From the NCBI GenBank assembly GCA_963811315.1, contig CAWERH010000039.1, positions 4,501-68,500 of the forward strand: 64,000 nt of DNA, written 5' to 3'. The notes beneath the pieces are model-generated. The model was not told where the DNA came from, ran no database searches, and saw only the letters and a program-made list of their open reading frames with translations. The stretch is from an uncultured delta proteobacterium (GTDB lineage Bacteria; Desulfobacterota; Binatia; UBA9968). A program made the translations under genes and the position numbers. Positions 1-64,000 of the stretch are shown in pieces (within the stretch, counting starts at the first letter, position 1; every line of letters begins with the position of its first letter).

Positions 1-363
1 TGTTCGCTGATTTTCGCCGCCGACGGTCGCGCGGCGCGATTGGCGACGTTGCAACCGGACCAGCATAGAATCGGCTCGACTTTTTCTTCGTCGCACCAAC
101 GCTGCAGCGCTTCGCGCACTTTCTGCACCGACTCGGCGCGCTGCTTGCCGGCGATGGATTTGTAGAGAATGCCGCGCATGCCGTTCTTCGACGCGAGCTT
201 GGCCACTGAAAGCGCGTCCTGGTGCGCCGCGTCGGCGTGACAATGGATGTCGATGGCGCCTTGGACGCCGCTGATTGCCGGCGGGTATTGAACGCCGCCT
301 TGATAGGCGCGGCGGATTTCGTAGGATTTGATGTATCGCGATTGTGTTGTTGCGTTTTCGCTC
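1..363 (-). CDS. amidohydrolase-related TIM-barrel metal-dependent hydrolase, N-terminal part only (gene runs off the window start)
   Basis: Minus-strand ORF from ATG 361-363: MSENATTQSRYIKSYEIRRAYQGG..AIDIHCHADAAHQD... The HxH metal motif and overall sequence are paralogous to the gene at 39600-40611 and to 60132-60963. Confidence 0.55.
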
Positions 364-480
364 ATTTCGTTCTCGCTTTCTCATGCGTCGAGGGTGTTTT
401 GAAGATTGCCGCCATAATGTTCCCTTCCAAGTGTATCCAATTTGCTATTGGAATGCTCGCTCGGAGAGCGCAGCGTACGA

Positions 481-1525
481 TCACTGCTCCATCAAGATCT
501 TAACCCGCTCGACTACTTCGGGCGGCTGCACCATGACTTGTTTGGCCAATGCTTCCAGTTCTTCGCCGCTGGTCGGGGTAATATCGAAATTCTTTCTCTT
601 GGCTTCGGCCAAAAGCTCGGGGTCCTTCATGACTTTCAAAAACGCCTCGCGAAGAATTCTCACTCGATCGGGGGCCACTCCCGGCGGCGCGACGATCGGA
701 CGGCCGAAATCGTTGGCGGCCAAGACCAGCGGGACCAAACGGCGCTCGGCCTCCGGAGTTTTGTGCTCATTCATGAGCTCTTGAAGCGTGGGTACGGTGG
801 ACAAGGCGGGGATCTCGCGTCGCGCCGGTCTGCATCAGAATGCGCGCGAAGTTGGTTTTGCGCCATGTGTGGTACGGTTCGCGCGAATGATACGCTTGAA
901 CGGTGAAGGCGCGGCAGTGCAGCTCGCCGCGCTCCACGGCGAGATCGATCTCACCGCCGCCCTGGTAACCGGTGACGACAGTAAACTTGGTGCCGAGAGT
1001 TTCTTCCAACATCCGCGGCATGTAGCTGCCCGAAGTGCCCGCTCCGGTGGAGCCGCATTTAGGCGGTTCTTTGGCCTTACGAACGTCGGCTAGAGTTTTA
1101 TAGGGCGTGTCGGCGCGCATGTAGAGCAAGTAGTCGGACTTATCGGAGCTGCCGATCCACGCGAACTTCGCCCAATCGTATTTCACTTCCTTCTGTTTCA
1201 ACAGTTGATTGAAGTAAATCGACGGCTGAATCGCGCCGATGGTCAGCCCATCGGGCTTGGAAACGTTGTAGATGTAATTCGTACCGATGATCGATCCCGC
1301 GCCGGTCATATTCTGGACGATGAAACTCGGATGTCCCGGAATATGCTTGCCCATGAACTGCGCCATCAGTCGGGCGTATAGATCGTAGGCGCTGCCCGCG
1401 CTTGCCGCGGCGATGAGCGTGATCGTCTTTCCCTGGTAGTAGGGAGTTTGCGACCAAGCCTCGGCATGGCAAAAAATCAAAATCGTCAGCAGCAGAAATT
1501 TCTTCATGGAGCCCTCATAATCCAA
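481..1525 (-). CDS. tripartite tricarboxylate transporter substrate-binding protein (Bug/TctC family); apparent 1-nt frameshift near 795-810
   Basis: ORFs 767-1525 and 481-804 together give a TctC-like protein with signal peptide MKKFLLLTILIFCHAEA, GTNYIYN, TGAGTSGSY and a C-terminus DVPTLQELMNEH...KILMEQ. The frame breaks between RDPRL and STVPTLQEL. Confidence 0.7.
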
Positions 1526-1532
1526 TCAATCA

Positions 1533-2646
1533 CTATAAACCGTAAAAGCGCGCGGGATTTTCGGTAAAGATTTTTTCGACCAACGATCGCGAGAGGTCTT
1601 CGCGCGATCTCATGGTGTCGACCAGCGCTTTTTCTTCCGCCGGATCGTTGTGGCCGTAGTCGGAGCCGATCAGCAAATGATCTTCGCCGACGAATTCGGC
1701 AAGGTATTTGATGTCTTCGTCGGCTTCGCAGGCGACATAGATCCGGTAATCACGGAACAAGTCCCGGCACGAGGCGTGTTTCCAGCGCGCGTTGGGAAAG
1801 GACGGGCGCGGGCGAGCCGAACGTTTCAGGTGGTGGTAAAGATAGGGTACCCAACTTGCCGAGGCTTCGAGAAAGCCGAATTTCAAACTCGGAAACTTTT
1901 CGGGAATCGCGCCGGCGATCAGGTCGCGAAAACCGATGACCGGCGGCAGTTGCGACGCCGCGAAGGTTCCATTGAGTTCAAGATCGAAGAAATCGAGCAG
2001 GTGACGCGAGCTTTGCCCGGTGTGCACGCAGATCGGTAGGCCGAGCTTTTCCGCTTCAGCGTAGATCGGTAAGAAGTGGGGATTGTTCAGGGTCAGCGTT
2101 GCCGACGATACCGCTGAAGAAGATTCCAACGGCGCCATTCTGTTTGGCTGCATGCATTTGCTTGATGGATTCGTCCACGGAATTGAGCGGCAGCACCGCG
2201 ACCCAACGGAGCCGGCCCTTCGCCCGCGCGCAGGCGTCACCCAGATAACGGTTGTAAGCGCCGCACAGCGCGACCTGCAAATCGACATCGTCGGTGACAT
2301 CAATCAAAAACAGCGTCGGGTAAATAATCTGAGTTTGGACTCCGGCCTTGTCCATGTCGGCAAGCCGGGCGTCAACGTCTGTGAGCTCGCGGCAAGCGCG
2401 CTGGATATCGGTTCGATTGGATTCGCGTTGGGAAGCGGCAGGGGTGATGATCCGAAAGCCGCCTTTGCCTGCGGCTTTGGGAAAAATCCTGCCGTCGATC
2501 AGCCACATGACGTTGAAGTCGCGATACAGCGTGTCGCCGGGAGCCGAAAGCATGACGGGGCGGCGAGCGTACATGCTCTCGTCGATGAGTTGCCACATAC
2601 TCTCCGATTCGGCGATATGAGTGTCGGCATCGATGATTCCAGTCAT
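1533..2646 (-). CDS. amidohydrolase-2 family (ACMSD/LigW-like) metal-dependent hydrolase/decarboxylase; frameshift near 2100
   Basis: N-terminus MTGIIDADTHIAESE... (ORF 2056-2889) and C-terminus ...PICVHTG...IGSDYGHND...FYGL (ORF 1533-2303). Paralog of 17018-18114. SD AAGGA lies 8 nt upstream of the ATG at 2644-2646. Confidence 0.75.
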
Positions 2647-2810
2647 TGCGGCGTCCTTTCGCTGTGCCGAGGACTGTAACGATTCTCCATTAATAACGTC
2701 AAGCGCATGGTCTGAGTTTTCTATCTGAATCTCTGGAAGTGTTTCAGTTAGAGAAAGATCTCTCACGGAGTCTACCCTGAGTCTGCCCGAAGGGTTCGAG
2801 ATGACAGATA

Positions 2811-2858
2811 AGTTGCCTGCTGTCATTCCGAGCGGAAGCGAGGAATCTTTCCCTGTCG
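2811..2858. repeat. partial MITE/REP-like element (single arm GTCATTCCGAGCGGAAGCGAGGAATC preceded by a short ATGACAG..CTGTCAT hairpin)
   Basis: Shares the GTCATTC[CT]GAGCG-AAGCG-GAATC arm with the full hairpin copies at 7135, 14928, 36470, 49717 and 52488. Confidence 0.4.
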
Positions 2859-2967
2859 TCGTTTGGTGACGAAAATCTAACTGAACCACTACCGAATCTC
2901 TATATCTAATTGCAGTTTGGCGCGGCGTTTCTTATGATCGCCGAAATTGTTTTCTGCGAGGTAGCCA

Positions 2968-3960
2968 ATGACGCTTCGGAGTCGTAAATCCAAGTTTCTT
3001 GTCTGCTTTATTTTGGCTGTTGTTATTCTCACCGGCACCCATACGGCTGCCCTCGCCCAGGACAAAATTCGCGCCGCCTATAGTTCGATCAGCGGGATTT
3101 TTACTCCGGTGTGGATCGCCAGCGATCTGCGGCTCTATCAAAAGTATCAGACCGACGCCGATCTCGTGTACATCGGCGGTTCGGCGGTGGCGGTGAGTGC
3201 GTTGATCGCCGGTGAAATCGATTTTATCTACGGCGGAGCCGATCCGATTATTGCCGGTATTTTGGGTGGCGCGGATCTCACGCTGGCGGGATTCATCTCC
3301 AATAAGACACCGATCAGTCTCTATGTTGGCCCTGGGCTTACCAAAGTCGAAGATCTGAAAGGCAAAACCGTGGCGGTGACCCGGTTGGCTTCGAGCACTG
3401 CCTATATGGCGAAGGTTTGCTTTGGCCAGTATCGCTTGGAGCCGGTGAAGGATATCCCGTTGATTCAATCGGGCGGCTACCCGGAATCGCTGGCGATGCT
3501 GCAAGCCGGACGCGTACAGGGCGCGATGCTATCGCCGCCGTTTACCTATAAAGCCGAGGCTCTTGGCTTCAAACGCATCTGGAACGGCTCCGGCGTGGAG
3601 TATCCGTCTTTCGTCCTGGCGACCCGCAAAACATTCATCCGTGACTCCGCCGATCGAGCACAAAGGGCTTTTAACGCGGTCGCCGAAGGCGTGCACATCT
3701 TCAGAACCGACAAGGAGCGGGCCATTCGCGTCATGGCGAAATACACCAAGGTCAACGACCGAACGATTCTTGAAAATACCTACTTGGATAACAAGGACGT
3801 CTACAGCCCCAACATGCGCCCGACCGCGAGCGGCGTAAAACCGATTCTGGATATTCTGGCAGCGTCCAATCCGAAGGCCGCAGCGGCGAAGCCGGAACAA
3901 TTTTTCGACGTGACCCTGTCACGGCGTTTGGAAGAGAGCGGCGTGATGAAAAAGTTCTAA
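2968..3960 (+). CDS. NMT1/THI5-like (SsuA/TauA-type) periplasmic substrate-binding protein
   Basis: 330 aa with signal peptide and DKIRAAYSSISG...DLKGKTVAV motifs. Member of a large paralog family in this window. Confidence 0.85.
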   Translation: MTLRSRKSKFLVCFILAVVILTGTHTAALAQDKIRAAYSSISGIFTPVWIASDLRLYQKYQTDADLVYIGGSAVAVSALIAGEIDFIYGGADPIIAGILGGADLTLAGFISNKTPISLYVGPGLTKVEDLKGKTVAVTRLASSTAYMAKVCFGQYRLEPVKDIPLIQSGGYPESLAMLQAGRVQGAMLSPPFTYKAEALGFKRIWNGSGVEYPSFVLATRKTFIRDSADRAQRAFNAVAEGVHIFRTDKERAIRVMAKYTKVNDRTILENTYLDNKDVYSPNMRPTASGVKPILDILAASNPKAAAAKPEQFFDVTLSRRLEESGVMKKF

Positions 3961-3965
3961 GCGGT

Positions 3966-5006
3966 TCACGTCATATTGTAAAATCGTTTGGCATTCTCGC
4001 TGAAAACTTTTCGCTTGACCCGTTCCGATAGATCGCCCCTTTCCCAGAATTCGGGGATGTCCTTGGCGAACGCGCCGGCTTCGCGCTCGTGGGGGAAGTC
4101 GGTGGGATACATCAGGTAATCCTCGCCCATCTCGCGCACGACGACATCGAGGGTCTTTTCATCGGTTTCACAGGTAATGTAGATGTTGCCGTTCTTGAAG
4201 TAGTCGCTGGGCTTCTTGCTCAGCGGAAAATGTCTGCGTTTGCGATCGATGTGGAATTTCTCATCCATTCTATCCATCATGTACGGAATCCATCCAGCGC
4301 CGGCTTCGAGGAATCCGATTCTCAGCTTCGGATAAAGGTCGAAGACACCGTCGAGGACGACGCTGGTAAGCTGGATCATCTGCGCGATCGGATGTTCGAG
4401 CGTGTGGATCATCGACATGGTCTGGAGAAAATCGAAACCCAAACCGCGGCTCACCGCCCCGTGCACGGTCAACGGTACGTTCAGATCCTGCGCTTCTTTA
4501 TAAATCGGATGGAAATCCTGATGGCCATAGCCTTTATTCAGCATGGTCACCGCGGGCAAGAGGCCCGCAACCATGCGCTGTTCTTTGACCGCGCGGCGCA
4601 GTTCGGCGGCGGCTTCCGGCGGATTGTGCACCGGCAGCAACGCCACGCCTTTCAATCGGGCGTCGACTTTGCAGTAACGATCGAAGAGCCAGTTGTTATA
4701 CATGCGCGCCACGACGCAGGCCCAATCGGGATCTTGGATCAAGCCCAGGGACAGCCCGGCGGTCGGATAGAGCACCGCGGCGGAGATCTTCGAGCCCTCG
4801 ATGAACTGGATCCAACTATCGGAGGTAACCTTGGTGACCTTGTCGATGCCGCGCACAAAGCCGCGCGGCCAGCCGTCGAGCGAGGGAAAAATTGAAAAAG
4901 TCCCGGTGCGCCGATGGCCTTTATAATCTCCATCAAAGTATTGCTCTAGCTCCGCGTCGGTTTCCAATACGTGGCCGTCCGCATCGATTACAGTGACTCC
5001 ATCCAT
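3966..5006 (-). CDS. amidohydrolase-2 family protein
   Basis: 346 aa, MDGVTVIDADGHVLE... with HxH start and a C-terminal DFPHE acid/His region. Intact ORF. Confidence 0.85.
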   Translation of the reverse strand: MDGVTVIDADGHVLETDAELEQYFDGDYKGHRRTGTFSIFPSLDGWPRGFVRGIDKVTKVTSDSWIQFIEGSKISAAVLYPTAGLSLGLIQDPDWACVVARMYNNWLFDRYCKVDARLKGVALLPVHNPPEAAAELRRAVKEQRMVAGLLPAVTMLNKGYGHQDFHPIYKEAQDLNVPLTVHGAVSRGLGFDFLQTMSMIHTLEHPIAQMIQLTSVVLDGVFDLYPKLRIGFLEAGAGWIPYMMDRMDEKFHIDRKRRHFPLSKKPSDYFKNGNIYITCETDEKTLDVVVREMGEDYLMYPTDFPHEREAGAFAKDIPEFWERGDLSERVKRKVFSENAKRFYNMT

Positions 5007-5205
5007 CTTATGAATCCTCCATCAGCGCGCTTTGGAAAAGCTTTTTCGTTTTGGCTTAGCACCAGCGCGAGAAGGGTGTCAATTCGCCGGATGGTGTTTC
5101 CGATGGGTAGTGACTTATGCGACGTGTGGCATGATCGAAAGTCCGGTTTTGACCGCGCCGCGGCTTTGTATTAAGTATCAGGAAGCCAGGAGGGAACGAG
5201 AGAAG

Positions 5206-5322
5206 ATGGATGCTGCGAATCTGCAAGACAAGATCGAAGCGACCGTTAAGTCTGGCAAAGACAAAATGTATTTCGATTTGTTCTTACTTGGCGCGGGTCT
5301 TTCAAAAACGCGTGAGGCATAA
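5206..5322 (+). CDS. small hypothetical protein (38 aa), possible leader or small ORF
   Basis: ATG at 5206 follows SD AGGAGGG (5188-5194). It encodes MDAANLQDKIEATVKSGKDKMYFDLFLLGAGLSKTREA and lies upstream of amidohydrolase 5364. No homology recognised. Confidence 0.25.
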   Translation: MDAANLQDKIEATVKSGKDKMYFDLFLLGAGLSKTREA

Positions 5323-5363
5323 TAAGAATTTAAATATCTTCATACAGTAAGGAGATCACGAGC

Positions 5364-6452
5364 GTGGGAATTATCGACGCAGACACTCATATCGACGAAA
5401 CGGACGCGACTTGGGAATACATTCAGGAAGACGACTTGCCCTACAAGCCGTCGACGGCTTATCCATCGAATCCGGACCCAAAACTGCCGCCGGCGCGTTA
5501 TTGGGTGATCGACGGCAAGCGTCAGGTGCGCTTCATTCGCAGCGATAAAGATTCGGGCACGACCGTGGCGACCCGCGAGCTGCTGGATGTCAAAGCACGC
5601 CTGAAGCATATGGATGAGTTGGGCACGGACATACAGGTGATTTATCCGACGTTGTTTCTCATGGAAGCGACGGAAAAGCCGGAAATCAATACCGCGATGC
5701 GACGCAGCTATAATCGTTGGTTGGGCGAGCGCTGCGGCGAATCGGGCGGCAGATTGCGTTGGGTGTGCATGCCGCCGCTGCAGAATATGGACGCGACTGT
5801 CGAAGAACTGACCTGGGCTAAAGAGCATGGCGCCTGCGGTGTTTTGAAAAAAGGTGACCGGGAAGTGGGTAAATATCCGGCCGATCCATACTTTGAACGG
5901 CTGTATGCCGAAGCCGAGAAACTCGATATGCCGATCTGTCTGCACACCGGATCCGGGATTCCGGATTTTTCGCCGGCGCGAGAATTCTCCCACGGTCAGT
6001 TCATGCGCACGAAGGCGGCAGTGATCAATGGAGTGCTCGGCCTGGTGCTGCACAAGATCCCCTTAAAGTTCCCCAAGCTGCGCATTGGCTGCATCGAAGC
6101 CGGTTCGATGTGGGCGCCGTTCGTGGCTTACGATTTAAAGCGCCAGGCTTTAAAACAGCAGGGACGTGAGTCGGTAGGGGTTCTCGGTGTGCCGCTGATC
6201 GACATTCCGGCGAACGTCTTCAAAGACAACCGAATCTATGTGACGTGTCAAGTGGACGAAGATTTGCCCTACATCCTCAAAACCATCGGTGAAGATAATT
6301 TGATGGTCGGATCGGATTACACCCACCGCGACCCGTCAATGGAACTGGAGTTCCGCAAGGAATTGGAAGGACGCGCCGACAAAGGCGACATCCCGCAGGC
6401 GTCGGTGCAGAAGATTCTTTACGACAACCCGAAGGCGTTCTATGCGCTATAA
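5364..6452 (+). CDS. amidohydrolase-2 family protein
   Basis: 362 aa, GTG start after SD AAGGAG: VGIIDADTHIDETD...YPTLFL...MVGSDYTHRDP. Intact. Confidence 0.85.
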   Translation: MGIIDADTHIDETDATWEYIQEDDLPYKPSTAYPSNPDPKLPPARYWVIDGKRQVRFIRSDKDSGTTVATRELLDVKARLKHMDELGTDIQVIYPTLFLMEATEKPEINTAMRRSYNRWLGERCGESGGRLRWVCMPPLQNMDATVEELTWAKEHGACGVLKKGDREVGKYPADPYFERLYAEAEKLDMPICLHTGSGIPDFSPAREFSHGQFMRTKAAVINGVLGLVLHKIPLKFPKLRIGCIEAGSMWAPFVAYDLKRQALKQQGRESVGVLGVPLIDIPANVFKDNRIYVTCQVDEDLPYILKTIGEDNLMVGSDYTHRDPSMELEFRKELEGRADKGDIPQASVQKILYDNPKAFYAL

Positions 6453-6522
6453 TCATCTTGTCGCCCGATTGCGGCGAGCTTAACGCCGTGAGCGGTCGTT
6501 AAACTGAAGAAGAGGAGTTTAG

Positions 6523-7074
6523 ATGATCATTCTCAGTCCGGAAGGAAAAGCGCAGACCTCAGGGGCAAAAATCGCGAGCTTGCCGCAGTTCACCGAACTG
6601 CGCGGCAAAGTGGTCGGTTGGCTCGACAACAGCAAGCCCAACGCCGACAAGCTGGCGGAACGGTTTGGCGAGCTTTTAAAAGAAAAATACGGCGTGGCCA
6701 ACATGATTACCAGGCGCAAACTGACCGCGCAGCAAGGCGCGCCGAAACAATATCTCGACGAGCTCGCATCGCAGGCCGACTTTGTCATCTGCGGCCTGGG
6801 TGATTGAGGCTCGTGCACGTCGTGGAGTGTCCACGACTCCCTCGAAATTCAAAAGCGCGGCCGTTTTGCGATCACGCTGATCACCCACGCTTTCGTGGCG
6901 CTGGCAAAATCCGAGAAGGAAGCTTTTGGCGCGCCCGATCACCCGGTGTTGGTCGTGCAGCATCCTATCGGCACGGTCAAAATCGAAGAAGTTAACAAGA
7001 AGGCCGAGGCGGCCTTCGATCAAGCTGGTAAAAATCCTGCTCGACGCCGGAAACGGCGCGGTCAAAGTCGCTAG
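6523..7074 (+). CDS. UGSC-motif selenoprotein (UGSC-family (seleno)protein), copy 1; in-frame UGA at 6805-6807 read as selenocysteine
   Basis: The ORF tool stops at TGA 6805-6807 (..FVICGLGD*). The same frame continues GSCTSWSVHDSLEIQKRGRF... to TAG 7072-7074. The downstream peptide is conserved with paralog 18780-19343. A SECIS-like hairpin sits 11 nt after the UGA. SD AGAGGAG lies 6 nt before the ATG. Confidence 0.7.
6819..6837 (+). other. candidate bacterial SECIS stem-loop GUCGUGG-AGUGU-CCACGAC
   Basis: A perfect 7-bp stem with a 5-nt G-containing loop starts 11 nt 3' of the UGA. The 27 nt tcgtgcacgtcgtggagtgtccacgac are identical to paralog 19071-19097, while flanking synonymous sites have diverged. 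Confidence 0.6.
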
Positions 7075-7134
7075 CCTGGAGGTTGGAGTTTCGGTCTCGA
7101 GTCCGCAGGATCGTCAAGCCGGCCCTTCGAAAGC

Positions 7135-7220
7135 TGTCATGATGAGCGCGAGCGAAGCATCCAGGTTCGCAGTGCCGTTCAGTTAAGAGAAGCCTGGATT
7201 CCTCGTGCTCATGGCAATGA
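7135..7220. repeat. MITE/REP-like imperfect hairpin element (termini GTCAT...ATGAC)
   Basis: tgtcatgatgagcgcgagcgaagcatccagg ... cctggattcctcgtgctcatggcaatgac form an ~85-nt inverted repeat. It is intergenic, between the selenoprotein gene and its partner gene. Confidence 0.55.
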
Positions 7221-7303
7221 CGGAAGGGCGACTTACAGTTGGCACAGTCAGGTTATTCTGGACGAAAGGTGACGGCGGGATTTGAGGGAACGTTTACGCA
7301 AAA

Positions 7304-8357
7304 ATGGCAGAACAACCACTTCAAGCGGAACGATTCGAAATTCCCGACGACCTTTGGGCGGCGCAGGCTTTTTTTGAAGAAAAGGGATGGTCCGATGGTT
7401 TGCCGATCATTCCGCCGACGGAAGAGCGGGTGGCGCAGATGCTCGGCGGCGACGACCCGAAAACCGGACGAGTTGATCGGCGCGGTGCCGCCGCGCTGGG
7501 CGCAGGCGAGCGTCGAGAAGATCGCGATCAATGGCGTCATGGCCGGATGCAAACCGGAGTACATGGCAACCCTGATTGCCGCGGTCGAAGCGATCACCGA
7601 TCCCAAGCTCAATCTTTATGCGTTGCAGGCGACCACGGGCGGACCGGCGGTGATGATCATCATCAACGGCCCGATCCGCCATAAGCTCAACGTCAACGGC
7701 GGGCCCAACGCGTTGGGCGAAGGGTGGCGCGCCAACGCCACCATCGGCCGGTTCGTGCAATTGATCAAACGCAATATCGGCGGCTCCTATCCGGGCACCA
7801 CCTGCAAGGCGACGCTTGGCTGGCCGGGAAAATATTCGATCTGCGTCGGCGAAAATGAAGAGGCGAGTCCGTGGGAACCGCTGCACGTGGAGCGCGGTTT
7901 CAAAGCCGAGCAAAGCACGGTGACGGCGATCAGCGCCGATGCTTCAATACGAGCGTCGGATTTGGACAGCTCGAAAGCGGAAGGCGTGCTGATCAATTTC
8001 GCGCAGAAAATGGACGGCCCGTCCGGGCCGGAAGCGATCATGGTCATTTGCCCGGAGCATGCCAAGATCATTGCCGATGACGGCTTCAGTAAGAAAGACG
8101 TGCAGAAATTTATCTGGGAGCGCGCCGCGTACCGGATGAAGGATTTGCCGGACGAGACCTTCGCGCAACGGGTCAAACGGCGCAGCGATCTGAAGCTCAC
8201 CCGCGACAGCATCATTCCGGTGACCGATAGGCCGGAGGACATACTCGTCATCGTCGCCGGCGGTGACGGCTCGCAGTCGCAGTACATCCACGTCTGGGGT
8301 CAGAGCACGCCGGAAGGCGGGTCGACGCGCAGCGTCACGAAACTCATACGGGATTAA
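7304..8357 (+). CDS. conserved hypothetical protein genetically linked to the UGSC selenoprotein (partner, copy 1); frameshift at the A4 run 7460-7463
   Basis: MAEQPLQAERFEIPDDLW..GLPIIPPTEERV (ORF 7304) continues in ORF 7239-8357 as ..ELIGAVPPRWAQASVEKIAINGVMAGCKPEY...GWPGKYSICVGENEE... It is paralogous to 19885-20967 along its whole length. Confidence 0.7.
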
Positions 8358-8405
8358 GAGTTCCAAACGTTCAAAACGTTCCAGTCGTTCCAAGTCGTTT
8401 CGGAT
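8358..8405. repeat. stop-proximal short tandem repeat array (GTTCCAAACG / GTTCAAAACG units)
   Basis: gagttccaaacgttcaaaacgttccagtcgttccaagtcgtttcgg lies immediately after the stop at 8357. Related arrays occur at 25249, 39516, 45745 and 57760. Confidence 0.4.
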
Positions 8406-8418
8406 AACGCATTGTCCG

Positions 8419-9440
8419 ATGTCTTACCCTCGCCCGCTTGCGGGAGAGGGAAGGGTGAGGGCGTGCATCGACGCGTTATTAATTATCAGCCTGCTTTTGA
8501 GCTTTGTTGTCCTGGTAGCGAAATTTGCTTCGCCGCCGACAAGCTGCGCATCAGTTACTCGGGCACGACGACGAGCAACGCGCTTCTTTGGGTGACCAAG
8601 GAAGCGAAACTTTTTGACAAGAACGGCATCGACGCGGAAGTGCTTTATCTGGCGGCGTCGCTCGGCCAGACCGCGTTGATCGCGGGCGAGACCCAGTTCG
8701 CGGTCTACACGGGACTGCTGATGACGCCAACCCGCCTGCAAGGCGCCGACGTTACGATGATCGCCGGGTTTCTAAATTATCTGGTCTCGCGCTTGGTCGT
8801 GCGTCCGGACATCAAGACCGCCGCGGATTTAAGAGGCAAACGTTTGGCCGTGTCGCGTTTCGGCACGGCGTCGGATTTCGGTACCCGCTTGATGGTGTCC
8901 AAGCTCGGTTTGAATCCCGACACCGACGTCACGATCTTGCAGATCGGCGACACGCCCACCCGGGTCGCCGCACTGATGGCCAAGAGCGTCGACGGCGCGA
9001 TCTTCGATCCGCCCGATCACAAAAAGGCCATCGAAAACGGCGGCCGCATCATGATGAACTTGGAGGAAACCGCGATTCCGTATCAGCATGCCGGTTTGAT
9101 GACGACGCGAAAGTACATCGCCGCCCGGCCGGACATCGTTCGGCGGGTGGTCAAAGCGATTGTCGAGGGCGCCGCGGTGGTGCGCAAAGATCCGGAGACC
9201 ACCAAGCGGGCGCTGTCGATCCGCATGCGCATCAAAGATCCCAAAGACCTCGAAGAAACCTATCAGCAGCTGCGCGGCTTCACGCAAGCCAAACCCTATC
9301 CAAGCCTGGAAGGTTTCAAAGCGATCTTGAACGATTTGTCCAAGCGCGTGCCCGCGGCGAAAAATGCCGATCCGAAAGATTTTGCCGATCTCCGGTTCGT
9401 CGAAGAACTGGATAAGTCGGGTTATATCGATGGACTCTAA
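8419..9440 (+). CDS. NMT1/SsuA-like periplasmic substrate-binding protein; frameshift near 8545
   Basis: The signal-peptide frame MSYPRPLAGEGRVRACIDALLIISLLLSFVVLVAKFA shifts into AADKLRISYSGTTTSNALLWV... The gene is a tandem paralog of 9494-10471. Confidence 0.75.
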
Positions 9441-9470
9441 AGGCGTGAGGCTTGAGGCGGGAGGCTAGAG
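9441..9470. repeat. 7-mer tandem array AGGCGTG AGGCTTG AGGCGGG AGGCTAG
   Basis: It follows the TAA stop at 9438-9440 directly. Confidence 0.4.
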
Positions 9471-9493
9471 TCGTGTGGACAAAGACGTATTTT

Positions 9494-10471
9494 ATGCTTG
9501 AAAAGTTAACGCCGATTCTCACTGTAATTCTGGCTGCAGTTTTGTTGCTGCGCTCCGCATCGGCCGGCGCCGCCGATAAGATTCGTATCGGTTACTCCGG
9601 CGCGACGGTCAGCAACGCGATGCTCTGGGTGACCGACGAAGGCAGACTGTTTCAAAAAAACGGCATCGATCCGCAAATCCTCTATTTGCAAACGACGCTC
9701 GGACAGACGGCGATGATCGCCGGTGAAATCGACATGTGCGTCTACTCCGGCAGTCTGCTCTCGGCGGCGCGCTTGCAGGGAGTCGACGTGGTGATGGTCG
9801 TAAGTTTTCTCAACAAGCCGCTCTATCGGCTGGTGGTTCGCCCCGAGATTCGCACGGTCGCCGATCTCAAGGGAAAACGGCTCGGCATCACGCGCTTCGG
9901 CACTGTCACCGATTCGATGTCCCGGCTCCTGATCAACAAACTCGGACTCGATGCCGAGAAAGACGTTTCTTATATTCAGGTCGGTGATGTGCCAATCCTG
10001 TTAGCTTCCTTGTCGTCAGGCAAGATTATCGACGGCGCGATCATTCAGCCGCCTTATTATTTGAAGGCGGTGGCCACCGGCATGCGCGTTTTGGTGAATA
10101 TGCAAGAGATGGACATCCCGGTCCAACAAACCGGGCTCAATACCACGCAGAAGTTCATCGCGAAAAATCCCGATGTCGTGCGGCGGGTAGTCAAGTCGGT
10201 GATCGAAGGGATCCATCTGATGCGCACCAATCCCGCCGTGGCCAAGCGGGCGCTCTCCAGGCGCATGCAGATCAAAGATGAAAAAGAGATCGAAGACACC
10301 TATCAATTGCTGAAGAGTTTCGTGCAGATCAAGCCGTATCCGACTCTGGAAGGCTTCAAAACCATTTTCGAAGATCTGGCGAAAAGAGTTCCGGCGGCAA
10401 AGAACGCCAATCCCAAGGAATTTGTCGACACCCGGTTTATCGAAGAGTTGGATAAGCTCGGGGTTTATTGA
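9494..10471 (+). CDS. NMT1/SsuA-like periplasmic substrate-binding protein
   Basis: MLEKLTPILTVILAAVLLLRSASAGAADKIRIGYSG... Intact. The ATG at 9494 is preferred over the ORF-tool start at 9452 because it gives a proper signal peptide. Confidence 0.85.
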   Translation: MLEKLTPILTVILAAVLLLRSASAGAADKIRIGYSGATVSNAMLWVTDEGRLFQKNGIDPQILYLQTTLGQTAMIAGEIDMCVYSGSLLSAARLQGVDVVMVVSFLNKPLYRLVVRPEIRTVADLKGKRLGITRFGTVTDSMSRLLINKLGLDAEKDVSYIQVGDVPILLASLSSGKIIDGAIIQPPYYLKAVATGMRVLVNMQEMDIPVQQTGLNTTQKFIAKNPDVVRRVVKSVIEGIHLMRTNPAVAKRALSRRMQIKDEKEIEDTYQLLKSFVQIKPYPTLEGFKTIFEDLAKRVPAAKNANPKEFVDTRFIEELDKLGVY

Positions 10472-10524
10472 CGCATTGGAGCGCCAGTGATACGCGATGC
10501 TTGACGGATAATTGGGGAGGAACG

Positions 10525-11520
10525 ATGTTGAGAATACAAAGATCGCTGATGGGTGTCGCTTTGATTGTGGCTTTCGCCACTCCTGCCCTGGGGCAAAGCC
10601 TGCCCAAAGTCCGCGCCGCCTACACATCCATAAGCATCCAATTCGATGCGGTTTACATCATGAAGGAGCTCAACCTGCCGCGGAAATACGGCTTGGATGC
10701 CGAAATTCTTTTTGTGCCGGTGAGTTCGCGCGCCGTGCAGGCGGCGCTCGCGGGCGAGATTCAATTTATCACCAGTGGCGGCGTGGCCAATATCAATGCG
10801 AACGTCACAGGCGCCGATTTCACCGGGCTTACCGCGACACTCAATACTTTTGTCTTCAAGGTCTTCGCGAGCCCGGAGATCAAAAAGCCTGAGATGTTAA
10901 AGGGCAAGAAGGTCGGCATTTCCCGTCTCGGCGGCGCCAGCGATTTTTCTATTCGCTATGCGCTAAATTACTGGGGTCTCGTCCCCGACAAAGACGTTGC
11001 CATCATCCAGGTGGGCGGCGAACCGGAGTCGCTTCTGGCGCTACAAAACAAAGCCGTGGACGCGGCGATCTTATCGGAACCGTTTGCAAGCCTGGCAAAG
11101 CGCAATGGCTCAGTGCTGCTGGCTGATTTAAGTCAGCTCGGCGTGCCTTACACGATGCACGGCTTCGGGGTGCGCAAGAGTTACATTCAGGCCAATCGGG
11201 ACGTTGTCGTCCGATTCATGAAAGCCTATCTCGAAGGCATCTATGTTTTCAAAACCAACAAGGACATTGCGTTGAACGTCCTGAAAAAATATACCCGGCA
11301 GGACGATCTTTCCCTCGTACAAGTGGCCTATGAGGAAATGTCCCAGAAGCTTATCCGCAGAGTCCCGTACCCCAACCGCGAAGGGATTCAGACGATCATA
11401 GATCAGCTCGCCAAGACCCGGCCGGAAATGAAAAATCTCAACCCCGGCGACTTCATCGATCCGTCGATCTTGAAAGAAATCGAGGACAGCGGGTTTATTA
11501 AAAAGTTGTATGGAAATTAG
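10525..11520 (+). CDS. NMT1/SsuA-like periplasmic substrate-binding protein
   Basis: ATG at 10525 after SD GGAGG: MLRIQRSLMGVALIVAFATPALGQSLPKVRAAYTS... Intact. Confidence 0.85.
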   Translation: MLRIQRSLMGVALIVAFATPALGQSLPKVRAAYTSISIQFDAVYIMKELNLPRKYGLDAEILFVPVSSRAVQAALAGEIQFITSGGVANINANVTGADFTGLTATLNTFVFKVFASPEIKKPEMLKGKKVGISRLGGASDFSIRYALNYWGLVPDKDVAIIQVGGEPESLLALQNKAVDAAILSEPFASLAKRNGSVLLADLSQLGVPYTMHGFGVRKSYIQANRDVVVRFMKAYLEGIYVFKTNKDIALNVLKKYTRQDDLSLVQVAYEEMSQKLIRRVPYPNREGIQTIIDQLAKTRPEMKNLNPGDFIDPSILKEIEDSGFIKKLYGN

Positions 11521-11616
11521 CGGTCGATGTCTCCATGCCTGATCCAGGATCTAATCCTGAATCTGGCCCAAACAAACTAAATCTTTGACTTACTCTGACT
11601 GTGAGATTCGGCGGCA

Positions 11617-12597
11617 TTGATGTCAAATCTAAAACTTACTCTTGCGTGTTGGGACTACGATCGTACCCGGCCGCTCATCGATGGTCGGGTGAAAGCTGAA
11701 GGAATCGATCTCGACATAAAAATCATGCGACCCCGCGAAATGTTTCCTCGGATGCTGGAAAAAAAAGAGTTTGAAATTTCCGAGCTATCGCTTGGTTCAT
11801 TATGTCACCCTCAAAGGCCGCGGCAGCTGTCCGTTCGTGGCGGTGCCCGTGGCGTTATCCAAGATCTTCCGCCACTCGTGTATTTACGTGCGGACGGATG
11901 CGGGCATCAGGAGCCCCCAGGATCTGCGGGGCAAGCGGGTGGGAACTACTCAGCTCGGGTCCACCGGAATTATTTTCATGAACGGCATGATGCAACACGA
12001 GTACGGCGTAGGTCTGGAAGATATCCACTGGTTTATTGGCGGATTGGATTCCCCGACCACGAGACCGGTGATTCCTCTGAATCTGCCGGATAAAATTAAG
12101 GTTGACTTTCTTCCTTCGGATCAAACTTTGGAGGGGATGTTAGAAGCCGGACAACTCGACGCTTTGTTCGCGCTGTACATTCCCTCGATCTTTCAGAAAG
12201 GGCTCGCCGCCGCATAGCGCGCCTGTTTCCGAACTATTATGAAGTCGAACAGGATTATTATCGTCGCACACAGATCTTTCCGATCATGCACACCGTCGTG
12301 GTGCGCGACGATGTTCATCGTGAGCATCCATGGGTGGCTGAAAGTATGTACAAGGCTTTCTGCGAGGCTCGGGATCTAGCCGTCGACGGACTTTACGACA
12401 CGGACGCGCTACGACTCTCGCTTCCTTGGCTCATCAACCATCTTGAGGAGACCTGGAAAGTCTTAGGGAAGGATTTCTGGGCCTACGGTTTGGAGCCCAA
12501 CCGCCCGGCTTTAGAGGCGATCGGCCAGTATGTCTACGAGCAGGGTTTCTCGCCCCGCGCAGTCAGCCCCGACGAGCTGTTCGCGCTGAATGTGTGA
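11617..12597 (+). CDS. cytoplasmic SBP-fold protein resembling 4,5-dihydroxyphthalate decarboxylase (PhtD-like); two frameshifts (near 11800 and 12205)
   Basis: Three ORFs (11617-12093, 11771-12217, 12286-12597) concatenate into MSNLKLTLACWDYDRTRPLIDGRVKAEGIDL...SYVTLKGRGSCPF...MHTVVVRDDVHREHPW... There is no signal peptide. Family assignment is from memory of the LTLACWDYDRTR N-terminal signature. Confidence 0.5.
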
Positions 12598-12669
12598 GGA
12601 CTCTTCTGCCAAGCATTCCTATTAACTCATGTTGTAAAACAATACTCATAGGTAAGTAGAGGAACATTA

Positions 12670-13521
12670 ATGAACGAGAGCATTTCTTCGACTGAGATGA
12701 ATGACCCTATGGTTCCGGTGCCGATTCCGGCGCAGGTTCCGGTCAAGGAGGGGATCGCCGAGCTTCCCGACACCCATCTTGGGTATTGGGATACGGGCGG
12801 CGGCGGAGAGCCGGTGGTGTTTCTCCATCCAGCGTCGGGTAGCGCGCTGGTCTGGCTGTACCAGCAGCCCGTATTTGCAAAAGCCGGTTACCGTGTCATC
12901 GCTTATTCGCGGCGCAACTATTACAACTCGGACTCGGCGCCCGAGGAGAATCCGGGGAGCGCATCGGAAGACCTGCAGAATCTGATCGAATTTCTCGGCC
13001 TGGAGAAGTTCCATTTAGTCAGCTCGGCCGCCGGCGGCAGCATCGCTGCCGACTACGCGCTATCCCACCCGGAGCGTCTGCTTAGCCTCACGGTATCCAG
13101 TAACAACCTTGCGGCTGCGAAAGGCTACATCGCCGAGGCCGCCGCCAGGATCAAACTCAGAGAGTGGGACGATCTGCCGCGCTGGCATCGCGAGCTCGGC
13201 CCTTCCTATCGCGCGGTCAACCCCGATGGCGTCGCCAAATGGACCGAGCTCAACCACAAATCAGAGACCGGCAGGGGCGCCCGGCAAAAGTTGGTGCATG
13301 TCGTGACGCCGGAGAAGCTGGCGACCCTCAAGGTTCGGACGTTGCTCATGACCGGCGCCGCCGATATGTTCACGCCGCCTTCGATTATGCGGATGATCGC
13401 GCGCCATGTTCCCGACAACGAGCTAGTGATCGTGCCCGAGTGCGGCCATTCGGTCTATTGGGAGCAACCCGAGCTGTTCAACCGCACCGTGCTCGGATTT
13501 ATCGGCCAAACTTCGAAATAG
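12670..13521 (+). CDS. alpha/beta hydrolase fold protein
   Basis: 283 aa: ..EPVVFLHPASGSALVW...HLVSSAAGGS (nucleophile elbow)...PECGHSVYWEQPELF. SD AGAGGAA lies 6 nt upstream. Confidence 0.8.
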   Translation: MNESISSTEMNDPMVPVPIPAQVPVKEGIAELPDTHLGYWDTGGGGEPVVFLHPASGSALVWLYQQPVFAKAGYRVIAYSRRNYYNSDSAPEENPGSASEDLQNLIEFLGLEKFHLVSSAAGGSIAADYALSHPERLLSLTVSSNNLAAAKGYIAEAAARIKLREWDDLPRWHRELGPSYRAVNPDGVAKWTELNHKSETGRGARQKLVHVVTPEKLATLKVRTLLMTGAADMFTPPSIMRMIARHVPDNELVIVPECGHSVYWEQPELFNRTVLGFIGQTSK

Positions 13522-13621
13522 ACCCGCGGTAAACCTGTTGCCACAGCGATAGCGCGGCAGACTGGCAACCAAAATGAGAAGAGATTGACCATAAAGGGCG
13601 CAAAGATCACAAAACAAAATG

Positions 13622-13645
13622 GAGGGCGGGTTTTCCAACCCGCCT
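13622..13645. terminator. GC-rich stem-loop GGCGGGTT-TTCC-AACCCGCC (same palindromic element as 54810-54837, opposite loop orientation)
   Basis: Perfect 8-bp stem with a tetraloop, 100 nt after the hydrolase stop. No U-tract follows. Confidence 0.3.
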
Positions 13646-13808
13646 TGGATGACGTGACAAGATTTGCGTGAGCCGCGAAACTTTTGAAGCATAGAGTGCG
13701 GAGAACATGGAGGGCAATTCCGTAACTTTGAGACTCGCTGTCCTCTGCGTCTCGGCGGTGAATCATCCGAGTTCGAGTTTATTTTCTAGAAATTTTCAGG
13801 AGATGGTC

Positions 13809-14881
13809 ATGAAAAAAAGTTTTTCGCCGCCGTGATTTCACTTCTGGTTTGCACATGGGCCGTCGCCGCGAGGCCAACGTCCGCGCAGGAGACCGCTGGC
13901 CAGATTTTGGCGAAGCTTGAAAAACTTTCCACCGAGAACCGGCAGAAAGTCCTGGTCGAGCGCGCAAGGAATGAGAAAGAAGTCACTTTCTATAGCTCCC
14001 TTCAGACCACCGATGCAGAACCCTACGTGAAGGCGTTCAACAAGCGCTATCCTTTTATCAAGGTCAATATCTACCGTGTCTCCGGGCAGAAACAGGTAAT
14101 CATGATCCAATCGGAATTTAACGCCGGCAGGCATGCCTTCGACATTACCAATGCCTCGGCTGCTCAAGCCTTTGGCATCAAGAAGACCGGCGCGTTGGAC
14201 CCGTATCAAAGTCCCCAGCGGCAATACTTTTCCACCGCGCATAAAGACAAGGAAGGATACTTCACCCCGACTTATATCGTCCCGGTGGTGCTTGGCTACA
14301 ACACCAATATGGTCAAGCGCAACGAATTGCCCAAACGCTATGAAGACCTGCTGGAGTCCAGATGGAAGAGTAATATGATCTTGGACATCGAGGAGTTTCC
14401 CTGGTTTGCGGTGTTACTCAAACACTATGGCCGCGAAAAGGGTTTGGACTACATGAGACGGCTGGCCAAACAGGATATCCAGATGGGGCGGGGACGCACC
14501 ACCCAGGCGCAGCTCATCAGCGCGGGCGAGCGGGCCGTCGGCATAGCGCTCAACAGCTCTTCCGTGCTCGACTTCAAAACTCGCGGCGCGCCAATCGACT
14601 GGACCATTCTCGATCCGTATTACGCCAAACCCAATATGCTGATGTTTGCGCGCCACGCGCCTCACCCGCATGCGGCGGCGCTATTGATCGACTGGACGCT
14701 CTCCGAGGAAGGGCAGTCGCTACTGGCGAATTCGGGTTACGTGGTAGCGCGCAAGGGCGTGAAACAAAGCACCCCGGCATTATTGGAAAAGGAGAGCTTT
14801 CTCGCCGATCCCGACTTTATTGGCCCGATCTTGGAAGAGACCGGCAGAGACTTTCGCAGCGTATTCACAGGCGGACGCTAG
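13809..14881 (+). CDS. extracellular solute-binding protein family 1 (Fe3+/ABC-type periplasmic binding protein); frameshift in the A7 run 13812-13818
   Basis: Adding one A gives MKKKFFAAVISLLVCTWAVAARPTSAQE... (signal peptide) followed by ..YPFIKVNIYR...LPKRYEDLL... Paralogous to 34193-35246, 35443-36451 and 42190-43242. Confidence 0.75.
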
Positions 14882-15061
14882 ATTTCGGTCCCGGAAGTTC
14901 GATGAAAAAGTTGATCACGCCTTAGCCGTCATACCTGCGGAAGCCGGTATCCAGATGGTTTTGAAATTCCTGGATTCCGGGTCGCCCCCGGCCTTCGCCG
15001 GGGTTGCCCGGAATGACGATCGATTTAATGTTGCTGGGCCAGGACGCTAGATTTCGGCCAA
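14874..15061. mobile_element. MITE-like hairpin element (14928-15033, termini GTCATACC..GGAATGAC) flanked by perfect 16-bp direct repeats GGACGCTAGATTTCGG (14874-14889 and 15046-15061)
   Basis: The direct repeat includes the TAG stop of the upstream SBP gene. The internal sequence is an imperfect long hairpin of the same family as 7135, 49717 and 52488. Confidence 0.5.
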
Positions 15062-15077
15062 CAACATACCGCTGCGG

Positions 15078-15611
15078 CTAGGTCCGGCGCGCGGGAAAGG
15101 TAACAAGGTTTGTGGGTTGAGTTCGCCTCTTATACATATTCACGCTAGCTTCACGAAGAAAGCTCATCGTTAAGTTCTCCGACTGTACAAAGCCAGTCCG
15201 AGTTTCATATTCAACCTGCACAACGGGATCGTCGGACAGTGAAACATGGCTGTTGTCAATCCGCAGCAACTGCCCGCGCTGGCTATCAACATATCCCCCG
15301 ATGCCGCGAAGTATTTCGGAGATGCTGTCGAACCGGATCCCGTCATTTGACTCGCCACGGCGCATTTTGCCTTCGCGATCAAGAACTTCTATTTGTGCGG
15401 TCGAAAAACGCATTTCTATCAGCGCGATGTAGGGTGGATTCGGGTCGCCGGCTTGTAAGCGGAATTCATCGGCATAGCTTTTCAATTCGAAGATATCGAT
15501 GGTTTGTTTTTGCAATGCCTGACCGATGCAGCGAAGCACTCCGGCGTAACCAAAATTCAACGGCACACAACCTCCCGCGGTTCTTGCAATAAAAACTTCA
15601 CCGCACCGCAA
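15078..15611 (-). CDS. hypothetical protein (lower-GC region)
   Basis: 177-aa ORF with non-repetitive sequence. No family recognised. It is flanked by the MITE on one side and a ~320-bp low-GC non-coding stretch on the other. Confidence 0.4.
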   Translation of the reverse strand: MRCGEVFIARTAGGCVPLNFGYAGVLRCIGQALQKQTIDIFELKSYADEFRLQAGDPNPPYIALIEMRFSTAQIEVLDREGKMRRGESNDGIRFDSISEILRGIGGYVDSQRGQLLRIDNSHVSLSDDPVVQVEYETRTGFVQSENLTMSFLREASVNMYKRRTQPTNLVTFPARRT

Positions 15612-16007
15612 AACTAGCGGTACAGCAATTCAATATGCGGCCCCAAGCGGAGCAGCCTGTGAATTTCCTTTTTTCCCGAAGTCTTTCTTTGATTGACGGA
15701 CGTGGTGTGTTTCTATGCGAGCTATGCCGCAAGTGGCATGCCATGTGAGCTGCAAAAAAAACACCGACGAGTATTTACCCCGTAAGCGCTTGAAAATTGC
15801 GGCTTTTTAAAAACAGCTTAGAAAATGACTGCGGTTAGGAAGAACTCGACTGTTCCATTTTACCGACACAATGCGATGCGGGAATTTCCGCTGTAGGAAA
15901 ATGACAACGGCGGCGTCGGCCTGTTCCTCGTGCAGGATCGGCGATTAAGCTTGCGGCGAGGTGATTGCCGGCGGTGCGGCGTGCAGCGCGACGGCTGCGT
16001 GCAGTCA

Positions 16008-17021
16008 TCAACGGTAGCCGGCATCGTCGGCAGGCAGACCACGTTCTTGGACCTCCACGAGGTAGCGCCAGCAGTCCGGCTGGGTGCCGTCGATGTCGGT
16101 GAAGCCGTAGATGGGGGCGAGCTGTCCGCTGGAGACGACCTTACCCGTCCAGCGCGCAACCTCCGGGTCCGCTGCGAGGGCGGCGACCGCGCGGCCGACG
16201 TAGGTCGGCGACTCGGAGATGCAAAAGTGCGGCATGCGGGCGGTCGCGTCCCGCCAGTTTGCTTCGGTCACGCCGTACGCGTCGAGCATCTTCTCCGAAC
16301 GCAGCCAGCCCGGAGTTACGGCGACGGCCGCGCCGTGGTGCGGGGCCAGCTCGTGACTCTGCGCGAGAGCCATGCGCTGCACGGCGTTTTTGACCAGGTC
16401 GTAGAAGAATCCCACCTGGTGGCGGTACGCCGCGTTGTACTCTGCGGTCCCGTCGGTCATCTCGATGACCAGCCCGCCGGGGCGGCGGATGAGCAGCGGC
16501 AGGGCGTGGTGGCTGGTGATCGCATGCGTGTCGATGCCCAGGCGCAGCATTCGCAGCCCGCCGGCGAGGTCGTGCTCCCACAGCTTGGTGTTGAACTGGA
16601 GGTAGGTGTCGCCGCCCCAGATGTCGTTCACGAGCACGTCGAGGCGGCCGTGGTCTCGGTCGATGCGCTGGACGAGATCGCGCACCTGCTCGCTTTCGAG
16701 GTGATCCACCCGCAAGGCGATTCCCACGCCCCCGGCGGCGGCGATCAGCTCACCGGTCTCTTCGATCGTCTCCGGCCGGTTGATTTCCGACCGGCCTGCC
16801 CGGCTGCTGCGCCCGGTGGCGTAAACTGTCGCACCCGCGCGGGCAAGCTCTACGGCAATCGCACGTCCGGCGCCGCGCGTGGCGCCTGCGACTAACGCCA
16901 CTTTCCCGGTTAATGCTCCAGCTTTTGCTTCATTCTTCGCTGTGGCTTCCATTGGCATTTTCTTCTTGCGCGCACCCTTCCGCGCGCCACGAAACTTAGG
17001 TGCGTTTTCAACAAGCCTCAT
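16008..17021 (-). CDS. short-chain dehydrogenase/reductase (SDR) family oxidoreductase
   Basis: ..GKVALVAGATRGAGRAIAVELARAGATV.. (TGxxxGxG Rossmann motif). The ATG at 17019-17021 overlaps the TGA of the upstream amidohydrolase in an ATGA arrangement. The +strand ORF 15930-16895 is an antisense artefact of ~70% GC. Confidence 0.8.
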   Translation of the reverse strand: MRLVENAPKFRGARKGARKKKMPMEATAKNEAKAGALTGKVALVAGATRGAGRAIAVELARAGATVYATGRSSRAGRSEINRPETIEETGELIAAAGGVGIALRVDHLESEQVRDLVQRIDRDHGRLDVLVNDIWGGDTYLQFNTKLWEHDLAGGLRMLRLGIDTHAITSHHALPLLIRRPGGLVIEMTDGTAEYNAAYRHQVGFFYDLVKNAVQRMALAQSHELAPHHGAAVAVTPGWLRSEKMLDAYGVTEANWRDATARMPHFCISESPTYVGRAVAALAADPEVARWTGKVVSSGQLAPIYGFTDIDGTQPDCWRYLVEVQERGLPADDAGYR

Positions 17022-18114
17022 AGCCCATAAAACTTCCTCGGATTGTCACACAAGATCTTTTCCACGAGACTTGGCGCCACGTCTTCGCGCGCCTTCATCT
17101 GGGTCACCAGATGAGCTTGTTCAGCGGGGTCGTTGTGACCGTAGTCGGAGCCGGTGAGCAGGTGGCCTTCGCCGGTGTACTTGATTAGGTAGGGAATATC
17201 TTCGTCGGCCTCGCAGGCGACGAAGAAACGGCAATCTTCGAAAAGATCGGCAGGGGATTGCCACGATGCTTTCCAGCGTTTGGTGTTGTCGCGCCGTAGC
17301 TTGTGGATCAAGTAGGGTATCCAACTGGCGGAAGCTTCGATGAAGCCGAAGCGCAGTTTTGGAAACATGTCGGGAATCTGATTGAGCACGAGATCGCGAA
17401 ACGCGTGCAGGGGCGGAAAGCCGGAGTGAGACCATTGCCGATTGCGCTCCAGATCGAACATCGCGGTGACGGCCGGGGTGCCGGAGCCGGTGTGAATGCA
17501 GATCGGTAGATCGAGTTCCATCGACGTTTGATATACCGGGAAAAAGTACGGGTTGTCCAAGGTCAAGTTGCCTTCCATGCCGCGGAAGAATACCCCGACG
17601 GCGCCGTTTTGCTTGGCCCACTTCAGCTCCTGCACCGATTCCTCGATGCAACGCAGCGGCGGGATCGCCACCCAGTGGATGCGGTCGTGACTCTGCGCGC
17701 AGGCTTGCGCCATGAAACGGTTATAGGCGCGGCTCAACGCCACGTCGAGCTCGGCGTCGTCGGTGAGGTAGATCAGAAACAGAGTCGGATAAACCACCTG
17801 AGCCGCGATGCCGCCGCGATCCATATCGGCGAGCCGGGCCGGGACGTCGGTCAACTCTCGGCACGCGACCTGAATGTCTTTTCTGTTCGATTGGATTTTC
17901 GACGCCGAGGGGTGACGAGACGGAAGCCGCCCTTGCCGACCGGCTTGGGAAAAATGTTGCCGTCGATCAGCCAGGTCGCATTCCAGCCGCCGTATAACGT
18001 GTCGTCCGGCAGAGACAGCAAAACCGGCCGGCGCGGGTACATCTCCTTGTCGATCATCTGCCACATGGCTTCCGATTCGGCTACGTGAGTATCGGCATCG
18101 ATGATGGGTTGCAT
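17018..18114 (-). CDS. amidohydrolase-2 family protein; frameshift at the G4 run near 17908-17911
   Basis: N-terminus MQPIIDADTHVAESEAMWQ..GKGGFRLVTP (ORF 17851-18114) joins ..SASKIQSNRKDIQVACRELTD...PICIHTG...TGSDYGHND..FYGL (ORF 17018-18064). Paralog of 1533-2646. Confidence 0.75.
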
Positions 18115-18213
18115 ATTTTTAATCCTTCCTTCGAAAGCGCAGTTATATCATAAGTCAGCTCTGCACTCAGGCGTTCTTTCTTCTATGCTGAGCAACTGTC
18201 GAAGTCATCTCGC

Positions 18214-18276
18214 GAAGATTTTCAGCTAATGCAAAGACGAGATTCTTCGCCTTCGGCTCAGAATGACATTGAGTCA
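18214..18276. repeat. degenerate MITE/REP-like hairpin copy
   Basis: gtcatctcgcgaagattttc...gagattcttcgccttcggctcagaatgac. The left arm lacks the CTGAGCCGAAG segment. Confidence 0.4.
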
Positions 18277-18779
18277 CAGTTCTCGATGGTGAAAAACCCC
18301 GGCTTAGACGTAGCATCAATACTGACTCCGATGTTATGGCAGAAAACTCAAGTCGACGAGCTGCGGCATGAAATCAAGACTGCGACCGACCAACGCTTGC
18401 ATCGACAACGTGCCGCCGGCGATGTAGATCACTTCAACGTCCAGTTGGTTCTGTTTAAGAATACCGGCGTCCTTGGCGATGCTGAAGGCACGGCTTCGGT
18501 GCTCGCCGGGGAATTGGTGCCGACCCGCAGAGATGTCAACTGCGCCGCAGCTATACTCGGACCGATAAGAAACAGTGCGGCGGCAAGGATTACCCAGGCA
18601 TAGCGCATCGATGAAGGAATGGATTTCAAATGAGATTCTCGCTGGGTTACGACGCTAGAGCTAGAACAATTGCCCGGACCTGTCAACGCGGAATCGCCGG
18701 CCGCTCAGGTTGCAGACACAGGATGACTTTGCCTATATAGAAACAGTCAAGTTTCGCGCTTCTTAGGAGGATTAGGTTC

Positions 18780-19343
18780 ATGGCGACGATTAAATTTCTC
18801 GATCCCCGAGTGGTGATCAATCCCAAAGACCAGCCGCTGGTGCCGGGTCTGGATACGCTCGAAGGAAAAGTTATCGGCATCATCGATAACGGGCAGGCCA
18901 ATTCGACGACGATGTTTCAAGAGCTGGCGCAACTGATGCAAGAAAAACTTCATACCAAGGAAGTTCTGTTCAAAACCAAACCGACGCACATGCAGGGCGC
19001 GCCGAAACCGATCATGGAAGAAATCCTCAACCGGTGCGACGCGGTGATCACCGGTTTAGGCGCTTGAGGGTCGTGCACGTCGTGGAGTGTCCACGACGCC
19101 ATCGAATTGCAAAAGAAGGGAAAGCCGACGGTAACCCTGTGCCAGTCGATCTTTATGGCGCTGGCGCGCACCGAGGCGAAGTTTTTCGGCATCGCTAAAT
19201 TACCTCTGGTCGAAATCCCGCATCATCCGAGCGGCGGCGCACGGCCTGGTGAGCATCGAGCGGATGCCGAGGGCGCGGTTAGTTTGGTTAATGAGCAGTT
19301 GACGCTGGGTGGGGCGGCGTTGAAGAAGACGCGACAGCGGTGA
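18780..19343 (+). CDS. UGSC-motif selenoprotein, copy 2; in-frame UGA at 19065-19067 read as selenocysteine
   Basis: ..VITGLGA U GSCTSWSVHDAIELQKKGKPTVTL... continues to TGA 19341-19343. The peptide after the UGA aligns with copy 1 (SLEIQKRGRFAITL.. versus AIELQKKGKPTVTL..). SD AGGAGG lies 9 nt before the ATG at 18780. Confidence 0.7.
19079..19097 (+). other. candidate bacterial SECIS stem-loop GUCGUGG-AGUGU-CCACGAC (identical to 6819-6837)
   Basis: It starts 11 nt after the UGA and its nucleotide sequence is conserved between the paralogs. Confidence 0.6.
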
Positions 19344-19465
19344 TCCTGGAGCGATGGAGGAAGAAATATGGATAAGCGTGATCGAGTTTCGGGTTGATTT
19401 TGAACGGTGCCGCATTCCTTTCCCCCTTGCGGGGAAAGGAAAGGATAGGGGGTATGCGAGCAACA

Positions 19466-19864
19466 ATGAACGCGAGCCCGGAAGCTGCGGAAAAATCCAA
19501 CCGATGCCGAGCGTTTGCTCTGGCAAAACTTCGTTTCTGGCAAGTTGACGGTTGCAAATTTCGCCGTCAACAACCCTATAGGAAATTACATTGTTGACTT
19601 TGTTTGTTTAGAAAAAAGATTGATTATCGAGGTCGACGGCGGACAGCATGCTGAACATATGAATTACGGATACCGACCGTGATGCTTGGTTACGAAATCC
19701 GAGGGTTATGTAATTTTAAGATTCTGGAACAACGATGTGTCTAAGAAGATAGATGGCGTCAAGGAAGTGATATTTCAATCCTTGCAAAGCACCCCCTACC
19801 TTAGTCCTTCCCCGCAATCGGGGGAGGAATGGTTGAGAAGCTAGGAAGATCGCATCGAGCACGA
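19466..19864 (+). pseudogene. DUF559 (Vsr-like endonuclease domain) gene with at least 4-5 frame disruptions; pseudogene or error-dense
   Basis: Reconstructable as M-TRARKLRKNPTDAERLLWQ|KLRFWQVDGCKFRRQQP|IGNYIVDFVCLEKRLIIEVDGGQHAEH..DRDAWLRN..GYVILRFWNNDV..IFQSLQ across three frames. Each break is at a short homopolymer. The gene sits in a ~540-bp lower-GC insert between the selenoprotein gene and its partner. Confidence 0.55.
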
Positions 19865-19884
19865 ATAATCTTTCAACGTGTGAA

Positions 19885-20967
19885 TTGGAGTTACCGACAG
19901 TGCAAAACCTCACCTCTAACCTCATCGAAGTCGAAGACAGCTGGGAAGCGGTCAATGACTGGTTCTGCAACGAAAAACTGAGTGACGGTTTGCCGATCGT
20001 GCCGCCTACGGCGGAGCGGGTCGAACGAATGCTCGAGCGCGACGAATCGCGGGATCCGCAGGAAGTCATCGGGCCAATCCCGCCGAAGTGGGCGCCTTGT
20101 TCGATCGAGAAGATTGCCATCAATGCGGTCATGGCCGGCTGTTTGCCGGAATATTTGCCGGTGATCATCGCGGCGGTGGAAGCGATCTGCGAACCGCGCT
20201 TCAATCTCTATGGCGTGCAAGCGACTACCGGATACGTCGGCCCGGCGCTCATGCTCAACGGTCCGATTCGCAAAGCACTCAACGTCAATTGCGATGCCGG
20301 CGTGTTTGGTCCCGGCTTTCGCTCCAACGCGACCATCGGCCGCGCCATTCGATTGATTCTCATCACCGTCGGCGGCGGCTACCCGGGCGACACCGATCGC
20401 TCGACTTTTGGCTGGCCGGGCAAGTACACCATGTGCTTTGGCGAAAATGAGGAGAAGAGTCCGTGGGAGCCGTATCACGTGGAGTTCGGTTTTAAACCTG
20501 ACGAAAACAGTGTGACGGTGTTCGGCATCAATGGTTTTTTGCCGATCCACACGGCCGGCAGTCGCGGCGAGCAGGCGCTTGCTTCGCTCGCAGAAGTTAT
20601 TCGCATGCACCACGGCGTGAGTCATCTCGACGTCGGCAGTTTTGGCGGCGGCACACCGCTGGTTGCCCTGGGCGTCGAAGACGCCGAGATCATGGCGCGC
20701 GACGGCATCACCAAGAAACAAGTCAAGGACTTTCTCTGGGAGCACGCGTCGCTCAAATTTTCCGAAGTTCCGGCGCGCCGCAAAGGCCACAAAGACGACG
20801 CCGAGTTGCTGCGCGAATCGCCCAACGTTACCCCCGATGGCGTCGTCCATCTTTCCACGAAGGCCGAAGACATCATGGTCATCGTGGTTGGCGGCAAGCA
20901 TCGCCATTCGGTATTTCTGCCGATGTGGACCGGGCGCAATACGCTGTGCGTGATCAAGCCAATTTAA
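19885..20967 (+). CDS. conserved hypothetical protein genetically linked to the UGSC selenoprotein (partner, copy 2)
   Basis: 360 aa and intact: ..SDGLPIVPPTAERV..EKIAINAVMAGCLPEY..NLYGVQATTG..GWPGKYTMCFGENEEKSPWEPYHVE.. TTG start at 19885. The 19891-21120 minus-strand ORF is antisense. Confidence 0.75.
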   Translation: MELPTVQNLTSNLIEVEDSWEAVNDWFCNEKLSDGLPIVPPTAERVERMLERDESRDPQEVIGPIPPKWAPCSIEKIAINAVMAGCLPEYLPVIIAAVEAICEPRFNLYGVQATTGYVGPALMLNGPIRKALNVNCDAGVFGPGFRSNATIGRAIRLILITVGGGYPGDTDRSTFGWPGKYTMCFGENEEKSPWEPYHVEFGFKPDENSVTVFGINGFLPIHTAGSRGEQALASLAEVIRMHHGVSHLDVGSFGGGTPLVALGVEDAEIMARDGITKKQVKDFLWEHASLKFSEVPARRKGHKDDAELLRESPNVTPDGVVHLSTKAEDIMVIVVGGKHRHSVFLPMWTGRNTLCVIKPI

Positions 20968-21010
20968 TAGCAATTGGAGTAGTGGAGTGATGCGGAAGAA
21001 GATCGAGGAT
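20968..21010. repeat. tandem repeat array (TGGAGTAG/TGGAGTGA then GAGGATG x3) overlapping the start region of the next gene
   Basis: ttggagtagtggagtgatgcggaagaagatcgaggatggaggatggaggatcg. Confidence 0.35.
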
Positions 21011-21999
21011 GGAGGATGGAGGATCGCCCGCGCGGCGGCGATTTTCATGCTCGCGTTTCTGTTCGCCACGGTTTGTAATGCGCAGGAGAAATTTCGCTTT
21101 CCGATCGCTGAATCGTCCAAGACCTTGAGCTATGGTCCGCTCTGGGTCGCCTCGAAGATGGGTTTCTTTGACAAGGAAGGCTTGGACGTGCCGATCGTCA
21201 CCATGCGCGGTTCGCCGCTGGCGATTCAGGCGCTGACCGCCGATTCGATTTATATCGCCAACGCGACCGTCGATACCCTGATCAACGCCTACGAGAAAGG
21301 CGCGGATATCACGATGATCGGCGGGCCTGATCAACGGGCTTGGACTTGAGCATGATCGGCGGCAAGCCCTATAAGACCTATGCCGACCTGCGCGGCACGA
21401 CGATCGGCACGCAGACGCTGACTTCCGGCACTGGATTCGCTCTTCGCTTGGTGCTCAAGGTGCACGGCTTGGAATATCCGCGCGACTACGCGCTGCTCAA
21501 CATCGGCGGCGCTTCGGACCGCTATCAAGCGCTGACGTCCGGTCAAATTTCTTCCGCCCCGGTCGGCGTGCCTCTCGATCTGGTTGCCAAACAGCAAGGC
21601 TTCAACATCATCGGTTATTTTGCCGATGACCAACCGAACTTTCAGTTTAATGTCTACATCGTCAAACGCTCCTGGGCGGAAAAAAACCGGCCGCTGACGG
21701 TGCGCTTCATGAAAGCGATGGCGTCGACCATGCGCTGGATGGCGGACAACCGCGACGCTGCCTGCACCTATCTTTCAAAGGAAATGGCGATCAGCGTCGA
21801 GCATTGCCGCTATGCCTCCGACTACAACTGGAAAAGCCGCATCTGGGACCGCAATGCCGATATCAACATCGAGGGCGTGCGCACGCTGATCAAAATCACC
21901 GCCGAGCAAGGCATTCTCAAAGAACCTTTACCCCAGCCGGCGAAATACCTCGATCAAAGTTATCTTAAGCAGGCGCTGGCGGAACTGGCGAAGAAATAA
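20987..21999 (+). CDS. NMT1-like periplasmic substrate-binding protein (subtype B, paralog of 29216-30186); frameshift near 21335
   Basis: ORF 20987-21349 (..FLFATVCNAQEKF..LWVASKMGFFD..TMIGGPDQR) joins ORF 21340-21999 (LDLSMIGGKPYKTYADLRG...LEYPRDY...). Confidence 0.75.
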
Positions 22000-22056
22000 C
22001 AAGGCGAAGAGGCACGAGGCTTGAGACGGAAAACTACAAGGGATTGAGGAGATCGC

Positions 22057-23058
22057 ATGAGACAATCAACGCGTTTGGGATTTTTGATTTTGTTCTTGAG
22101 CGCGGTGGCTGTCGCCGCTTCCGCGAATGCTCAGGACAAGATACGCATGGGGCTCAGCTCGGTGAGCGGGTTGCACAGCGCCGTGTGGGTCGCGGCGGAA
22201 AAGGGACTGTTTCGCAAGCACGGTATCGACGCCGAAGTGATCGTCACCGGGCAGGGCGGTACTGCCGGTATCAGCGCGCTGATCGCCAACGACGTCCAGA
22301 TAGTCAATTCAGCGGGTGATGTTCTAGTTGCGGCGGCGTTGCGCGGCGGTGACACCGTGATGATCGCGGGGGTCGTCAACAAGGGGCTGCAGCGATTGGT
22401 CACCAAACCGGAGATCAAAGCGCCGGCGGATTTGAAGGGCAAGCGGATCGGCGTCACCCGGATCGGCGCGGTCTCTCATTCGGTTCTGCTGATGATGCTG
22501 CAGCAGTGGAAAATGAGCCCCAGCGACGTGCAGGTCATGCAGCTCGGCTCGTCGCCGAGCATGCTGGCGAGCCTCGACAAGGGCGGCATCGAGGGCGCGG
22601 TGCTGACGATCCCGTCGATGTTCGTCGCCGAGGACCGCGGCTACCGTGTCTTGCTCGATATGGGGGATACCGACATTTACTATCTGCACACCATGGTCGC
22701 GACGACGCGCCAATACATCAAGACCAATCGCGACAAGGTTTTGCGATTTCTCAAAGGGTATGTCGAAGGTATCGCGTTCGTGAAGCAACACAAGAAGGAA
22801 AGTCTGGATATCGTCAAGAAAAAACTTCGGCTTGGCCCGGAGCAGGAACGCAATCTCGAACGGTCCATCGACCTGTTGATAGCGAAATACTACGAGTCGA
22901 TTCCCTATCCGTCGCTGCGCGGCGTCGAAACCGTGCTCGGGTTCGTCGAAAAGGACAACCCGAAAGCGAAAACCGCCGATCCGAAGTCTTTTGTCGATGA
23001 CAGTTTGCTGCGTGAGATCGAAGCCAGCGGGTTCGTCAAAACGCTTTACCAGCGCTAG
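22057..23058 (+). CDS. NMT1/SsuA-like periplasmic substrate-binding protein
   Basis: MRQSTRLGFLILFLSAVAVAASANAQDKIRMGLSS... 333 aa, intact. Confidence 0.85.
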   Translation: MRQSTRLGFLILFLSAVAVAASANAQDKIRMGLSSVSGLHSAVWVAAEKGLFRKHGIDAEVIVTGQGGTAGISALIANDVQIVNSAGDVLVAAALRGGDTVMIAGVVNKGLQRLVTKPEIKAPADLKGKRIGVTRIGAVSHSVLLMMLQQWKMSPSDVQVMQLGSSPSMLASLDKGGIEGAVLTIPSMFVAEDRGYRVLLDMGDTDIYYLHTMVATTRQYIKTNRDKVLRFLKGYVEGIAFVKQHKKESLDIVKKKLRLGPEQERNLERSIDLLIAKYYESIPYPSLRGVETVLGFVEKDNPKAKTADPKSFVDDSLLREIEASGFVKTLYQR

Positions 23059-23082
23059 GAAACGTTCGTTTCGGACAAGCCG

Positions 23083-24079
23083 ATGAAAATTCTCTGCTTT
23101 GGTCTTTTTGCCGTCGGCGTTCGCGCTTATTTTCGGCAGCCATGCCGACGCGCAGGACAAAATTAGAGTGGGGTTGAGCTCGGTGAGCGCTCTTCATGGC
23201 GCCATGTGGGTGGCTGAGCAAAAAGGATTGTTTCGTAAGCATGGCATCGAAACGGAAATCATCGTCACGGGCCAGGGTGCGACGGCGGGAATCGGCGCGC
23301 TGCTTGCCAACGATATTCAGATCGCCAGCGCCGGCGGAGATGCTCTGATTAACGCCGCCTTGCGCGGCGGCGAGACCGTGATGATCGCCGCCGGTATCAA
23401 TAAAGGATTGAACAGGATTATGGTGCGGTCGGATATCAAAACTCCGGCCGACCTTAAGGGAAGAAAGATCGGCGCGACTCGCGTCGGCGCCGTCTCTCAC
23501 TCGGTTCTTTTGATGATGCTCAAGCGCTGGAACATGAGCCCGGCGGATGTTCAGGTTCTCCAGCTCGGTTCTTCGCCGAACATGCTCCAAGCCTTGGACA
23601 AGGGCGGCATCGACGGCGCTGTGATGACGATCCCGTTCGTGTTCATCGCGGAAGATCGAGGTTTTCGCGTTTTAGTCGATCTGGCGGAAACGGATATTTA
23701 TTATCTTCACACGATGATTGCGTCCACGCGAAGCTATATCAAGGCCAATCGCGACAAGGCGTTAAGATTTCTCAAGGGTTTTCTCGAAGGCATCGCTTAT
23801 TTCAAGCATAACAAAAAGGAGAGTCTCGATATCGTCGGAAAAAAACTCCGTGTCAACGCAGACCAAGAGCGGAATCTCGAGCGCTCCTACGATCTTCTGG
23901 CGACGAAATATTACGAAGCCACGCCTTATCCGTCGCTGCGCGGCGTCGAAACCGTGCTCGGAATCGTCGAAAAGGACAATCCGAAAGCGAAAACTGCCGA
24001 TCCGAAATCTTTTGTCGATGACAGCTTGCTCCGCGAGATCGAACAGAGCGGTTTCGTAAAGACGCTGTACAAGAATTGA
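23083..24079 (+). CDS. NMT1/SsuA-like periplasmic substrate-binding protein, tandem near-duplicate of 22057-23058; frameshift in the T5 run 23104-23108
   Basis: MKILCFGL then a shift into LPSAFALIFGSHADAQDKIRVGLSS... The remainder is colinear with the upstream paralog. Confidence 0.75.
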
Positions 24080-24348
24080 CTGTGGTGCGCCAAGTCGTTG
24101 ATAGGGCAAGCGCGCCACGATGTGGTCGAAGGCGGACAAAGCGAAAAATCCCTCGCTTGACGCTGTGTCGTGATCTCGACTTCTTAAGTGGTCACGAAAC
24201 GCGAGATTCTCGCTAACGCTCAGAATCTTAGTGCACGTTTGGCAACTGCGACACGTCTCTGCTCGGCATGACAAACAAGTAAATATTCCAGTCCCGGAGA
24301 GAAGGAATTCGATAAAAGTAAAGCCCTGACTATAATTGCTAAGCGCGC

Positions 24349-24378
24349 TTGACAGATCGAGGAACGGTCGCATAAGGT
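24349..24378 (+). promoter_or_regulatory. weak sigma70-like promoter candidate (TTGACA-18-TAAGGT) ahead of the enoyl-CoA hydratase gene
   Basis: TTGACA at 24349-24354 in a 330-bp intergenic region. The -10 match is poor. SD AGGAGG 24394-24399 precedes GTG 24409. Confidence 0.25.
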
Positions 24379-24408
24379 CAAACAAAATTTCTCAGGAGGT
24401 ATAGAAAC

Positions 24409-25248
24409 GTGGCTGCAACATTATGGAAAGATTATAAGACGGTTAAAGTCGAAAAAGAGGACGGCATCACCTGGTGTATTCTCAATCGGCCGGAAAAAAG
24501 AAACGCCATGAATCCGCAGCTTCACTACGATATGCTCGAAGCTCTCACCGAATTGGAAGTCGATAAAGACACCAAAGTGCTGGTGATCACAGGCGCGGGG
24601 CCGAGTTGGTGCGCCGGACAGGACTTGCGCGAATATTTTCGCGGCACGGACACCAACCCGTTGGAGCGGCGCAAGGCGAGCTGGGCATCCCAAGAGTGGC
24701 GTTGGCGCCGGCTTTTCTGGTTCCCGAAACCGACCATCGCGATGGTGAACGGTTTCTGTTTCGGCGGTGCTTTCACCCCGCTGATCGCCTGCGATTTCGC
24801 GATCGCCGCGGAAGACGCGACCTTCGGCCTGAGCGAAGTCAATTGGGGTATTTTCCCGGGCGGTTTGGTCAGCCGAGTTTTGGCCGACGCGATGTGCTAC
24901 CGCGACGCCATGTGGGCGATCATGACCGGCGATCCCTTCGACGGCAAGAAAGCCGCTGAGATGAAGCTGATCAACTACGCTGTGCCGAAGGAGAAATTAC
25001 GCGAGGAGACGATCGCTCTGGCGCAGAAGCTGATGAAAAAGAACCCGCAGGTGCTGCGCGCCGCGAAAGAGGTTTATAAATATTGCCGCACGATGGATTA
25101 CAGCCAGGCGGAGGAATACATGAGCGCGAAAGGCACGGCGCTCCGTCTCACCGATCCGGAAAAGGGCCGCGAAACCGGCATGGAGCAATTTCTCGACAAG
25201 AAGACCTACCGTCCGGGATTGGGCGAGTACAATCGGGACGCGAAATAA
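24409..25248 (+). CDS. enoyl-CoA hydratase/isomerase (crotonase) family protein
   Basis: 279 aa: ..ILNRPEKRNAMNPQL..VITGAGPSWCAGQDL..FCFGGAFTPLIACDFAIAAEDATFGLSEVNWGIFPGG.. Confidence 0.85.
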   Translation: MAATLWKDYKTVKVEKEDGITWCILNRPEKRNAMNPQLHYDMLEALTELEVDKDTKVLVITGAGPSWCAGQDLREYFRGTDTNPLERRKASWASQEWRWRRLFWFPKPTIAMVNGFCFGGAFTPLIACDFAIAAEDATFGLSEVNWGIFPGGLVSRVLADAMCYRDAMWAIMTGDPFDGKKAAEMKLINYAVPKEKLREETIALAQKLMKKNPQVLRAAKEVYKYCRTMDYSQAEEYMSAKGTALRLTDPEKGRETGMEQFLDKKTYRPGLGEYNRDAK

Positions 25249-25300
25249 ATAAGTTCAAGGTTCAAAGGTTCAAGGTTCAACGCTGGGTGCGGATTTTGGT
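25249..25300. repeat. stop-proximal 8-9-nt tandem array (GTTCAAGG/GTTCAAAGG x4)
   Basis: aagttcaaggttcaaaggttcaaggttcaacg directly after the TAA at 25246-25248. Confidence 0.4.
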
Positions 25301-25369
25301 TTGAAGGATTGCCGTCAAGCCGAAATCCGCAATCCAAAAGTGATCCCCGCAGACTAAATTGGAGCGAAG

Positions 25370-26535
25370 GTGGATTTCAATCTTCCCGAAGAGCTGCAAG
25401 TTCTAAAAGACACCGTCCGCAAATTCGTCGATCGCGAGTTGATTCCGCTCGAGCGCGAGTGCCGCCCCGAGGGCGAGGACATGCCCGAGCAGTACATCAA
25501 GCCGCTGCAAGAAAAAGCCAAGGCCATCGGTCTATGGCTGCTCGATGTGCCGGAGGAATACGGCGGCGCCGGCCTGGATCTCATGAGCCGTTGCGTGATC
25601 ATGGAAGAGGTCGCGCGCACGGTGGCGATCCCGTTTCGCTATGCGCCGATCTTCGGGCCGGAAGTGCGGCCGGTATTGTTCCACTGCAACGAGGAACAGA
25701 AGAAGCGATTTTTGCTGCCGGTGATCGAAGGCAAGATGCGGATTTGCTTTGCGCAAACCGAGCCCGATGCCGGCAGCGATCCAGCCGGGGATGAAGACGC
25801 GGGCGGTAAGAGACGGCGATCATTACATTATCAATGGCACCAAGCGCTTCATCACCGGCGCAAAGCACGCCGACTACGCCCAAGTCATTGCGGTCACGGA
25901 CCCGCAGAAGGGCGCGCGCGGCGGCGTGAGTTGTTTCATGGTCAGCATGAAGGCGCCGGGCGTTACGCTAGAGCGGCTGTGGCCGACGATGATGGGCGAC
26001 ACGCCGGGACAGATTCATTTCGAAAACGCGCGAGTGGCTGCCGCCGACATGATCGGCGGGGAAGGGCAAGGGTTTTGCGATCGCGCAAAAATGGATCGAG
26101 GAAGGGCGCATCCGCGGCCATGGCGCGCGTCCGGTCGGCATCGCGTCGCGCGCGCTCGACATGATGATCGAGTATTCCAAAGTCCGCACGACCTTCGGCC
26201 AGCCGCTGGCGAACCGCCAGGCGATTCAATTCATGATCGCCGACTCGGCGATGGAACTGCATGCCTGCCGCTTGATGGTTTACGAGTGCGCCTGGCGTCA
26301 CGACCGCGGCGAAGATATTCGCCAGCTTTCTTACATGACGAAAATTCAGTGCGCCGAGATGGCGAGCCGGGTGGTCGACCGCTCGATTCAAGTGCACGGC
26401 GGCTTGGGACTAATGCGCGAGCTGCCGCTCGAGTGGTGGTATCGCCAGGTGCGCAGCATCCGCATCACCGAAGGCACGCCGGAAGTTTTGCGCTGGCGTT
26501 TGGCAGAGCACATCATTAAGAATCACAAAGGATGA
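25370..26535 (+). CDS. acyl-CoA dehydrogenase; two frameshifts (G4 run 25791-25794 and T4 run 26073-26076)
   Basis: Three ORFs concatenate: MDFNLPEELQVLKDTVRKF..EPDAGSDPAG | MKTRAVRDGDHYIINGTKRFITG..GEGQGF | AIAQKWIEEGRI...QVHGGLGLMRELPLEWWYRQVRSIRITEGTPEV.. Confidence 0.75.
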
Positions 26536-26540
26536 TTTGG

Positions 26541-26620
26541 CCGTCGAGGATAGAGGATCGAGGATCGAGGATAGCGTCCGGTCGATCTTCGCATCCTCCA
26601 TCTTCTATCCTCGGCTGAAA
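26541..26620. repeat. 8-mer tandem array (GAGGATAG/GAGGATCG x4) paired with its inverted complement, forming an imperfect hairpin
   Basis: cgaggatagaggatcgaggatcgaggatag...catcctccatcttctatcctcgg. Confidence 0.45.
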
Positions 26621-26645
26621 ACCGATTACACTATCATGGATTGCA

Positions 26646-27856
26646 ATGACTGATACGCTCGATGCAACTGCGCTGCTGCCCGGCTACCGAGTCCTCGATC
26701 TCACCTCGTCGATCGGCGCGCTGTGCGGCAAATTGCTCGGCGACCTGGGAATGGATGTCATCAAGATCGAGCCGCCCGACGGTGGCGCGGCGCGCAGGGA
26801 GCCGCCCTTCGCCAATGGGCACGCGCATCGGGAGGGCAGTCTCCGCTTCGCCTATCTCAACGCCGGCAAGCGCAGCATCACGCTCGATCTCACCAAGCCG
26901 AGCGCGCGAAATTTGTTGCTCCAGTTAGTCGAGCGCGCCGACGTAATCGTCGAGGACTTCGCTCCCGGGTATCTATCCGGATTGGGTTTGAGCTATGAAG
27001 CTCTGCTCGAAAAACAGAGCAAGCTTATTCTCGTGTCGATCAGCGGCTTCGGTCAGGACGGGCCCTACGCGAATTACCAAACCACGGATCTGATCGGCAA
27101 TGCCATGGGCGGGCTGCTCTATATCAGCGGCGACCCGAAAATGACGCCGTGCAATCCGCCGGAAACCCAGTCGCTCTATTACGCGAGTCTGTTCGCGTCC
27201 TACGGCGTCATGCTGGCGCTGTGGCAGCGCGAGACCCGCGGCATCGGCGCGTGGATCGATACTTCGGTGCAAGCGAGCATGGCGCTGCACGAGCACGTGG
27301 CGTTCAACTATTCCGCCGAGGGACGGGTGATGAAGCGCGCCGGCAGCCAGCACCAGCACAATGCGCCGGCGAATTTGTTCCAATGCAAGAACGGTTGGAT
27401 CTCGCTCTTCGTCACGCAGACGCATTGGCCGCTCCTGCTTAAAGTTTGGCCCGATCACGATCCCGAGCTCGACGATCCCAAGTGGATCAACAGCAACCTG
27501 CGCCGGCAGCATGCCGATTACATCAACGCGCAGGTGACCGCGTTTACGTCGGGTTTTCTCAAGGAAGATCTGGCGGAGCTGATGCAGAAGCACGGTATTC
27601 CCGGTTTGCCGGTCAACTCGCCGTCGGATTTTATGAAGGACCCGCACATTCAAGCGCGCGGGTTTTTTGCCAATGTGACGCATCCCGTGCTCGGTTCGTT
27701 TGCCCAGCCGGGAACTCCTTTTATGGTCGACGGCCAGCGCTCGCGCGCCGTCGCCCGCGCCGCTGCTGGGACAGCACAATCATGAAGTGCTTTGTGGCGA
27801 GCTGGGATTGAGCGCGGGCGAGATGGCGGTGCTGGCGGCGGAAAAAACTATTTGAG
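26646..27856 (+). CDS. CoA-transferase family III (CaiB/BaiF/BbsE-like); frameshift near 27735
   Basis: ..YRVLDLTSSIGALCGKLLGDLGMDVIKIEPPDGG... and a C-terminus recovered in the other frame: PPLLGQHNHEVLCGELGLSAGEMAVLAAEKTI*. Confidence 0.75.
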
Positions 27857-27859
27857 GCC

Positions 27860-27957
27860 AATTAAAAATTAAAAAGGCAAAATTAAAAAAGCGGGAACCC
27901 GGAACACTTTGGACCGATTCGTAGATTATTTGAATTTTTAACTTTTAATTTTTAATT
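27860..27957. promoter_or_regulatory. AT-rich inverted repeat between the tandem CoA-transferase genes (arms AATTAAAAATTAAAA..., ~40-nt spacer)
   Basis: aattaaaaattaaaaaggcaaaattaaaaaa ... ttgaatttttaacttttaatttttaatt. The arms share 15/15 nt at their outer ends. Local GC is about 25% in a ~63% GC context. Confidence 0.4.
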
Positions 27958-27959
27958 CT

Positions 27960-29171
27960 ATGTCTCCTAGTCAGATTTTAAAAGGCGTGCGCATTCTCGC
28001 TTTCACCACGGGCTACGCCGGTCCTTACGCCGGCAGGCTGCTTGCGGCCTACGGCGCGGAGGTGATCAAGATCGAGTCGAGGAAGGGCGGGCTCGATACC
28101 TTTCGCCATTACGGCCAGCACAAGGATATCGACGCCGCGCCGCGTTTCATCGAGTGCAACCTCGGCGTGCGCTCGTTTGCGGTCAATCTCAAACATCCGA
28201 CCGGCGCCAGACTGGTTCGCGAACTGGCCGGTAAATCGGATGCGATTCTGCAAAATTTTCGTCCTAGAGTGTTGGATAAGCTGGGTTTGGGTGACGACGA
28301 ACTGAGAAAACTTAATCCTAAACTTGTGGTTGTGAAATTGCCGGGCTTCGGTTCCGAAGGGCCGAAGAGCGGTTACGGCACTTGGGGATTTAATCTTACG
28401 GCTTTCTCCGGCATGACCTATCTGTGGAATCATCCCGAGCAGGATCGCCCCATCGGCAGTCAGGGCGTCTATCCCGATCACTTGGGTTTCGTTATGGGGC
28501 CGACGCTGCTGGTCGCGGCGCTGCTGAACAGCCGGCGTAGCGGCAAGGGCGTGACCATCGATTTGGCGCAGATCGAAGGCACGGCGTACACGCTCGGCGC
28601 GACTTACCTGGAAACCTCGGTGAACGGCGACGATCCTCAGCCGCAGGGAAATCACTACGCGCTCGCCGCGCCGCACGGCTGTTACCGTTGCCAGGGCGAT
28701 GACCGCTGGTGCGTTATTTCGGTGCGTGACGACGATGAGTGGCGCGCTTTCTGCCGCGTCATCGGCAGGGCGGAATTGATCAGCGACGCGCGTTTTACCG
28801 ATCTGCAAACCCGACTGGGGCATCGGACTGAGCTCGACGACATTGTCAGCGCGTGGACGCAAGCGCGGCCTGCGGAAGAGGTCATGACCCAGATGCAATC
28901 CGCCGGGGTGCCTGCCGGTGTGGTGCAGAGCGGCGCGGACCTGCTCAAGGATCCTCAACTGCGCCACCGCAACTATTTTTCGCCATTCGCCGATTCGTTG
29001 ATCGGTCCGTTTGAAATCCCGCGCAGTGGTTTCCTGTTCCGCGGCTTGAACGAAGAACCTCTGCGCTTACCCAATCGACTCGGCGCAGACAATGAGCCAA
29101 TTCTAACCGATTTGCTCGGTTATGATCAGGCAACGATCGAGCAATGGCGCCAGGAAGAAGTGCTCACATAA
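27960..29171 (+). CDS. CoA-transferase family III (CaiB/BaiF/BbsF-like)
   Basis: 403 aa, intact: ..VRILAFTTGYAGPYAGRLLAAYGAEVIKIESRKGG... Confidence 0.85.
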   Translation: MSPSQILKGVRILAFTTGYAGPYAGRLLAAYGAEVIKIESRKGGLDTFRHYGQHKDIDAAPRFIECNLGVRSFAVNLKHPTGARLVRELAGKSDAILQNFRPRVLDKLGLGDDELRKLNPKLVVVKLPGFGSEGPKSGYGTWGFNLTAFSGMTYLWNHPEQDRPIGSQGVYPDHLGFVMGPTLLVAALLNSRRSGKGVTIDLAQIEGTAYTLGATYLETSVNGDDPQPQGNHYALAAPHGCYRCQGDDRWCVISVRDDDEWRAFCRVIGRAELISDARFTDLQTRLGHRTELDDIVSAWTQARPAEEVMTQMQSAGVPAGVVQSGADLLKDPQLRHRNYFSPFADSLIGPFEIPRSGFLFRGLNEEPLRLPNRLGADNEPILTDLLGYDQATIEQWRQEEVLT

Positions 29172-29215
29172 ATTCTTAGGACCAACCCCATCGATTAAAT
29201 ACGAGAGGGATTCAG

Positions 29216-30186
29216 ATGTGGAAACGGGTTTTAGACACGGCTCATCCTCCTTTTGTTCCTCTCGTGGGCAATTCCGTGCTCACGCTCAAGAAGTCATTAA
29301 ACTCCATGCCAGCGTCGTAGCGAAAACATTCGGTTTTGGTCCCGTCTGGGTTGCGTCCAAGCAAGGATTTTTCAATCAGCAAAAACTCGACGTCGAGGTT
29401 CTCCTCATCCGCGGCTCGGACGTTTCCACGCAGGCTCTGGCCAGCGGCTCGCTGCAAGTTTCCGGCGCATCGGCCGACGCGCCAATCGCCGCCTTTGACC
29501 GCGGCTTGGACATGGTGATTATCGGCGGGATCATCAACGGTCTCAGCCAATCGCTCATGGGCGGCAAAAACTACAAAACCTATGAAGATTTGCGCGGCGC
29601 CACCCTCGGCGCCAATAGTCTTACCGCCGGCACGGCGTTCGCTCTGCGGCGCGTGCTCAAAGCCAAAGGCTTGGAATACCCGCGCGACTACAAGCTGATC
29701 AACGTCGGTGGCACGCCGCAGGCCCTGGCGGCATTGGCTTCAGGGCAGATCGCCGCGGCGCCGCTTTCTTTGCCGGTGAATTTTGTCGCCGAGGAACAGG
29801 GGTTCAATACCATCGGCCGGTTTATCGATGTGATTCCGCACTATCAGCTTTCGGTCTATTCGGTGATGCGGCCGTGGGCCGAAAAAAATCGCGGAGTCGT
29901 CGTCCGTTTCATGAGATCGATCTCATTGGCGGCGCGCTGGATATTCGCGAACAAGGATGCCGCAGTAGATTTGCTCGCCAAAGAGATGGGCCTCAAACGC
30001 GAGTACGCGCGCAAAGGCTGGGAGTTCTACACCGAAAAAGGGTTGTGGAGTCCGGTCGGCGACGTGACGCTTGACGGCCTCGCCATCGTCGCGCAAATCT
30101 ACGCGGAGCAAAACCAGCTCAAGGGACCGCCGCCCAATCCGGCCAAGTACGTCGATCAAAGTTATCTGCAGGAAGCGCTGAAATGA
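29216..30186 (+). CDS. NMT1-like periplasmic substrate-binding protein (subtype B, paralog of 20987-21999); frameshift(s) in the first 80 nt
   Basis: ATG 29216 gives MWKRVL. The signal-like TRLILLLFLSWAIP lies in a second frame and the mature part AHAQEVIKLHASVVAKTFGFGPVWVASKQG in a third. One or two indels are needed to join them. Confidence 0.65.
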
Positions 30187-30317
30187 AAAGCAGGCAATAG
30201 GCATTAGGCCAGTGAGATGCAAATGGCTCTTGCAATTCTTACTGCTAGTGCCTAGTCGCCTTCCCAGTCTCTTGAATATTTTTGGCTGTGCCCTTATAAC
30301 TCACCGATCACAAGGAG

Positions 30318-30870
30318 TTGAATCTTCCGAGAGTGATAAACCCGCCTACAAGTCTCAAAACCGATCGATTAAGTCTCAGAAAGGCAAAGTTGGCAGATGC
30401 GGAGGCGATTTTTCGCCAATACGCCACTGATCCTGAAGTCACCAAGTACGTAAGTTGGCGCGCGCACCGGAATCTCGAGGAGACCCGCGATTACATGCGT
30501 ATGTGTTCGCTCGCGTGGGATGTCGGCAGGGCATTCCATTGGGTGATCGAGCGCGCCGCAGACAAGCAGGTGATGGGCATGATGATCGCCCGCGTGGATG
30601 CCGGGAAATGGGAATTGGGTTACGTCCTGGCGCGGCAGCACTGGGGCGCAGGGCTTCATGACCGAAGCGTTGAAGGAGTTGATCGCTTGGGCGTTGAAGC
30701 AAAAAGATATTTACCGCGTTTGGGCGGTGTGCGACGTCGACAATCTCGCATCTGCGCGGGTGATGGAAAAATCGGGTATGCAACGCGAGGGCGTTTTACG
30801 GCGCTGGTCGGTGCATCCGAATCTCAGTCCCGAGCCCCGCGACTCGTATTGTTATGCGATTGTGAAGTAG
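30318..30870 (+). CDS. GNAT family N-acetyltransferase (RimJ/RimL-like); frameshift near 30648
   Basis: ..DRLSLRKAKLADAEAIF..WVIERAADKQVMGMMIARVDAGKWELGYVLARQHWG | QGFMTEALKELIAWAL..VWAVCDVDNLASARVMEKSGMQREGVLRRW.. Confidence 0.7.
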
Positions 30871-30871
30871 G

Positions 30872-30925
30872 GGAAAGGACTCGGTTGGAGTATTGGAGTA
30901 ATGGAGTATTGGAGTGATGGAAGGG
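30872..30925. repeat. 8-mer tandem array (TTGGAGTA/ATGGAGTA x5); an inverted copy of the same array is at 38182-38232
   Basis: ggttggagtattggagtaatggagtattggagtgatggaag. Confidence 0.45.
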
Positions 30926-30965
30926 AGCAGGTGCTCGATGACGGCATACCGAACTAGATGATTCC

Positions 30966-31990
30966 ATGACCCAACTCCGATTTCGTGCTGTCGCTTCGTT
31001 GGTTGCCATTCTCGTTTCGCTGCACGCCGACTTGGATTGTCATGCCGCCAGCGATGCCGGAAAGTTGGAGAAAACCGAGATCGTGCTCGCCTATCCGCAG
31101 CCCAGCGGCGTCTTTACGCCGATCTTCGTCGCCGGCGAAGCGGGGCTGTTCAAGAAGTACGGTCTCAATGTGAAGCTGCAGCAGCTCAATCCGCAGTCGT
31201 CGGTGCAAGCCGTGGTTTCGGGATCGGCGGATATGTCGGTGGCGGCGGGCGATCTGGTGAACGCTTCGCTGCAGGGCGCCAAAATCAAATTGGTCGGCAG
31301 CTCCATGTCACAGCTCGTGTTTCAGCTTTGGGCGGCCAAGGAAATCACCGGCGTAGCCCAGCTCAAGGGCAAAACTCTCGCCGGCACGACGCCGCGTTCG
31401 GTGCTTGAAATCGCCACCCGCGAAGCGCTCAAGCGGCAAGGACTCGCCTTCGGCACAGACTATCAATTGATCTACGTGCAAAGCGTGCCGGCGATTCTCA
31501 CCGCAATTACCAGCGGTCGAGCGGCGGCCGGCGCTATGTCGGCGCCGATCACCGGCAAAGCGAAGGAAGCCGGCCTCAATATGCTCGTCGACATCGCCAA
31601 GGCGAATGTTCCGGGGTTGCAGCTCGCGTACGGCTTCAGCGAAAAGTTTATCAAAGAAAATCCCAACACGATCTTCGGCGATTCTGAAAGGCGTCGCGGA
31701 GGGCGTGGCGCGAACCAAAAACGATCCGGCCGCGGCCAAGCGCGCGATCGCGAAATATACCCAAACCGAAGACATCCCGGATCGTCGACGACACCTATGA
31801 TTTTTATGCGCCGTACTTCGTCACCAGTCTCGCGCTCAAGCCCGAGCAGCTGACGACTTGGTTCGGCTATCTCGACGAGAAAGAATATCCGCAAGTAAGC
31901 AAGGCGAGCGCCAAAGATTTCTACGACAATTCCTTTGTCGAGGCGCTCGAGAAATCCGGTTTCTTTCAAAAGCTCGCGCAATCCAAAGTA
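30966..31990 (+). CDS. NMT1/SsuA-like periplasmic substrate-binding protein; three frameshifts (near 31680, 31785 and 31985). In one frame there is no stop before the next gene
   Basis: MTQLRFRAVASLVAILVSLHA...NPNTIF | AILKGVAEGVARTKNDPAAAKRAIAKYTQTEDIPD | DDTYDFYAPYF..EALEKSGFFQKLAQSK. The likely stop is TAG 31988-31990 after an A-run correction. Confidence 0.6.
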
Positions 31991-32020
31991 GAAGATATTT
32001 GCGAACCTCTCGGGGGATCC

Positions 32021-33006
32021 ATGTCGAAATTCTTGATCTGTGCCGTTACGATTATCTGTCTGTTGATGGGTGCGAAGATAAGCCGCGCTCAAGAGCGCGT
32101 GCGGGTCGGCTGGGCGGCGATGACCGCGTCGCACACACCGCTGTGGGTGGCGCAAGACAGAGGCTTCTTGGCTAAACAAGGGTTGGCCGTAGAGTCGATT
32201 TTTTTTGGCGCCGGTCCGCCGGCCATGCAGGCGCTGGTGGCGGGCGATCTCGATATCGTCGTTACGTCCGCGCCTAACGTCGTCAATCCGCGTCTCGGCG
32301 GCGTTGATGCGGTGATGATCCTGTCGATCATCCCGACTTTTATCGACCATATCGTCAGCGCGGCGAACATCACGACCACCGAGCAGTTGCGCGGCAAGAT
32401 CGGTTCGGTCAATCGTTTCGGCAGCATCTCGGAGATGGGGTTGCGGCTGTCGTTGCGGCGACTGGGCATCGATCCGGAAAAGGACGTGACGATCGTGCCC
32501 GCGGGCGGGAATCCCGAGCGGCTCGCGTCCATTTCCCGAGGGATTTCTCAGTTTACGATCATGAGTGAACCGTTTGTCAGAGAGGCCGAAAAGCTTGGGC
32601 TGCGCAATCTGGTCAGCATGGCCAATTTGAAAATCCCGCTCCATGGCAACGGTGTGGTGACGCGGGAGGCGATCATCAAGAACAAAAGGCCGATGGTCGC
32701 AAAATTTGTCCGCGGCATCACCGAAGCTATTTACTTTATCAAGAACGATAAGGAAGCGACCAAGGCAATTATCGGCAAGTATACTCGATTCACCGACCCC
32801 GAAGGCCTGGAGCGCACTTATAGAAATCACGTGGCGGTTTTGTTGGACGTGCCGTACGCCGATCCGGTGGGCATCAAGACTCTGCTGGATGATATGGCTC
32901 CGCGAAATCCCAAAGCCGCGGCAGCCGATCCGAAGGCATTTGTCGACGCCAGCTTCGTTCAGGAGATGGAAACTCAGGGTTCATCAAGCAACTGCAGAAA
33001 CGGTAG
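32021..33006 (+). CDS. NMT1/SsuA-like periplasmic substrate-binding protein; C-terminal frameshift near 32978
   Basis: MSKFLICAVTIICLLMGAKISRAQERVRVGW.. SD GGGGGA lies 6 nt upstream. The expected end ..ETQGFIKQLQKR* is recovered after a T-run correction. Confidence 0.8.
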
Positions 33007-33121
33007 GAAGGCATAGGCATCAGGCAATAGGCAACAGTGGATAAAGGCAAAAGTAAAAAGGTGAAATAAGAGACGAAATTCTAAAGCGGCAATAAACGTT
33101 CTTAGCCACGGAGGTCGCGAT

Positions 33122-34120
33122 ATGATCGCGCGAGTCGTTCGTCGATGCTGTTCGTTAGTGATCGCTTTTTTGTGTATCAGCTACCCCGCGTTGCCCGCCG
33201 AGAAACTTGTCGGCCTTCAATCCGCTCCCAGCATCGCCATGGCCGTGCCATGGTTCGCCGAGGTAGCGCGGCTTTATCCGAAATACGATCTCGACTTTCA
33301 ACTGGTTTATATCGCCTCGTCGGGCATCGTCACTGCCGCGATGAGCGGCGGCAATGGCAGTGTGGCGATCGTCGGCGGCGAAGGACCGATCCGCGCGTTC
33401 CTGAGCGGCAATACCGATTTCGTTTTCATCGGTTCGGTGAAGAACGTTCTTACTCACAGCATCATGGGCAAGGGCGACATCAGGCGTCCCGAGGATTTAA
33501 GAGGCAAGCGCATCGGCGTCGGTCGCATCGGCGGCAACTCGCACTATTTCACCCAATTGGCGATGCGCCAAAAGGGCCTCGATCCGCTCAAGGATGCCAA
33601 CTTGATTCAAACCGGCGGCGCGCCGGAAACTTTTTTGGCGCTTGCGACGGGCGCCGTCGACGCGGCTTCGATAACGACGCCGCAGGACACGCGCGCGGCT
33701 TTCCAGGGCTTCAACTACGTCATCGACGGCCGTGAGATCAAGCCGCCGTACGTCGCCACCGGGTTCGTTACGCTGCGCTCGGTTATCGCGAAACGGCCGA
33801 AAGTGATCAGCCAGTTCATGCACATGATGGCGGAGTCGCTAAAAATCATGGTGACGGATCGCGAGTTGGCGTTTCGACTGATGGCCAAAAAAATCGGCCT
33901 CACCGACCGAAAAGTTTTCGACGCCGCCTACACAGCCGAATTGAAAGTGCTGGAGCCGCGCCTGGACATCAAACCCATTGCGATCCAGGCAACCCTCGAC
34001 GAGATCGCCAAGACTGACCCCCGCGCCAAGCAAGTAAAAGCCGAGCAGTTGATCGACCGGCGCTTTCTCGAAGAGATGGAGAAGGACGGGACGTTTGATC
34101 GGCTGGGAATGGCGCGCTGA
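33122..34120 (+). CDS. NMT1/SsuA-like periplasmic substrate-binding protein
   Basis: 332 aa, intact: ..LRGKRIGVGRIGGNSHYF...RFLEEMEKDGTFDRLGMAR*. Confidence 0.85.
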   Translation: MIARVVRRCCSLVIAFLCISYPALPAEKLVGLQSAPSIAMAVPWFAEVARLYPKYDLDFQLVYIASSGIVTAAMSGGNGSVAIVGGEGPIRAFLSGNTDFVFIGSVKNVLTHSIMGKGDIRRPEDLRGKRIGVGRIGGNSHYFTQLAMRQKGLDPLKDANLIQTGGAPETFLALATGAVDAASITTPQDTRAAFQGFNYVIDGREIKPPYVATGFVTLRSVIAKRPKVISQFMHMMAESLKIMVTDRELAFRLMAKKIGLTDRKVFDAAYTAELKVLEPRLDIKPIAIQATLDEIAKTDPRAKQVKAEQLIDRRFLEEMEKDGTFDRLGMAR

Positions 34121-34192
34121 CGCGCGGCAAGGGCGTTCAAGCTTCAAAGTTTGGGAACGGAATTACCTTGCACCTGAAGTTGTCTCAACCCA

Positions 34193-35246
34193 TCACCGAC
34201 GCATGAATTCTGAAACAGTCTTCTGCCACTTGGCCATCGCCTGATCGTATTGAGAAGTTGTCAAACCCTCTTCCGGATACCAGCGTTTAAACCCGTAATC
34301 CTTTAAAGGGCTGCCGTGTTTGAAAGTCTCGATGAGCATTTTCTGTCCTTCGGGACTGAGAAGAAAATCGACCAATAACAGTGCACCATGAGGACGTTGG
34401 GCGTGAGAAAAAACAGCCGCACCGCCGGAGATCGCGGGCACGAGATCCATCGGAACCCATGCGACGGGCGCGCCTTTGTCGACTGCATGACCAATGTTGC
34501 TATGAATAGCCGTAAACGATATCGGCACCTCTCCGGATACCATTAATTCATTGAAGCCGGGACCACTAACCCCATGGACCGTAATGTCCTGTTCCTTTAA
34601 TTTTTTCACGAAACCTTCACCTTTTGCTTTGATTATGCCGCCGATAAGTCGAGCGGCGACATCGTCGTTGCTGATCGACATTTTTCCCTTCAGGGCCGGC
34701 TTTAACAGATCGTCGAAGCTCTTAGGGATGTCGGCTGAGGGCAGAGCATTCTTGTTGTAGCCCACGCCGATATAGGACTCCCGGTCAGTCGTCCAAAAAA
34801 CCAACCCGCGCGGGGCCTTTTGTTTGGCGGCGTCGGGGTATTCGGACAAATACGGCGAGGTGTATGGTAAGAGCAGTTGGCTGTCCCGTAACACCATTAG
34901 TCCGGGAGGCGAAGTTTCAATTACATCTCCGAGATAACGTTTCGAACTCGCTTCGGCCAAGACCCGGGTCGCCAGTTGGGTGCCGCTCGCTCGATAGGTC
35001 TCGATGGTTACACCGGGATATTTGGATTCAAATATTTTAACGATTTCCTTGTTCGCAATCAGAGAGGTGTACCATAAGAGCTTGCCTTCTTGCTTCGCTC
35101 CTTCATAGAGCAACCGCCCGCGGTCGGAGCCCTGTATATTTGGCCAAATCAGCTAGAGTCGTCGGCTTGGCGCTTTGACCCCAAGCGCTTCCTGGAAGAC
35201 TTGAAAGAAAAAAAATGGCGGCGAACAAGATTTGTCGGCCAGACAT
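34193..35246 (-). CDS. extracellular solute-binding protein family 1 (Fe3+-type); frameshift at the C3/G3 run near 35130
   Basis: The signal-peptide ORF 35103-35354 (MSGRQILFAAIFFLSSLPGSAWG..ADLAKYTG) joins ORF 34193-35113 (LYEGAKQEGKLLWYTSL..). SD GGAGG lies 7 nt before ATG 35244-35246. Confidence 0.75.
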
Positions 35247-35442
35247 CTGAATTCCTCCGGGTAGCACTTTGTAGTTTACGGTTCTTAGCTGCAGTGAACG
35301 GACAAAGTCAATGTAAGAAAACAACGACGGCGTTGGGATACGTTTGCTTAGCACGCATCTCTAAGGTTGACGTAAGATCCGGTTGTTGGATATCGTCTGA
35401 TCACGACCAGCGATATCGTTACCCGTCGGAGAACGTGACACG

Positions 35443-36451
35443 ATGATGCGTTTTGCTTTGGCTCTATGGATCGCCGCCTTTGTTGCCTTTGGTTTTTCTT
35501 CAGAATCGAGCGCAGCAACGAGAGAAGATCTCATTGAAGCGGCAAAAAAAGAACGTGAAGTGGTTTTTTACACCACGACGAATTTAGAAGAAGCCGCCGC
35601 GATGAGCGCGTCGCTTCAAGGCGAAATATCCGTTCCTCGACGTCAACATCAACCGGGCAGAAGGCGAAAGGATCGTCACCAAAGTCCTGCAGGAGGCGCG
35701 CGCCAAGAAATCCCTTGTGGACGTAATGCAAACGCCGGCATTTTATCTCCATGCGCTAAAAACAAGGGGGATTTTAGGCGAATACTCCTCGCCAGAGGAC
35801 CGTTTTTACCCGCGGAACTTTAAAGAAGAGAAATCCTGGACCACGACCTACTACAATCCGTACGTGGTTCTCTACAACACCAAGCTCGTCTCCGCTCAAA
35901 ACCTGCCGAAGCGGTACGAAGATCTGCTGAATCCTTTCTGGAAAAATAAAATGATCTTGGAAAAGGACAAGATCGATTGGTTCACGGCGATGCTGCAGAT
36001 TATGGGAAGAGAAAAGGGCGTTAGATACATGAGAGACCTGTCCCGGCAGAATCCGATGTTGCGGATCGGGCAGACCCTCATAACCCAATTGGTTGCCGCC
36101 GGTGAAATAGCGCTGCAGATCAACGCCAACGCCGTGAGCGTTAACCGGCTAAAGCAAAGAGGCGCTCCGATCGATTGGGTTGCGCTGGGACCTCTGCCGG
36201 GCCTGATGGTCGGAGTGGGTCTCATGTCTCAAGCGCCGCACCCTGCCGCAGCGAGACTGTTTGTCGACTTCTTGCTGTCCAAAGAGGGGCAACAGCTTTA
36301 TCAAAGCGCCGGGCGACTGGTCGCGAGATCCGATTTGCCCCAGGATGAGAGCATGAAAGTTAGAGGAGCCCAGATTGTGCCCGTCGACCCTGCCTGGGCC
36401 GAAAACTTCGACGAAGACTCGAAGCTAATGAAAGAGATTTTTTCCAACTGA
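35443..36451 (+). CDS. extracellular solute-binding protein family 1 (Fe3+-type); frameshift near 35600
   Basis: MMRFALALWIAAFVAFGFSSESSAATREDLIEAAKKEREVVFYTTTN..SASL | KAKYPFLDVNINRAEGER...LPKRYEDLLNPFWKNKM... Confidence 0.75.
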
Positions 36452-36469
36452 GAATCGAACGCGAGCATA

Positions 36470-36522
36470 TTGTCATCCCGAGCGAAAGTGCGGATCTAGA
36501 TTTCTCGCTGCGGTCGAAATGA
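36470..36522. repeat. MITE/REP-like hairpin (short copy)
   Basis: gtcatcccgagcgaaagtgcggatctagatttctcgctgcggtcgaaatgac. Confidence 0.45.
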
Positions 36523-36577
36523 CGACAGAGCACATGTTTCGGGTACGCCAAGGACTAAAGCATAGAATGAGGTAAAC

Positions 36578-37761
36578 ATGCCGGAGCAATCGATCAAAGA
36601 CAAAACCGCGATCGTCGGGATCGGATGGACCGCGTTCTCGCGTAAATCCGGAGTCACGACCTTAAGCCTCGCTGCCGAGGCAAGCCTCAAGGCGATCGCC
36701 GATGCCGGGCTGCAAGTCCAGGACATCGATGGAGTGGTTTCGTTTTACCACCGGCAGCCGGAAGGCCAGATGGTACGGGAATTGGTCCGCGCGCTCGGTC
36801 TAAAGAAATGCAACTTCGAATTCTACAGCGACGGCGGCGGCGGTTGGAACTGCGGCGCGGTGCTCTCCGGCGCGATGCTCGTGCACTCGGGGATCTGCAA
36901 GAACGTCCTGGTTTTCAAAGCGCGCAATCGTTATAGCCAAGGACGCGCCGCGCGGGCGGAGCGGGCCAACGACGTCAAGGGCGACGCGCAGTTCACCACG
37001 CCTTTCGGCATCCACCATGCCGCCGCTTCTTTCGGTCCCATCGCGACGGCGCACATGGCGCGCTACGGCACCACGACGCTGGACTTTGCCCATCTCGCCG
37101 TCACCGAGCGCAGCCACGCCGCCCTCAACCAAAAGGCGATGATGCGCAAGCCGATCACCATCGACGACCACCAGAACTCGCGCTGGATCATCTATCCTTT
37201 TCGATTGCTCGATTGCTGCCAGGAGAGCGACGGCGGCGTCGCCATGGTGATCACCTCGGCGGAACGGGCGCGCGATCTGAAACAGGCGCCGGTCTATATC
37301 ATGTCGGGCATGGGCGGCCAGGGTCAGACGGCGGGTCTTTGGGAAACCAACGGCGCCAACTCCGCTCCGCTTCTTTATGAAGGGGCGGGCATCACGCCGA
37401 AGGATGTCAGCATTGCCGAGATTTACGATCCGTTTACATTCATGTGCATGACGCACATCGAAGACTTCGGTCTGGTCAAGAAGGGCGAGATCGGCGGATG
37501 GGTCACGGCGGGCCACAATCGCCTCGACGGCGACTCTGCCGGTGAACACTCACGGCGGCCTGCATGTCCGAGGCGCACATTCACGGGCTCAATCACGTGA
37601 TCGAGGCGGTCCAGCAACTGCGCCCCGAAGGCGTGGTCGATGATCTTTGCGACGGCGCGCATACCTATGACCGCTCCACTTGCCGCCAGGTGCGAAACCC
37701 AGAGATCGCGCTGGTATGCGGCGAGTGCGGCGAGAGCGCCATGCTCCTGAGGAGGGCGTAA
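36578..37761 (+). CDS. thiolase-like protein, SCP-x/nonspecific lipid-transfer-protein type (BbsB-like); two frameshifts at 37530-37570
   Basis: MPEQSIKDKTAIVGIGWTAFSRKSG..DCCQESDGGVAMVITSAERA.. then LPVNTHGGLH and SEAHIHGLNHVIEAVQQLR..ALVCGECGESAMLL in the two other frames. Confidence 0.75.
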
Positions 37762-37763
37762 CG

Positions 37764-38181
37764 ATGGCAGACTATACCAAGCCGCTACCGATACCGGATC
37801 TTGATTCACAGCCATTCTGGGACCGATGCAAAGCGCACGAGCTTTCGGCACAGCGCTGCGACGATTGTGGAAAATTCCGCTGGCCGCCCCAAGCTTTCTG
37901 CCCGCATTGCTATTCTTGGAAATTCGCACTGGACGAAGCTCGGCGAAACCGGCACCGTGTATTCTTTCGTGGTCGTGCATTACGTGTCGATTCCTGCTTT
38001 TGAGGGCGACGTGCCGTACGTCGTAGCGCACATCACCCTCGACGGCACCGAGGATCAGATAACGATGATCAGCAACGTGATCCAATGCCCGTGGCAGGAA
38101 GTGCGGATCGGGATGCCCGTGCGGGTGGTCTTCGAAGATGTCACACCGGAAGTGACTCTGCCGAAGTTTCGCCCGCTCTGA
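37764..38181 (+). CDS. DUF35 Zn-ribbon/OB-fold protein (thiolase partner, BbsA-like); frameshift near 37905
   Basis: MADYTKPLP..FWDRCKAHELSAQRCDDCGKFRWPPQAFCPHCYSW | SHWTKLGETGTVYSFVVVHY.. The ATG is 2 nt after the thiolase stop. SD GGAGG is present. Confidence 0.7.
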
Positions 38182-38232
38182 AGAATGTGAACTCCAACAA
38201 TCCAATACTCCATCACTCCAATACTCCAGCTG
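38182..38232. repeat. inverted copy of the TGGAGTA 8-mer tandem array
   Basis: ctccaacaatccaatactccatcactccaatactccag is the reverse complement of the array at 30872-30925. Confidence 0.45.
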
Positions 38233-38252
38233 CTTTCTAGGAGGTATCAACC

Positions 38253-39415
38253 ATGCCCGGCGCTCTCCAAGACTTACGTGTGATCGACTTTACCCACGCC
38301 CTCGCCGGACCTTTCTGCGTGATGTTGCTTGGCCATCTGGGCGCCGACATTATCAAGGTCGAGCCGCCCAACGGCGATGAGTTTCGCCGGTTATGGATGC
38401 AGCCCGGCGCCACCACCGATGCCTACGAGTCCTTATGGATAAACGTCAACAAGAAAAGCATCGTGCTCAATCTAAAGACCCAAAAGGGAGTCGAGCTGGC
38501 GCGCCGGCTCATTGCCCGCGCCGACGTGCTCGTCGAGAACTACCAAAAAGGCGTGATGGAGCGATTCGGTCTGGACTACGACTCAGTCAAGGCTCTCAAC
38601 CCGCGGCTGATCTACGCCTGCTCGCGCGGTTACGGCGAGTGGGGACCGTATGCCAACTACGGCAATACCGCGGCGAGCAACAACAGCATCGCCGGATGGC
38701 TCCATAGCGCATGGAAAAACAACGGCGCGCCGGGGACCAAGACGCTTGGGCATCGGCGACGAAGCCGCCGGCGTGAGCATCGCGCTCGGCATCCTCGCGG
38801 CTCTGCACGCGCGCGAGCGCACCGGCGAGGGCCAGAAGGTCGAGGTTTCGATGCAAGAAGCCGTCCTTGGTTTCATGACCAGCTCGATGCACGAGCATTT
38901 CACAGGCAATCGCGTCGGCAATCGGCCCGATGAAAGTGGCCGACGGCTATTTCACCTTGCGTGTGCCGGACATGAGTGATGCGGTTTGGGCGCAGGCAGC
39001 AAAGGTCATCGGCGGAAACGAGCTACTTCAAGATCCCCGTTTTGCAACGGCGAGCGCGCGCCGCCAGCACCGCGCCGAACTGGAGGAGATCGTCAAAGAC
39101 TGGGCAAGCGGGAAAACTCGTCAGGAAATTTGGGACGGGCTGCGCGAGCTCGATTACTTCGGCGCGCCTGTGCTGTCCATTGGCGAAGTAATGGAAGATC
39201 AGCACATCAAAGAGCGGCGCGCGTTCATTGAACGCGATCACCCGACCGCGGGGCCGACTACATTGCTTGCTCCCTGGATTCACCTCTCTAAAACTCCCAC
39301 TAGCATCCATCATGATGCGCCCGCCATCGGCCAGCACACCGACGAAGTGCTCGGCGCGCTTGGCTTGACCACGGCGGATTTGGCCGACCTGCGGGCGCAG
39401 GGTGTTATTAAGTAG
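38253..39415 (+). CDS. CoA-transferase family III (third copy); two frameshifts (near 38745 and 38935)
   Basis: MPGALQDLRVIDFTHALAGPFCVMLLGHLGADIIKVEPPNGDE.. | ..GIGDEAAGVSIALGILAALHARERTGEGQKVEVSMQE.. | ..DYFGAPVLSIGEVMEDQHIKERRAF.. Confidence 0.7.
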
Positions 39416-39429
39416 CGCCGAGAGCGTCG

Positions 39430-39515
39430 CCGCCGAGCCACTCGATCGGCGCTTTCTCGAAGAGAGAGAAACGATGGGAGTTTGAGCGGCTGGGAATGGC
39501 GCACTGACGCGCGGT
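39430..39515 (+). pseudogene. non-coding remnant: duplicated 3' end of an NMT1-like SBP gene plus its downstream repeat
   Basis: ctcgatcggcgctttctcgaagaga...gagcggctgggaatggcgcactgacgcgcgg matches the last ~25 codons and stop of 33122-34120 (gatcgaccggcgctttctcgaagagatgg...gatcggctgggaatggcgcgctgacgcgcgg). Confidence 0.5.
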
Positions 39516-39590
39516 CGGTGCTTCAAAGTTCAAGGGTTCAATTTGAGGCGCGGGCACCTTGAACTTTTGAACATTGAACCTTGAACGGTT
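39516..39590. repeat. GTTCAAGG-type tandem units in inverted arrangement around CGCGGG (hairpin between convergent genes)
   Basis: caaagttcaagggttcaatttgaggcgcgggcaccttgaacttttgaacattgaaccttgaacgg. Confidence 0.4.
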
Positions 39591-39599
39591 TGCTCTGCT

Positions 39600-40611
39600 T
39601 TATTGCAGCTCCAACCCCACCACCTTCGCGGGGTTTTTCGTGCATACCGTATAGAGCTCTTCCTGATTTAATCCGAACGCTTCCATATAGCCGCGCACCA
39701 AACGCATCGCTTCCACTGAGTCGGGGAACAGTGGTTCGCCGGCGTCGCTGGAGAGCGTGAAGTGTTCCGGGCCGACTTCGCGGATGGTGTTGTACATGAT
39801 CTGCGGGATCGACGCCGAGGAGCGGTGAAAGTTCGTCCCAGGTGAAGTTAAAGAGAATTCCGACCGGGGCAAGTTCCTTCATCATCTCGGGCGAGACATT
39901 CAAGAACGGACTGAAGGGATGGTCGATGACGGCGCGCTTTAAACCGGCTTTGTCGACTTCTTCGGCGAGCTTGTAAATCTCCGCATGGGTCGCATGACCG
40001 AAAAAGAGCGCGACGTTTCGGTCGGCGCAGAGATGGACGATGTCGCGAATCTCGGGCTTTAACTTGCCGTTTTCATCGAGATCGTAGTGGCCAATCTGCA
40101 TGGCTTCATCCCATGGAAGAGGCCCGGTCCAACCTGGAGTGTTGCGGCTCTCGACGAAACGGCCGTAGGTGCCGACGGTGCTCATGGTGATCACGTGGGT
40201 GAACACCGGCAGCCAGACCGCGGTGATGCCGCGATCGATCATGGCGCTGACCGTCTTCGCCGAGACCGGCGCCATCTGCCGGCCGCAGACATAGCTCGAC
40301 CAGCAGGTGATCGGTGCAACGCCTTCCTTTTCCGCCCAGCGATTGACGTCGTCCTGTACGTCTTGGGTGGCTTTTACCGGATCGTCACCGGGGATGCTCT
40401 TGAAAAGCAGCCCTTTCATTTCGGCCAGCGCAGCGCGCCGCGCCAAGTCGAAAGGATCTTGCTGGCCCTCATGGGTGTGGCAGTGGATATCGATGGCGTC
40501 TTTGACTTTGATATGCGGCGGATGCACTACGCCCGGTTTGTATTGGGTGCGCGCGGCATAAGAAGTCACGCAACGTTCGTGGGTCGGGGTGGAAACTTTT
40601 TGAGTGGGCAT
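39600..40611 (-). CDS. amidohydrolase-related TIM-barrel metal-dependent hydrolase; frameshift near 39850-39880
   Basis: ATG 40609-40611 after SD AAGGAGGG: MPTQKVSTPTHERCV..VKDAIDIHCHTHEG..ILFNFTWDELSPLLGV | ..SSDAGEPLFPDSVEAMRLVRGYMEAFGLNQEELYTVCTKNPAKVVGLELQ*. Paralog of 1-363 and 60132-60963. Confidence 0.7.
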
Positions 40612-40841
40612 CGGATCGCCCTCCTTTGGGTTGCTGTTCGCGATGTTGCTACAGATCAGGTGGAAAAGGCAATAGGGAATATTGGATGGCGAGCGTTCAA
40701 GCCGTTCAAAAAGCCTAACTGTGAGATTCGGAGCGAAAGCGCGACGAAAATTGTACTTGGTTTTTGCCCTGGAGTCATTGTAAGAACGAGCGAACTGTTT
40801 GACTCTCGTTGAAACTTTCTTTGTGCCCAGGGGGGGCCGTC

Positions 40842-41858
40842 GTGAAAGCGAAACGCTTCTATCCGACTTTGCGGGCATCGTGTCTATTTCTCGCGGCGAT
40901 GCTGTTGGTCCTGCCTGAGACGAGATCTCTTGCGGCGGACAAGGTCAATATGATCTACACCGCGCGCGTGATGTCGCAGGCCTATCCCTGGTTCGCTCAG
41001 GAGGCGGGACTTTTCAAGAAATATGATCTGGACGTTCCGCTGGTTTTCGTCACGCCGGGCGCTCCGTCGGTGGCGGCGATCTTATCGGGCGACAGCGAGA
41101 TCGCCATCATTGGCGCGGCGAGCATCACCCGGCCGTTTGTGCAGGGAAACAAGGATCCGGTCTTGATCGGCGGCATCAAGAGTTTGCTGACTCACAGCAT
41201 CATCGCCAAGCCGGACATCAAACGCCCCGAGCAACTCAAGGGTAAACGCATCGGCGTCTCGCGCATCGGCAGCAATCCGCATTATTTCGCGGTGCAGGCG
41301 CTGCGCCACTTTGGCATCGAATCGCGCGAGGTCAGCTACATTCAGGCCGGCGGCGCGCCGGAGACACTCGCCGCGCTGGTGGCCCAAGGAATCGATGCGG
41401 CGGTGTTGACCGTGCCGACGGACGCGCAAGCGCTCAAGCTCGGTTATCACTATGTTGTCTATGGTCCGGACCTTGGAATCGCCTACGCCGCGACGACGAT
41501 CACGACGCGCCGCTCGATCATCGCCAAGCGCGGCCCGGTCATCGGCCGCGTGATGCGCGCCCTGGCGGAGGCCGCGAAGATCATGCACACGGACAGAGAA
41601 TATATGTACAAGGTCATGGCAAAGTATCTCCGCGTCGACGACCGCAAACTTTTGGAAGCGAGTTTCAACGTGGAAAGCAAAGCGCTGGAGCCGAGACTGG
41701 CAATAAAACTGGAAGGCATCCAATCGACGCTCGACGAGATCGCGCCGACCGAGCCACGCGCCAAGGCAGTAAAGCCGCAAGAGATGATCGACACACGCTA
41801 TCTCGACGAAATGGAAAAAAGCGGATTCATGGAACAGCTTTGGAGCGGAAAGAAGTGA
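40842..41858 (+). CDS. NMT1/SsuA-like periplasmic substrate-binding protein
   Basis: GTG 40842 after the G7 SD run: VKAKRFYPTLRASCLFLAAMLLVLPETRSLAADKVNMIYTA.. Intact. The minus-strand ORF 41082-42008 is antisense. Confidence 0.8.
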   Translation: MKAKRFYPTLRASCLFLAAMLLVLPETRSLAADKVNMIYTARVMSQAYPWFAQEAGLFKKYDLDVPLVFVTPGAPSVAAILSGDSEIAIIGAASITRPFVQGNKDPVLIGGIKSLLTHSIIAKPDIKRPEQLKGKRIGVSRIGSNPHYFAVQALRHFGIESREVSYIQAGGAPETLAALVAQGIDAAVLTVPTDAQALKLGYHYVVYGPDLGIAYAATTITTRRSIIAKRGPVIGRVMRALAEAAKIMHTDREYMYKVMAKYLRVDDRKLLEASFNVESKALEPRLAIKLEGIQSTLDEIAPTEPRAKAVKPQEMIDTRYLDEMEKSGFMEQLWSGKK

Positions 41859-42189
41859 GAGGTCATAGGCCGATCGTGCTCCGCGCACAGCCGTCCACAA
41901 GAGAGTAATTTTCCGCCTGTCGTTTGAGCATCGTGTGAGCAACAAATAAGCATCGCGCAGGGCGAAAATACTTCGCTGAATTAACGTGCGTGTGAACGCA
42001 AATCTCATGGCATAAGCATTGCTGAGCTGGCTATATGAGCGCGCGAAGCAGACGACCGTGCGAAGGGCAGATGCGAGCTACTGGAAGGCATCAGGAATTG
42101 GCGAGTACATCTCTCTTAGCGTTCAGTTATTGCTGTGCGGATATGAGTTTCACAAAAAGCGGCGTTCGGAACATGAAAGGAGAAATGTC

Positions 42190-43242
42190 ATGAGTCGTCA
42201 GCAACCTTTGTCGAACTCGATCGGACCGGGTAATCGTTCTTTGGGTTTTGGCCTTCGCTCTGGTGTTTTGCGAGACTTTTGCCGGCGCCGTTTCGTCGGC
42301 TGCGGAGTCGATCGATCAGCTTTATGAGAAAGCGAAGAAAGAAGGAAAGGTCACGATCTATGCGCCGTTTTCTGCCCGAGCGATGACGGTGATTCCGGCG
42401 GGTTTCATGAAGAGATTTCCCGGCGTCACGGTGGACCATATAGACGGCACGACCGATGTTCTGATCGCGCGAGTCATGGCCGAGTCGAAGGGAGGGCGGG
42501 TCATTGCCGATGTTATGAGCGGCGCGCTGACCTATTTGCCGCAAATCCTCGACATGAAGATTTCGGCGCTCCGTAGAAGTACCCGAGGCTGCGTCCTATC
42601 CGGCCCAGTTGAAGGGCGACCTTTGGATCGCGACCGATACGCAATATTACATTGGCGGTTGGAACACCAATCTTGTCAAAAAGGGCGAGGAGCCAAAGAG
42701 CTATGAGGATCTTGGCGAACCCTAAGTGGAAGGATAGCCTCATGGGCGAGCCGCGCGATTTCCAAGTGCTCGTCGGCTTTGCCAAGCGCAAATTCCGCAG
42801 CGACGAAAAAGCAATCGATTTGTTCAAGAAGATCGCGGCTACTCAGGTCGAGTTTCACAGGGGGCATTCTCAGTTGGCCGAGTTTCTCGTGGCCGGCCAG
42901 CGCGCCGTTTGTTTTACTTGCTATGCGCACCATTTCCCGCCACGGGTGAAGCAAGGCGCGCCGATTCAAGCGTTGATGACCGAAGGCATCGGTGAAATCG
43001 GCGGCTCTGCGACCGTGCTAAAGGGCGCGCCGCATCCCAACGCCGCTTTGCTATGGGTTCGTTGGGCTGTCAGCGAAGAGGGACAAAAGGTTTATGCTCA
43101 AGCCGGAGAAACTCCCGCCCATCCCAAAGTGGAACCTTTGGAAAAAATCCGGCCGGCAACGGCGCATATGCTGACGATCGACGACGTTAAGGAATTTCCC
43201 AGGTATGAAAAAATCTGGAAGGAGATCTTTCAAATCCGTTGA
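42190..43242 (+). CDS. extracellular solute-binding protein family 1 (Fe3+-type); three frameshifts (near 42245, 42570 and 42715)
   Basis: MSRQQPLSNSIGPGNRSL | VLAFALVFCETFAGAVSSAAESIDQLYEKAKKEGKVTIY.. | ..VEVPEAASYPAQLKGDLWIATDTQYYIGGWNTN..SYEDL | ANPKWKDSLMGEP...IFQIR*. SD AAGGAG is present. Confidence 0.6.
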
Positions 43243-43340
43243 ATTACCCAGCGGCAAGCTGACAGATATCAGAGCCGATGGAATTCGTCCCAAAGCCGTC
43301 GCTCTCCGAATGTCTCAATCAGGGACAGTTCGAGTCTAGC

Positions 43341-43372
43341 CTGGATTCCCGCTTAAAGCATGCGGGAATGAC
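43341..43372. repeat. partial MITE/REP-like arm (..GCGGGAATGAC) with a TCCCGC..GCGGGA hairpin
   Basis: ctggattcccgcttaaagcatgcgggaatgacg. Confidence 0.3.
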
Positions 43373-43495
43373 GACCTTCGGATAGATGTGCCCCTGTTTG
43401 TGAAGCCCGAGTTCTAACGTACTAAGGAAGCAGTTGCGGCGCATCGGCATGATTGAGCCGACGCGCCGCAAGCAGAAGAGCTGTCGATCGGATTA

Positions 43496-44479
43496 CTAAG
43501 CCTGTTGCACCGCCGCAAGTTTCCAAGAGTTCGGTCCGACGGGACGGGTGAAAGTCCAGTATTCTTCGAACTCGATGGGATCGGAGTTGCTGCCGGTGAC
43601 TACGGCGCCTGTCTTGGCGTCGACCGTGTAATCGAGCAGGTTGGCGCGCAACCGGACGGTGATGAAGTCGTTGCCGCTTTCGGTCCACACTTCGGTGATG
43701 TCGCTGTCGCGCAGGGCGATATTCTCCATGCGATTTTGCTGGCCGCGCGCGCGCAGATGGTCGAGCTCTTCCTGCCAGGTTTGCATCAGCTCGGCGCCGC
43801 AAAAAGTGCTTAGCGCCGCGGTGTCCTGCTTGTTCCATGCGCCCTGCACTTTGAAGAAAGTATCTTGAGCGCTTTTTAGAAAGCGATCCGGCTCGAAGCT
43901 GCGATCCATCATTGTCAATGATCGATAGTCAACCGGGTCGTTTGCCAGTTGCGCTTCTTGGACCGGTTCGCTCGCCGACGCATACTGCATGGACGGCTGG
44001 GTATTCTGATATTGCATCGAGCCGAATCCGGACGCGACGGCGGGCCTGCGAAAAAACTTACGATAGAGGAAATACCCCAAACCGCCGAGCAATAAAATCT
44101 CCATCATGCCGAATCCGCTCCCGCCAAGCCCCCCAGGGCCGCCGAAGCCGCCGAAGGCATTAGCGACGCCCGAGAAGAGCATCGAGCCCAAAAATCCCCC
44201 AAGAATAGCCGTGCCTATGCCGCGCATGAAACCGCCCGATTGCGCTCCAAACATGCCCCCGGGTTGCTGGGGCGGTGGGGTTTCCCGGCGCGCTTGAGAC
44301 GGGCTAGACGGTTGGGTCGGCCGGGCTGGCGCCTGGTAACTCCGGGAACCGCGGAAACCGCCTGAGCGGCCGCCGCCGGCGCGGGCATCGGCGTAGCTTT
44401 CCAGAACAATTTGCGAAAGCCCGAGCACTGCGAAAAGGCTGATCGCGGTCAAAACTGATGTACGTTTTGATATCGTCAT
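43496..44479 (-). CDS. Tim44-like domain membrane-associated protein with a Gly-rich low-complexity N-terminal region
   Basis: 327 aa with signal/TM, GGFGGPGGLGGSGFG and a TM segment, then a C-terminal ..FDPDRFLKSAQDTFFKVQGAWNKQD...TFTRP domain typical of Tim44-like (PF04280) proteins. Confidence 0.7.
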   Translation of the reverse strand: MTISKRTSVLTAISLFAVLGLSQIVLESYADARAGGGRSGGFRGSRSYQAPARPTQPSSPSQARRETPPPQQPGGMFGAQSGGFMRGIGTAILGGFLGSMLFSGVANAFGGFGGPGGLGGSGFGMMEILLLGGLGYFLYRKFFRRPAVASGFGSMQYQNTQPSMQYASASEPVQEAQLANDPVDYRSLTMMDRSFEPDRFLKSAQDTFFKVQGAWNKQDTAALSTFCGAELMQTWQEELDHLRARGQQNRMENIALRDSDITEVWTESGNDFITVRLRANLLDYTVDAKTGAVVTGSNSDPIEFEEYWTFTRPVGPNSWKLAAVQQA

Positions 44480-44848
44480 AAGAACTTTGCCTCCTTAGAC
44501 TAGCATTCGAAGTCTAGGCTGGAAAAAGCTAATGTCAATAGCAACGTCAAATGTGGGTTAGATAAGCAGAATCTGACAGAAGTGAACGGAGGCGACAACA
44601 TTAGGGTTACCCTCCCTAGCTGACATCTTGGGGTTGCTATGATCCAATAAATACTCTGCACCTACAGTATAGCTTTTTCGATTGACAGCGCTAACGCACG
44701 GTTGTTATGTACCCAATTCGTAGCCGGTGCGTAGATTGGTCAATGTACATTTTGGGTATGTCGGTTAACGCCGCGCTTGTCCACGGGATGAGAAAATAAT
44801 TGCTGCGTGAATGACAGCGACGCGGCAAGGCAAGAGGATCGGTTTTCC

Positions 44849-45703
44849 ATGACACAACTTTCATTGACTTGGCCCAACAATGCGCGGGTGGCATTTGTGC
44901 TCGGTATCGCCTTCGAGGCCTGGGATAGAAGCAAACCATCGCAAGGCGGTGCTCTGCAATCGCCGCTGCCGAAAGACGCCCTGTGGAAATGGGACTGGTC
45001 GACGGAAACTTTCCGTGACTTCGGGCCGAAAGTGGGGCTCAAGAGGCTGCTCGATATTTGCGATAAATATGATTTGAAAGTGAGCGTGCCGTTAAATGGC
45101 CTGTCGTGCGTTTATTATCCCGAACTGGTCAAATATGCTCACGAGCGCGGCCATGAATTGGTCGCGCACGGGTGGGATCAGGGCGAGCGGCTGTACATGC
45201 TGACACGGGAGCAGGAACGGGAGAATATTCTCAAGACCATCGATGCCATCGTAAAAGTCACCGGCGAGCGACCGACGGGGTGGTCCTCACCCGGCGTGCG
45301 TCCGACCGACAATACGATCGAGCTGGTTCTCGAAGCGGGACTGGAATATCACTGTGACTTTCATGACGACGAAATGCCTTATCCGATCTGGGTCAAAGAC
45401 AAGCTCCTGATCGAGTTCCCGCATCAATATACGATCAACGATCATCGCATGCAGGAAGAGGGAACGCGCCACGAGTTTTTCGAGAAGTTCAAGGATGAAT
45501 TCGACTACCGCTATAAAATCGGCGGCGATAATCCGACGATGATGAACGTGATCACCCATGCCTATTTAAGCTCGCGCATCCCGCTCATCGATACCTTCGA
45601 GCAGATTATCACCTACGCCACCAGCCACAAAGATGTCTGGCTGGCCCGTCGCGGCGACGTCGCGGCGTGGGCGCGGAAACAGATATTAGCAAACCGAACA
45701 TAG
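44849..45703 (+). CDS. polysaccharide deacetylase (NodB-homology, PuuE-like) family protein
   Basis: MTQLSLTWPNNARVAFVLGIAFEAW...VPLNGLSCVYYPELVKYAHERGHELVAHGWDQGE..DFHDDEMPYPIWV.. An alternative upstream ATG is at 44807. Confidence 0.75.
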   Translation: MTQLSLTWPNNARVAFVLGIAFEAWDRSKPSQGGALQSPLPKDALWKWDWSTETFRDFGPKVGLKRLLDICDKYDLKVSVPLNGLSCVYYPELVKYAHERGHELVAHGWDQGERLYMLTREQERENILKTIDAIVKVTGERPTGWSSPGVRPTDNTIELVLEAGLEYHCDFHDDEMPYPIWVKDKLLIEFPHQYTINDHRMQEEGTRHEFFEKFKDEFDYRYKIGGDNPTMMNVITHAYLSSRIPLIDTFEQIITYATSHKDVWLARRGDVAAWARKQILANRT

Positions 45704-45744
45704 CAGCTGAGTTAGCAGCGGTCATTTGCCATCGGCAGCCGCCA

Positions 45745-45800
45745 AATCACTTTTTCGTTCCAGCCGTTCAAAACGTTCCAATCGTTCCAGTTGTTTCGGA
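45745..45800. repeat. GTTCCA/GTTCAAAACG-type tandem units ending in the CCAGTT-GTTTCGG-AACTGG hairpin
   Basis: ccagccgttcaaaacgttccaatcgttccagttgtttcggaactgg after the stop at 45703. Confidence 0.4.
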
Positions 45801-45821
45801 ACTGGGCGCGCCAAGTCTCGG

Positions 45822-46793
45822 TCACTTGACCCAGAGATTGTTTAGGTCGCCGATGTTCGGCAATAGGCCGAGCGATATCCCGGACTGCAAAATTTTATTT
45901 TGCGATTGAAAAAAGGCCTCGCCCCATTTGTCGGCGAAGTTGGCTTTATTTTGCTTGATGCCGGCGGCGATTTCCTCCGGGGTGCTTAGGTTAAATAGCT
46001 CTTTGGATTTCGATTTGAAAAAATCTTCGTCCTGGCCGGCCTTGATCATCTGCACCGCGTCCGCATAGGCGCTCCTGATGGCTTTGACGATTTGCGGCTG
46101 TTTGTCGATGGTTTCCTTGAGCATGCCGACCGTCGACTTGAGCGGCGGCGCGCCGAAGATCTGCTCGAGCTCGATGTCGAAGTCGAGAAGCACGCGATAT
46201 CTGCCGGACATCACGAGCCGCGTTGTGTGCGGTTCGAACATGTTGATCGCTTCAACTTCGCCGCGCTCCAGCAACGCAATCAACGCGCCGGTTTCGGCGG
46301 GAACGTTTTGGAAGTCTTTTTCGATGTCGAGCTTTCTTTCCTTGGCGATCACCGCGGAAAAAAAGTAGGCGCCGGTGACCCGCGCGAAGTTGCCGATCTT
46401 CTTGCCTTTGAGATCACCGAGGCTTTTATACGGCGCGTCTTTTTTAATCAGCCACGAATTGCCGGACCAGATCTGCGGCGCGATCAAGCGTATGTCGGCG
46501 CCGCTCTTGACCAGGTTGACCGCCGTGCTGGGCTGCATGGCGCTGGCTATGGTGCGGCCGAGCTTGACCGCATTGGCCGCTTCGGTGAAGTCCATCATCA
46601 TGTTGGTGATCTTGAGGCCGTACTTGGTATCGAGTCCTTTGTTCTCAATCAGCGCAGCGATGTAACCGGATTGACCGGAGGCGCTGGTGGCAATGTTGAT
46701 GGGTTGCAAGGCTTGGCCGGCTTGGGCCGTGCCGCATAGTCCGGCGGCGGCAAAAAACCCACTGATTAGCCCGAGCAAAGTTCTCATCTTCAT
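45822..46793 (-). CDS. ABC transporter substrate-binding protein (NitT/TauT/SsuA family)
   Basis: 323 aa with signal peptide MKMRTLLGLISGFFAAAGLCGTAQA. Its ATG overlaps the stop of the ATPase gene (ATGA). Confidence 0.85.
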   Translation of the reverse strand: MKMRTLLGLISGFFAAAGLCGTAQAGQALQPINIATSASGQSGYIAALIENKGLDTKYGLKITNMMMDFTEAANAVKLGRTIASAMQPSTAVNLVKSGADIRLIAPQIWSGNSWLIKKDAPYKSLGDLKGKKIGNFARVTGAYFFSAVIAKERKLDIEKDFQNVPAETGALIALLERGEVEAINMFEPHTTRLVMSGRYRVLLDFDIELEQIFGAPPLKSTVGMLKETIDKQPQIVKAIRSAYADAVQMIKAGQDEDFFKSKSKELFNLSTPEEIAAGIKQNKANFADKWGEAFFQSQNKILQSGISLGLLPNIGDLNNLWVK

Positions 46794-47551
46794 GACTCTC
46801 CGTCCTCCTTCAACGTGACCTTGGTCTCCAACTCTGCGGCGAAATTATAAATCTCCGGGCCCCAATGCCGCGGCGTCGGCAGCGGATTGGCCACGTAGGC
46901 GTCGAGCGTCGCCGGCCGGCGCGTCAGCGTGACGACGAAGTCGCTCATATACGCGGCTTCCGCGAGATTGTGCGTGACGAACAACACGGTGCGATGCAAT
47001 TGTTCACACAAGCGCCGCGTGGTTTGACGCAGCTGGCGCGCGGTCAGCTCGTCGACACTGGCGAAGGGCTCGTCCATCAACACCAGATCCGATTCGACGG
47101 CCAAAGCGCGAGCCAAACCGACGCGCTGGCGCTGCCCGCCGGAGAGATAAAGCGGATATTGATTGATGTATTCGTCGAGCCCGACCAATTGCAGGTAGTG
47201 CTCCACGCGCTTCTTCCATTGCGCCTGCGGCACGTCGGCGCCTTTGAGCGCCAGACACAAGTTCTCGCCAATGGTTTTCCATGGCAACAAGCGCGGGCTT
47301 TGAAATACGTAGCCGATCAATGGGCGCTGCTGCACCTGGCCGTTGTTTGAATAGCGCAACTCACCGCGGTCGAGCGCTTCGAGCCCGACGATGGAGTTGA
47401 GCAGCGTCGATTTGCCGCAGCCCGACGGACCGATCAATACGGTAACCGAACCCGCGCGCGCTTCGAACGATAGCCGATCGATGACCTTGAACGGCTGTCC
47501 ATCTTCGCGGCGGAACCATTTTTCCGCGTCTTTGACGACGAGTTCGGCCAC
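46790..47551 (-). CDS. ABC transporter ATP-binding protein (NitT/TauT family)
   Basis: Walker A GPSGCGKST, signature LSGGQRQRV and Walker B LVLMDEPF. Confidence 0.9.
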   Translation of the reverse strand: MAELVVKDAEKWFRREDGQPFKVIDRLSFEARAGSVTVLIGPSGCGKSTLLNSIVGLEALDRGELRYSNNGQVQQRPLIGYVFQSPRLLPWKTIGENLCLALKGADVPQAQWKKRVEHYLQLVGLDEYINQYPLYLSGGQRQRVGLARALAVESDLVLMDEPFASVDELTARQLRQTTRRLCEQLHRTVLFVTHNLAEAAYMSDFVVTLTRRPATLDAYVANPLPTPRHWGPEIYNFAAELETKVTLKEDGES

Positions 47552-48415
47552 TCAGCGTCTCCACACATCGATCTTCGGCCGCCACGCGGTGAGCCGGCGT
47601 TCGGCGAAGTTGATGATGCCGTATTCGATGACGATCATCGCGACGACGAAAGTAAGCGTCCAGGCGATGACCCCTTCCATGTTGAAGACTTGATAGGATT
47701 TCATGACCTGATAACCGACGCCGTTGCTGGTGCCGAACATTTCGACAACTACGACGACTTTCCAGGCGAGTCCGAGACCGTAGCGGGTGGCGGCGAAAAT
47801 ATTGGGCACGAGCTGGGGCAGGATCACCTGCGAAATCTTCATCCATTTGGTGAAGTGAAACACATGGCTCATGTCCATCAGCTCTTTGTCGAGGGACTTT
47901 ACGCCGGCCCAGATATTGATGACCAGCATCGGAAAGATGGTCACGGTGACGGCGAAGTACGGCGAGAATTCGTTGATGCCGAACAGCATCACCGCGATCA
48001 GCGCCCACATGAGCCCCGGGATCGTCAAGCCGAGCACGACGAGAGGCTGAAAAAATCGTTCGCCCATGACCACGGTGCCCATGTAGATCCCGACACCGAT
48101 GCTGAAAAACATGGCGATCACCGAGCCGACAAAAACCCGTCGCAGGCTCTGAACCATGTGAAAGAAAAACGTGCCGTCGGTAACCAGTCGAATCGCTTCA
48201 TTGACGGTGCTGGCTGGGCTAGGCAACAAACGCGGATAGATCAGATAGAGCAGCCACCAAATTGCGCCGACGCTCGTCACCGCGAGCAAGGGCGGGAGGC
48301 CGCGCAGCGCGAGCTCATAGAGGAAGGATCCGCCATGTCCCGGAAATTCGTCGGCGTGATTGATGCCCGAAGGCTGTCCGGTCAGCGCCGCTTGATGATG
48401 ATGATCCAACGCCAC
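47552..48415 (-). CDS. ABC transporter permease (BPD_transp_1, SsuC/TauC-like)
   Basis: Six predicted TM helices. It directly abuts the ATPase start, and the three genes together form the only complete transporter operon in the window. Confidence 0.8.
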   Translation of the reverse strand: MALDHHHQAALTGQPSGINHADEFPGHGGSFLYELALRGLPPLLAVTSVGAIWWLLYLIYPRLLPSPASTVNEAIRLVTDGTFFFHMVQSLRRVFVGSVIAMFFSIGVGIYMGTVVMGERFFQPLVVLGLTIPGLMWALIAVMLFGINEFSPYFAVTVTIFPMLVINIWAGVKSLDKELMDMSHVFHFTKWMKISQVILPQLVPNIFAATRYGLGLAWKVVVVVEMFGTSNGVGYQVMKSYQVFNMEGVIAWTLTFVVAMIVIEYGIINFAERRLTAWRPKIDVWRR

Positions 48416-48555
48416 AAAATCATTACTGCAACAGAACCGGGAGCGCTGTCAATGCGAAGCGGCTTCAGTTTAGCGCCGCTTGTCGTTGACTTGAAGCTTT
48501 TGCTTCGATTACGCTCTCGGTCGTTGCACGAGCCAAATTGTCGGAGGTGACGGTT

Positions 48556-49678
48556 ATGGCGAATTCGAACAATCCTTTCGGGCCGCGGCCGATGAATGAA
48601 GTGAAAGAAGAGTTGCTCGGCCGCGCCAAGGAAAATCGCAATCCGTTTCTCTACACGATCTTCGAGGAAGTCGCGCCGGTGATCGCGGGGCTCGATTCTG
48701 TCGATCGCGAAGCTTGGGCGCGCGGGTTCAGCGCGCTGGCGGCGCCGCATGAAGAACGCGCGGCGAAAGCGGCAGCGGCGGGGGACACAGACACCGCGCG
48801 AAGAGAATATTTGGTCGCGTACGATTGTCATCATGTCGCGCGCTATCCAGCGCCCAACTCGCCGGGCAAGTTGGCGGCCTATAGAAAGTCCCAGGAAAAT
48901 TTTCTCAAAGCAGCGCGCTATTTCGATCCGCCGCTGGAGCGGGTCGACATGCCGTTCAACGGAAAATCGGCTGAAGGCAAAGTTTCCGTTGGCCTATTGC
49001 GCAAACCGAAAGGCGCGACGCAAGCCGCCGGTCGTGGTGCTTTGGGGCGGCATCGACGCGTTCAAGGAAGAGCGGCCGAGCGATCGTTATCTGCAAGCGG
49101 GAATGGCAACGCTCGCCATCGATATGCCGGGCGTGGCGGATGCCCCACTGGCGGGCTCAGAGAACGGCGAGCGGCTGTGGGATGCGGTCTTCGACTATAT
49201 CGCCGGGCGCGCCGATTTAGACGTTGGCCGGGTTGGCCTGCACGGTGGCAGCACCGGCGGTTACTGGGCAACCAAGGTCGCGCACACGCACGCCAACCGG
49301 CTGCGCGCGGCGGTCAATCAGGGAGGGCCGGCGCACTTCGCTTTTCAGGCGGATTGGATCATCAAGGCGCAGCGCGGCGAATATCCCTTCGAGCTCGCCG
49401 AAACCTTGGCGTGCGCGTTTGGCCGCTCCAGCGGCGAAGAGTGGATCGAGTACGCGCCTAAACTATCGCTCCTGATCAAGGAATTCTCGATCGGCCGTGC
49501 GCGCCGCTGCTGTGCGTCAACGGCGTCAACGATAGCGTGTTTCCGATCGCCGATATGCATCTCTTGCTCGAACACGGCAGTCCAAAGGCCGCGCGTTTCT
49601 ATCCCGGCGGCCACATGGGTGGCGGCGATTCACAATCGGTGATTGTCGCGTGGTTGAAGGAGAGATTGTCGGCGTGAT
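48556..49678 (+). CDS. alpha/beta hydrolase, FrsA/DUF1100-like esterase; two frameshifts (near 49010 and 49500)
   Basis: ATG 48556 after SD GGAGG: MANSNNPFGPRPMNEVKEELLGRAKENRNPFLY.. | ..PPVVVLWGGIDAFKEERPSD..VGLHGGSTGGYWA (GxSxG).. | ..PLLCVNGVNDSVFPIADMHLLLEHGSPKAARFYPGGHMGGG.. Confidence 0.7.
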
Positions 49679-49716
49679 CGCGGCGGACAAAATTCTTCTT
49701 GTACGTTTATTGGGAT

Positions 49717-49804
49717 GTCATCCTGAGCCGCAGGCGAAGGATCTGCTTCTGAGATAGAAAGACGCGAAAGCAGATTCTTCGTCGCGCGGCTCCTCAGAAT
49801 GACA
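49717..49804. repeat. MITE/REP-like hairpin, full copy (GTCATCCTGAGCCGCAGGCGAAGGATCTGC...GCAGATTCTTCGTCGCGCGGCTCCTCAGAATGAC)
   Basis: ~88-nt imperfect inverted repeat. The 3' flank gaatgacaccgtctatg..aaatgat is shared with the copy at 52488-52590. Confidence 0.55.
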
Positions 49805-49859
49805 CCGTCTATGTTGAAATGATGCGTGGGGTCACAGCGTGATGCGTGCGGAGTAGTGA

Positions 49860-50336
49860 TTACTTGCGCTGCAGACGGTCGAGGTTTTGCTGGGTTTGAT
49901 TGCGGCGGATTTGGTCTTGCAGGGAATCGATTCGCTGCTGGCGCTGCAAATTGTCAATTTGCTGTTGCTGGCGCACCGGATTCGACTCGCGCTGGATACG
50001 ATTGATCTGCTGGTCAGTCTGTAAGCGCTCGAGCTGCTGATCGTTTCTGTTCTGATCGAGGTCGCGCTGAATCTGTCCGGCTTGTGGTTGTGACTGAGAT
50101 GGTTCGCTCTTCTGGTTTTTGATTTGATCGAGTTGTTGCTGCTGCCGCTGGCTTTCCTGGTCGCGCTTGAGATTTTCGATCTGTTCCTGGCGCTGCGCCG
50201 CTTTGGCTTTCTCTTCCTGGCGCGCTTTGGCTTGCTCCTTCAATATTTGTTCGACCTGGTCCGTGGCAGCCGACGCGTTCACAGCGAACAGTACGATAAA
50301 AAGCGCGCTGGCGGCTGCTGTCGCAACGAATCTCAT
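49860..50336 (-). CDS. secreted Gln/Arg-rich low-complexity (coiled-coil-like) protein
   Basis: MRFVATAAASALFIVLFAVNASAATDQ (signal peptide), then ~130 aa of QxxQxQRxQ periodic repeats (..QQQQLDQIKNQ..QIQRDLDQNRNDQQLERLQTDQQINRIQRE..). Confidence 0.5.
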   Translation of the reverse strand: MRFVATAAASALFIVLFAVNASAATDQVEQILKEQAKARQEEKAKAAQRQEQIENLKRDQESQRQQQQLDQIKNQKSEPSQSQPQAGQIQRDLDQNRNDQQLERLQTDQQINRIQRESNPVRQQQQIDNLQRQQRIDSLQDQIRRNQTQQNLDRLQRK

Positions 50337-50353
50337 ACAATTATCAAAGCAAA

Positions 50354-51294
50354 CTAACGGGGTGATGGCAACATCGAGAAGTCTACTAATTTCTCGGGGT
50401 CAAGATTCTCCGGGAGCGGCCGCTCGTCACGCAGGAGCGCTAGGTAGCCGCGCACTTTTTTCAAGTCGATGGCGCCGTTGGGCGAAAGAATGCCCATGAT
50501 CGTTTCGTAGGATCTGTCTGCTTCGCTGCGGCTGATCTTAAAGCGTACCTCAATCATCCGGACGGTCTCGGCGCGGTTGGCGCGTTGCCAAGCGATGGCG
50601 TCCATGACCGCGGCGATGGTCTTTCGAATCCGCTCTCGATTGTTGCGAATCTCGTTCTGAGAGGTGAACAAGCCGACGTAGGGAATATCCGCCAAGTCAC
50701 CGAGAAAGAGGAATTTCTTGTAGCCCAGGGATACTGCCTTCTCGTCAAACGGCGGGCTCAGGACCGCGCCAACCACTTGATTGCTCGTCAGCGTCGCGAA
50801 GCTGTTGGCCGTTCCACCGGTGGTGAGAAGACCGACCTGCTTTTCGTCCAAGCCAAGCTTCTTTAATCCGGCGCGCGCGAAATAATACGGCGAAGAACGG
50901 ATGTCTGAGATGGCAATTTTCTTGCCCACCAAATCTCGAGCGCTGGAAATCTCCGCATTGGTGACCAATACCCACGGCGTGTCTCATAGAGTGACAGAAC
51001 GACTACGAGCGGCAGGCCCGCCACCGCCGCGTTGATTGCGGCTTGGGGTGAAGTGAAGAAATGGATGTTGCCGTTCATTACCGCCTGCGGGCCGATGGCG
51101 CTGCGCATCTGGATATAGTCGACGTCCAAGCCCGCTCTCGTGAAAAAGCCCTGTTCCTTCGCGACCTCGAAAGGGAGCGTGGAGACCGCCGAAGAGGGAT
51201 AGCCGATACGAACCTTTTGTGCCGGATCAGCAGGCCAGGCGACGCGCGCACTAAGGACAGAGGCGATTGTTAAGATCAGCGTCAAGGATTTCAT
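50354..51294 (-). CDS. NMT1/SsuA-like periplasmic substrate-binding protein; frameshift near 50965-50990
   Basis: MKSLTLILTIASVLSARVAWPADPAQKVRIGYPSS..VVLSLYETR | ..VTNAEISSARDLVGKKIAISDIRSSPYYF... It lies 25 nt downstream of amidohydrolase 51319-52452 on the same strand. Confidence 0.75.
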
Positions 51295-51318
51295 GGGCCT
51301 GACGATTTTGCCGGATTA

Positions 51319-52452
51319 TTACATTCCCGTCATTCCGTAATAGGTTGCGCAGTTGTCCCAGAGAATCTTTCGCTTGTCCTCGTCGGTGATTGGCAGTTGC
51401 AAGAAGCGCTCGACCGCTCTCGGATATTTCGTATCGACATGGGGAAAGTCCGTGGAGAAGACCAAGCGCTCGTTGCCGCAGAAATCGATCGCGTATTTCA
51501 CCGGATCTTCGTCGCATTCCACCGAGGCATAGCATTGCCGTTTGAAATAGTAACTTGGCGGGTTTTTGAGCTGCGGCGCCCACTGGTCGCCGTAAAGCTC
51601 CCAATGTTCATCGAGACGCCACATGAGAAAGGGCAGCCAGCCGCAGTTGCCTTCGAGAAACGCCACCCGCAGTTTCGGATGACGGTCTAAGATTCCGCCG
51701 CCGCAGAAGCTTCCGACCGCAAGCATTTGTTCCACGGGATGGGAAAAGGTATGGCGCAGCATGAAATCGTAACCGAATTGCTCGCCGACCTGGCGCGCCG
51801 CCGAGTTGTTGGACTCATGGAAGCCGAGCGGCACTCCGAGATCTTCGAGCGCGGACCAGAGCGGCTCATAGTACGGCTCGTGCCAGTTGTGGCCGTTGAC
51901 GATGTTGGCGCGCAGAAAGATCGCGCGAAAACCCAACTGTTCGACGCAGCGGCGCGTCTCGGCGATCGCATCGTCGATGTTGAAGGGCGATACCATGCCG
52001 GCGCCGATGAGCTTGCGCGGATCCGCTTGGCAGAATTCATAGAGCCAGTCGTTGTAGGCGCGCGCCAGCGCGGCGGCGAATTCGCCGTCCAAATCCGGGA
52101 TACTGAGCACGTTCAGCCCGCGGCTCGGATAGAGAATCGCCAGATCGATTCCTTCCTCCGCCATTGCGTCGAGCTGCACTTGCGGCGACCAGCCGCGCTC
52201 ATTGTGAGTCTTAAAAAGTTTCTGGTTTTTGTGAAAAATATGTCCCGGCGGGGGAAGTGTTCCCGGAGGCGGGTCGACGGGGCGGCCCCAGGCTCTGCCG
52301 TCGGGACCGATCATGCGAAGGTCGCGCACATGGTCGGTCGTGCCGATGGGCGCGAGATGTTTAAATCTCTTGTCGATGTAGCGCGGCCAAAGATCGGCCG
52401 GCTCGAGGATGTGCATGTCGCTGTCGAGAACTTTGAAACCGTTGTTGGCCAT
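51319..52452 (-). CDS. amidohydrolase-2 family protein
   Basis: MANNGFKVLDSDMHILEPADLW...LGFHESNNS...VFSTDFPHVD.. ATG 52450-52452 after SD GGAGG. Confidence 0.85.
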   Translation of the reverse strand: MANNGFKVLDSDMHILEPADLWPRYIDKRFKHLAPIGTTDHVRDLRMIGPDGRAWGRPVDPPPGTLPPPGHIFHKNQKLFKTHNERGWSPQVQLDAMAEEGIDLAILYPSRGLNVLSIPDLDGEFAAALARAYNDWLYEFCQADPRKLIGAGMVSPFNIDDAIAETRRCVEQLGFRAIFLRANIVNGHNWHEPYYEPLWSALEDLGVPLGFHESNNSAARQVGEQFGYDFMLRHTFSHPVEQMLAVGSFCGGGILDRHPKLRVAFLEGNCGWLPFLMWRLDEHWELYGDQWAPQLKNPPSYYFKRQCYASVECDEDPVKYAIDFCGNERLVFSTDFPHVDTKYPRAVERFLQLPITDEDKRKILWDNCATYYGMTGM

Positions 52453-52487
52453 AGATCCTCCTACCCGAATAAAAAACCCCATGCATG

Positions 52488-52562
52488 TCATGCTGAGCAA
52501 AGCGAAGCATCTCGCATTCCTGAATGTTTAGGTTGAGATTCTTCGGCTGCGCCTCAGAATGA
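52488..52562. repeat. MITE/REP-like hairpin, full copy (GTCATGCTGAGCAAAGCGAAGCATCTCGC...GAGATTCTTCGGCTGCGCCTCAGAATGAC)
   Basis: ~75-nt imperfect inverted repeat, intergenic. Confidence 0.55.
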
Positions 52563-52607
52563 CACCTATGAATGGCAAAATGATCAGGTTGCATCATCTT
52601 CGCGTGC

Positions 52608-53564
52608 TCATGTTGACTGCGGATTCGTCGAAATATATTTCGCCGCTTTTTGCGGGTCGATGCCGTCAGCGCGCAGTTGCACTTGCGCCGCCTCTTCCTG
52701 AAGTTGAAAGGTCACCGTGTAGGCCGACTCGTCGCCCCAGCCACGGTTGACTCCCGCTATCAGAGCTTGCTCCGCCAAATTGGCAAGCGGCAAGGGCACG
52801 TCAAGCTCACGTCCCAATGCCGTCGCCAAACCGACGTCTTTACGGAGCAACTTGAGTGGAAATGTATCGGTTTCGTAATCGTTGCGAAAAACCGTCTGCG
52901 GCACTTGCACATGGAGTACGTGCATCCGGCCGACCATGCCCCGGCGCACGCACTCCCAGAGTGATTCGGTATCGACACCCGCTTTGACGCCAAGGGTGAG
53001 TCCTTCGGCGATGGCTTGAGAGATCGTGCTGTTGATCATTTGGTGGACGAGCTTGCAGATGCTGCCGCTGCCCAATGGACCTGCGTATAAGACTTGATCG
53101 CCGAACGCGCGCAGCACCGGAGTAACCCGCTCAAAGATTTCTCGAGCCCCGCCGACCATGACCTCATGAATACCGCGCGCCGCGCCCGGCTGACCGGAGG
53201 CGACGGGCGCGTCGAGCACGAAAGCGCCTTTGGCGCGAAAAAGCGGTTCGAGGCGGCGAACCAACGACGGTGGACTGGTGGAGATATCGATGAAGACCGA
53301 TCCCGGCTTTATACCTTCGAGAATTCCCTGGACGCCGGCTGCGATCTGCTCGACGTCCTTGGGCATCGGTAGCGCGGTGATGATGATATCGCTTTGCCGC
53401 GCCAGGTCCCTGGCGGAGTCAACGACTTTGGCGCCGTGTTCGCCAAACGAGCGAGTTGCTTCGTCGCGCAGATCGAACACAACCATTGGAAAGCCCGCCC
53501 GCTGGATATGGCCCGCGACGGGTCCGCCCATGTTGCCGAGACCGATGAAACCGATTGTCTCCAT
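52608..53564 (-). CDS. NAD(P)-dependent oxidoreductase, 3-hydroxyisobutyrate dehydrogenase/6-phosphogluconate dehydrogenase-like family
   Basis: METIGFIGLGNMGGPVAGHI (Rossmann fold) ...GPLGSGSICKLVHQMI.. 318 aa, intact. Confidence 0.85.
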   Translation of the reverse strand: METIGFIGLGNMGGPVAGHIQRAGFPMVVFDLRDEATRSFGEHGAKVVDSARDLARQSDIIITALPMPKDVEQIAAGVQGILEGIKPGSVFIDISTSPPSLVRRLEPLFRAKGAFVLDAPVASGQPGAARGIHEVMVGGAREIFERVTPVLRAFGDQVLYAGPLGSGSICKLVHQMINSTISQAIAEGLTLGVKAGVDTESLWECVRRGMVGRMHVLHVQVPQTVFRNDYETDTFPLKLLRKDVGLATALGRELDVPLPLANLAEQALIAGVNRGWGDESAYTVTFQLQEEAAQVQLRADGIDPQKAAKYISTNPQST

Positions 53565-53786
53565 CGTTGCTCCTCATCGCCACGTATGATTTCCCAGCTT
53601 ATCGCAGAACGCCCAGTCCAGTGTCAACGCGGGGATACGGAAATTTCACGACGGGGAGCGCTGAGTGCGCAGAGGCAAAAGCTCAAATGAAAGAGTTGCG
53701 TTCGCAGTGTCGCCGCGGTGAGAACTTTGCCTTTCTCGTCTGCTACGATTCTGATAATGATCAGGCGCCGGAGAGGAGCAAATTCT

Positions 53787-54788
53787 ATGGGACACATGAT
53801 GGACGGCAAATGGGTTGACGACGACCGCATCACCGCCGATACGCGCGGCGCCTTCGTGCGCGCCGATTCGCAATTTCGCAGTTGGATTACCGCCGACGGC
53901 GGCGCGGGACCTTCAGGCAGCGCCGGTTTCAAAGCGGAGCCCGGCCGCTATCATCTGTTCGTTTCCTACAACTGTCCTTGGGCGCACCGCGCGATCATCT
54001 TTCGCAAGCTAAAGAAGCTCGAAGACGTGATTTCCATGTCGCTTGCCGACAAGCCCAAAGCGCATGGCTGGGCTTATTCCGAAGTCATCGACGATTTTCG
54101 TCCCGAGGACGACGGCATCTTTCGTTTGCACCAGGTCTATGCGGCGGCGGATCCGAAATATACCGGCAAGGTTACCGTGCCGACACTCTGGGACCGCGAG
54201 CGGCGCACGATCGTCAACAACGAATCCTCCGAAATCATTCGCATGTTCAATTCCGCCTTCGGGGCGTTTACCGAGGTTGATTACGATTTCTATCCGGCGT
54301 CTTTACGCGGCGAGATCGACCGGATCAACGAATTGGTTTACGGCCATTTCAATAACGGCGTGTACCGCGCCGGCTTTGCGCGCAGTCAGGAAGCCTACGA
54401 AGACGCCGCGCGCAAAGTTTTTATTTGTCTCGACGAAATGGAACGCCTGCTCGGTGCGCGGCGTTATCTTGCGGGGGAGCGAGTCACCGAAGCCGATTGG
54501 CGCGCATTTCCGACGCTGTTGCGCTTCGATCTCGTTTACTACAGCCACTTCAAGTGCAACCTGCGCCGGATCCAGGATTATCCCAACCTGGCGAATTATC
54601 TGCGCGAGCTCTATCAGTGGCCGGGGATCAAAGGCACCTTCGATTTGCAGAAAATCAAAGAGGGTTACTACAGCCAGCGCAACGTCAACCCGACGGGCAT
54701 CGTGCCGATCGGGCCGATTCTCGATCATTTAGAATCGCCGCACGACCGGAACCGGTTGCCTGCCGACGGCGGCTTGAAGGAATATTAG
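53787..54788 (+). CDS. glutathionyl-hydroquinone reductase (Xi-class GST, YqjG/ECM4 family)
   Basis: ..FRSWITADGGAGPSGSAGFKAEPGRYHLFVSYNCPWAHRAIIFRKLK.. (CPWA active site). ATG 53787 after a GGAG-rich SD. Confidence 0.8.
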   Translation: MGHMMDGKWVDDDRITADTRGAFVRADSQFRSWITADGGAGPSGSAGFKAEPGRYHLFVSYNCPWAHRAIIFRKLKKLEDVISMSLADKPKAHGWAYSEVIDDFRPEDDGIFRLHQVYAAADPKYTGKVTVPTLWDRERRTIVNNESSEIIRMFNSAFGAFTEVDYDFYPASLRGEIDRINELVYGHFNNGVYRAGFARSQEAYEDAARKVFICLDEMERLLGARRYLAGERVTEADWRAFPTLLRFDLVYYSHFKCNLRRIQDYPNLANYLRELYQWPGIKGTFDLQKIKEGYYSQRNVNPTGIVPIGPILDHLESPHDRNRLPADGGLKEY

Positions 54789-54809
54789 ACCCGAAAGGAC
54801 CAAGAGGGC

Positions 54810-54837
54810 GGGTTGGAAAACCCGCCCTCCAGGTTAG
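54810..54837. terminator. perfect palindromic hairpin GAGGGCGGGTT-GGAA-AACCCGCCCTC between convergent genes (candidate bidirectional terminator)
   Basis: 11-bp GC-rich stem with a tetraloop, between the GST stop (54788) and the corrected PPOX stop (54850). A related copy is at 13622-13645. Confidence 0.45.
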
Positions 54838-54849
54838 ACACTTTTGTGG

Positions 54850-55270
54850 TTAAATTCTGTTTACGCTCTGGGGGCCGACTTTTTCCATTTTGACGCGGAT
54901 GATCACGCGCTTTTCGTCGGCCATTTTGGTTCTTGTACTCGTCCCAGTTCTTGTGCTCGCCGCGGATCTGCTTGTACCAATAAATCAACATATCCATCGC
55001 GTCTGGCAGCTCGATTATTTCCGCTGTGCCATGGATCTGCACGAACTTCGAGCCGCTGTATTGCTCGCCGAAGATCAACAGGGAAACGCGCGGATCGCGG
55101 CGCAAATGCTTGATCTTGTAGGTCGTGCCGCGGGAGGTGATGATTACGCGTCCTTCGGCGTCGATGCCCGGCGTGACGAAAGTCATCTGCGGCCAGCCGT
55201 CTTTCTGGCGCACTGCAATACAGGCCCGGTGGTTTTGCTGTAGAAACTTTTGCGCGTCGGCGATTTCCAT
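54850..55270 (-). CDS. pyridoxamine 5'-phosphate oxidase (PPOX) family protein, putative F420/FMN-binding split-barrel; frameshift at the A4/T4 run near 54905
   Basis: ATG 55268-55270 after SD AAGGAG: MEIADAQKFLQQNHRACIAV..RVIITSRGTTYKIKHLRRDPRVSLLIF.. The C-terminus is recovered as ..MADEKRVIIRVKMEKVGPQSVNRI* in the adjacent frame. The ORF-tool tail translating the hairpin is rejected. Confidence 0.7.
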
Positions 55271-55470
55271 TGTCTCTCCTTTTAGTCGCTGCGGCTGCTT
55301 TCCGGCAGCTTGCTGCGTAACGATCAGTCTTGGTTCGTCATTCCCGCATGCTTTTAGCGGTGAATCCAGGCGCAATCAGGCGGATCGGAACTGCCCCGAT
55401 TAAAGCATTCGGGGGTGACGGTTCAGGTAAAAATTCTAAATCTAATGCCGTCAACCCAACGGGCCCGGGT

Positions 55471-55710
55471 TTAACCGTGCCCATTGGTTCCCCAGGTTCT
55501 GCCGTCGATCCACAGCTTCGCGAGTTCGAGCGCGTAGGCGTCGGCCTGCCGCTGCGTGTCGAAAGTGCCGCGGCGCCGGCCGAAGATCGGGATGCGTTTT
55601 TCTTTTTGATTTTCAAATACCACAATGGTCGCTCTGGCGACCCACTCGCCCGATTTGGTTTGCTCGGCCTCCAGTTCGACGCGATGGCCCCGATAGGTTT
55701 TAGTTCGCAC
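55471..55710 (-). CDS. small hypothetical protein (79 aa)
   Basis: Non-repetitive ORF MRTKTYRGHRVELEAEQTKSGEWVARATIVVFENQKEKRIPIFG.. No clear SD and no family recognised. Confidence 0.3.
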   Translation of the reverse strand: MRTKTYRGHRVELEAEQTKSGEWVARATIVVFENQKEKRIPIFGRRRGTFDTQRQADAYALELAKLWIDGRTWGTNGHG

Positions 55711-55718
55711 TGGTAGAG

Positions 55719-55818
55719 GAAAGGATGAAGGATAAAGGCGGAAGGATGAAGTACGCAGATCGTCGATTTGGGTCTTCCCTCAATTTATCCTTTATCCTTT
55801 TGCCTTTATCCTTTCTTC
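55719..55818. repeat. AAGGATRA-type 8-mer tandem units and their inverted complement forming a long imperfect hairpin
   Basis: ggaaaggatgaaggataaaggcggaaggatgaag ... cctcaatttatcctttatccttttgcctttatcctttc. Confidence 0.45.
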
Positions 55819-56647
55819 AAATACTGACCTTGCCGCCGTTGAGCTTGATGCCGAGCTTCGCCAATGCTTCGACCACTGGGATCTCCGCGCCGAGCGCTTT
55901 GCCGACATCGGCGGCGAGCGGCAGATCTTTGTCGTAGAGATTCGTGCCGGGATTGAACGTCAATTCGCCGCCGGAGATGTCGTAGCGGGTTTCCCAGCGA
56001 TCGAGGATGTGCTGCGACTTGGTTTTTTTCATCAGATCGAGCGCGGCCTTGTAGCTGACGCCGCCGGCCTTGGCGATCTGCAGCGCTTCATAGACGATCA
56101 ACGCTTCGGAGGCGGTGACCATGTTTTTGAATAGTTTGGTCACGTTGCCGCAGCCAAGCGGACCCATGTGCACGGCGTCTTTCGCCATCTTCAGCAGATG
56201 CGGCTTGGCGCGCTCGAAAAAAGCTTTTTGCCCGCCGACGAGAAAGGTCAAACCGCCCTGGCGCACCATGCTGGGAACCGCCGTCATGCAGGCGTCGATG
56301 ACGTTGACGCGTTTGTCGGCCGCCAGCTCGGCAACTTTTTTTGTCGTTGCCGGACGGATCGTGCTGTGGAGCAAGACCAGCGCGCCGGGCGACGCGCCCT
56401 CCAAAATGCCGTCGGCTCCGAGCACGCAGTCCAAGACTTCCTGATCGGTGCGCACGACGACGTCGATGAGCGTGCAGGATTGCGCCACGGCCTTCGCCGA
56501 CGGCGCGGTTTCAGCGCCTTCCGCGCGCGCCGCTTCCAAAGCGGCGGGGGCGATATCGAAGGCGGTAGCGACGACGTTGGCGAGTTTCAATCGCGATAAC
56601 AGGGCGCTGCCCATCGCGCCGGTGCCGACAAAGCCGATTTTGTCCAT
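55817..56647 (-). CDS. NAD(P)-dependent oxidoreductase, 3-hydroxyisobutyrate dehydrogenase-like family
   Basis: MDKIGFVGTGAMGSALLSRL.. 276 aa, intact. Confidence 0.85.
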   Translation of the reverse strand: MDKIGFVGTGAMGSALLSRLKLANVVATAFDIAPAALEAARAEGAETAPSAKAVAQSCTLIDVVVRTDQEVLDCVLGADGILEGASPGALVLLHSTIRPATTKKVAELAADKRVNVIDACMTAVPSMVRQGGLTFLVGGQKAFFERAKPHLLKMAKDAVHMGPLGCGNVTKLFKNMVTASEALIVYEALQIAKAGGVSYKAALDLMKKTKSQHILDRWETRYDISGGELTFNPGTNLYDKDLPLAADVGKALGAEIPVVEALAKLGIKLNGGKVSI

Positions 56648-56660
56648 GATTCGATTCCTC

Positions 56661-57677
56661 CTAAGCTTTTGCTTCGAGCTGCGGCATGACCTGTTTGGTA
56701 AATAATTCCAACGAGCGTGAGGTTTCGTCCGGCGACAGATCGCCGAAAGCGAATTGACCGACGAGATAGTTGCAGCCCGCTTGAGCCATTTGATCCTGTA
56801 AAAAAGCGGTAACGGTCGCCGGACTGCCGGCGATACCCTGGCCCACTTTTATGAGCGCGTCCAACTCCGCCGGTCGCTGATGCACCGGGCCTTTGCCGCC
56901 GCGATGGTAGAAAAGATGGTTGAAGCTCTTATGCCATACCGGATAGGCCCTGCGGCCAATCTTGACCGCTGCATCGTCGGTTTCCGCGACGAAGATGAAG
57001 CGGCCCAGACCGATCAGCGGCGCGATGGGATTTTTCGCCTGCGTCTCGCGCCATACTTCGCGAAAGCGATCGGTGAATTCACGGGTCTTGTCGGCGGGAT
57101 CGAGGCTCACGACATTCAGTCCTTGGCGCGCCGCTCGTTCCGCGCTCACCGTCGAGTGCACGCCGTACCAGACCGGCGGATGGGGTTTTTGCAAGCACTC
57201 CAATTCCATTGGCACGTCATCGAACGAGAAACAGTCGCCGTGAAAGTCGAGCGTCTTGTGGGTCAAGCCGCGCATGATGAGTTCGAGTCCCTCGACGTAC
57301 ATTGCCTCGGCCTTGGCGGGATCATTGCCGTAGATCGCTGCTTCGATCTGCGATGCGCCGCGGCCGAAGCCGATGTCGAGGCGGCCGCCGCTCATCTGAT
57401 CGAGCATGCAAATCTCTTCGATCAGGCGGATCGGATGATAGAGCGGCAGGGCATAAACCAGCGGCCCGAAACGCAGCCGCTTGGTGCGCTGCGCCACCGC
57501 GGAGAGAAAAACGCTGGGCGAAGGCGCCATGCCGAGCGGCGTCGAGTGATGCTCGGCGACGTGATAGGCGTAAAAACCCTCGCGATCGTAAGTCTCGATG
57601 AGTTGAAGGCGCGCCTCGTAATATTCGCGCAGCGGCAAATTGTTGCGGTCCAGGTGGTCGAAAATCCCAAACTTCAT
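56661..57677 (-). CDS. LLM-class flavin-dependent oxidoreductase (luciferase-like monooxygenase)
   Basis: MKFGIFDHL...YHVAEHH..LVYALPLYHPIRLIEEICMLDQMSGGRLDIGFGRG.. 338 aa, intact. Confidence 0.85.
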   Translation of the reverse strand: MKFGIFDHLDRNNLPLREYYEARLQLIETYDREGFYAYHVAEHHSTPLGMAPSPSVFLSAVAQRTKRLRFGPLVYALPLYHPIRLIEEICMLDQMSGGRLDIGFGRGASQIEAAIYGNDPAKAEAMYVEGLELIMRGLTHKTLDFHGDCFSFDDVPMELECLQKPHPPVWYGVHSTVSAERAARQGLNVVSLDPADKTREFTDRFREVWRETQAKNPIAPLIGLGRFIFVAETDDAAVKIGRRAYPVWHKSFNHLFYHRGGKGPVHQRPAELDALIKVGQGIAGSPATVTAFLQDQMAQAGCNYLVGQFAFGDLSPDETSRSLELFTKQVMPQLEAKA

Positions 57678-57759
57678 ATCACGCGGGATATATCGTGAAT
57701 CTTGGTGAAATCAAAGGCCGCGGCGGAGAAATTGAAGACGCGGCGGCCGGTTCGGTTTT

Positions 57760-57812
57760 GAATCAGCCAACGGCTTGAACGTTTTGAACGATTGGAACGT
57801 CTTGAACCCGGT
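57760..57812. repeat. inverted copy of the GTTCAAAACG/GTTCCAA tandem array
   Basis: ggcttgaacgttttgaacgattggaacgtcttgaaccc is the reverse complement of the 8358 and 45745 arrays. Confidence 0.4.
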
Positions 57813-57818
57813 TAAAAT

Positions 57819-58880
57819 TCAGCCAAGTCCGTAAAACTTGCGCGGATTTGACTCGAGAATCTTCTCGATGACCGCCGGGGCGATGCGGCGATCGTTGCGC
57901 AGCAGACGGATCGCGTTGAGCTCGGATGAGGGATCGTGGTGACCGTAGTCGGTGCCGATCATGAGAGCATTTTCACCGGCATGGCTCAGGACGTAAGGGA
58001 GATCGTCGGTATTCTCGCACGCCACCCACATGTTGTTGGCGGCGAGCGGATCGGCGGGAAACGGCCTGCCCTGACGGCGGAAGCGATCGGCCAGATCGTT
58101 CAGAACATAGGGCACCCATTGGGCGCTGACCTCGACGAAGCCCCAACGGACCTTCGGGAATTTTTTCGGCAACTCTTTCTCGATCAGCGTGTGACAGGCG
58201 CCGACGACCGTGAGTTTGAACTTGGTAAATGTCGTGTCCTCGGCGAAAAAATCGTGGTGGAGGAAACTGCCGTTGGCGGAATGGACGCAGACGGGCAGAT
58301 CAAGATCGCCGCACATCTCCCAGAGCGGATAAAAGTAGGGAGATCCGAGCGCCTGCTCGCACTCCAACCCGCGCATGAAAAGCCCGCAGGCGCCGTGGTT
58401 CTTGGCCCACTCCAACTCATCGCGCACCGCTGCCGGAGTTTTTTCCAGAAGCCGCAGCGGCGGCTTCACCACCCAGCGCAACCGGCCCCGTCCTTGGCGC
58501 CAGAGATCGCCCATCCAGCGATTGTACGATCTGCAGAGAGCGCGTTCGCGCGCGGCGTCCTGCACGATCGGGCGGAGAAACAGCGTCGGATAGAGCACCT
58601 GAGTCTCGATGCCAAGCTCGTCCATGTGCGCGAGCCGGGATTCGACGCTGAGCATTTCGCGCGATTCTTTCGAGGTGTCGGTGCCGACGTTGCGGTCTTT
58701 GCCGTGCGCGCGTCCTTCGATCACCCAAAAGTCGCGCACAGCAGTGCCCTCGTTGCTGCGCAGCTCCGCGCCGAAGCTCTGGGTCATCAGTTGCGGCGCA
58801 AAGCGGCGCTCATCGTCGTCAAGATAACTCCAAGTCTGCACCGTCTCGATCACGTGCGCGTCAGCGTCAATCGCTCCCAT
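57819..58880 (-). CDS. amidohydrolase-2 family protein
   Basis: MGAIDADAHVIETVQTW...YPTLFL..PVCVHSANG..IGTDYGHHDPS..FYGLG. 353 aa, intact. Confidence 0.85.
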   Translation of the reverse strand: MGAIDADAHVIETVQTWSYLDDDERRFAPQLMTQSFGAELRSNEGTAVRDFWVIEGRAHGKDRNVGTDTSKESREMLSVESRLAHMDELGIETQVLYPTLFLRPIVQDAARERALCRSYNRWMGDLWRQGRGRLRWVVKPPLRLLEKTPAAVRDELEWAKNHGACGLFMRGLECEQALGSPYFYPLWEMCGDLDLPVCVHSANGSFLHHDFFAEDTTFTKFKLTVVGACHTLIEKELPKKFPKVRWGFVEVSAQWVPYVLNDLADRFRRQGRPFPADPLAANNMWVACENTDDLPYVLSHAGENALMIGTDYGHHDPSSELNAIRLLRNDRRIAPAVIEKILESNPRKFYGLG

Positions 58881-58893
58881 CGGTTTCTCCTTA

Positions 58894-59883
58894 CTAAAGG
58901 CCCTTGGCGGCCTCTCGCACCACCGATGTGTCGATAAGTGCCGCCGGCGCGACGTTCTTTGCCTCGGGAGTACTCCTCGCTAGATCTTCAAGGATCGTCT
59001 TTATTCCATCCTCGTACGGGGTTGGAATATCGGGAAGGATTTTTATTTGGTGCTCCAGCGCCGTCTTTACCGCTTCGTGATCGGTTGTGCGCACATATTT
59101 GGCGAGTACTCTTTCGGCAAACGGCCGGTCGTTTTTGATCCGTTTGATCGCCAGCATGGAGGCTCTCATAAATCTGACCACCACTGAGCGATTCTTTTCC
59201 AAAAAGCTCCGCGTCGTGCCATGTCCCGTGAGCAAGTAGGGAACTTTGAGTTCTTCCAAATCGAGCAGGATGTGCATGCCGGCTTTCTTCACTACCGGTG
59301 TGATGATCGGCGAGAAAACCGACAGAGAAATATCTCCTCGTTGCATGGCAAGCAGTCTGTCGCCTTCTAGCCCAATTTGAATCATCGTCACGTCGGTCTT
59401 CTTTAATCCTAGATGCTTTAAGGCATACTCGGCAACGAAGTCGGAGGTCGAGCCGAAGCGGCTGACGGCCAATTTTTTTCCTTTTATATCTTCGGGCTTT
59501 TGGATCTCAGGCTTCGCTCCCAGGGTGTAGGCCATCACGTTCTGCAGTCGGCTGATGACGACCACGTCTTTATTTCCTTGCAGGTACGCATAAGCGGCGG
59601 ATGTGCCGCCGATCAAGCCGATGGGACTCTGGCCGGTAACCAGCAGCTGCACCGCGAGCGAGCCGCCACGAATCAAAAGCATGCGCACGTCCAAGCCTTG
59701 CTCGTCGAAATAGCCGGCATCCTTCGCGACCCAGAGGCTCAGCATATTCGCGTTGGTGGCGGAGTAGGTCACGGGCAGTACGGTCTTTTCCTGCGCCAAA
59801 GATTTCGAGTCGCCGCAAAAGAGAAAAATAACGGCGAGCACAAGCATCGAAGCGTTTTTCATGAGACGACTCTCCCGCGCCAT
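58894..59883 (-). CDS. NMT1/SsuA-like periplasmic substrate-binding protein
   Basis: 329 aa with signal peptide. It lies 14 nt upstream (transcriptionally) of amidohydrolase 57819-58880 on the same strand. Confidence 0.85.
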   Translation of the reverse strand: MARESRLMKNASMLVLAVIFLFCGDSKSLAQEKTVLPVTYSATNANMLSLWVAKDAGYFDEQGLDVRMLLIRGGSLAVQLLVTGQSPIGLIGGTSAAYAYLQGNKDVVVISRLQNVMAYTLGAKPEIQKPEDIKGKKLAVSRFGSTSDFVAEYALKHLGLKKTDVTMIQIGLEGDRLLAMQRGDISLSVFSPIITPVVKKAGMHILLDLEELKVPYLLTGHGTTRSFLEKNRSVVVRFMRASMLAIKRIKNDRPFAERVLAKYVRTTDHEAVKTALEHQIKILPDIPTPYEDGIKTILEDLARSTPEAKNVAPAALIDTSVVREAAKGL

Positions 59884-60131
59884 GACTGCGATTCTTGGTT
59901 GCTCCCCTTTGAAGAAGAAAACTGAGCGGATTTGATCTTTCGTGGACCCTACATCTTGTAATCTGACGGAACCTAATCCAGTTCAAGTTCGTCTGTCAAT
60001 GCGCGGAGTGCGCAAATGCCAAATGTTACGTGACGGCAGTGCGTCAGCGCTTGACAGAGTTCGCCGCGGACGTGTTATAGGTCGCCTTGAAAATGATCAA
60101 CCTTGCTAAGCGAGTGAAGGAGAGCTATCTT

Positions 60132-60963
60132 ATGATTACCGACAAAGCCGGACGCGATCACTTCGTTATCGACCAACACGTACACGTCGGCATGCGACCC
60201 GCACGCTCGACGACTGCGTCGAGTTCGTACTTACCCGATGAGTTGCTCGCCAACATGGACGCAAGCGGCGTCGATATGGTGGTGGGATTTCCGAAAGCCA
60301 ATTCGCATACGGACTACCGGGTGGAAAACGAGCGGATCATCGCCGCGATGAAGCAGCACCCGACGCGGATCGTTGCCTTTGCCCGGATCAACCCGTACTT
60401 CGGCGCCAAGGCGGTCGCCGATGTTCACGACTACGCGGCGAAAGGCGCGCTCGGCTTAAAGATTCATCCGCTGCGGGATTTCTCCGGCAACCGTGTCAAC
60501 GATCCCGAGTTGATGTTCCCCATCGTCGAAGCGGCGCAAGCGGAAAAGCTTTTGCTTCTCGTGCACAGCGGCAATTCTTGGAACTGCGCGCCGACCTTGA
60601 TCGCCGATCTCGCAAGCAATTTTCCCAAAGGCTAATTTCGTGATCGCCCACTCGGCGGGCTTCGAGGGCCATCAAGAGGCGATCGTGGCAGCGCGCCATC
60701 AAGATAATTTGTATTTCGACACCGCGTCGAACGGGTATCCCGACATCACCACCAACGTCGTGCGTGCCCTCGGCCCTGAGCGGGTCGTTTACGGTTCGGA
60801 CCATCCAACCTTGCCGTTTGGATTCGAGATCGGCAAAATCGTCAAGTATGCGGGCCTCAATTCCGATCAGTTGGATTTGATCCTCGGTAAAAACCTCACG
60901 CGCCTGTTGCGCATCGAGCCGAAACCGTCCGCGCCGAAAACCATGGACATCACGCAAATCTGA
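60132..60963 (+). CDS. amidohydrolase-related TIM-barrel metal-dependent hydrolase; frameshift near 60625
   Basis: ATG 60132 after SD AAGGAGAG: MITDKAGRDHFVIDQHVHVG..LKIHPLRDF..LLLLVHSGNSW..SNFPK | ANFVIAHSAGFEGHQEAI..LYFDTASNGYPD..VVYGSDHPTLP.. Confidence 0.7.
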
Positions 60964-61415
60964 CTCCCGTGGGTTTCATCCTTGATAGAGGCCGTTGGCG
61001 AGCGCTCGCATCACTAAAGTGTCGATCCGTGCCGCCGTTAGATTCGTACGGATAAGTCTTCATTCCGCTCTGAATGCTCGTGCGACGCGTACGCCGTCGA
61101 ATGCTACTCCAACTTGACTGTCGGGGCAGGCGCCGCAGAATGTTTCTTTGTCGATGCATCCACGCTGAACGGCCCCGCAGATGCCTTCCAAGAGCTTGGC
61201 CTGAACGATTGAGTTCCGATGAATTGCGAGCGGCTCGTCGGACGCAGATGCGCCAGCATTTGCCGCCAAAGCCCATGCGTCGACGCCGACGAATTCCCGG
61301 TTCTCCATTGCGACCGGCCTTTCCGCGTGCTTTCCTAAAAGGGTTGTGGAAGCCACGGATTTTGAGCCAGGCTCGCGCGCTGTTTTGACTGCCGGCGAAA
61401 AGCGGAGGAGCCGCC

Positions 61416-63897
61416 GTGGCTGAACACGCATCGGCTTTGGGACGCGTCCGACGTTTCTACCTGCGCCTCGCGGGATATTTCTCGGCCGCGATCGACGCCG
61501 GCAGGACGCCGCGGGCCAGAATCATTTCCGGCGCGAAGGCGCTGGCCGTGTTAGCCGCACTCGGGTTGGCGCTGTTGTTTGCGTACGCGATCATTCTAAT
61601 TCCGTTCACGCCGAGCATTGCCAATATCCGCAAAGCGAAGATCGACCAACCCAGCGTGCTGATCTCCGCCGATGGCAAGCGCCTGGCCACACTCAAGCCG
61701 ATGAATCGCGAGTGGGTCCGGTTAACGCAGATTTCGCCGCACGTGGTTAATGCCCTGATCGCCACCGAAGATCACCGCTTCTATCACCACTACGGCATCG
61801 ATGTGCTGCGCACCGTGATCGGATTCCTGCATACGATGACCGGCGATCCTGAGGGCGGTTCCACGCTAACGCAGCAACTGGCGCGCAATCTCTATCCCGA
61901 AGATGTCGGCCGCCAGCGCACGATTACGCGAAAAATGAAAGAGACGATTACGGCGATCAAGATCGAATACGCCTACAGCAAAAAGGAGATTTTGGAAATT
62001 TATCTCAACACGATTCCGTTTTTGTACAACGCCTTCGGCATCGAGATGGCGGCGCGCACCTATTTCGATAAGCCCGCGCAAAAACTCAACGTGCTCGAAA
62101 GCGCGACGTTGATCGCCATGCTCAAAGGCACCAGCTATTACAATCCGGTGCTCAATCCCGAGCGCGCGCTCAAGCGGCGCAACGTGGTGATGGGGCAAAT
62201 GGTCAAGCGCGGCGTTTTGAACCAGGCCGATTTCGATCGCTTAAAGGATAGGCCGATACACCTCGATTTCGAGCGCCAGCCGGACGCTATCGGTCCTTCC
62301 CCTCACCTGGCTACCCAGATTCGCAAATGGCTGATCGATTGGGCGGACCGTAACAATCATGACATTTATTCCGATGGATTGATGATCTACACGACCATCG
62401 ATTCTCGTTTGCAGGCCGCGGCCAACCAAGCCGTGCAGCGTCAGATGGATGCGTTACAGGCAGTAGCCGACGTCGAATGGGGGATGAGCTCTGCGGCCGT
62501 GATCTCTTCGGATGCGAACGTCTATCTCGATCAACGCAGGCGTGTACAGCCCTTCGGTTATTTCTGGAAAACCAAGAGCGCCTTGATCGATACCTTTATT
62601 CGAGAATCGGCGGCGTATCGCGGCGCCGCTGGATGCCGGCACTGCGCCGGACGAAGCCCTGGCACAGCTCAAGAGCAACAAAGAATTCATGGCGAAGCTG
62701 CGTGGTGACAAGACCCGTTTGCAGGCGGGCTTCGTCGCAATCGATCCGGCCACCGGTTACGTCAAGGCGTGGGTCGGCAGCCGCGACTTCAAAACCGACC
62801 CGTTCGACCACGTGGCGCAAGCGCGGCGGCAACCGGGTTCGACGTTCAAACCGTTCGTGTATGGCGCGGCGCTTGAACATGGCATGTCGCCCGATAAACG
62901 CTTCGTCGATCAAGCCGTCGAGATTCCGCTGCCTGACGGCAGCGTGTGGCGCCCGACCGATCTCTCCGAGCCGACCGGCCGGTCGATGACTGCGCGCGAG
63001 GGTCTCATCTATTCCAAAAACACGATCACCGCGCAGGTCATGCGGGAAATCGGCCCGAGAAAAACCGCGGAACTGGCGCGCCGCATGGGCGTTAACGGAA
63101 GCAAACTCGACGAAGTGCCCGCGTTAGCGCTGGGCACCAGTCCGGTGACGCCATTGGAGATGGTCTCCGCTTACAGCACTCTCGCTAACCGTGGCCAATA
63201 CCGCGAGCCCATTTCCGTCACCCGCATTACCGACAAGAACGGCAACGTGCTCGCCGACTTCAAAACCCAAAGTCAGGTCGTCATGTCCGACAAGACCGTG
63301 GGCGACTTGATCAACATGCTGCGCGATGCCGTCGACCTGGGCACCGGGCAGGTGGTGCGGGGGCGCTTCGGCGTGCGCGCCGATGTCGCGGGCAAGACCG
63401 GCACCACACAAAAAAATACCGACGGCTGGTTTATCTTGATGCATCCACGTCTGGTCGCCGGATCGTGGGTCGGCTTCAACGACTCGAGGGTCACCATGCG
63501 CAGTAACTACTGGGGCGAGGGCGGCCACAACGCGGTGCTCGTAGTAGGAGATTTTTTTCAGCGTGCTCTGGACGCGCGCTTGATCGATGGCAGCGCCCGC
63601 TTTCCGTATGCTAAACCGCGCGATTCGACCATCGAGCCGTATTTGGATGCAGCCAAAGATTGGTTCGACACGCTAAGCGGTTGGCTGTTCGGCGACAAAA
63701 CCCAATCGCGATCTCTGCCGCCGCGTGCGCCGCGCCGCAACCTCGACCGCGAAGCATCGCTACCCGACCCGATGAAAGATGAAGGAGCGCGCTCCGACAA
63801 TTCGCCGGAGCAGGGGACAATCGACAGGCAACGCGAACGTCAGCGGCTGTTGGAGCTGTTGAAGCAGAAGCGCGAAGAGCGCGAGCGGGAACAGTAG
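61416..63897 (+). CDS. mrcA: penicillin-binding protein 1A (class A PBP, GT51 transglycosylase + transpeptidase); frameshift near 62625
   Basis: TM anchor LAVLAALGLALLFAYAIILIPF, GT51 motifs IATEDHRFYHHYGID and GGSTLTQQLARN, then transpeptidase motifs STFKPFVY, SKN and KTGTT in ORF 62689-63897. Confidence 0.8.
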
Positions 63898-64000
63898 AAA
63901 AAAGAATACTTTCCCGGGCGATGATGTCCACCTGGGTACCGAGTCGATAGGAGCTAGGCGGAATCACTTGCCGCTGAATTCAGTGCCGGTAGAACTTCTT

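What the first reader, a model, noticed from the sequence alone, without database searches (positions are those of the whole stretch)
1..60963. Amplified amidohydrolase-2 / TIM-barrel hydrolase toolkit with a PhtD-like decarboxylase homolog
There are nine members. Six are classical amidohydrolase-2 (1533, 3966, 5364, 17018, 51319, 57819). Three are a related subfamily with an (A/V)IDxHCH start (1-363, 39600, 60132). The amidohydrolase-2 superfamily includes non-oxidative aromatic decarboxylases (LigW, gamma-resorcylate decarboxylase, ACMSD, IDCase) and hydratases (LigJ). The cytoplasmic SBP-fold protein at 11617-12597 resembles 4,5-dihydroxyphthalate decarboxylase. Together with alpha/beta hydrolases, an LLM oxidoreductase and a Xi-GST this looks like a substituted aromatic or heterocyclic carboxylate catabolic island. 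I cannot infer the substrate identity.
Basis: inference. Interest (0 to 1): 0.55.

Follow-up and report, generated by a model that had tools for sequence, protein, structure and literature searches.

The report
Amidohydrolase-fold oxygenase-like genes in Binatia
A chromosome segment from an uncultured soil bacterium (Binatia) really does carry nine amidohydrolase-fold genes, but six of them have the metal-binding residues of recently described two-metal oxygenases rather than of aromatic-acid decarboxylases, so this is a lineage-typical uptake-and-oxidation region and not an aromatic-acid island.

Summary
All nine amidohydrolase-superfamily genes exist at the stated places. Their grouping needs correcting: seven hit PF04909 and two hit DUF6282. 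Four of the nine are broken by single frameshifts in this assembly.

The six "classical" copies do not look like decarboxylases. All six have the N-terminal D-x-H, the His and Glu ligands, and a C-terminal D-x-(P/G/T)-H-x-D/E loop. That is the ligand set of amidohydrolase-related dinuclear oxygenases (AROs: PtmU3, SfbO, AibH2, DitZ). Their best matches among solved structures are AROs. One copy (51319-52452) fits the published ARO motif exactly. Four belong to a PtmU3-like clade in which Gly, Ser or Thr replaces the motif's Pro.

The PhtD-like call at 11617-12597 holds. It has no signal peptide and is 45% identical to a protein inside a Burkholderia phthalate cluster. It has two frameshifts and no phthalate partner genes.

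There are no aromatic ring-oxidation genes, mobility genes or tRNAs, and the composition is flat. Gene order in the first ~14 kb is shared with other Binatia genomes. I therefore read this as ordinary Binatia chromosome, not an island. These are new members, and partly a variant, of a known kind.

The parts
51319..52452 (-). AH5: PF04909 protein (377 aa) that fits the published ARO motif exactly (LDSDMH ... H212 ... E267 ... DFPHVD)
   Evidence: Pfam E 2e-34. Best solved relative is PtmU3, 1e-41, aligned over residues 10-353 with the ligand residues matching. Motif positions.
3966..5006 (-). AH2: PF04909 protein (346 aa), IDADGH ... DFPHERE. ARO-like, with the final acidic residue shifted by one position
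   Evidence: Pfam. Best solved relatives are the AROs 8SM9 (9e-28), 8SM7, 8SM8 and PtmU3. An identical protein occurs on a short-read contig.
5364..6452 (+). AH3: PF04909 protein (362 aa), IIDADTH ... H194 ... E245 ... DYTHRD. PtmU3-like clade lacking the motif's Pro
   Evidence: ligands conserved in 69-77 of 78 family representatives. Family profile hits PtmU3 at 3e-41. AF2 model pLDDT 94.
1533..2646 (-). AH1: same clade as AH3 (IIDADTH ... DYGHND). One frameshift near 2096
   Evidence: The reconstruction aligns over 1-370 in a single frame in ten related genomes.
17018..18114 (-). AH4: 58% identical to AH1 (IIDADTH ... DYGHND). One frameshift near 17907. Overlaps the start of the downstream SDR gene
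57819..58880 (-). AH6: same clade (IDADAH ... DYGHHD). Lies in an SBP-AH6-LLM-dehydrogenase operon
   Evidence: LLM lies downstream in 26 of 57 orthologous loci and the dehydrogenase in 16 of 40.
60132..60963 (+). AH7: small PF04909 protein with H-x-H (IDQHVHV). Not ARO-like. One frameshift near 60630
   Evidence: Best solved relative is 3CJP, an uncharacterised amidohydrolase, 6e-8.
39600..40611 (-). AH8: DUF6282 protein (IDIHCH). Amidohydrolase-superfamily TIM barrel. One frameshift near 39802
   Evidence: Pfam E 1e-25. The reconstruction matches intact 336-aa orthologues at up to 93% identity. AF2 model of an orthologue has pLDDT 84, and Foldseek matches dipeptidases, AtzC and phosphotriesterase-like lactonases.
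1..365 (-). AH9: N-terminal 121 aa of a second DUF6282 gene that runs off the window
   Evidence: 41% identical to AH8.
11620..12597 (+). S06: cytoplasmic SBP-fold protein of the PhtD/OphC (4,5-dihydroxyphthalate decarboxylase) family. Two frameshifts
   Evidence: No signal peptide. Reconstruction. 40-47% identical over 99% of its length to plasmid proteins. One of those sits in a phthalate cluster.
52608..53564 (-). 3-hydroxyisobutyrate-dehydrogenase-like gene directly upstream of AH5 on the same strand
   Evidence: Pfam NAD_binding_2 plus NAD_binding_11.
50354..51315 (-). NMT1-type solute-binding protein directly downstream of AH5 (frameshifted)
55817..57677 (-). LLM oxidoreductase (56661-57677) and a second 3-hydroxyisobutyrate-dehydrogenase-like gene (55817-56647), both downstream of AH6
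16008..17021 (-). Short-chain dehydrogenase. Its start overlaps the stop of AH4
24409..29171 (+). CoA-ester block: enoyl-CoA hydratase, acyl-CoA dehydrogenase (frameshifted) and two family III CoA-transferases

Best explanation
The window is ordinary chromosome from an uncultured soil Binatia bacterium. It is packed with periplasmic solute-binding proteins and oxidative catabolic enzymes. Six of the nine amidohydrolase-fold genes (AH1-AH6) most likely encode amidohydrolase-related dinuclear oxygenases (AROs).

**Proposed mechanism.** The TIM barrel holds two metal ions. Metal site 1 is bound by the strand-1 Asp and His of D-x-H and by a His after strand 5. A Glu after strand 6 and the strand-8 Asp bridge the two metals. 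Metal site 2 is bound by the His and the acidic residue of the D-x-(P/G/T)-H-x-D/E loop. The reduced cluster reacts with O2 and hydroxylates an unactivated aliphatic C-H of a carboxylate, sulfonate or CoA-ester substrate.

**Metal type.** The second-sphere positions named in the ARO literature are Thr/Ala/Gly at the x of D-x-H, Tyr at the end of strand 2, and a non-aromatic residue between His and Asp. These match the diiron, high-potential type, which usually has no Rieske ferredoxin next to it. AH5 has Met at the first position and is mixed.

**Downstream steps.** Adjacent NAD(P) dehydrogenases would oxidise the new alcohol: two 3-hydroxyisobutyrate-dehydrogenase-like genes and one SDR. The CoA-transferase, hydratase, dehydrogenase and thiolase-like genes would finish degradation.

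**The other three.** AH7 and the two DUF6282 genes are ordinary H-x-H metal hydrolases of unknown substrate. S06 is a PhtD/OphC-family decarboxylase homologue with no phthalate pathway around it.

**Shown versus inferred.** Shown: family membership, the ligand set and its conservation, the nearest solved relatives, the gene order and the lineage. Inferred: metal content, oxygenase activity, the order of reactions and the substrates.
For: - **Family and motifs.** PF04909 hits. D-x-H, His, Glu and D-x-(P/G/T)-H-x-D/E are present in all six.
- **Published definition.** The literature gives D-x-H plus D-x-P-H-x-D/E as the ARO hallmark and states that characterised PF04909 decarboxylases and hydrolases lack it (PMC13154177; PMC10811679).
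- **Nearest solved relatives, single sequences.** AH5 hits PtmU3 at 1e-41, then 8SM9, 8SM8 and LigW (4ICM) before 8SM7, AibH, DitZ and SfbO. AH2 hits 8SM9, 8SM7, 8SM8 and PtmU3 first. AH3 hits PtmU3 first.
- **Nearest solved relatives, family profile.** The top six hits of the AH3-family profile are all AROs: PtmU3 3e-41, 4DZI 2e-30, SfbO 5e-28, 8SM9, DitZ and 8SM8. The PtmU3, 4DZI and DitZ matches include the N-terminal D-x-H. ACMSD follows at 5e-25 and aligns only from position 25 or 62.
- **Ligand conservation.** In 78 full-length 50%-identity representatives of the AH3 family, the ligand columns are conserved in 69-77 of 78. The Pro column reads G 47, S 12, T 7, P 7.
- **Metal-type rules.** Second-sphere rules are. 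No Rieske, ferredoxin or reductase gene is in the window.
- **Context.** Dehydrogenases are adjacent to AH4, AH5 and AH6. The AH6-LLM-dehydrogenase order recurs in relatives.
- **Lineage and synteny.**
Against: - Only AH5 meets the published C-terminal motif literally. AH1/3/4/6 have Gly or Thr where the motif has Pro. AH2 has DFPHERE.
- Fold comparison does not separate oxygenases from decarboxylases. ACMSD has the best Foldseek E-value (6.5e-16) against 1e-15 to 4e-14 for 4DZI, PtmU3 and DitZ. Only the query-normalised TM-scores slightly favour the AROs: 0.76-0.79 against 0.62-0.72.
- By my count, roughly twenty AROs have been studied experimentally, so the link from motif to function is young.
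- No electron-transfer partner is encoded nearby.
- The adjacency of solute-binding proteins to AH6 is not conserved: 0 of 54 loci.
- No NCBIfam model names any of the nine.
- Four genes are frameshifted here.
Confidence: 0.6

Rival explanations
1. The PF04909 copies are non-oxidative decarboxylases or hydratases (of the LigW, ACMSD, gamma-resorcylate decarboxylase, IDCase or LigJ type). Together with the PhtD-like protein they degrade a substituted aromatic or heterocyclic carboxylate.
For: They share the Pfam family. Decarboxylases appear among the solved relatives with good scores: ACMSD at 5e-25 against the family profile and at the best Foldseek E-value. A PhtD/OphC homologue is present, as is a Xi-class GST.
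Against: All six have D-x-H, not H-x-H or E-x-H, on strand 1. They also carry the extra His and acidic ligands of a second metal site, which the literature says characterised decarboxylases lack. The decarboxylase alignments skip the N-terminal ligand strand. The window holds no ring-hydroxylating or ring-cleaving dioxygenase and no dihydrodiol dehydrogenase. The PhtD homologue is isolated and frameshifted.
Confidence: 0.12
2. AH1-AH6 use the same two-metal site for non-redox chemistry, such as lactone, ester or amide hydrolysis or hydration. This is what classical binuclear amidohydrolases do.
For: Binuclear sites are common in hydrolases of the amidohydrolase superfamily (established knowledge). 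No reductase or ferredoxin is nearby. Two alpha/beta hydrolases and a polysaccharide-deacetylase-type gene share the window. The four G/T-variant copies fall outside the published ARO motif.
Against: Every solved or assayed protein with this ligand set described in the cited papers is redox-active or an oxygenase. There is no carbamylated-Lys-type bridging residue; the bridge is Glu plus Asp, as in AROs.
Confidence: 0.15
3. The frameshifted copies (AH1, AH4, AH7, AH8, S06) are true pseudogenes, so the 'toolkit' is decaying in this strain.
For: About 12 frameshifts in 64 kb. None lies in a long homopolymer run that would mark a classic long-read error.
Against: A class A penicillin-binding protein is also split. 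Orthologues of AH1 and AH8 are intact and collinear with my reconstructions. Related long-read MAGs break different genes; for example, AH2 is split in L027 but intact here. The closest genomes are nanopore-era MAGs.
Confidence: 0.1

Closest known systems
PtmU3 (PDB 6OMP/6OMQ), a diiron TIM-barrel monooxygenase of platensimycin/platencin biosynthesis and founding ARO
   Same: It is the best solved relative of AH5 (1e-41), of AH3, and of the AH3-family profile (3e-41). The alignments run full length and the D-x-H, His, Glu and D-x-P-H-x-E ligands line up. It has a non-aromatic residue after the His and Phe/Tyr at the end of strand 2. It has the highest TM-score to the AH3 model, 0.78.
   Different: Identity is only about 23%. 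PtmU3 sits in a natural-product cluster, whereas these genes sit among transport and catabolic genes. Four copies replace the motif's Pro with Gly or Thr. No activity is known for any of them.
SfbO, AibH1H2, DitZ, 4DZI and 8SM7-9 (other characterised or structurally solved AROs)
   Same: Same fold and ligand set. All rank above or among the top hits for AH2, AH5 and the AH3-family profile. Like AibH and DitZ, the genes here lie in a catabolic context.
   Different: SfbO and AibH-type low-potential AROs have a hydrophobic x in D-x-H, an aromatic residue after the His, and a neighbouring Rieske ferredoxin. None of these applies here, except Met in AH5.
PF04909 non-oxidative decarboxylases and hydratases (ACMSD, LigW, gamma-resorcylate decarboxylase, IDCase, LigJ)
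   Same: Same Pfam family and TIM-barrel fold, with comparable Foldseek scores.
   Different: They have a mononuclear site built on H-x-H or E-x-H, with no second-site His or acidic loop (plus established knowledge of the ACMSD and LigW structures). Their alignments to the window's family omit strand 1.
4,5-dihydroxyphthalate decarboxylase (PhtD/OphC/Pht5)
   Same: S06 is 45% identical over 99% of its length to the gene so annotated in Burkholderia sp. YI23. That gene lies between a phthalate-dioxygenase-type reductase, a Rieske oxygenase and an oxidoreductase. S06 also lacks a signal peptide.
   Different: No phthalate dioxygenase or dihydrodiol dehydrogenase lies nearby. The ORF has two frameshifts. 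The neighbours are periplasmic NMT1-type binding proteins and an alpha/beta hydrolase.
DUF6282 (PF19799)
   Same: AH8 and AH9 match this family, and orthologues are so named by NCBI.
   Different: The family has no known function. Here it is shown to model as an amidohydrolase-superfamily barrel with invariant H-x-H, His207, His232 and Asp290. Its structural matches are dipeptidase, AtzC and phosphotriesterase-like hydrolases, not PF04909 decarboxylases. Its profile similarity to the ARO-like family is confined to the last 60 residues.

Membership tests
Amidohydrolase-related dinuclear oxygenases (ARO) | PF04909 TIM-barrel fold | tested here: met
   Pfam hits above the cut-off for AH1-AH6. The AF2 model of AH3 has pLDDT 94 and matches PF04909 structures.
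Amidohydrolase-related dinuclear oxygenases (ARO) | N-terminal D-x-H on strand 1 (metal site 1) | tested here: met
   DADTH, DADGH, DADTH, DADTH, DSDMH and DADAH in AH1-AH6. Asp is conserved in 76 of 78 family representatives and His in 77 of 78. AH7, AH8 and AH9 have H-x-H instead and are excluded.
Amidohydrolase-related dinuclear oxygenases (ARO) | C-terminal D-x-P-H-x-D/E loop (metal site 2), as published | tested here: inconclusive
   Met literally only by AH5 (DFPHVD). AH1 and AH4 have DYGHND, AH3 DYTHRD and AH6 DYGHHD: all three ligand residues are kept but the non-ligand Pro is replaced. AH2 has DFPHERE. Across the family the Pro column reads G 47, S 12, T 7, P 7. I therefore file AH5 as a member and the other five as ARO-like variants.
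Amidohydrolase-related dinuclear oxygenases (ARO) | Remaining ligands: a His after strand 5 and a bridging Glu after strand 6 | tested here: met
   His194 is conserved in 75 of 78 and Glu245 in 73 of 78, and both are present in all six window copies. They align to PtmU3's IHIG and AEAG.
Amidohydrolase-related dinuclear oxygenases (ARO) | Two redox-active metals (Fe2 or Mn/Fe) and O2-dependent substrate oxidation | not testable with these tools
   Needs purified protein: metal analysis, UV/vis or EPR spectra, and activity assays.
Amidohydrolase-related dinuclear oxygenases (ARO) | Neighbouring Rieske ferredoxin (typical of the low-potential subgroup only) | tested here: not met
   No PF00355 or other ferredoxin hit in any ORF of the window. 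The literature says such partners are largely absent next to high-potential AROs, so this does not exclude membership.
PF04909 non-oxidative decarboxylases and hydratases (ACMSD, LigW, gamma-RSD, IDCase, LigJ) | Mononuclear site with H-x-H or E-x-H (or Glu) on strand 1, and no second-site loop | tested here: not met
   AH1-AH6 have D-x-H plus the second-site His and acid. This contrast is described.
PF04909 non-oxidative decarboxylases and hydratases (ACMSD, LigW, gamma-RSD, IDCase, LigJ) | Closest sequence relatives are decarboxylases | tested here: not met
   AROs rank first in every search. Fold-level ranking is inconclusive.
4,5-dihydroxyphthalate decarboxylase (PhtD/OphC) | Full-length homology to a family member in a phthalate cluster, and a cytoplasmic SBP fold | tested here: met
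   45% identity, 99% coverage, E 2e-88 to Burkholderia sp. YI23 BYI23_D008200, which lies in an oph-type cluster. No signal peptide.
4,5-dihydroxyphthalate decarboxylase (PhtD/OphC) | Phthalate dioxygenase and dihydrodiol dehydrogenase genes in the neighbourhood | tested here: not met
   None in 64 kb.
DUF6282 / amidohydrolase superfamily | Pfam PF19799 match and a TIM barrel with H-x-H, His, His and Asp metal ligands | tested here: met
   (E 1e-25). Invariant H43, H45, H207, H232 and D290. Model pLDDT 84. Foldseek matches amidohydrolase-superfamily hydrolases at probability 1.0 and TM about 0.5.
Genomic (catabolic) island | Compositional shift, a tRNA or integrase boundary, mobility genes, and patchy presence among relatives | tested here: not met
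   GC is 0.54-0.59 throughout. No tRNA. No transposase or integrase Pfam hit. The order TctC-AH1-(SBP-AH2)-AH3-UGSC-U1-SBPs-S06-hydrolase is shared, in overlapping parts, with several Binatia MAGs.

The most novel reading that the evidence does not exclude
The PtmU3-like clade with D-x-(G/S/T)-H-x-D may be a large branch of dinuclear oxygenases that the published motif census (which requires Pro) does not capture. About 1,190 clusters at 50% identity match AH3 at E<=1e-10, though motifs were checked only in 78 of the best hits. The clade is found in Binatia and in Dehalococcoidia/SAR202. Uncultured soil and ocean bacteria might use it to hydroxylate recalcitrant aliphatic acids. In Binatia its conserved downstream neighbours are a UGSC selenoprotein and an uncharacterised ~355-aa protein. 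These might be the missing electron-delivery system for high-potential AROs.
Probability: 0.1. Interest if true: 0.65.

Novelty: new member of a known kind. Interest (0 to 1): 0.35.

Why it matters
AROs were recognised as a superfamily only between 2019 and 2026, and most are still annotated as "amidohydrolase". This window shows how that label misleads: a plausible decarboxylase story dissolves once the ligand residues are read.

It also points to a sizeable PtmU3-like clade that keeps every metal ligand but lacks the motif's proline. A strict motif search would miss it. The clade occurs in Binatia and in Dehalococcoidia/SAR202, groups thought to oxidise recalcitrant organic matter. If its members are oxygenases, they add aliphatic C-H hydroxylation capacity to these uncultured lineages.

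For the window itself the practical result is modest. It is typical Binatia chromosome, the substrate is still unknown, and several genes need re-sequencing before anyone clones them.

Tried and rejected
- **NCBIfam** names none of the nine proteins. It confirmed only SsuA-type binding proteins, CoA-transferases, LLM and UGSC.
- **Rfam and tRNA scans** of the whole window found nothing.
- **The search for related loci with the family alignment** failed because no stretch was conserved enough. I used the single protein instead.
- **Homopolymer test for sequencing error.** Only 5 of the 12 frameshift intervals contain a run of 5 or more identical bases, so this is undecided.
- **Near-identical short-read contigs** (L079 at 97.1%, L001 at 95.7%) do not overlap any frameshift site.
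- **A conserved 'SBP + oxygenase' module is rejected.** The binding protein upstream of AH6 is absent in 0 of 54 orthologous loci with room for it. Neighbourhoods of AH3 orthologues in L002 and L003 also differ.
- **UGSC/U as a general partner of PF04909 genes is weakened.** Three distant UGSC-U pairs have no PF04909 neighbour.
- **Exact-sequence look-up of AH5** found nothing.
- **DUF6282 as a close relative of the ARO-like family is rejected.** hhalign gives 52% probability over the last 60 residues only.

Full report
**1. What is in the window**

I scanned every sizeable ORF against Pfam. The window is GC 0.54-0.59 throughout and holds about 60 genes. Homologues of its proteins are named "Candidatus Binatia bacterium". 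The closest genomes are soil MAGs filed by NCBI as "uncultured delta proteobacterium" or Binatia. The best is 92% identical at the protein level for the gene at 5364.

**2. The observation**

All nine amidohydrolase-superfamily genes are real.

| Label | Coordinates | Family | Strand-1 motif | State here |
|---|---|---|---|---|
| AH1 | 1533-2646 (-) | PF04909 | D-x-H | one frameshift |
| AH2 | 3966-5006 (-) | PF04909 | D-x-H | intact |
| AH3 | 5364-6452 (+) | PF04909 | D-x-H | intact |
| AH4 | 17018-18114 (-) | PF04909 | D-x-H | one frameshift |
| AH5 | 51319-52452 (-) | PF04909 | D-x-H | intact |
| AH6 | 57819-58880 (-) | PF04909 | D-x-H | intact |
| AH7 | 60132-60963 (+) | PF04909 | H-x-H | one frameshift |
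| AH8 | 39600-40611 (-) | DUF6282 | H-x-H | one frameshift |
| AH9 | 1-365 (-) | DUF6282 (fragment) | H-x-H | runs off the window |

- The copies are 22-58% identical to each other, so they are old paralogues.
- AH1, AH4, AH7 and AH8 each carry one frameshift.
- My reconstructions are collinear, in one frame, with intact orthologues. AH1 aligns over 1-370 in ten genomes. AH8 has 100% coverage against 336-aa proteins.
- About eight other genes are also split, including a class A penicillin-binding protein.
- Related long-read MAGs break different genes. I therefore favour assembly indels, but I could not prove it.

**3. What the six "classical" copies are**

The best solved relative of AH5 is PtmU3 (1e-41). 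Other AROs fill most of the next ranks: 8SM9, 8SM8, 8SM7, AibH, DitZ and SfbO, with LigW (4ICM) ranking fourth. The literature calls these amidohydrolase-related dinuclear oxygenases. It defines them by two features (PMC13154177; PMC10811679):
- an N-terminal D-x-H on strand 1
- a C-terminal D-x-P-H-x-D/E loop

It states that characterised PF04909 decarboxylases and hydrolases lack both.

How the window copies compare:
- All six have D-x-H.
- AH5 has DFPHVD, an exact fit.
- AH2 has DFPHERE.
- AH1, AH3, AH4 and AH6 have DY(G/T)HxD.

I then searched 1.84 billion representative proteins with AH3 and took 78 full-length hits. In these, the ligand columns are conserved in 69-77 of 78 sequences: Asp7, His9, His194, Glu245, Asp318, His321 and Asp323. 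The non-ligand Pro column reads G 47, S 12, T 7, P 7.

A profile of this family hits PtmU3 at 3e-41, with strand 1 included. It then hits 4DZI, SfbO, 8SM9, DitZ and 8SM8, all of them AROs. ACMSD follows at 5e-25 and aligns only from position 25 or 62. AH2's first four hits are also AROs.

Fold comparison is not decisive. The AH3 model (pLDDT 94) matches ACMSD and the AROs with similar E-values. PtmU3 and DitZ have the best TM-scores, 0.78-0.79.

The second-sphere positions mostly match the diiron, high-potential type, which usually lacks a neighbouring Rieske ferredoxin:
- x of D-x-H is T, G, T, T, M, A in AH1 to AH6
- Tyr at the end of strand 2
- a non-aromatic residue after the His

None of the window's ORFs is a ferredoxin.

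**4. The other three**

- **AH7** is a small H-x-H protein. Its nearest solved relative is the uncharacterised 3CJP.
- **DUF6282** has no solved relative by sequence. It shows only C-terminal profile similarity to the ARO-like family.
- An AF2 model of a DUF6282 orthologue (pLDDT 84) is a TIM barrel. It matches dipeptidases, AtzC and phosphotriesterase-like lactonases. H-x-H, two further His and the strand-8 Asp are invariant.
- I conclude it is a probable metal hydrolase of unknown substrate.

**5. The PhtD-like protein**

The gene at 11620-12597 has no signal peptide, unlike most of its NMT1-type neighbours. After repair of two frameshifts it is 40-47% identical over its full length to a plasmid-borne family. 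The Burkholderia sp. YI23 member of that family lies in a phthalate-type cluster with a reductase, a Rieske oxygenase and an oxidoreductase. Family membership is therefore supported. The window, however, has no phthalate partner genes.

**6. Context**

- About 16 NMT1/SsuA-type binding-protein genes.
- About four binding-protein genes of other SBP families, plus one TctC-type receptor.
- Only one ABC permease and ATPase pair, at 46790-48415.

Also present:
- three family III CoA-transferases
- an enoyl-CoA hydratase
- an acyl-CoA dehydrogenase
- a thiolase-like and OB-fold pair
- an SDR
- two 3-hydroxyisobutyrate-dehydrogenase-like genes
- an LLM oxidoreductase
- a PNPOx-like protein
- a Xi-type GST with the CPWA motif

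Dehydrogenases sit next to AH4, AH5 and AH6. In orthologous metagenome loci, AH6 is followed by the LLM in 26 of 57 cases and by the dehydrogenase in 16 of 40. The upstream binding protein is conserved in 0 of 54.

Gene order from TctC to the hydrolase at 13.5 kb is shared, in overlapping parts, with several Binatia MAGs. There are no tRNAs, RNA families or mobility genes. I conclude this is core chromosome of a lineage rich in these families, not an island.

**7. Verdict**

- The decarboxylase and aromatic-island reading is not supported.
- The best reading is a set of ARO-type oxygenases (one strict member, five variants) plus three ordinary H-x-H hydrolases and an orphan PhtD homologue.
- The substrates remain unknown.

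Noticed in passing
window 6523-7074 (+) and 18780-19343 (+): Two UGSC-family selenoprotein genes (PF24696, E 6.5e-43 and 1e-40). Each has an in-frame TGA, at 6805-6807 and 19065-19067, inside the motif GLG(D/A)-U-GSCTSW. The same hairpin, GTCGTGGA-GTG-TCCACGAC, follows about 15 nt after each TGA and looks like a bacterial SECIS element. The corresponding codon is TGA in 25 related loci.
   Followed up: partly
window 7239-8357 (+) and 19885-20967 (+): Each UGSC gene is followed by a ~360-aa protein with no Pfam, NCBIfam or PDB match. More than 7,500 homologues exist, all annotated 'hypothetical'. The UGSC-plus-unknown pair is conserved in Binatia and in three Chloroflexota-type contigs, once directly after a thioredoxin-reductase-like gene. 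In Binatia the pair usually lies just downstream of the AH3 orthologue, but distant pairs have no PF04909 neighbour.
   Followed up: partly
window 2968-59883 (16 genes, e.g. 8412-11520, 22057-24079, 29122-34120): About 16 NMT1/SsuA-type solute-binding-protein genes, most with signal peptides, are served by only one ABC permease and ATPase pair (46790-48415).
   Followed up: partly
window 2096, 11800, 12200, 17907, 21340, 26100, 38900, 39802, 42650, 50900, 60630, 62650 (approximate): About 12 frameshifts in 64 kb, including one in a class A penicillin-binding protein (61416-63897). They do not sit in long homopolymers. Orthologues are intact elsewhere, and related long-read MAGs break different genes, which suggests assembly indels.
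   Followed up: partly
window 24409-29171 and 36578-39415: Two CoA-ester blocks. The first has an enoyl-CoA hydratase, an acyl-CoA dehydrogenase and two family III CoA-transferases. The second has a thiolase-like protein, a ChsH2-type OB-fold protein and a third CoA-transferase. An AH3 orthologue in another contig (L003) also sits beside such a block. This is reminiscent of PtmU3, which I recall acts on CoA thioesters (not checked here).
   Followed up: no
window 43496-44479 (-): A 327-aa protein with a C-terminal Tim44-like domain (E 4e-40), in a non-alphaproteobacterial lineage.
   Followed up: no
L042-L066 (genome-contig loci): AH3 has orthologues at about 60% identity in many Dehalococcoidia/SAR202 genomes, usually with a second PF04909 gene nearby but without the NMT1 or UGSC neighbours.
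   Followed up: no
window 767-1525 (-): The TctC-type receptor gene looks truncated. Related genomes align down to about 483, so it probably carries another frameshift.
   Followed up: no

What the first reader, a model, noticed from the sequence alone, without database searches (positions are those of the whole stretch)
2968..59883. Very large expansion of orphan periplasmic binding proteins relative to transporter membrane components
The window has 17 NMT1/SsuA-type SBPs in at least two subtypes, plus 4 family-1 (Fe3+-type) SBPs and 1 Bug/TctC SBP. Against these there is a single permease/ATPase pair at 46790-48415. Several SBPs are tandem duplicates (8419/9494 and 22057/23083). Many sit directly next to an amidohydrolase-2 gene on the same strand with intergenic gaps of 14-25 nt (58894 with 57819, 51319 with 50354), or divergently (2968 with 1533). 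This echoes the Bug-family phenomenon, where hundreds of orphan SBPs exist with few membrane partners. It suggests dedicated substrate-capture proteins feeding shared membrane components, or SBPs acting as sensors or chaperones for the adjacent enzymes.
Basis: partly seen in the sequence, partly recalled or inferred. Interest (0 to 1): 0.6.

Follow-up and report, generated by a model that had tools for sequence, protein, structure and literature searches.

The report
Orphan binding-protein arrays in Binatia
A soil bacterium of the uncultured class Binatia packs 15 exported nutrient-capture proteins of one family, plus 5 of two other families, into 64 kb next to breakdown enzymes but with only one membrane transporter, an ABC-transporter counterpart of the known 'Bug' orphan-binding-protein expansions whose genome-wide extent is still unmeasured.

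Summary
The window has 17 NMT1-like loci. Fifteen are Sec-exported NitT/TauT-type substrate-binding proteins (SBPs). One is a 5' remnant. One is a cytoplasmic homologue of 4,5-dihydroxyphthalate decarboxylase, an enzyme with an SBP fold. There are also 4 family-1 SBPs and 1 TctC. The only polytopic membrane protein is the NitT/TauT permease at 47552-48415, and the only ABC ATPase sits beside it.

The source is a Candidatus Binatia genome from an error-prone long-read assembly. The many split genes are indel artefacts, not decay.

The paralogs are old (23-36% identity). Each has orthologues in other Binatia contigs under purifying selection (dN/dS 0.07-0.15). In 537 kb of related Binatia contigs I found 99 full-length NMT1 SBP ORFs and no NitT/TauT permease. 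Distant relatives in other organisms sit in ordinary ATPase-permease-SBP operons.

Best explanation: each SBP, co-encoded with cytoplasmic catabolic enzymes, is a specificity module that feeds organic acids to a few shared NitT/TauT translocators. The 'chaperone for the adjacent enzyme' idea fails, because the SBPs are periplasmic and the enzymes cytoplasmic. The genome-wide permease count could not be obtained and remains the decisive test. I rate this a new variant of a known kind, of moderate interest.

The parts
2968..3960 (+). Exported NMT1-type SBP. It is divergent from the split amidohydrolase 1533-2889 and convergent with amidohydrolase 3966-5006.
   Evidence: Pfam NMT1_2/NMT1; signal peptide ...AALA|QDK
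8412..9440 (+). Exported NMT1-type SBP, first of a run of three behind UGSC-UnkE. Its N-terminus is garbled, probably by an indel.
   Evidence: Pfam NMT1 1.4e-20; 57% identical to 9452
9452..10471 (+). Exported NMT1-type SBP, tandem paralog of 8412
   Evidence: Pfam; signal peptide
10468..11520 (+). Exported NMT1-type SBP. Its ORF overlaps the previous gene by 4 nt.
   Evidence: Pfam; signal peptide
11605..12594 (+). Cytoplasmic SBP-fold enzyme, a homologue of 4,5-dihydroxyphthalate decarboxylase, broken by two assembly frameshifts. It is not an SBP.
   Evidence: PDB 9jp7 E 3.2e-71 over the full length; Pfam NMT1 24.8 bits; no signal peptide
18340..18704 (-). 5' remnant of an NMT1-type SBP (signal peptide plus about 80 aa), upstream of amidohydrolase 17018-18064
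   Evidence: HMM hits; sequence; intact orthologue L008:3549-4580
20987..21999 (+). Exported NMT1-type SBP split by one frameshift near 21340; intact in relatives
   Evidence: intact 346-aa orthologue L002:8903-9943
22057..23058 (+). Exported NMT1-type SBP, modelled here
   Evidence: Pfam; orthologues at 75-93% identity in Binatia MAGs; AF2 pLDDT 91 with the TauA/SsuA/ThiY fold; dN/dS 0.07-0.12
23099..24079 (+). Exported NMT1-type SBP, tandem paralog of 22057 (73-75% identical)
29122..30186 (+). Exported NMT1-type SBP downstream of two CoA-transferase III genes
   Evidence: Pfam; orthologues carry signal peptides
30966..31980 (+). Exported NMT1-type SBP whose C-terminal part is shifted into other frames
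   Evidence: Pfam; alignment tail; HMM pieces
32021..33016 (+). Exported NMT1-type SBP
   Evidence: Pfam; signal peptide
33122..34120 (+). Exported NMT1-type SBP, 46% identical to 40809
40809..41858 (+). Exported NMT1-type SBP. Its ORF overlaps the 5' end of the divergent DUF6282 gene (39538-40878) by about 70 nt.
45822..46793 (-). Cognate NMT1-type SBP, last gene of the permease-ATPase-SBP operon. It is an outlier subtype, 19-26% identical to the others.
   Evidence: Pfam
46790..47551 (-). ABC ATPase, the only one in the window
   Evidence: Pfam ABC_tran
47552..48415 (-). NitT/TauT-type ABC permease, the only polytopic membrane protein in the window
   Evidence: Pfam BPD_transp_1; NCBIfam similarity to SaoP/TauC/SsuC/NtrB; TM scans
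50354..51294 (-). Exported NMT1-type SBP split by a frameshift. It lies between amidohydrolase 51319 and the permease operon and is intact (315-321 aa) in short-read relatives.
58894..59883 (-). Exported NMT1-type SBP, 13 nt upstream of amidohydrolase 57819-58880
   Evidence: Pfam; 51 close loci
13832..14881 (+). Family-1 SBP (SBP_bac_6/1) with no partner permease nearby
   Evidence: NCBIfam only weak PhnS2-like hits
34193..35113 (-). Family-1 SBP
35717..36451 (+). Family-1 SBP. The ORF covers profile positions 68-317 of 357, so the N-terminal part is missing.
42248..43242 (+). Family-1 SBP split by frameshifts; intact (349 aa) in L015
767..1525 (-). TctC/Bug-type SBP; no TctA or TctB in the window
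   Evidence: Pfam TctC
1533..2889 (-). Amidohydrolase_2, split by a frameshift
3966..5006 (-). Amidohydrolase_2, cytoplasmic
5364..6452 (+). Amidohydrolase_2, cytoplasmic
17018..18064 (-). Amidohydrolase_2
51319..52500 (-). Amidohydrolase_2, 24 nt upstream of SBP 50354-51294
57819..58880 (-). Amidohydrolase_2, 13 nt downstream of SBP 58894
   Evidence: amidohydrolase paralog cluster and window-built profile; N-terminus MGAIDADAH
60087..60963 (+). Amidohydrolase_2, split, divergent from SBP 58894
24409..29171 (+). Enoyl-CoA hydratase, acyl-CoA dehydrogenase (two frameshifts) and two CoA-transferase III genes, embedded between SBP genes. The block is syntenic across Binatia.
6520..8357 (+). UGSC selenoprotein gene (in-frame TGA at 6805-6807) plus an uncharacterised conserved protein 'UnkE' (7239-8357, frameshifted), directly upstream of the SBP run 8412-11520
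18780..20967 (+). UGSC selenoprotein gene (TGA at 19065-19067) plus UnkE (19885-20967), directly upstream of the SBP run 20987-24079
   Evidence: Pfam UGSC 1e-40

Best explanation
The window comes from a Candidatus Binatia genome. It carries a set of anciently diverged NitT/TauT-family (NMT1/SsuA-type) substrate-binding proteins that is conserved across the lineage. Each is exported to the periplasm through a Sec signal peptide (shown). Most are encoded without membrane components (shown locally and in relatives). Instead they sit next to, or in apparent operons with, cytoplasmic catabolic enzymes: amidohydrolase_2 (de)carboxylase-type enzymes, CoA-transferase III, enoyl-CoA hydratase, acyl-CoA dehydrogenase, a luciferase-like monooxygenase, dehydrogenases and a dihydroxyphthalate-decarboxylase homologue (shown). 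Inferred mechanism: each SBP binds a different small organic acid, probably aromatic or other carboxylates. It docks onto a small number of shared NitT/TauT ABC translocators (permease dimer plus ATPase dimer), such as the one at 46790-48415. The imported compound is then processed by the enzymes co-encoded, and presumably co-regulated, with that SBP. In this reading, SBP plus enzyme is a plug-in specificity module and the translocator is a shared chassis. The split genes in the window are long-read assembly indel errors, not pseudogenes. The one exception is the truncated SBP remnant at about 18340-18704.
For: Family and fold: Pfam NMT1/NMT1_2. The AF2 model of 22057 (pLDDT 91) matches 3qsl, TauA, ThiY, SsuA, PqqT and NrtA at TM 0.63-0.72.

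Export: AxA|Q(D/E)K signal peptides in the window copies and in all orthologues.

Same family as the translocator: the permease is most similar to SaoP/TauC/SsuC/NtrB, all below equivalog cut-offs.

Functional genes: dN/dS is 0.07-0.15 for SBP orthologues, against 0.06-0.10 for the permease and ATPase. Each paralog tested has 75-93% orthologues in many Binatia contigs.

Old, specialised paralogs: 23-36% pairwise identity and only 3 invariant columns.

Orphan status: there is one polytopic membrane ORF in 64 kb. No NitT/TauT permease was found in 13 loci (172 kb, 36 full-length SBP ORFs) or in 51 loci (365 kb, 63 full-length SBP ORFs) from close relatives. Of 8 distant (24-31% identity) homologous loci, 5 carry adjacent permease and ATPase genes (7 SBPs, 8 permease ORFs and 5 ATPases in the set), which serves as a positive control for detection. 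TM proteins near the arrays are histidine kinases, MFS, rhomboid and P-type ATPase, never SBP-dependent components.

Two SBPs per translocator: Amidohydro_2, SBP, a 164-aa protein, permease, ATPase and SBP lie on one strand in L016-L019.

Enzymes are cytoplasmic. They are related to aromatic-acid decarboxylases LigW, gamma-resorcylate and 2,3-DHBA decarboxylase, and ACMSD, and to 4,5-dihydroxyphthalate decarboxylase.

Frameshifts are artefacts: 94-97% identical assemblies L014 and L015 differ from the window by a single-base indel every 200-250 nt, and different genes are broken in each. Short-read relatives have all these genes intact.
Against: The genome-wide number of NitT/TauT permease and ATPase genes in this organism is unknown. 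The samples of related DNA were anchored on SBP genes and so are biased towards SBP-rich regions. No ligand, docking or expression data exist. The substrate class is inferred only from neighbouring enzyme families. The 14 'orphans' share only 19-26% identity with the SBP that is co-operonic with the permease, so a shared docking surface is not demonstrated. Neighbourhoods of the 58894 orthologues vary between relatives, so the SBP-enzyme pairing is not fixed for every paralog.
Confidence: 0.55

Rival explanations
1. These are ordinary dispersed ABC systems. Each SBP has its own permease and ATPase somewhere else in the genome, and this window is simply an SBP-rich stretch.
For: The genome-wide count could not be made. 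One relative (L064, 60% identity) has a permease-ATPase pair flanked by SBPs. The window itself has one complete system.
Against: No permease and no importer-type ABC ATPase was found in 537 kb of related Binatia contigs that carry 99 full-length SBP ORFs. The only ABC-ATPase-like hit there is a weak one (E 6e-10) in a 612-aa ORF in L004 that was not characterised further. Distant homologues in other organisms are adjacent to their permeases. SBP genes normally sit in the same operon as their membrane components, as the 5 control loci with adjacent permease and ATPase genes show.
Confidence: 0.15
2. The orphan SBPs are periplasmic sensors. They would signal ligand occupancy to histidine kinases, chemoreceptors or other regulators rather than delivering substrate for transport.
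For: This role has been proposed for orphan TTT SBPs and demonstrated for the BctDECBA system (PMC5994714). In L002, L003 and L005 a histidine kinase gene follows the SBP array.
Against: That kinase has an ETR1-type membrane-embedded N-terminal domain and was absent from the other loci of that set and from the window. No kinase, chemoreceptor or DNA-binding regulator was found among the window ORFs scanned. The tight linkage is to catabolic enzymes.
Confidence: 0.12
3. The SBPs work with a different class of membrane partner encoded elsewhere, such as TRAP-TAXI or TTT, not with NitT/TauT ABC translocators.
For: Weak sub-threshold similarity to TAXI models (NMT1_3 21.8 bits; TRAP_TAXI 16-26 bits). 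A TctC gene is present. TTT SBPs have been found beside ABC and TRAP components in Rhodoplanes.
Against: All TAXI scores are far below their cutoffs, and the SsuA-family model scores higher (81-93 bits for the two orphan copies scanned, 64 bits for the cognate 45822). The structural neighbours are ABC SBPs. One member of the large group lies immediately upstream of a NitT/TauT operon. No TRAP or TTT membrane gene occurs in any locus examined.
Confidence: 0.08
4. Some of the exported NMT1-fold proteins are periplasmic enzymes rather than binding proteins, as Thi5, DszB and 4,5-dihydroxyphthalate decarboxylase are enzymes built on this fold.
For: Thi5 and DszB are among the structural neighbours. 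The window itself encodes an enzyme of this fold at 11605-12594.
Against: The known enzymes of this fold are cytoplasmic and lack signal peptides, whereas these copies are exported (established knowledge for the known enzymes; for these copies). The top structural matches are transport SBPs. No conserved candidate catalytic residues were seen, only three invariant glycines.
Confidence: 0.05

Closest known systems
[not shown]
   Same: Both have many paralogous periplasmic SBPs, few or no adjacent membrane components, and dispersal among metabolic genes. The proposed explanations are also the same: shared membrane components or sensing. Bordetella has 79-181 SBPs against no more than 4 membrane systems. 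Rhodoplanes has 434 SBPs, of which only 9 are in full TTT operons (PMC5994714).
   Different: Different protein family (NMT1/SsuA-type, not TctC PF03401). Different transporter class (primary ABC importer, not a secondary TTT carrier). Different lineage (Binatia, not Proteobacteria). The paralogs here are old (23-36% identity) and individually conserved across the class, whereas the Rhodoplanes expansion is recent and lineage-specific. The genome-wide scale has not been measured here.
ABC importers served by several SBPs, such as DppA1-A5 with DppBCDF in Pseudomonas aeruginosa, and from my own knowledge HisJ/ArgT with HisQMP and AmiA/AliA/AliB with AmiCDEF
   Same: Several SBPs of one family with distinct specificities deliver to one translocator (PMC4206461 and PMC12728205, listed). 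Here two SBPs flank one permease-ATPase pair.
   Different: Those systems have 2-5 SBPs of fairly high mutual similarity. Here there are at least 15 in 64 kb with 19-36% identity, and most are encoded with catabolic enzymes rather than near the transporter. Sharing is inferred, not shown.
Canonical NitT/TauT systems: TauABC, SsuABC, ThiXYZ, NrtABCD/CmpABCD and phthalate transporters of TC 3.A.1.16/17 (phthalate transporters from my own knowledge)
   Same: Same SBP fold and Pfam family, and the same permease family. The operon 45822-48415 is a standard example.
   Different: None of the SBPs scanned reaches the NCBIfam cutoffs for SsuA or TauA. Identity to solved structures is 19% or less. Thirteen of the fifteen have no membrane component nearby.
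4,5-dihydroxyphthalate decarboxylase (PDB 9jp7)
   Same: The corrected product of 11605-12594 aligns over its full length at E 3e-71 and has no signal peptide.
   Different: Activity and substrate are untested. The gene carries two frameshifts in this assembly.

Membership tests
NMT1/SsuA-type (NitT/TauT) ABC substrate-binding proteins | NMT1 / NMT1_2 domain above the Pfam gathering score | tested here: met
   13 ORFs scanned are all above cutoff. The two split copies were detected by blastp and by a profile built from the window's own copies.
NMT1/SsuA-type (NitT/TauT) ABC substrate-binding proteins | Two-lobed class II periplasmic-binding-protein fold like TauA, SsuA and ThiY | tested here: met
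   AF2 model of 22057: pLDDT 91, Foldseek E 1e-17 to 1e-19, TM 0.64-0.72 to 3qsl, 6ssy, 3ix1 and 2x26. Only one paralog was modelled.
NMT1/SsuA-type (NitT/TauT) ABC substrate-binding proteins | N-terminal export signal | tested here: met
   A hydrophobic N-terminus ending AxA|Q(D/E)K is present in most window copies and in all orthologues inspected by eye. No dedicated predictor was available.
NMT1/SsuA-type (NitT/TauT) ABC substrate-binding proteins | Encoded with a cognate permease and ATPase | tested here: not met
   Met only for 45822, with 50354 lying just upstream of the operon. It is not met for the other 13 in the window, nor for 99 full-length SBP ORFs in 537 kb of relatives.
SsuA / TauA equivalogs (sulfonate or taurine binding) | Score above the NCBIfam trusted cutoff | tested here: not met
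   SsuA_fam 64-93 bits against a cutoff of 163.5; TauA models 33-52 bits against cutoffs of 304-490, for the three SBPs scanned
Bug / TTT orphan SBPs | TctC family (PF03401) protein | tested here: not met
   Only 767-1525 is TctC. The 15 expanded genes are NMT1-type.
Bug-like phenomenon (orphan SBP expansion) | Genome-wide large excess of SBP genes over genes for membrane components | tested here: inconclusive
   Shown locally (15:1 in 64 kb) and in SBP-anchored samples of relatives. No whole genome could be read with these tools.
Multi-SBP ABC importer | Several SBPs of the translocator's own family encoded at the transporter locus | tested here: met
   Amidohydro_2, SBP, a 164-aa protein, permease, ATPase and SBP lie on one strand in L016-L019. 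The window has the same arrangement.
Multi-SBP ABC importer | Demonstrated delivery by different SBPs to one translocator | not testable with these tools
   Needs biochemistry or genetics.
TAXI-type TRAP SBPs | NMT1_3 / TRAP_TAXI model above cutoff | tested here: not met
   NMT1_3 21.8 bits against cutoff 27; TRAP_TAXI 16-26 bits against cutoff 84
4,5-dihydroxyphthalate decarboxylase family (for 11605-12594 only) | Full-length sequence similarity to the solved enzyme and cytoplasmic location | tested here: met
   9jp7 E 3.2e-71, residues 1-324 against 21-339; no signal peptide. Activity not testable.

The most novel reading that the evidence does not exclude
Binatia, an abundant uncultured soil lineage, may have independently evolved a Bug-like strategy on an ABC chassis. 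Under this reading, dozens to hundreds of old, individually conserved NitT/TauT-type SBPs are each packaged with its own cytoplasmic catabolic enzymes, and all feed a handful of shared translocators. That would make SBP-plus-enzyme cassettes the unit of substrate-range evolution for scavenging diverse organic acids derived from plants and soil organic matter.
Probability: 0.4. Interest if true: 0.6.

Novelty: new variant of a known kind. Interest (0 to 1): 0.45.

Why it matters
Orphan SBP expansions have been documented mainly for the TTT (Bug) family in Proteobacteria, and their purpose is still debated (PMC5994714). A comparable expansion in a different transporter class, in an unrelated and environmentally abundant uncultured class, would show the strategy is convergent. 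It would also give a second system for testing whether many SBPs share a few translocators. The tight pairing of each SBP with a specific enzyme (aromatic-acid decarboxylase-type amidohydrolases, CoA-transferases, a dihydroxyphthalate-decarboxylase homologue) offers paired ligand and enzyme hypotheses for assigning function in Binatia. The one phylum-wide genomic survey I read, PMC8262859, does not mention transporters. Practically, the finding also warns that this window's many split genes are assembly errors, not gene decay.

Tried and rejected
1. I tried to find the exact source contig through the 2968-3960 product. It is not on record.

2. A related-locus search with an alignment of all 13 paralogs failed because no conserved 7-10 residue stretch exists, so I used single proteins instead.

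3. An Rfam scan for riboswitches, such as the NMT1-motif/xanthine riboswitch upstream of the SBP genes, found no family at gathering score.

4. I considered pseudogenisation or genome decay for the split genes and rejected it. Near-identical assemblies break different genes, single-base indels occur every 200-250 nt, and short-read relatives are intact. The ACAD gene has two frameshifts yet is 92-94% identical in protein to an intact orthologue.

5. I considered a collapsed-repeat or assembly-duplication artefact for the SBP array and rejected it, because the paralogs are only 23-36% identical.

6. They are not. They lack signal peptides, form a separate conserved family paired with UGSC selenoproteins, and have no SBP fold.

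7. I suspected that the roughly 500-aa membrane proteins following the SBP array in L002, L003 and L005 might be the missing transporter. They are ETR1_N histidine kinases. Other nearby TM proteins are MFS, rhomboid, P-type ATPase, RND and an ion channel.

8. Literature searches for a described NitT/TauT or NMT1 SBP expansion, or for transporter content of Binatia, found nothing relevant.

10. The genome-wide permease count was not possible. The genome collection allows one scan and returns only 10-kb flanks.

Full report
**What is in the window.**
I listed the ORFs and clustered all of them by all-against-all blastp. I then ran Pfam and NCBIfam scans. Together these show a 64-kb stretch of about 57% G+C dominated by a few paralogous families.

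- Thirteen ORFs score above the Pfam gathering threshold for NMT1/NMT1_2.
- Two further copies are each split into two overlapping ORFs: 20987-21349/21340-21999 and 50863-51294/50354-50968.
- A profile built from these copies, searched against all six frames, finds two more NMT1-like loci.
  - One is a 5' remnant at about 18340-18704(-). It keeps a signal peptide and about 80 residues. Its intact orthologue exists in a relative, L008:3549-4580.
  - The other is a gene at 11605-12594(+) with no signal peptide, broken by two frameshifts.
- The corrected product of 11605-12594 matches the solved 4,5-dihydroxyphthalate decarboxylase 9jp7 at E 3e-71 over its whole length. It is therefore a cytoplasmic enzyme built on the binding-protein fold, not a binding protein.

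In detail they are 15 exported SBP genes, one remnant and one enzyme. The other counts are also confirmed:

- four family-1 SBPs at 13832, 34193, 35717 and 42248-43242;
- one TctC at 767-1525;
- one ABC ATPase at 46790-47551 and one permease at 47552-48415.

A hydropathy scan of every frame shows the permease is the only ORF with three or more membrane segments. No second ABC ATPase is detectable.

**Source and quality of the sequence.**
Close homologues of the SBP 22057-23058, the permease and the unknown protein 19885-20967 carry source names such as 'Candidatus Binatia bacterium'. A few hits carry other names (Chloroflexota, Terriglobales, Verrucomicrobiia). The nearest genomic loci are MAGs labelled Binatia or 'delta proteobacterium', several with long contigs and isolate names beginning MFD.

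The window contains at least 16 frame breaks. They affect the ACAD gene (twice), the bifunctional penicillin-binding protein (transglycosylase plus transpeptidase) gene, a CoA-transferase, two SBPs, two amidohydrolases and others. Four observations argue that these are assembly errors:

- Two assemblies that are 94-97% identical in DNA (L014, L015) differ from the window by a single-base indel every 200-250 nt, including inside genes.
- Those assemblies have different genes broken. The luciferase-like gene is split in L014. DUF6282 and the ATPase are cut in L015. An amidohydrolase is fused to an SBP in L015.
- Short-read relatives L017-L019 have every one of these genes intact.
- The twice-shifted ACAD is still 92-94% identical in protein to an intact orthologue at 78% DNA identity.

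I therefore treat the splits as long-read indel errors. The only likely true loss is the truncated SBP remnant.

**Nature of the SBP genes.**
- Most window copies, and all orthologues inspected, begin with a hydrophobic signal peptide ending AxA|Q(D/E)K, without a lipobox.
- An AlphaFold model of 22057 (pLDDT 91) superposes on the Bordetella protein 3qsl, TauA, ThiY, SsuA, PqqT and NrtA/CmpA at TM 0.63-0.72, with 19% sequence identity or less.
- None of the three SBPs scanned reaches the NCBIfam cutoffs for SsuA or TauA, so the ligands are unknown.
- The paralogs are old. Pairwise identity is 23-36%, apart from four closer pairs: 22057/23099 at 73-75%, 8412/9452 at 57%, 33122/40809 at 46%, and 20987-21999/29122 at about 45-50%. 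Only three glycines are invariant across the set.
- Each paralog tested has orthologues at 75-93% identity in many Binatia contigs.
- dN/dS against those orthologues is 0.07-0.15. That is the same range as the permease and ATPase (0.06-0.10) and close to the neighbouring enzymes (0.04-0.06).

These are maintained, specialised genes.

**Are they really orphans?**
The permease is of the NitT/TauT type, most similar to SaoP, TauC, SsuC and NtrB. That is the family expected for NMT1-type SBPs. Its operon, permease-ATPase-SBP(45822), is conserved across Binatia. In short-read relatives it is directly preceded on the same strand by Amidohydro_2, SBP (the orthologue of 50354-51294) and a 164-aa protein. 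So at least two SBPs, one of them from the large paralog group, are encoded at one translocator.

For the others, three samples bear on orphan status:

- The block UGSC, UnkE, SBP, SBP, (SBP), ECH, ACAD, CoA-transferase, CoA-transferase, SBP, SBP is recognisable (wholly or in part) in all 13 related loci. Those 172 kb hold 36 full-length SBP ORFs and no permease.
- A metagenome scan with SBP 58894 gave 51 close loci (at least 71% identity). Those 365 kb hold 63 full-length NMT1 SBP ORFs, 12 family-1 SBPs, 7 TctC and 15 amidohydrolases, but no NitT/TauT permease and no ABC ATPase.
- The same scan returned 8 distant homologous loci (24-31% identity) from other organisms. Five of them have the ordinary adjacent ATPase-permease-SBP arrangement. 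This serves as a positive control for my detection.

Membrane proteins found near the arrays in relatives are never SBP-dependent transporter components. They are ETR1_N histidine kinases, MFS carriers, a rhomboid, a P-type ATPase, an RND pump and an ion channel.

These samples are anchored on SBP genes and are therefore biased. The genome-wide permease count could not be obtained.

**Neighbouring enzymes and likely substrates.**
The seven amidohydrolase_2 genes lack signal peptides and start with the metal-binding motif. Like the SBPs, they are deeply diverged from one another (22-55% identity). Their solved relatives include PtmU3 and unnamed amidohydrolase-2 entries, followed by 5-carboxyvanillate, gamma-resorcylate and 2,3-dihydroxybenzoate decarboxylases and ACMSD.

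Other neighbours are:

- the dihydroxyphthalate-decarboxylase homologue and an alpha/beta hydrolase;
- CoA-transferase III genes, ECH and ACAD;
- a thiolase-like protein and a ChsH2-type OB-fold protein;
- a luciferase-like monooxygenase, 3-hydroxyisobutyrate-dehydrogenase-like enzymes and a GST.

Together these point, by inference only, to catabolism of aromatic and other carboxylic acids. Intergenic gaps of -4 to 24 nt between SBP genes and between SBP and enzyme genes suggest co-transcription (coordinates).

**Explanation and rivals.**
The best-supported reading is that each SBP, together with its adjacent enzymes, is a specificity module, and that few NitT/TauT translocators are shared among them (confidence about 0.55). 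The rivals are:

- matched permeases elsewhere in the genome (0.15);
- a sensory role (0.12);
- other membrane partners, such as TAXI-TRAP or TTT (0.08);
- periplasmic enzymes of the SBP fold (0.05).

**Comparison with known systems.**
The closest phenomenon is the Bug/TctC expansion. Bordetella has 79-181 SBPs against no more than four membrane systems. Rhodoplanes has 434 SBPs with only nine in full operons (PMC5994714). The closest mechanistic precedent is an ABC importer served by several SBPs, such as DppA1-5 with DppBCDF (PMC4206461).

This case differs in four ways:

- protein family (NMT1 rather than TctC);
- transporter class (ABC rather than TTT);
- lineage (Binatia);
- age of the paralogs (old and individually conserved, not a recent lineage-specific burst).

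I found no description of it in the paper library. I rate it a new variant of a known kind, with interest 0.45.

**Side findings.**
Two UGSC-family selenoprotein genes have in-frame TGA codons at 6805-6807 and 19065-19067. About 13 nt after each TGA lies the same hairpin, ACGTCGTGG-AGTGT-CCACGAC.

Each UGSC gene precedes a copy of an uncharacterised roughly 355-aa protein, 7239-8357 and 19885-20967. That protein has more than 7,500 homologues and no Pfam, NCBIfam or PDB sequence match. Its AlphaFold model is confident (pLDDT 89) but has no PDB fold match. The UGSC-UnkE pair is conserved in Chloroflexota and others without SBPs. In Binatia it heads the SBP arrays.

Noticed in passing
window 18780-19340 (+) and about 6520-7080 (+): Two UGSC-family selenoprotein genes with in-frame TGA codons (19065-19067 and 6805-6807; motif GLG[AD]-U-GSCTSW). 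About 13 nt after each TGA lies a near-identical hairpin, ACGTCGTGG-AGTGT-CCACGAC, which looks like a bacterial SECIS element. Pfam UGSC E 1e-40.
   Followed up: partly
window 19885-20967 (+) and 7239-8357 (+, frameshifted); L002-L013, L020-L022: An uncharacterised conserved protein of about 355 aa ('UnkE') with more than 7,500 homologues. It has no Pfam, NCBIfam or PDB sequence match. It has an invariant G-C within a conserved AxNAVMAGC motif. Its AF2 model is confident (pLDDT 89) but has no PDB fold match (best TM 0.27). It always lies directly downstream of a UGSC selenoprotein gene, also in Chloroflexota (in L021 and L022 with a pyridine nucleotide-disulphide oxidoreductase (Pyr_redox_2) gene upstream). 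In Binatia it lies directly upstream of SBP arrays. It may be an unrecognised selenoprotein-dependent enzyme pair.
   Followed up: partly
whole window, e.g. 25789 and about 26060 (ACAD), 21340, 38930, 42650, 50900, 62700: At least 16 frame breaks in 64 kb. Near-identical assemblies (L014, L015) show single-base indels every 200-250 nt and break different genes. Short-read relatives are intact. This is an indel-rich long-read assembly, so gene calls in this window need frameshift-aware handling.
   Followed up: yes
window 11605-12594 (+), next to alpha/beta hydrolase 12670-13521: A homologue of 4,5-dihydroxyphthalate decarboxylase (PDB 9jp7, E 3e-71). It is a cytoplasmic enzyme with an SBP-like fold that sits inside the SBP array, which hints at catabolism of phthalate-like aromatic acids.
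   Followed up: yes
window 49860-50336 (-); L016-L019: A small exported, glutamine-rich, low-complexity protein (158-166 aa, with a signal peptide). It is conserved between the upstream SBP and the permease operon in all relatives. Function unknown.
   Followed up: no
L002:12672-14048, L003:3426-4952, L005:11537-13045: In some Binatia relatives, a histidine kinase with an ethylene-receptor-like (ETR1_N) membrane domain is inserted directly after the SBP array. It is absent from the window.
   Followed up: partly
window 39538-40878 (-) and 3-380 (-): Two DUF6282 genes, one of them cut by the window edge. The complete one is divergent from SBP 40809, and the pairing is conserved in L009 and L015.
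   Followed up: no
window 18340-18704 (-): A genuine truncated SBP remnant upstream of amidohydrolase 17018-18064. The intact SBP-amidohydrolase pair survives in L008, and in L005 the corresponding 570-nt gap is too short to hold an SBP gene. This shows gain and loss of individual SBPs among Binatia.
   Followed up: partly
window 36578-38181 (+): A thiolase-C-like protein plus a ChsH2-type OB-fold protein, next to a split CoA-transferase III (38253-39415). This resembles steroid or terpenoid side-chain degradation modules.
   Followed up: no

What the first reader, a model, noticed from the sequence alone, without database searches (positions are those of the whole stretch)
6523..7074. In-frame UGA followed by a conserved stem-loop: candidate UGSC-family selenoprotein (copy 1)
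The ORF tool terminates at TGA 6805-6807 (FVICGLGD*), but the same frame stays open for 88 more codons (GSCTSWSVHDSLEIQKRGRFAITL...). That extension is conserved at the protein level with the region after the UGA in paralog 18780-19343. This conservation is not expected if the TGA were a real stop. Eleven nt after the UGA there is a perfect hairpin GUCGUGG-AGUGU-CCACGAC, the canonical position for a bacterial SECIS. The 27 nt tcgtgcacgtcgtggagtgtccacgac are 100% identical between the two paralogs, while the 8 codons just upstream differ at 6 synonymous sites. That indicates RNA-structure constraint on top of coding constraint. The resulting U-G-S-C (UxxC) redox-type motif matches the 'UGSC-containing' selenoprotein family reported from marine metagenome selenoproteome surveys, a family of unknown function. 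No Sec machinery genes (selA/selB/selC/selD) lie in this window.
Basis: partly seen in the sequence, partly recalled or inferred. Interest (0 to 1): 0.85.

Follow-up and report, generated by a model that had tools for sequence, protein, structure and literature searches.

The report
UGSC-family selenoprotein gene with SECIS
The in-frame TGA at 6805 is almost certainly a selenocysteine codon in a member of the already catalogued UGSC selenoprotein family; the family's function is still unknown, but the gene always travels with one uncharacterised partner gene, which gives a way to study it.

Summary
ORF 6523-7074 has an in-frame TGA at 6805-6807. Read through, it matches Pfam PF24696 (UGSC, E 6.5e-43) and NCBIfam NF041046 'UGSC family (seleno)protein' (127.8 bits, cut-off 125).

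All 95 related genes collected from Binatia, Betaproteobacteria, Chloroflexota and others keep TGA at this codon. More distant relatives carry Cys there (121 of the best 150 cluster representatives).

The hairpin at 6819-6837 meets all four criteria of the published bacterial SECIS model. It is kept in 88 of 88 distinct TGA genes, with compensatory changes at synonymous sites. It is lost in 4 of 4 distant Cys homologues that encode the same peptide. TGA is an ordinary stop elsewhere in the window.

New points:
- The last ~17 codons of copy 1 are garbled by four single-base indels.
- The predicted fold is flavodoxin/Rossmann-like, not thioredoxin-like.
- The family shows weak but recurrent similarity to GrdB/PrdB 'selenoprotein B', with U aligned on U.
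- Every UGSC gene with enough flanking sequence lies next to, and is sometimes fused with, a ~350-aa protein. That protein has no Pfam or NCBIfam family, two invariant Cys and no solved structural relative.

Selenocysteine machinery could not be checked. The family is known, so novelty is low.

The parts
6512..6517 (+). Shine-Dalgarno-like GAGGAG, 5 nt upstream of the ATG of UGSC copy 1
   Evidence: Read directly from the sequence. Homologues start at the same Met (MIVLSPEGK...).
6523..7074 (+). UGSC-family selenoprotein gene, copy 1 (183 codons including Sec95). Codons from about 7021 onward are disturbed by four single-base indels.
   Evidence: Pfam PF24696 E 6.5e-43. NCBIfam NF041046 127.8 bits against a cut-off of 125. 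Full-length homologues P0001-P0007 at 68-89% identity. Indels seen against L007.
6805..6807 (+). UGA read as selenocysteine (U95 of the U-G-S-C motif)
   Evidence: TGA is kept in 95 of 95 related genes. Cys occupies this column in 121 of 150 family representatives. TGA is a normal stop in 8 of 19 Pfam-supported genes of the window.
6819..6837 (+). Bacterial SECIS hairpin: stem 6819-6825 with 6831-6837, loop AGUGU 6826-6830, 11 nt after the UGA
   Evidence: -11.1 kcal/mol. 99% of cells paired in 88 distinct sequences, with 2 covarying pairs. Lost in 4 of 4 distant Cys homologues with the same peptide. Meets the bSECIS criteria.
7304..8357 (+). Partner gene of copy 1 (~350 aa, no known family), split by a 1-nt indel near 7448 (frame of 7304, then frame of 7239)
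   Evidence: 45% identical to the copy-2 partner. Homologue P0234 is colinear across the shift. Sequence read.
18780..19343 (+). UGSC-family selenoprotein gene, copy 2 (UGA 19065-19067; SECIS hairpin 19079-19097)
   Evidence: Pfam PF24696 E 1.1e-40. NCBIfam 110.2 bits, below the equivalog cut-off of 125. Identical 27-mer at 19071.
19885..20967 (+). Partner gene of copy 2 (360 aa, intact): invariant C86 and C184, no Pfam or NCBIfam family, no solved structural relative

Best explanation
6523-7074 is a real gene for a 183-residue selenoprotein of the UGSC family.

**Shown**
- The UGA at 6805 lies at a position where close relatives always have UGA and distant relatives have Cys.
- The peptide after the UGA is conserved.
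- 11 nt after the UGA lies a 7-8 bp hairpin with an A-G-U-R-U loop. It is conserved at the RNA level only in the UGA-containing genes.

**Inferred from the established bacterial Sec pathway**
- SelB-GTP-Sec-tRNA(Sec) binds this hairpin while the ribosome sits on the UGA and inserts selenocysteine.

**Shown by prediction only**
- The product is a five-stranded parallel alpha/beta (flavodoxin/Rossmann-like) domain.
- U95-G-S-C98 sits in the loop after strand 3 and the first turn of helix 3, next to other family-conserved polar residues (N36, K38, K66, D94, D105).

**Inferred mechanism**
- Sec95 and Cys98 cycle between a selenol/thiol state and a selenenylsulfide, as in the UxxC centre of GrdB/PrdB-type selenoprotein B, to which the family is weakly similar.
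- The protein works as the redox or nucleophilic small subunit of the ~350-aa protein encoded immediately downstream. That partner has two invariant Cys. The two are always adjacent and are fused in some organisms.

The substrate is unknown. Neighbouring genes hint at carboxylic-acid catabolism.
For: **Family membership.**

**TGA and Cys pattern.**
- TGA is conserved in 95 of 95 genes from 90 loci spanning Binatia, Betaproteobacteria/Burkholderiales, Dehalococcoidia/SAR202, Rhodospirillaceae and Acidobacteria-like MAGs.
- Database entries of 94 aa end exactly at ...GLGD, and full-length entries carry W there, i.e. TGA translated with another code.
- Cys occupies the U column in 121 of the best 150 representatives out of 2,444.

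**SECIS.**
- In 88 distinct sequences 99.0% of stem cells pair.
- The only two stem pairs made of two synonymous third positions both covary: G-C to A-U four times and twice, with G-U intermediates.
- The loop Ser is AGU in 88 of 88, while the Ser two codons after the UGA uses TCG, TCC, TCT and TCA freely.
- RNAalifold finds this hairpin and nothing else.
- All four bSECIS criteria are met: 7 bp plus a 5-nt loop, loop pattern N1-G-U-N-N2, 18 nt between UGA and loop, and -11.1 kcal/mol.
- Control: four distant Cys homologues that encode CGSCTSWS(V/A)HD use ACC TCC/TCA TGG AGC ... codons that cannot form the hairpin.

**Genetic code.** TGA terminates 8 of 19 Pfam-supported genes here.

**Partner link.**
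- The partner is immediately downstream on the same strand in 76 of 76 loci with enough sequence.
- It is also adjacent in Cys-type loci.
- Natural UGSC-partner fusions of 485-564 aa exist.

**GrdB/PrdB link.** 28 of 58 members hit TIGR01917 (best E 2.6e-5), 20 GrdF, 17 TIGR01918, 12 GrdH and 5 PrdB. U aligns on U.
Against: - No selenocysteine machinery (selA, selB, selC, selD) is in the window or in the 854 kb of sequence held.
- There is no experimental evidence (75Se labelling, proteomics) for any member that I could find. Reviews still list the family as uncharacterised.
- The hairpin codes for a strongly conserved peptide (TSWSVHD), so most stem positions cannot vary. Covariation rests on two pairs and six cells.
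- The context folding energy is unremarkable.
- The assembly is error-prone, with indels in this gene's tail and in its partner. The window copy of the operon as read is therefore not intact.
- The GrdB/PrdB similarity is far below those models' cut-offs, and Pfam GRDB did not hit.
- The partner shows no similarity to GrdE or PrdA.
- The redox-cycle and subunit roles are inference.
Confidence: 0.9

Rival explanations
1. The TGA is a true stop. The gene makes a 94-residue protein, and the downstream open frame is a separate ORF or a decaying remnant.
For: Gene callers annotate hundreds of homologues as 94-aa proteins. The window copy has indels in its tail.
Against: - The downstream peptide is conserved in frame across phyla.
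- It belongs to the same Pfam domain as the upstream part; the profile matches residues 3-168 in one stretch.
- Cys homologues are continuous proteins.
- The AF2 model places the U in the middle of a single compact domain.
Confidence: 0.02
2. The organism reads TGA as a sense codon (Trp or Gly, as in genetic codes 4 and 25), so no selenocysteine is involved.
For: Some JGI entries translate the codon as W.
Against: - TGA terminates 8 of 19 genes in the window whose Pfam matches run to the end of the profile.
- The hosts are ordinary code-11 lineages.
- Distant homologues have Cys, not Trp or Gly, at this column.
Confidence: 0.01
3. The TGA is an assembly or sequencing error for TGC or TGT in an indel-prone long-read assembly.
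For: The window carries several obvious indels. One relative (L096) has TGC with an otherwise identical hairpin.
Against: - The errors seen are indels, not substitutions.
- TGA is found in both paralogs and in 95 of 95 genes from independent short-read and long-read assemblies.
Confidence: 0.01
4. Selenocysteine is inserted, but the conserved hairpin is only a by-product of peptide and codon conservation, or serves another role such as pausing or mRNA stability. The real SECIS would then lie elsewhere.
For: Five of seven stem pairs never vary, so they say nothing either way. No binding data exist.
Against: - Synonymous sites are frozen only inside the hairpin and only in TGA genes.
- Both variable pairs change compensatorily.
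- Position, loop sequence and stability fit the bSECIS model.
- RNAalifold finds no alternative conserved structure within 54 nt after the UGA.
Confidence: 0.04

Closest known systems
UGSC family (seleno)protein (NCBIfam NF041046; Pfam PF24696; 'UGSC-containing protein' of the Sargasso Sea and GOS selenoproteomes)
   Same: - Profile match over the whole protein.
- U-G-S-C motif at the family's position.
- Sec and Cys forms both exist.
- SECIS lies directly after the UGA.
- Function is unknown.
- Fusion to an unknown domain was already noted in GOS reads (PMC2398784).
   Different: Nothing essential. These are Binatia-type members, public copies of which are annotated as 94-aa hypothetical proteins. 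Copy 2 scores below the NCBIfam equivalog cut-off (110.2 against 125). The literature guessed a thioredoxin-like fold; the model here is flavodoxin/Rossmann-like.
Selenoprotein B of glycine, sarcosine, betaine and D-proline reductases (GrdB, GrdF, GrdH, PrdB; TIGR01917, TIGR01918, TIGR04483)
   Same: - UxxC selenocysteine motif after a beta-strand and at the start of a helix, followed by a G-(I/V)-P-T-V-type strand.
- Weak but recurrent profile hits: 28 of 58 members, best E 2.6e-5.
- U aligns on U.
- Works with a second, separately encoded subunit.
   Different: - Scores are far below family cut-offs, and Pfam GRDB is not hit.
- UGSC is only ~180 aa.
- Its partner shows no similarity to the pyruvoyl proproteins GrdE and PrdA.
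- Hosts are mostly aerobic soil and water bacteria rather than Stickland fermenters.
Bacterial SECIS elements (E. coli fdhF type; bSECISearch consensus)
   Same: - Stem-loop inside the coding region, starting 11 nt after the UGA.
- Small apical loop with G-U.
- 18 nt between UGA and loop.
- Stability below -7.5 kcal/mol.
   Different: - No bulged U and no long lower stem are conserved here.
- The sequence is unrelated to fdhF.
- No Rfam family matches.
Thioredoxin-fold UxxC/CxxU selenoproteins (Trx-like, Prx-like, SelW-like)
   Same: Redox-type UxxC motif at a helix N-terminus. Sec/Cys interchange across homologues.

Membership tests
UGSC family (PF24696 / NF041046) | Profile match above the curated cut-off | tested here: met
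   Copy 1: Pfam 147.3 bits (cut-off 25) and NCBIfam 127.8 bits (cut-off 125). Copy 2: Pfam 140 bits, but NCBIfam 110.2, below 125.
UGSC family (PF24696 / NF041046) | U/C-G-S-C motif at the conserved position, with Cys-containing homologues | tested here: met
   The motif D-U-G-S-C-T-S-W-S-V-H-D is present in both copies. Cys occupies the U column in 121 of 150 representatives.
Bacterial selenoprotein gene | In-frame UGA conserved in orthologues, with conserved coding sequence on both sides | tested here: met
   95 of 95 genes have TGA. The alignment is conserved on both sides of it.
Bacterial selenoprotein gene | bSECIS: 4-16 bp upper stem, 3-9 nt loop, G in the first two loop positions, 16-37 nt from UGA to loop, MFE <= -7.5 kcal/mol | tested here: met
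   7 bp plus loop AGUGU (or 8 bp plus GUG). 18 nt spacing. -11.1 kcal/mol. Criteria taken from PMC13188914.
Bacterial selenoprotein gene | RNA-level (not only peptide-level) conservation of the SECIS | tested here: met
   Two covarying pairs. The loop Ser is AGU in 88 of 88 sequences. The hairpin is absent from 4 of 4 distant Cys homologues with the same peptide.
Bacterial selenoprotein gene | Genome encodes SelA, SelB, SelD and tRNA-Sec | not testable with these tools
   Only 64 kb of the genome is available. It has no tRNA, no Rfam hit and no SelD-like hit.
Bacterial selenoprotein gene | Selenium shown in the protein (75Se labelling or mass spectrometry) | not testable with these tools
   This is an experiment. 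Reviews list the family as predicted only.
GrdB/PrdB selenoprotein B family | Profile match above the curated cut-off | tested here: not met
   Best E 2.6e-5. Window copy 2 scores 15.3 bits against a cut-off of 602. Pfam GRDB is not hit.
GrdB/PrdB selenoprotein B family | Sec of the UxxC motif at the homologous position | tested here: met
   The UGSC profile aligns AAUPVC and PNUPVC of GOS GrdB-like and PrdB-like reads on G-D-U-G-S-C. The scores are low.
GrdB/PrdB selenoprotein B family | Adjacent pyruvoyl proprotein subunit (GrdE or PrdA) | tested here: not met
   The adjacent partner has no Pfam or NCBIfam match, even at E <= 10.
Thioredoxin-fold redox selenoproteins | Thioredoxin fold | tested here: not met

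The most novel reading that the evidence does not exclude
Probability: 0.3. Interest if true: 0.6.

Novelty: new member of a known kind. Interest (0 to 1): 0.33.

Why it matters
On its own this is an annotation correction. Two genes in the window, and hundreds of public homologues called as 94-aa 'hypothetical proteins', are full-length selenoproteins of a family described in 2005-2008 that now has curated models.

The wider value is that the family's function is still unknown, although it is among the most abundant selenoprotein families in aquatic metagenomes (255 Sec sequences in GOS; PMC2398784). The data here give concrete handles:
- a strictly conserved, sometimes fused partner gene with no annotation and no solved structural relative;
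- a fold assignment that differs from the published guess;
- a weak but consistent link to the GrdB/PrdB selenoprotein B enzymes.

The locus also provides a clean natural control for SECIS prediction: the same peptide with the hairpin in Sec genes and without it in Cys genes.

Tried and rejected
- **Rfam.** A scan of the whole window at gathering thresholds gave nothing.
- **tRNA.** ARAGORN found no tRNA in the window. One tRNA, not tRNA-Sec, was found in all 854 kb held.
- **SelD.** This says nothing about the rest of the genome.
- **PDB sequence searches.** UGSC, as a single sequence and as a profile, gave only noise: a designed coiled coil and adenosylhomocysteinase at E > 0.05. The partner also gave only noise.
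- **Family libraries on the partner.** Pfam and NCBIfam gave nothing, even at E <= 10 over 25 members.
- **AFDB fold search.** The library was not available.
- **GOS Figure S1A.** The UGSC/Unknown_1 fusion panel is held only as an image. I could not confirm that 'Unknown_1' is the partner found here.
- **Other selenoprotein genes.** A window-wide scan for in-frame TGA with long open frames on both sides gave many open frames, as expected in a 57% G+C sequence. None other than the two UGSC genes had a comparable hairpin and motif.
- **Third UGSC copy.** None was found by tblastn. The weak hits at 50564 and 21452 are chance.
- **Partner as a pyruvoyl proprotein.** Considered because of the invariant A-G-C86, and left as unsupported. 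The model puts C86 between two helices and there is no GrdE or PrdA similarity.
- **Literature on Binatia and selenocysteine.** The search gave nothing useful.

Full report
**1. The observation**

The mechanical ORF 6523-6807 (94 aa) ends at TGA 6805-6807. The same frame runs on for 88 codons to TAG 7072-7074. A second gene, 18780-19343, has the same layout, with its TGA at 19065-19067. The two read-through products align at 39% identity on both sides of the TGA.

The 27-mer TCGTGCACGTCGTGGAGTGTCCACGAC occurs exactly twice in the window, at 6811 and 19071. Within it, all eight codons that could differ synonymously are identical. Elsewhere in the two genes only 25 of 50 identical-residue codons are identical.

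The hairpin GUCGUGG/AGUGU/CCACGAC occupies 6819-6837, 11 nt after the TGA. It folds at -11.1 kcal/mol on its own and appears in the MFE and centroid structures of the surrounding 76 nt. The total energy of that context is not unusual for this G+C-rich DNA (z about -0.8). Thermodynamics alone therefore proves little.

**2. One correction**

The frame-1 tail of copy 1 (...QAGKNPARRRKRRGQSR) is not the family's C-terminus. Compared with the closest relative (L007), the window has two 1-nt insertions and two 1-nt deletions between about 7021 and 7071. Homologues end ...AAFDQLVxILLxP...KVA*. The indels cancel, so the stop at 7072-7074 is correct.

The window has other single-base indels. One is in the downstream partner gene near 7448. 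Another is in a solute-binding-protein gene near 42710. Its nearest relatives are long-read MAG contigs labelled 'uncultured delta proteobacterium MFD...' and 'Candidatus Binatia'. These indels look like assembly errors, but genuine mutations cannot be excluded.

**3. What it is**

With Cys substituted for the stop, copy 1 matches Pfam PF24696 'UGSC family' (E 6.5e-43, residues 3-168 in one stretch). It also matches NCBIfam NF041046 'UGSC family (seleno)protein' at 127.8 bits against a cut-off of 125. Copy 2 gives Pfam E 1.1e-40 but only 110.2 bits against NCBIfam.

The family was described in the Sargasso Sea and GOS selenoproteome surveys. In GOS it had 255 Sec and 21 Cys sequences, a UxxC motif and no known function (PMC2398784). 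A 2026 review still lists it as uncharacterised (PMC13188914).

**4. Is the TGA a selenocysteine codon?**

- A search of 5.8 billion proteins gave 690 hits. Most of the 120 listed are 94-aa entries ending ...GLGD, which are gene-caller truncations. The few full-length entries have W at the position (TGA translated with another code), and one has Cys.
- In 90 loci from Binatia, Betaproteobacteria/Burkholderiales, Dehalococcoidia/SAR202, Rhodospirillaceae and others, all 95 genes carrying the CTSWS[VI]HD-type motif have TGA. The search pattern favoured close Sec-type relatives.
- A filter-free HMMER search of 1.84 billion cluster representatives found 2,444 family members. Of the best 150, 121 are continuous proteins with Cys in the U column. 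About ten end exactly at the U position. This is the classical Sec/Cys signature.
- TGA is an ordinary stop in 8 of 19 Pfam-supported genes of the window. That excludes a reassigned genetic code.

**5. Is the hairpin a SECIS?**

In 88 distinct sequences, 99.0% of stem cells form standard pairs. Sliding the 3' arm by 1-3 columns drops this to 19-62%. RNAalifold predicts this hairpin and nothing else.

Five pairs never vary, because the stem encodes T-S-W-S-V/I-H-D. The two pairs built from two synonymous third positions both covary:
- ACG...GAC changes to ACA...GAU four times, with four G-U intermediates.
- UCG...CAC changes to UCA...CAU twice, in a Dehalococcoidia genome and in a betaproteobacterial genome, with one G-U intermediate.

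The loop Ser is AGU in 88 of 88 sequences, and the codon closing the stem always ends in C. By contrast, the Ser two codons after the UGA uses TCG, TCC, TCT and TCA freely.

There is also a natural control. Four distant Cys homologues that encode the same peptide (CGSCTSWS(V/A)HD) use ACC TCC/TCA TGG AGC GTC/GTG/GCG CAC GAC/GAT, which cannot form the hairpin. One close Cys variant (L096, coverage 1.6) keeps the hairpin. It is either a very recent Sec-to-Cys change or an error.

The element meets all four criteria of the published bacterial SECIS model:
- a 4-16 bp stem and a 3-9 nt loop;
- G in the first two loop positions, here A-G-U-R-U, which fits N1-G-[G|U]-N-N2;
- 16-37 nt from UGA to loop, here 18 nt;
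- MFE <= -7.5 kcal/mol, here -11.1 kcal/mol.

**6. What could not be checked**

No tRNA, Rfam family or SelD-like sequence is in the window. The rest of the genome was not available. Sec decoding is therefore inferred from the gene's own features, not from the presence of the machinery.

**7. Beyond the finding: a constant partner**

Both UGSC genes are followed on the same strand by paralogous ~350-aa genes: 7304-8357 (frameshifted) and 19885-20967. These are 45% identical to each other.

- The family has more than 7,500 homologues, all 'hypothetical', with no Pfam or NCBIfam match even at E <= 10.
- It has invariant Cys86 and Cys184.
- It lies immediately downstream of UGSC in 76 of 76 genome loci that extend far enough. 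It is also adjacent in Cys-type loci, once in the reverse order.
- Natural UGSC-partner fusion proteins of 485-564 aa exist in at least 13 representative clusters. This is probably the 'UGSC/Unknown_1 fusion' noted in GOS, but that figure panel is an image and I could not verify it.

**8. Fold and distant relatives of UGSC**

Across 58 diverse family members, weak hits recur to the selenoprotein B models: TIGR01917 (28 members, best E 2.6e-5), GrdF (20), TIGR01918 (17), GrdH (12) and PrdB (5). The UGSC profile aligns the U of GOS GrdB-like and PrdB-like reads (AAUPVC, PNUPVC) on its own U. All of these scores are far below family cut-offs, and Pfam GRDB was not hit. UGSC is therefore not a member of that family. 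The resemblance does suggest how it may work.

**9. Most likely mechanism**

Shown:
- a Sec codon with a functional-looking SECIS;
- a compact alpha/beta domain with U-x-x-C at a helix start, among conserved polar residues;
- an obligatory genetic link to the partner, sometimes as a covalent fusion.

Inferred:
- SelB-dependent Sec insertion;
- a selenol/thiol to selenenylsulfide cycle between U95 and C98;
- action as the redox or nucleophilic subunit of a heterodimer with the partner.

Neighbours of the pair outside Binatia are varied. They are enriched for TctC receptors (18 of 107 flanking ORFs), aconitase (5), MmgE/PrpD (5) and CoA-transferases or ligases. A TrxR-like gene lies directly upstream in one Chloroflexota locus. 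In Binatia the upstream gene is an Amidohydro_2 enzyme. This hints at carboxylic-acid catabolism but does not define a substrate.

**10. Verdict**

It concerns a family that is already described and has curated models, so this is a new (and publicly mis-annotated) member of a known kind. Interest is modest. What lifts it above routine is the strictly conserved partner, which I found described only as an unidentified fusion domain in GOS, together with the tentative selenoprotein B link. Both make the family's unknown function experimentally approachable.

Noticed in passing
window 7304-8357 (shift near 7448): The partner gene of UGSC copy 1 is split by a single-base indel in the run GGCGGCG. 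The frame of 7304 gives MAEQPLQ...EERVAQMLG, then the frame of 7239 continues ATTRKPDELIGAVPPRW.... Relative L007 has an intact 350-aa gene. L009 has a 372-aa gene call of the same length as the window's 7239-8357 ORF, which may mean the same split; its sequence was not checked.
   Followed up: partly
window 7021-7071: Compared with L007, the tail of UGSC copy 1 has two 1-nt insertions and two 1-nt deletions. These scramble the last ~17 codons but restore the frame before the stop. They look like long-read assembly errors or a compensated frameshift.
   Followed up: yes
window 19413-19844: A DUF559 (very-short-patch-repair-like endonuclease) pseudogene lies between UGSC copy 2 and its partner. 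It is in two frame-shifted pieces, 19515-19682 and 19686-19844 (Pfam E 2.5e-14 and 1.3e-5). It is bracketed by a 41-nt imperfect inverted repeat (19413-19453 and 19791-19831, 76% complementary). In L015 the same interval is only about 376 nt.
   Followed up: partly
window 42248-43242: A solute-binding-protein gene is broken into two overlapping ORFs by an apparent extra G near 42705-42715 (...EDLGEP* against ...LANPKWKDSLMGE).
   Followed up: partly
L015 4283-7609; L018 4283-7938 (compare window 6523-8357 and 18780-20967): In related Binatia genomes the two UGSC-partner pairs lie in tandem, about 1.9 kb apart. In the window they are 12 kb apart, separated by NMT1-like binding-protein genes, a hydrolase gene and other genes.
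   Followed up: no
L096 893-925 (protein P0004): A close relative has TGC GCC (Cys-Ala) in place of TGA GGC yet keeps the complete SECIS hairpin. This is either a very recent Sec-to-Cys conversion or an error in a contig of coverage 1.6.
   Followed up: partly
L091 4440-7032: In a Chloroflexota contig a thioredoxin-reductase-like flavoprotein gene (Pyr_redox_2, 319 aa) sits directly upstream of the UGSC-partner pair. It is a possible reductant for the U-x-x-C centre.
   Followed up: no
window 2968-30186: The region is dense in paralogous gene sets: NMT1-like binding-protein genes (2968-3960, 8412-11520, 21340-24079, 29122-30186), three Amidohydro_2 genes (3966-5006, 5364-6452, 17018-18064) and two family III CoA-transferase genes (26646-29171). 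ORF 21340-21999 covers only the C-terminal part of the NMT1 domain (Pfam profile positions 83-216 of 216), so it may be another truncated or frameshifted gene.
   Followed up: partly
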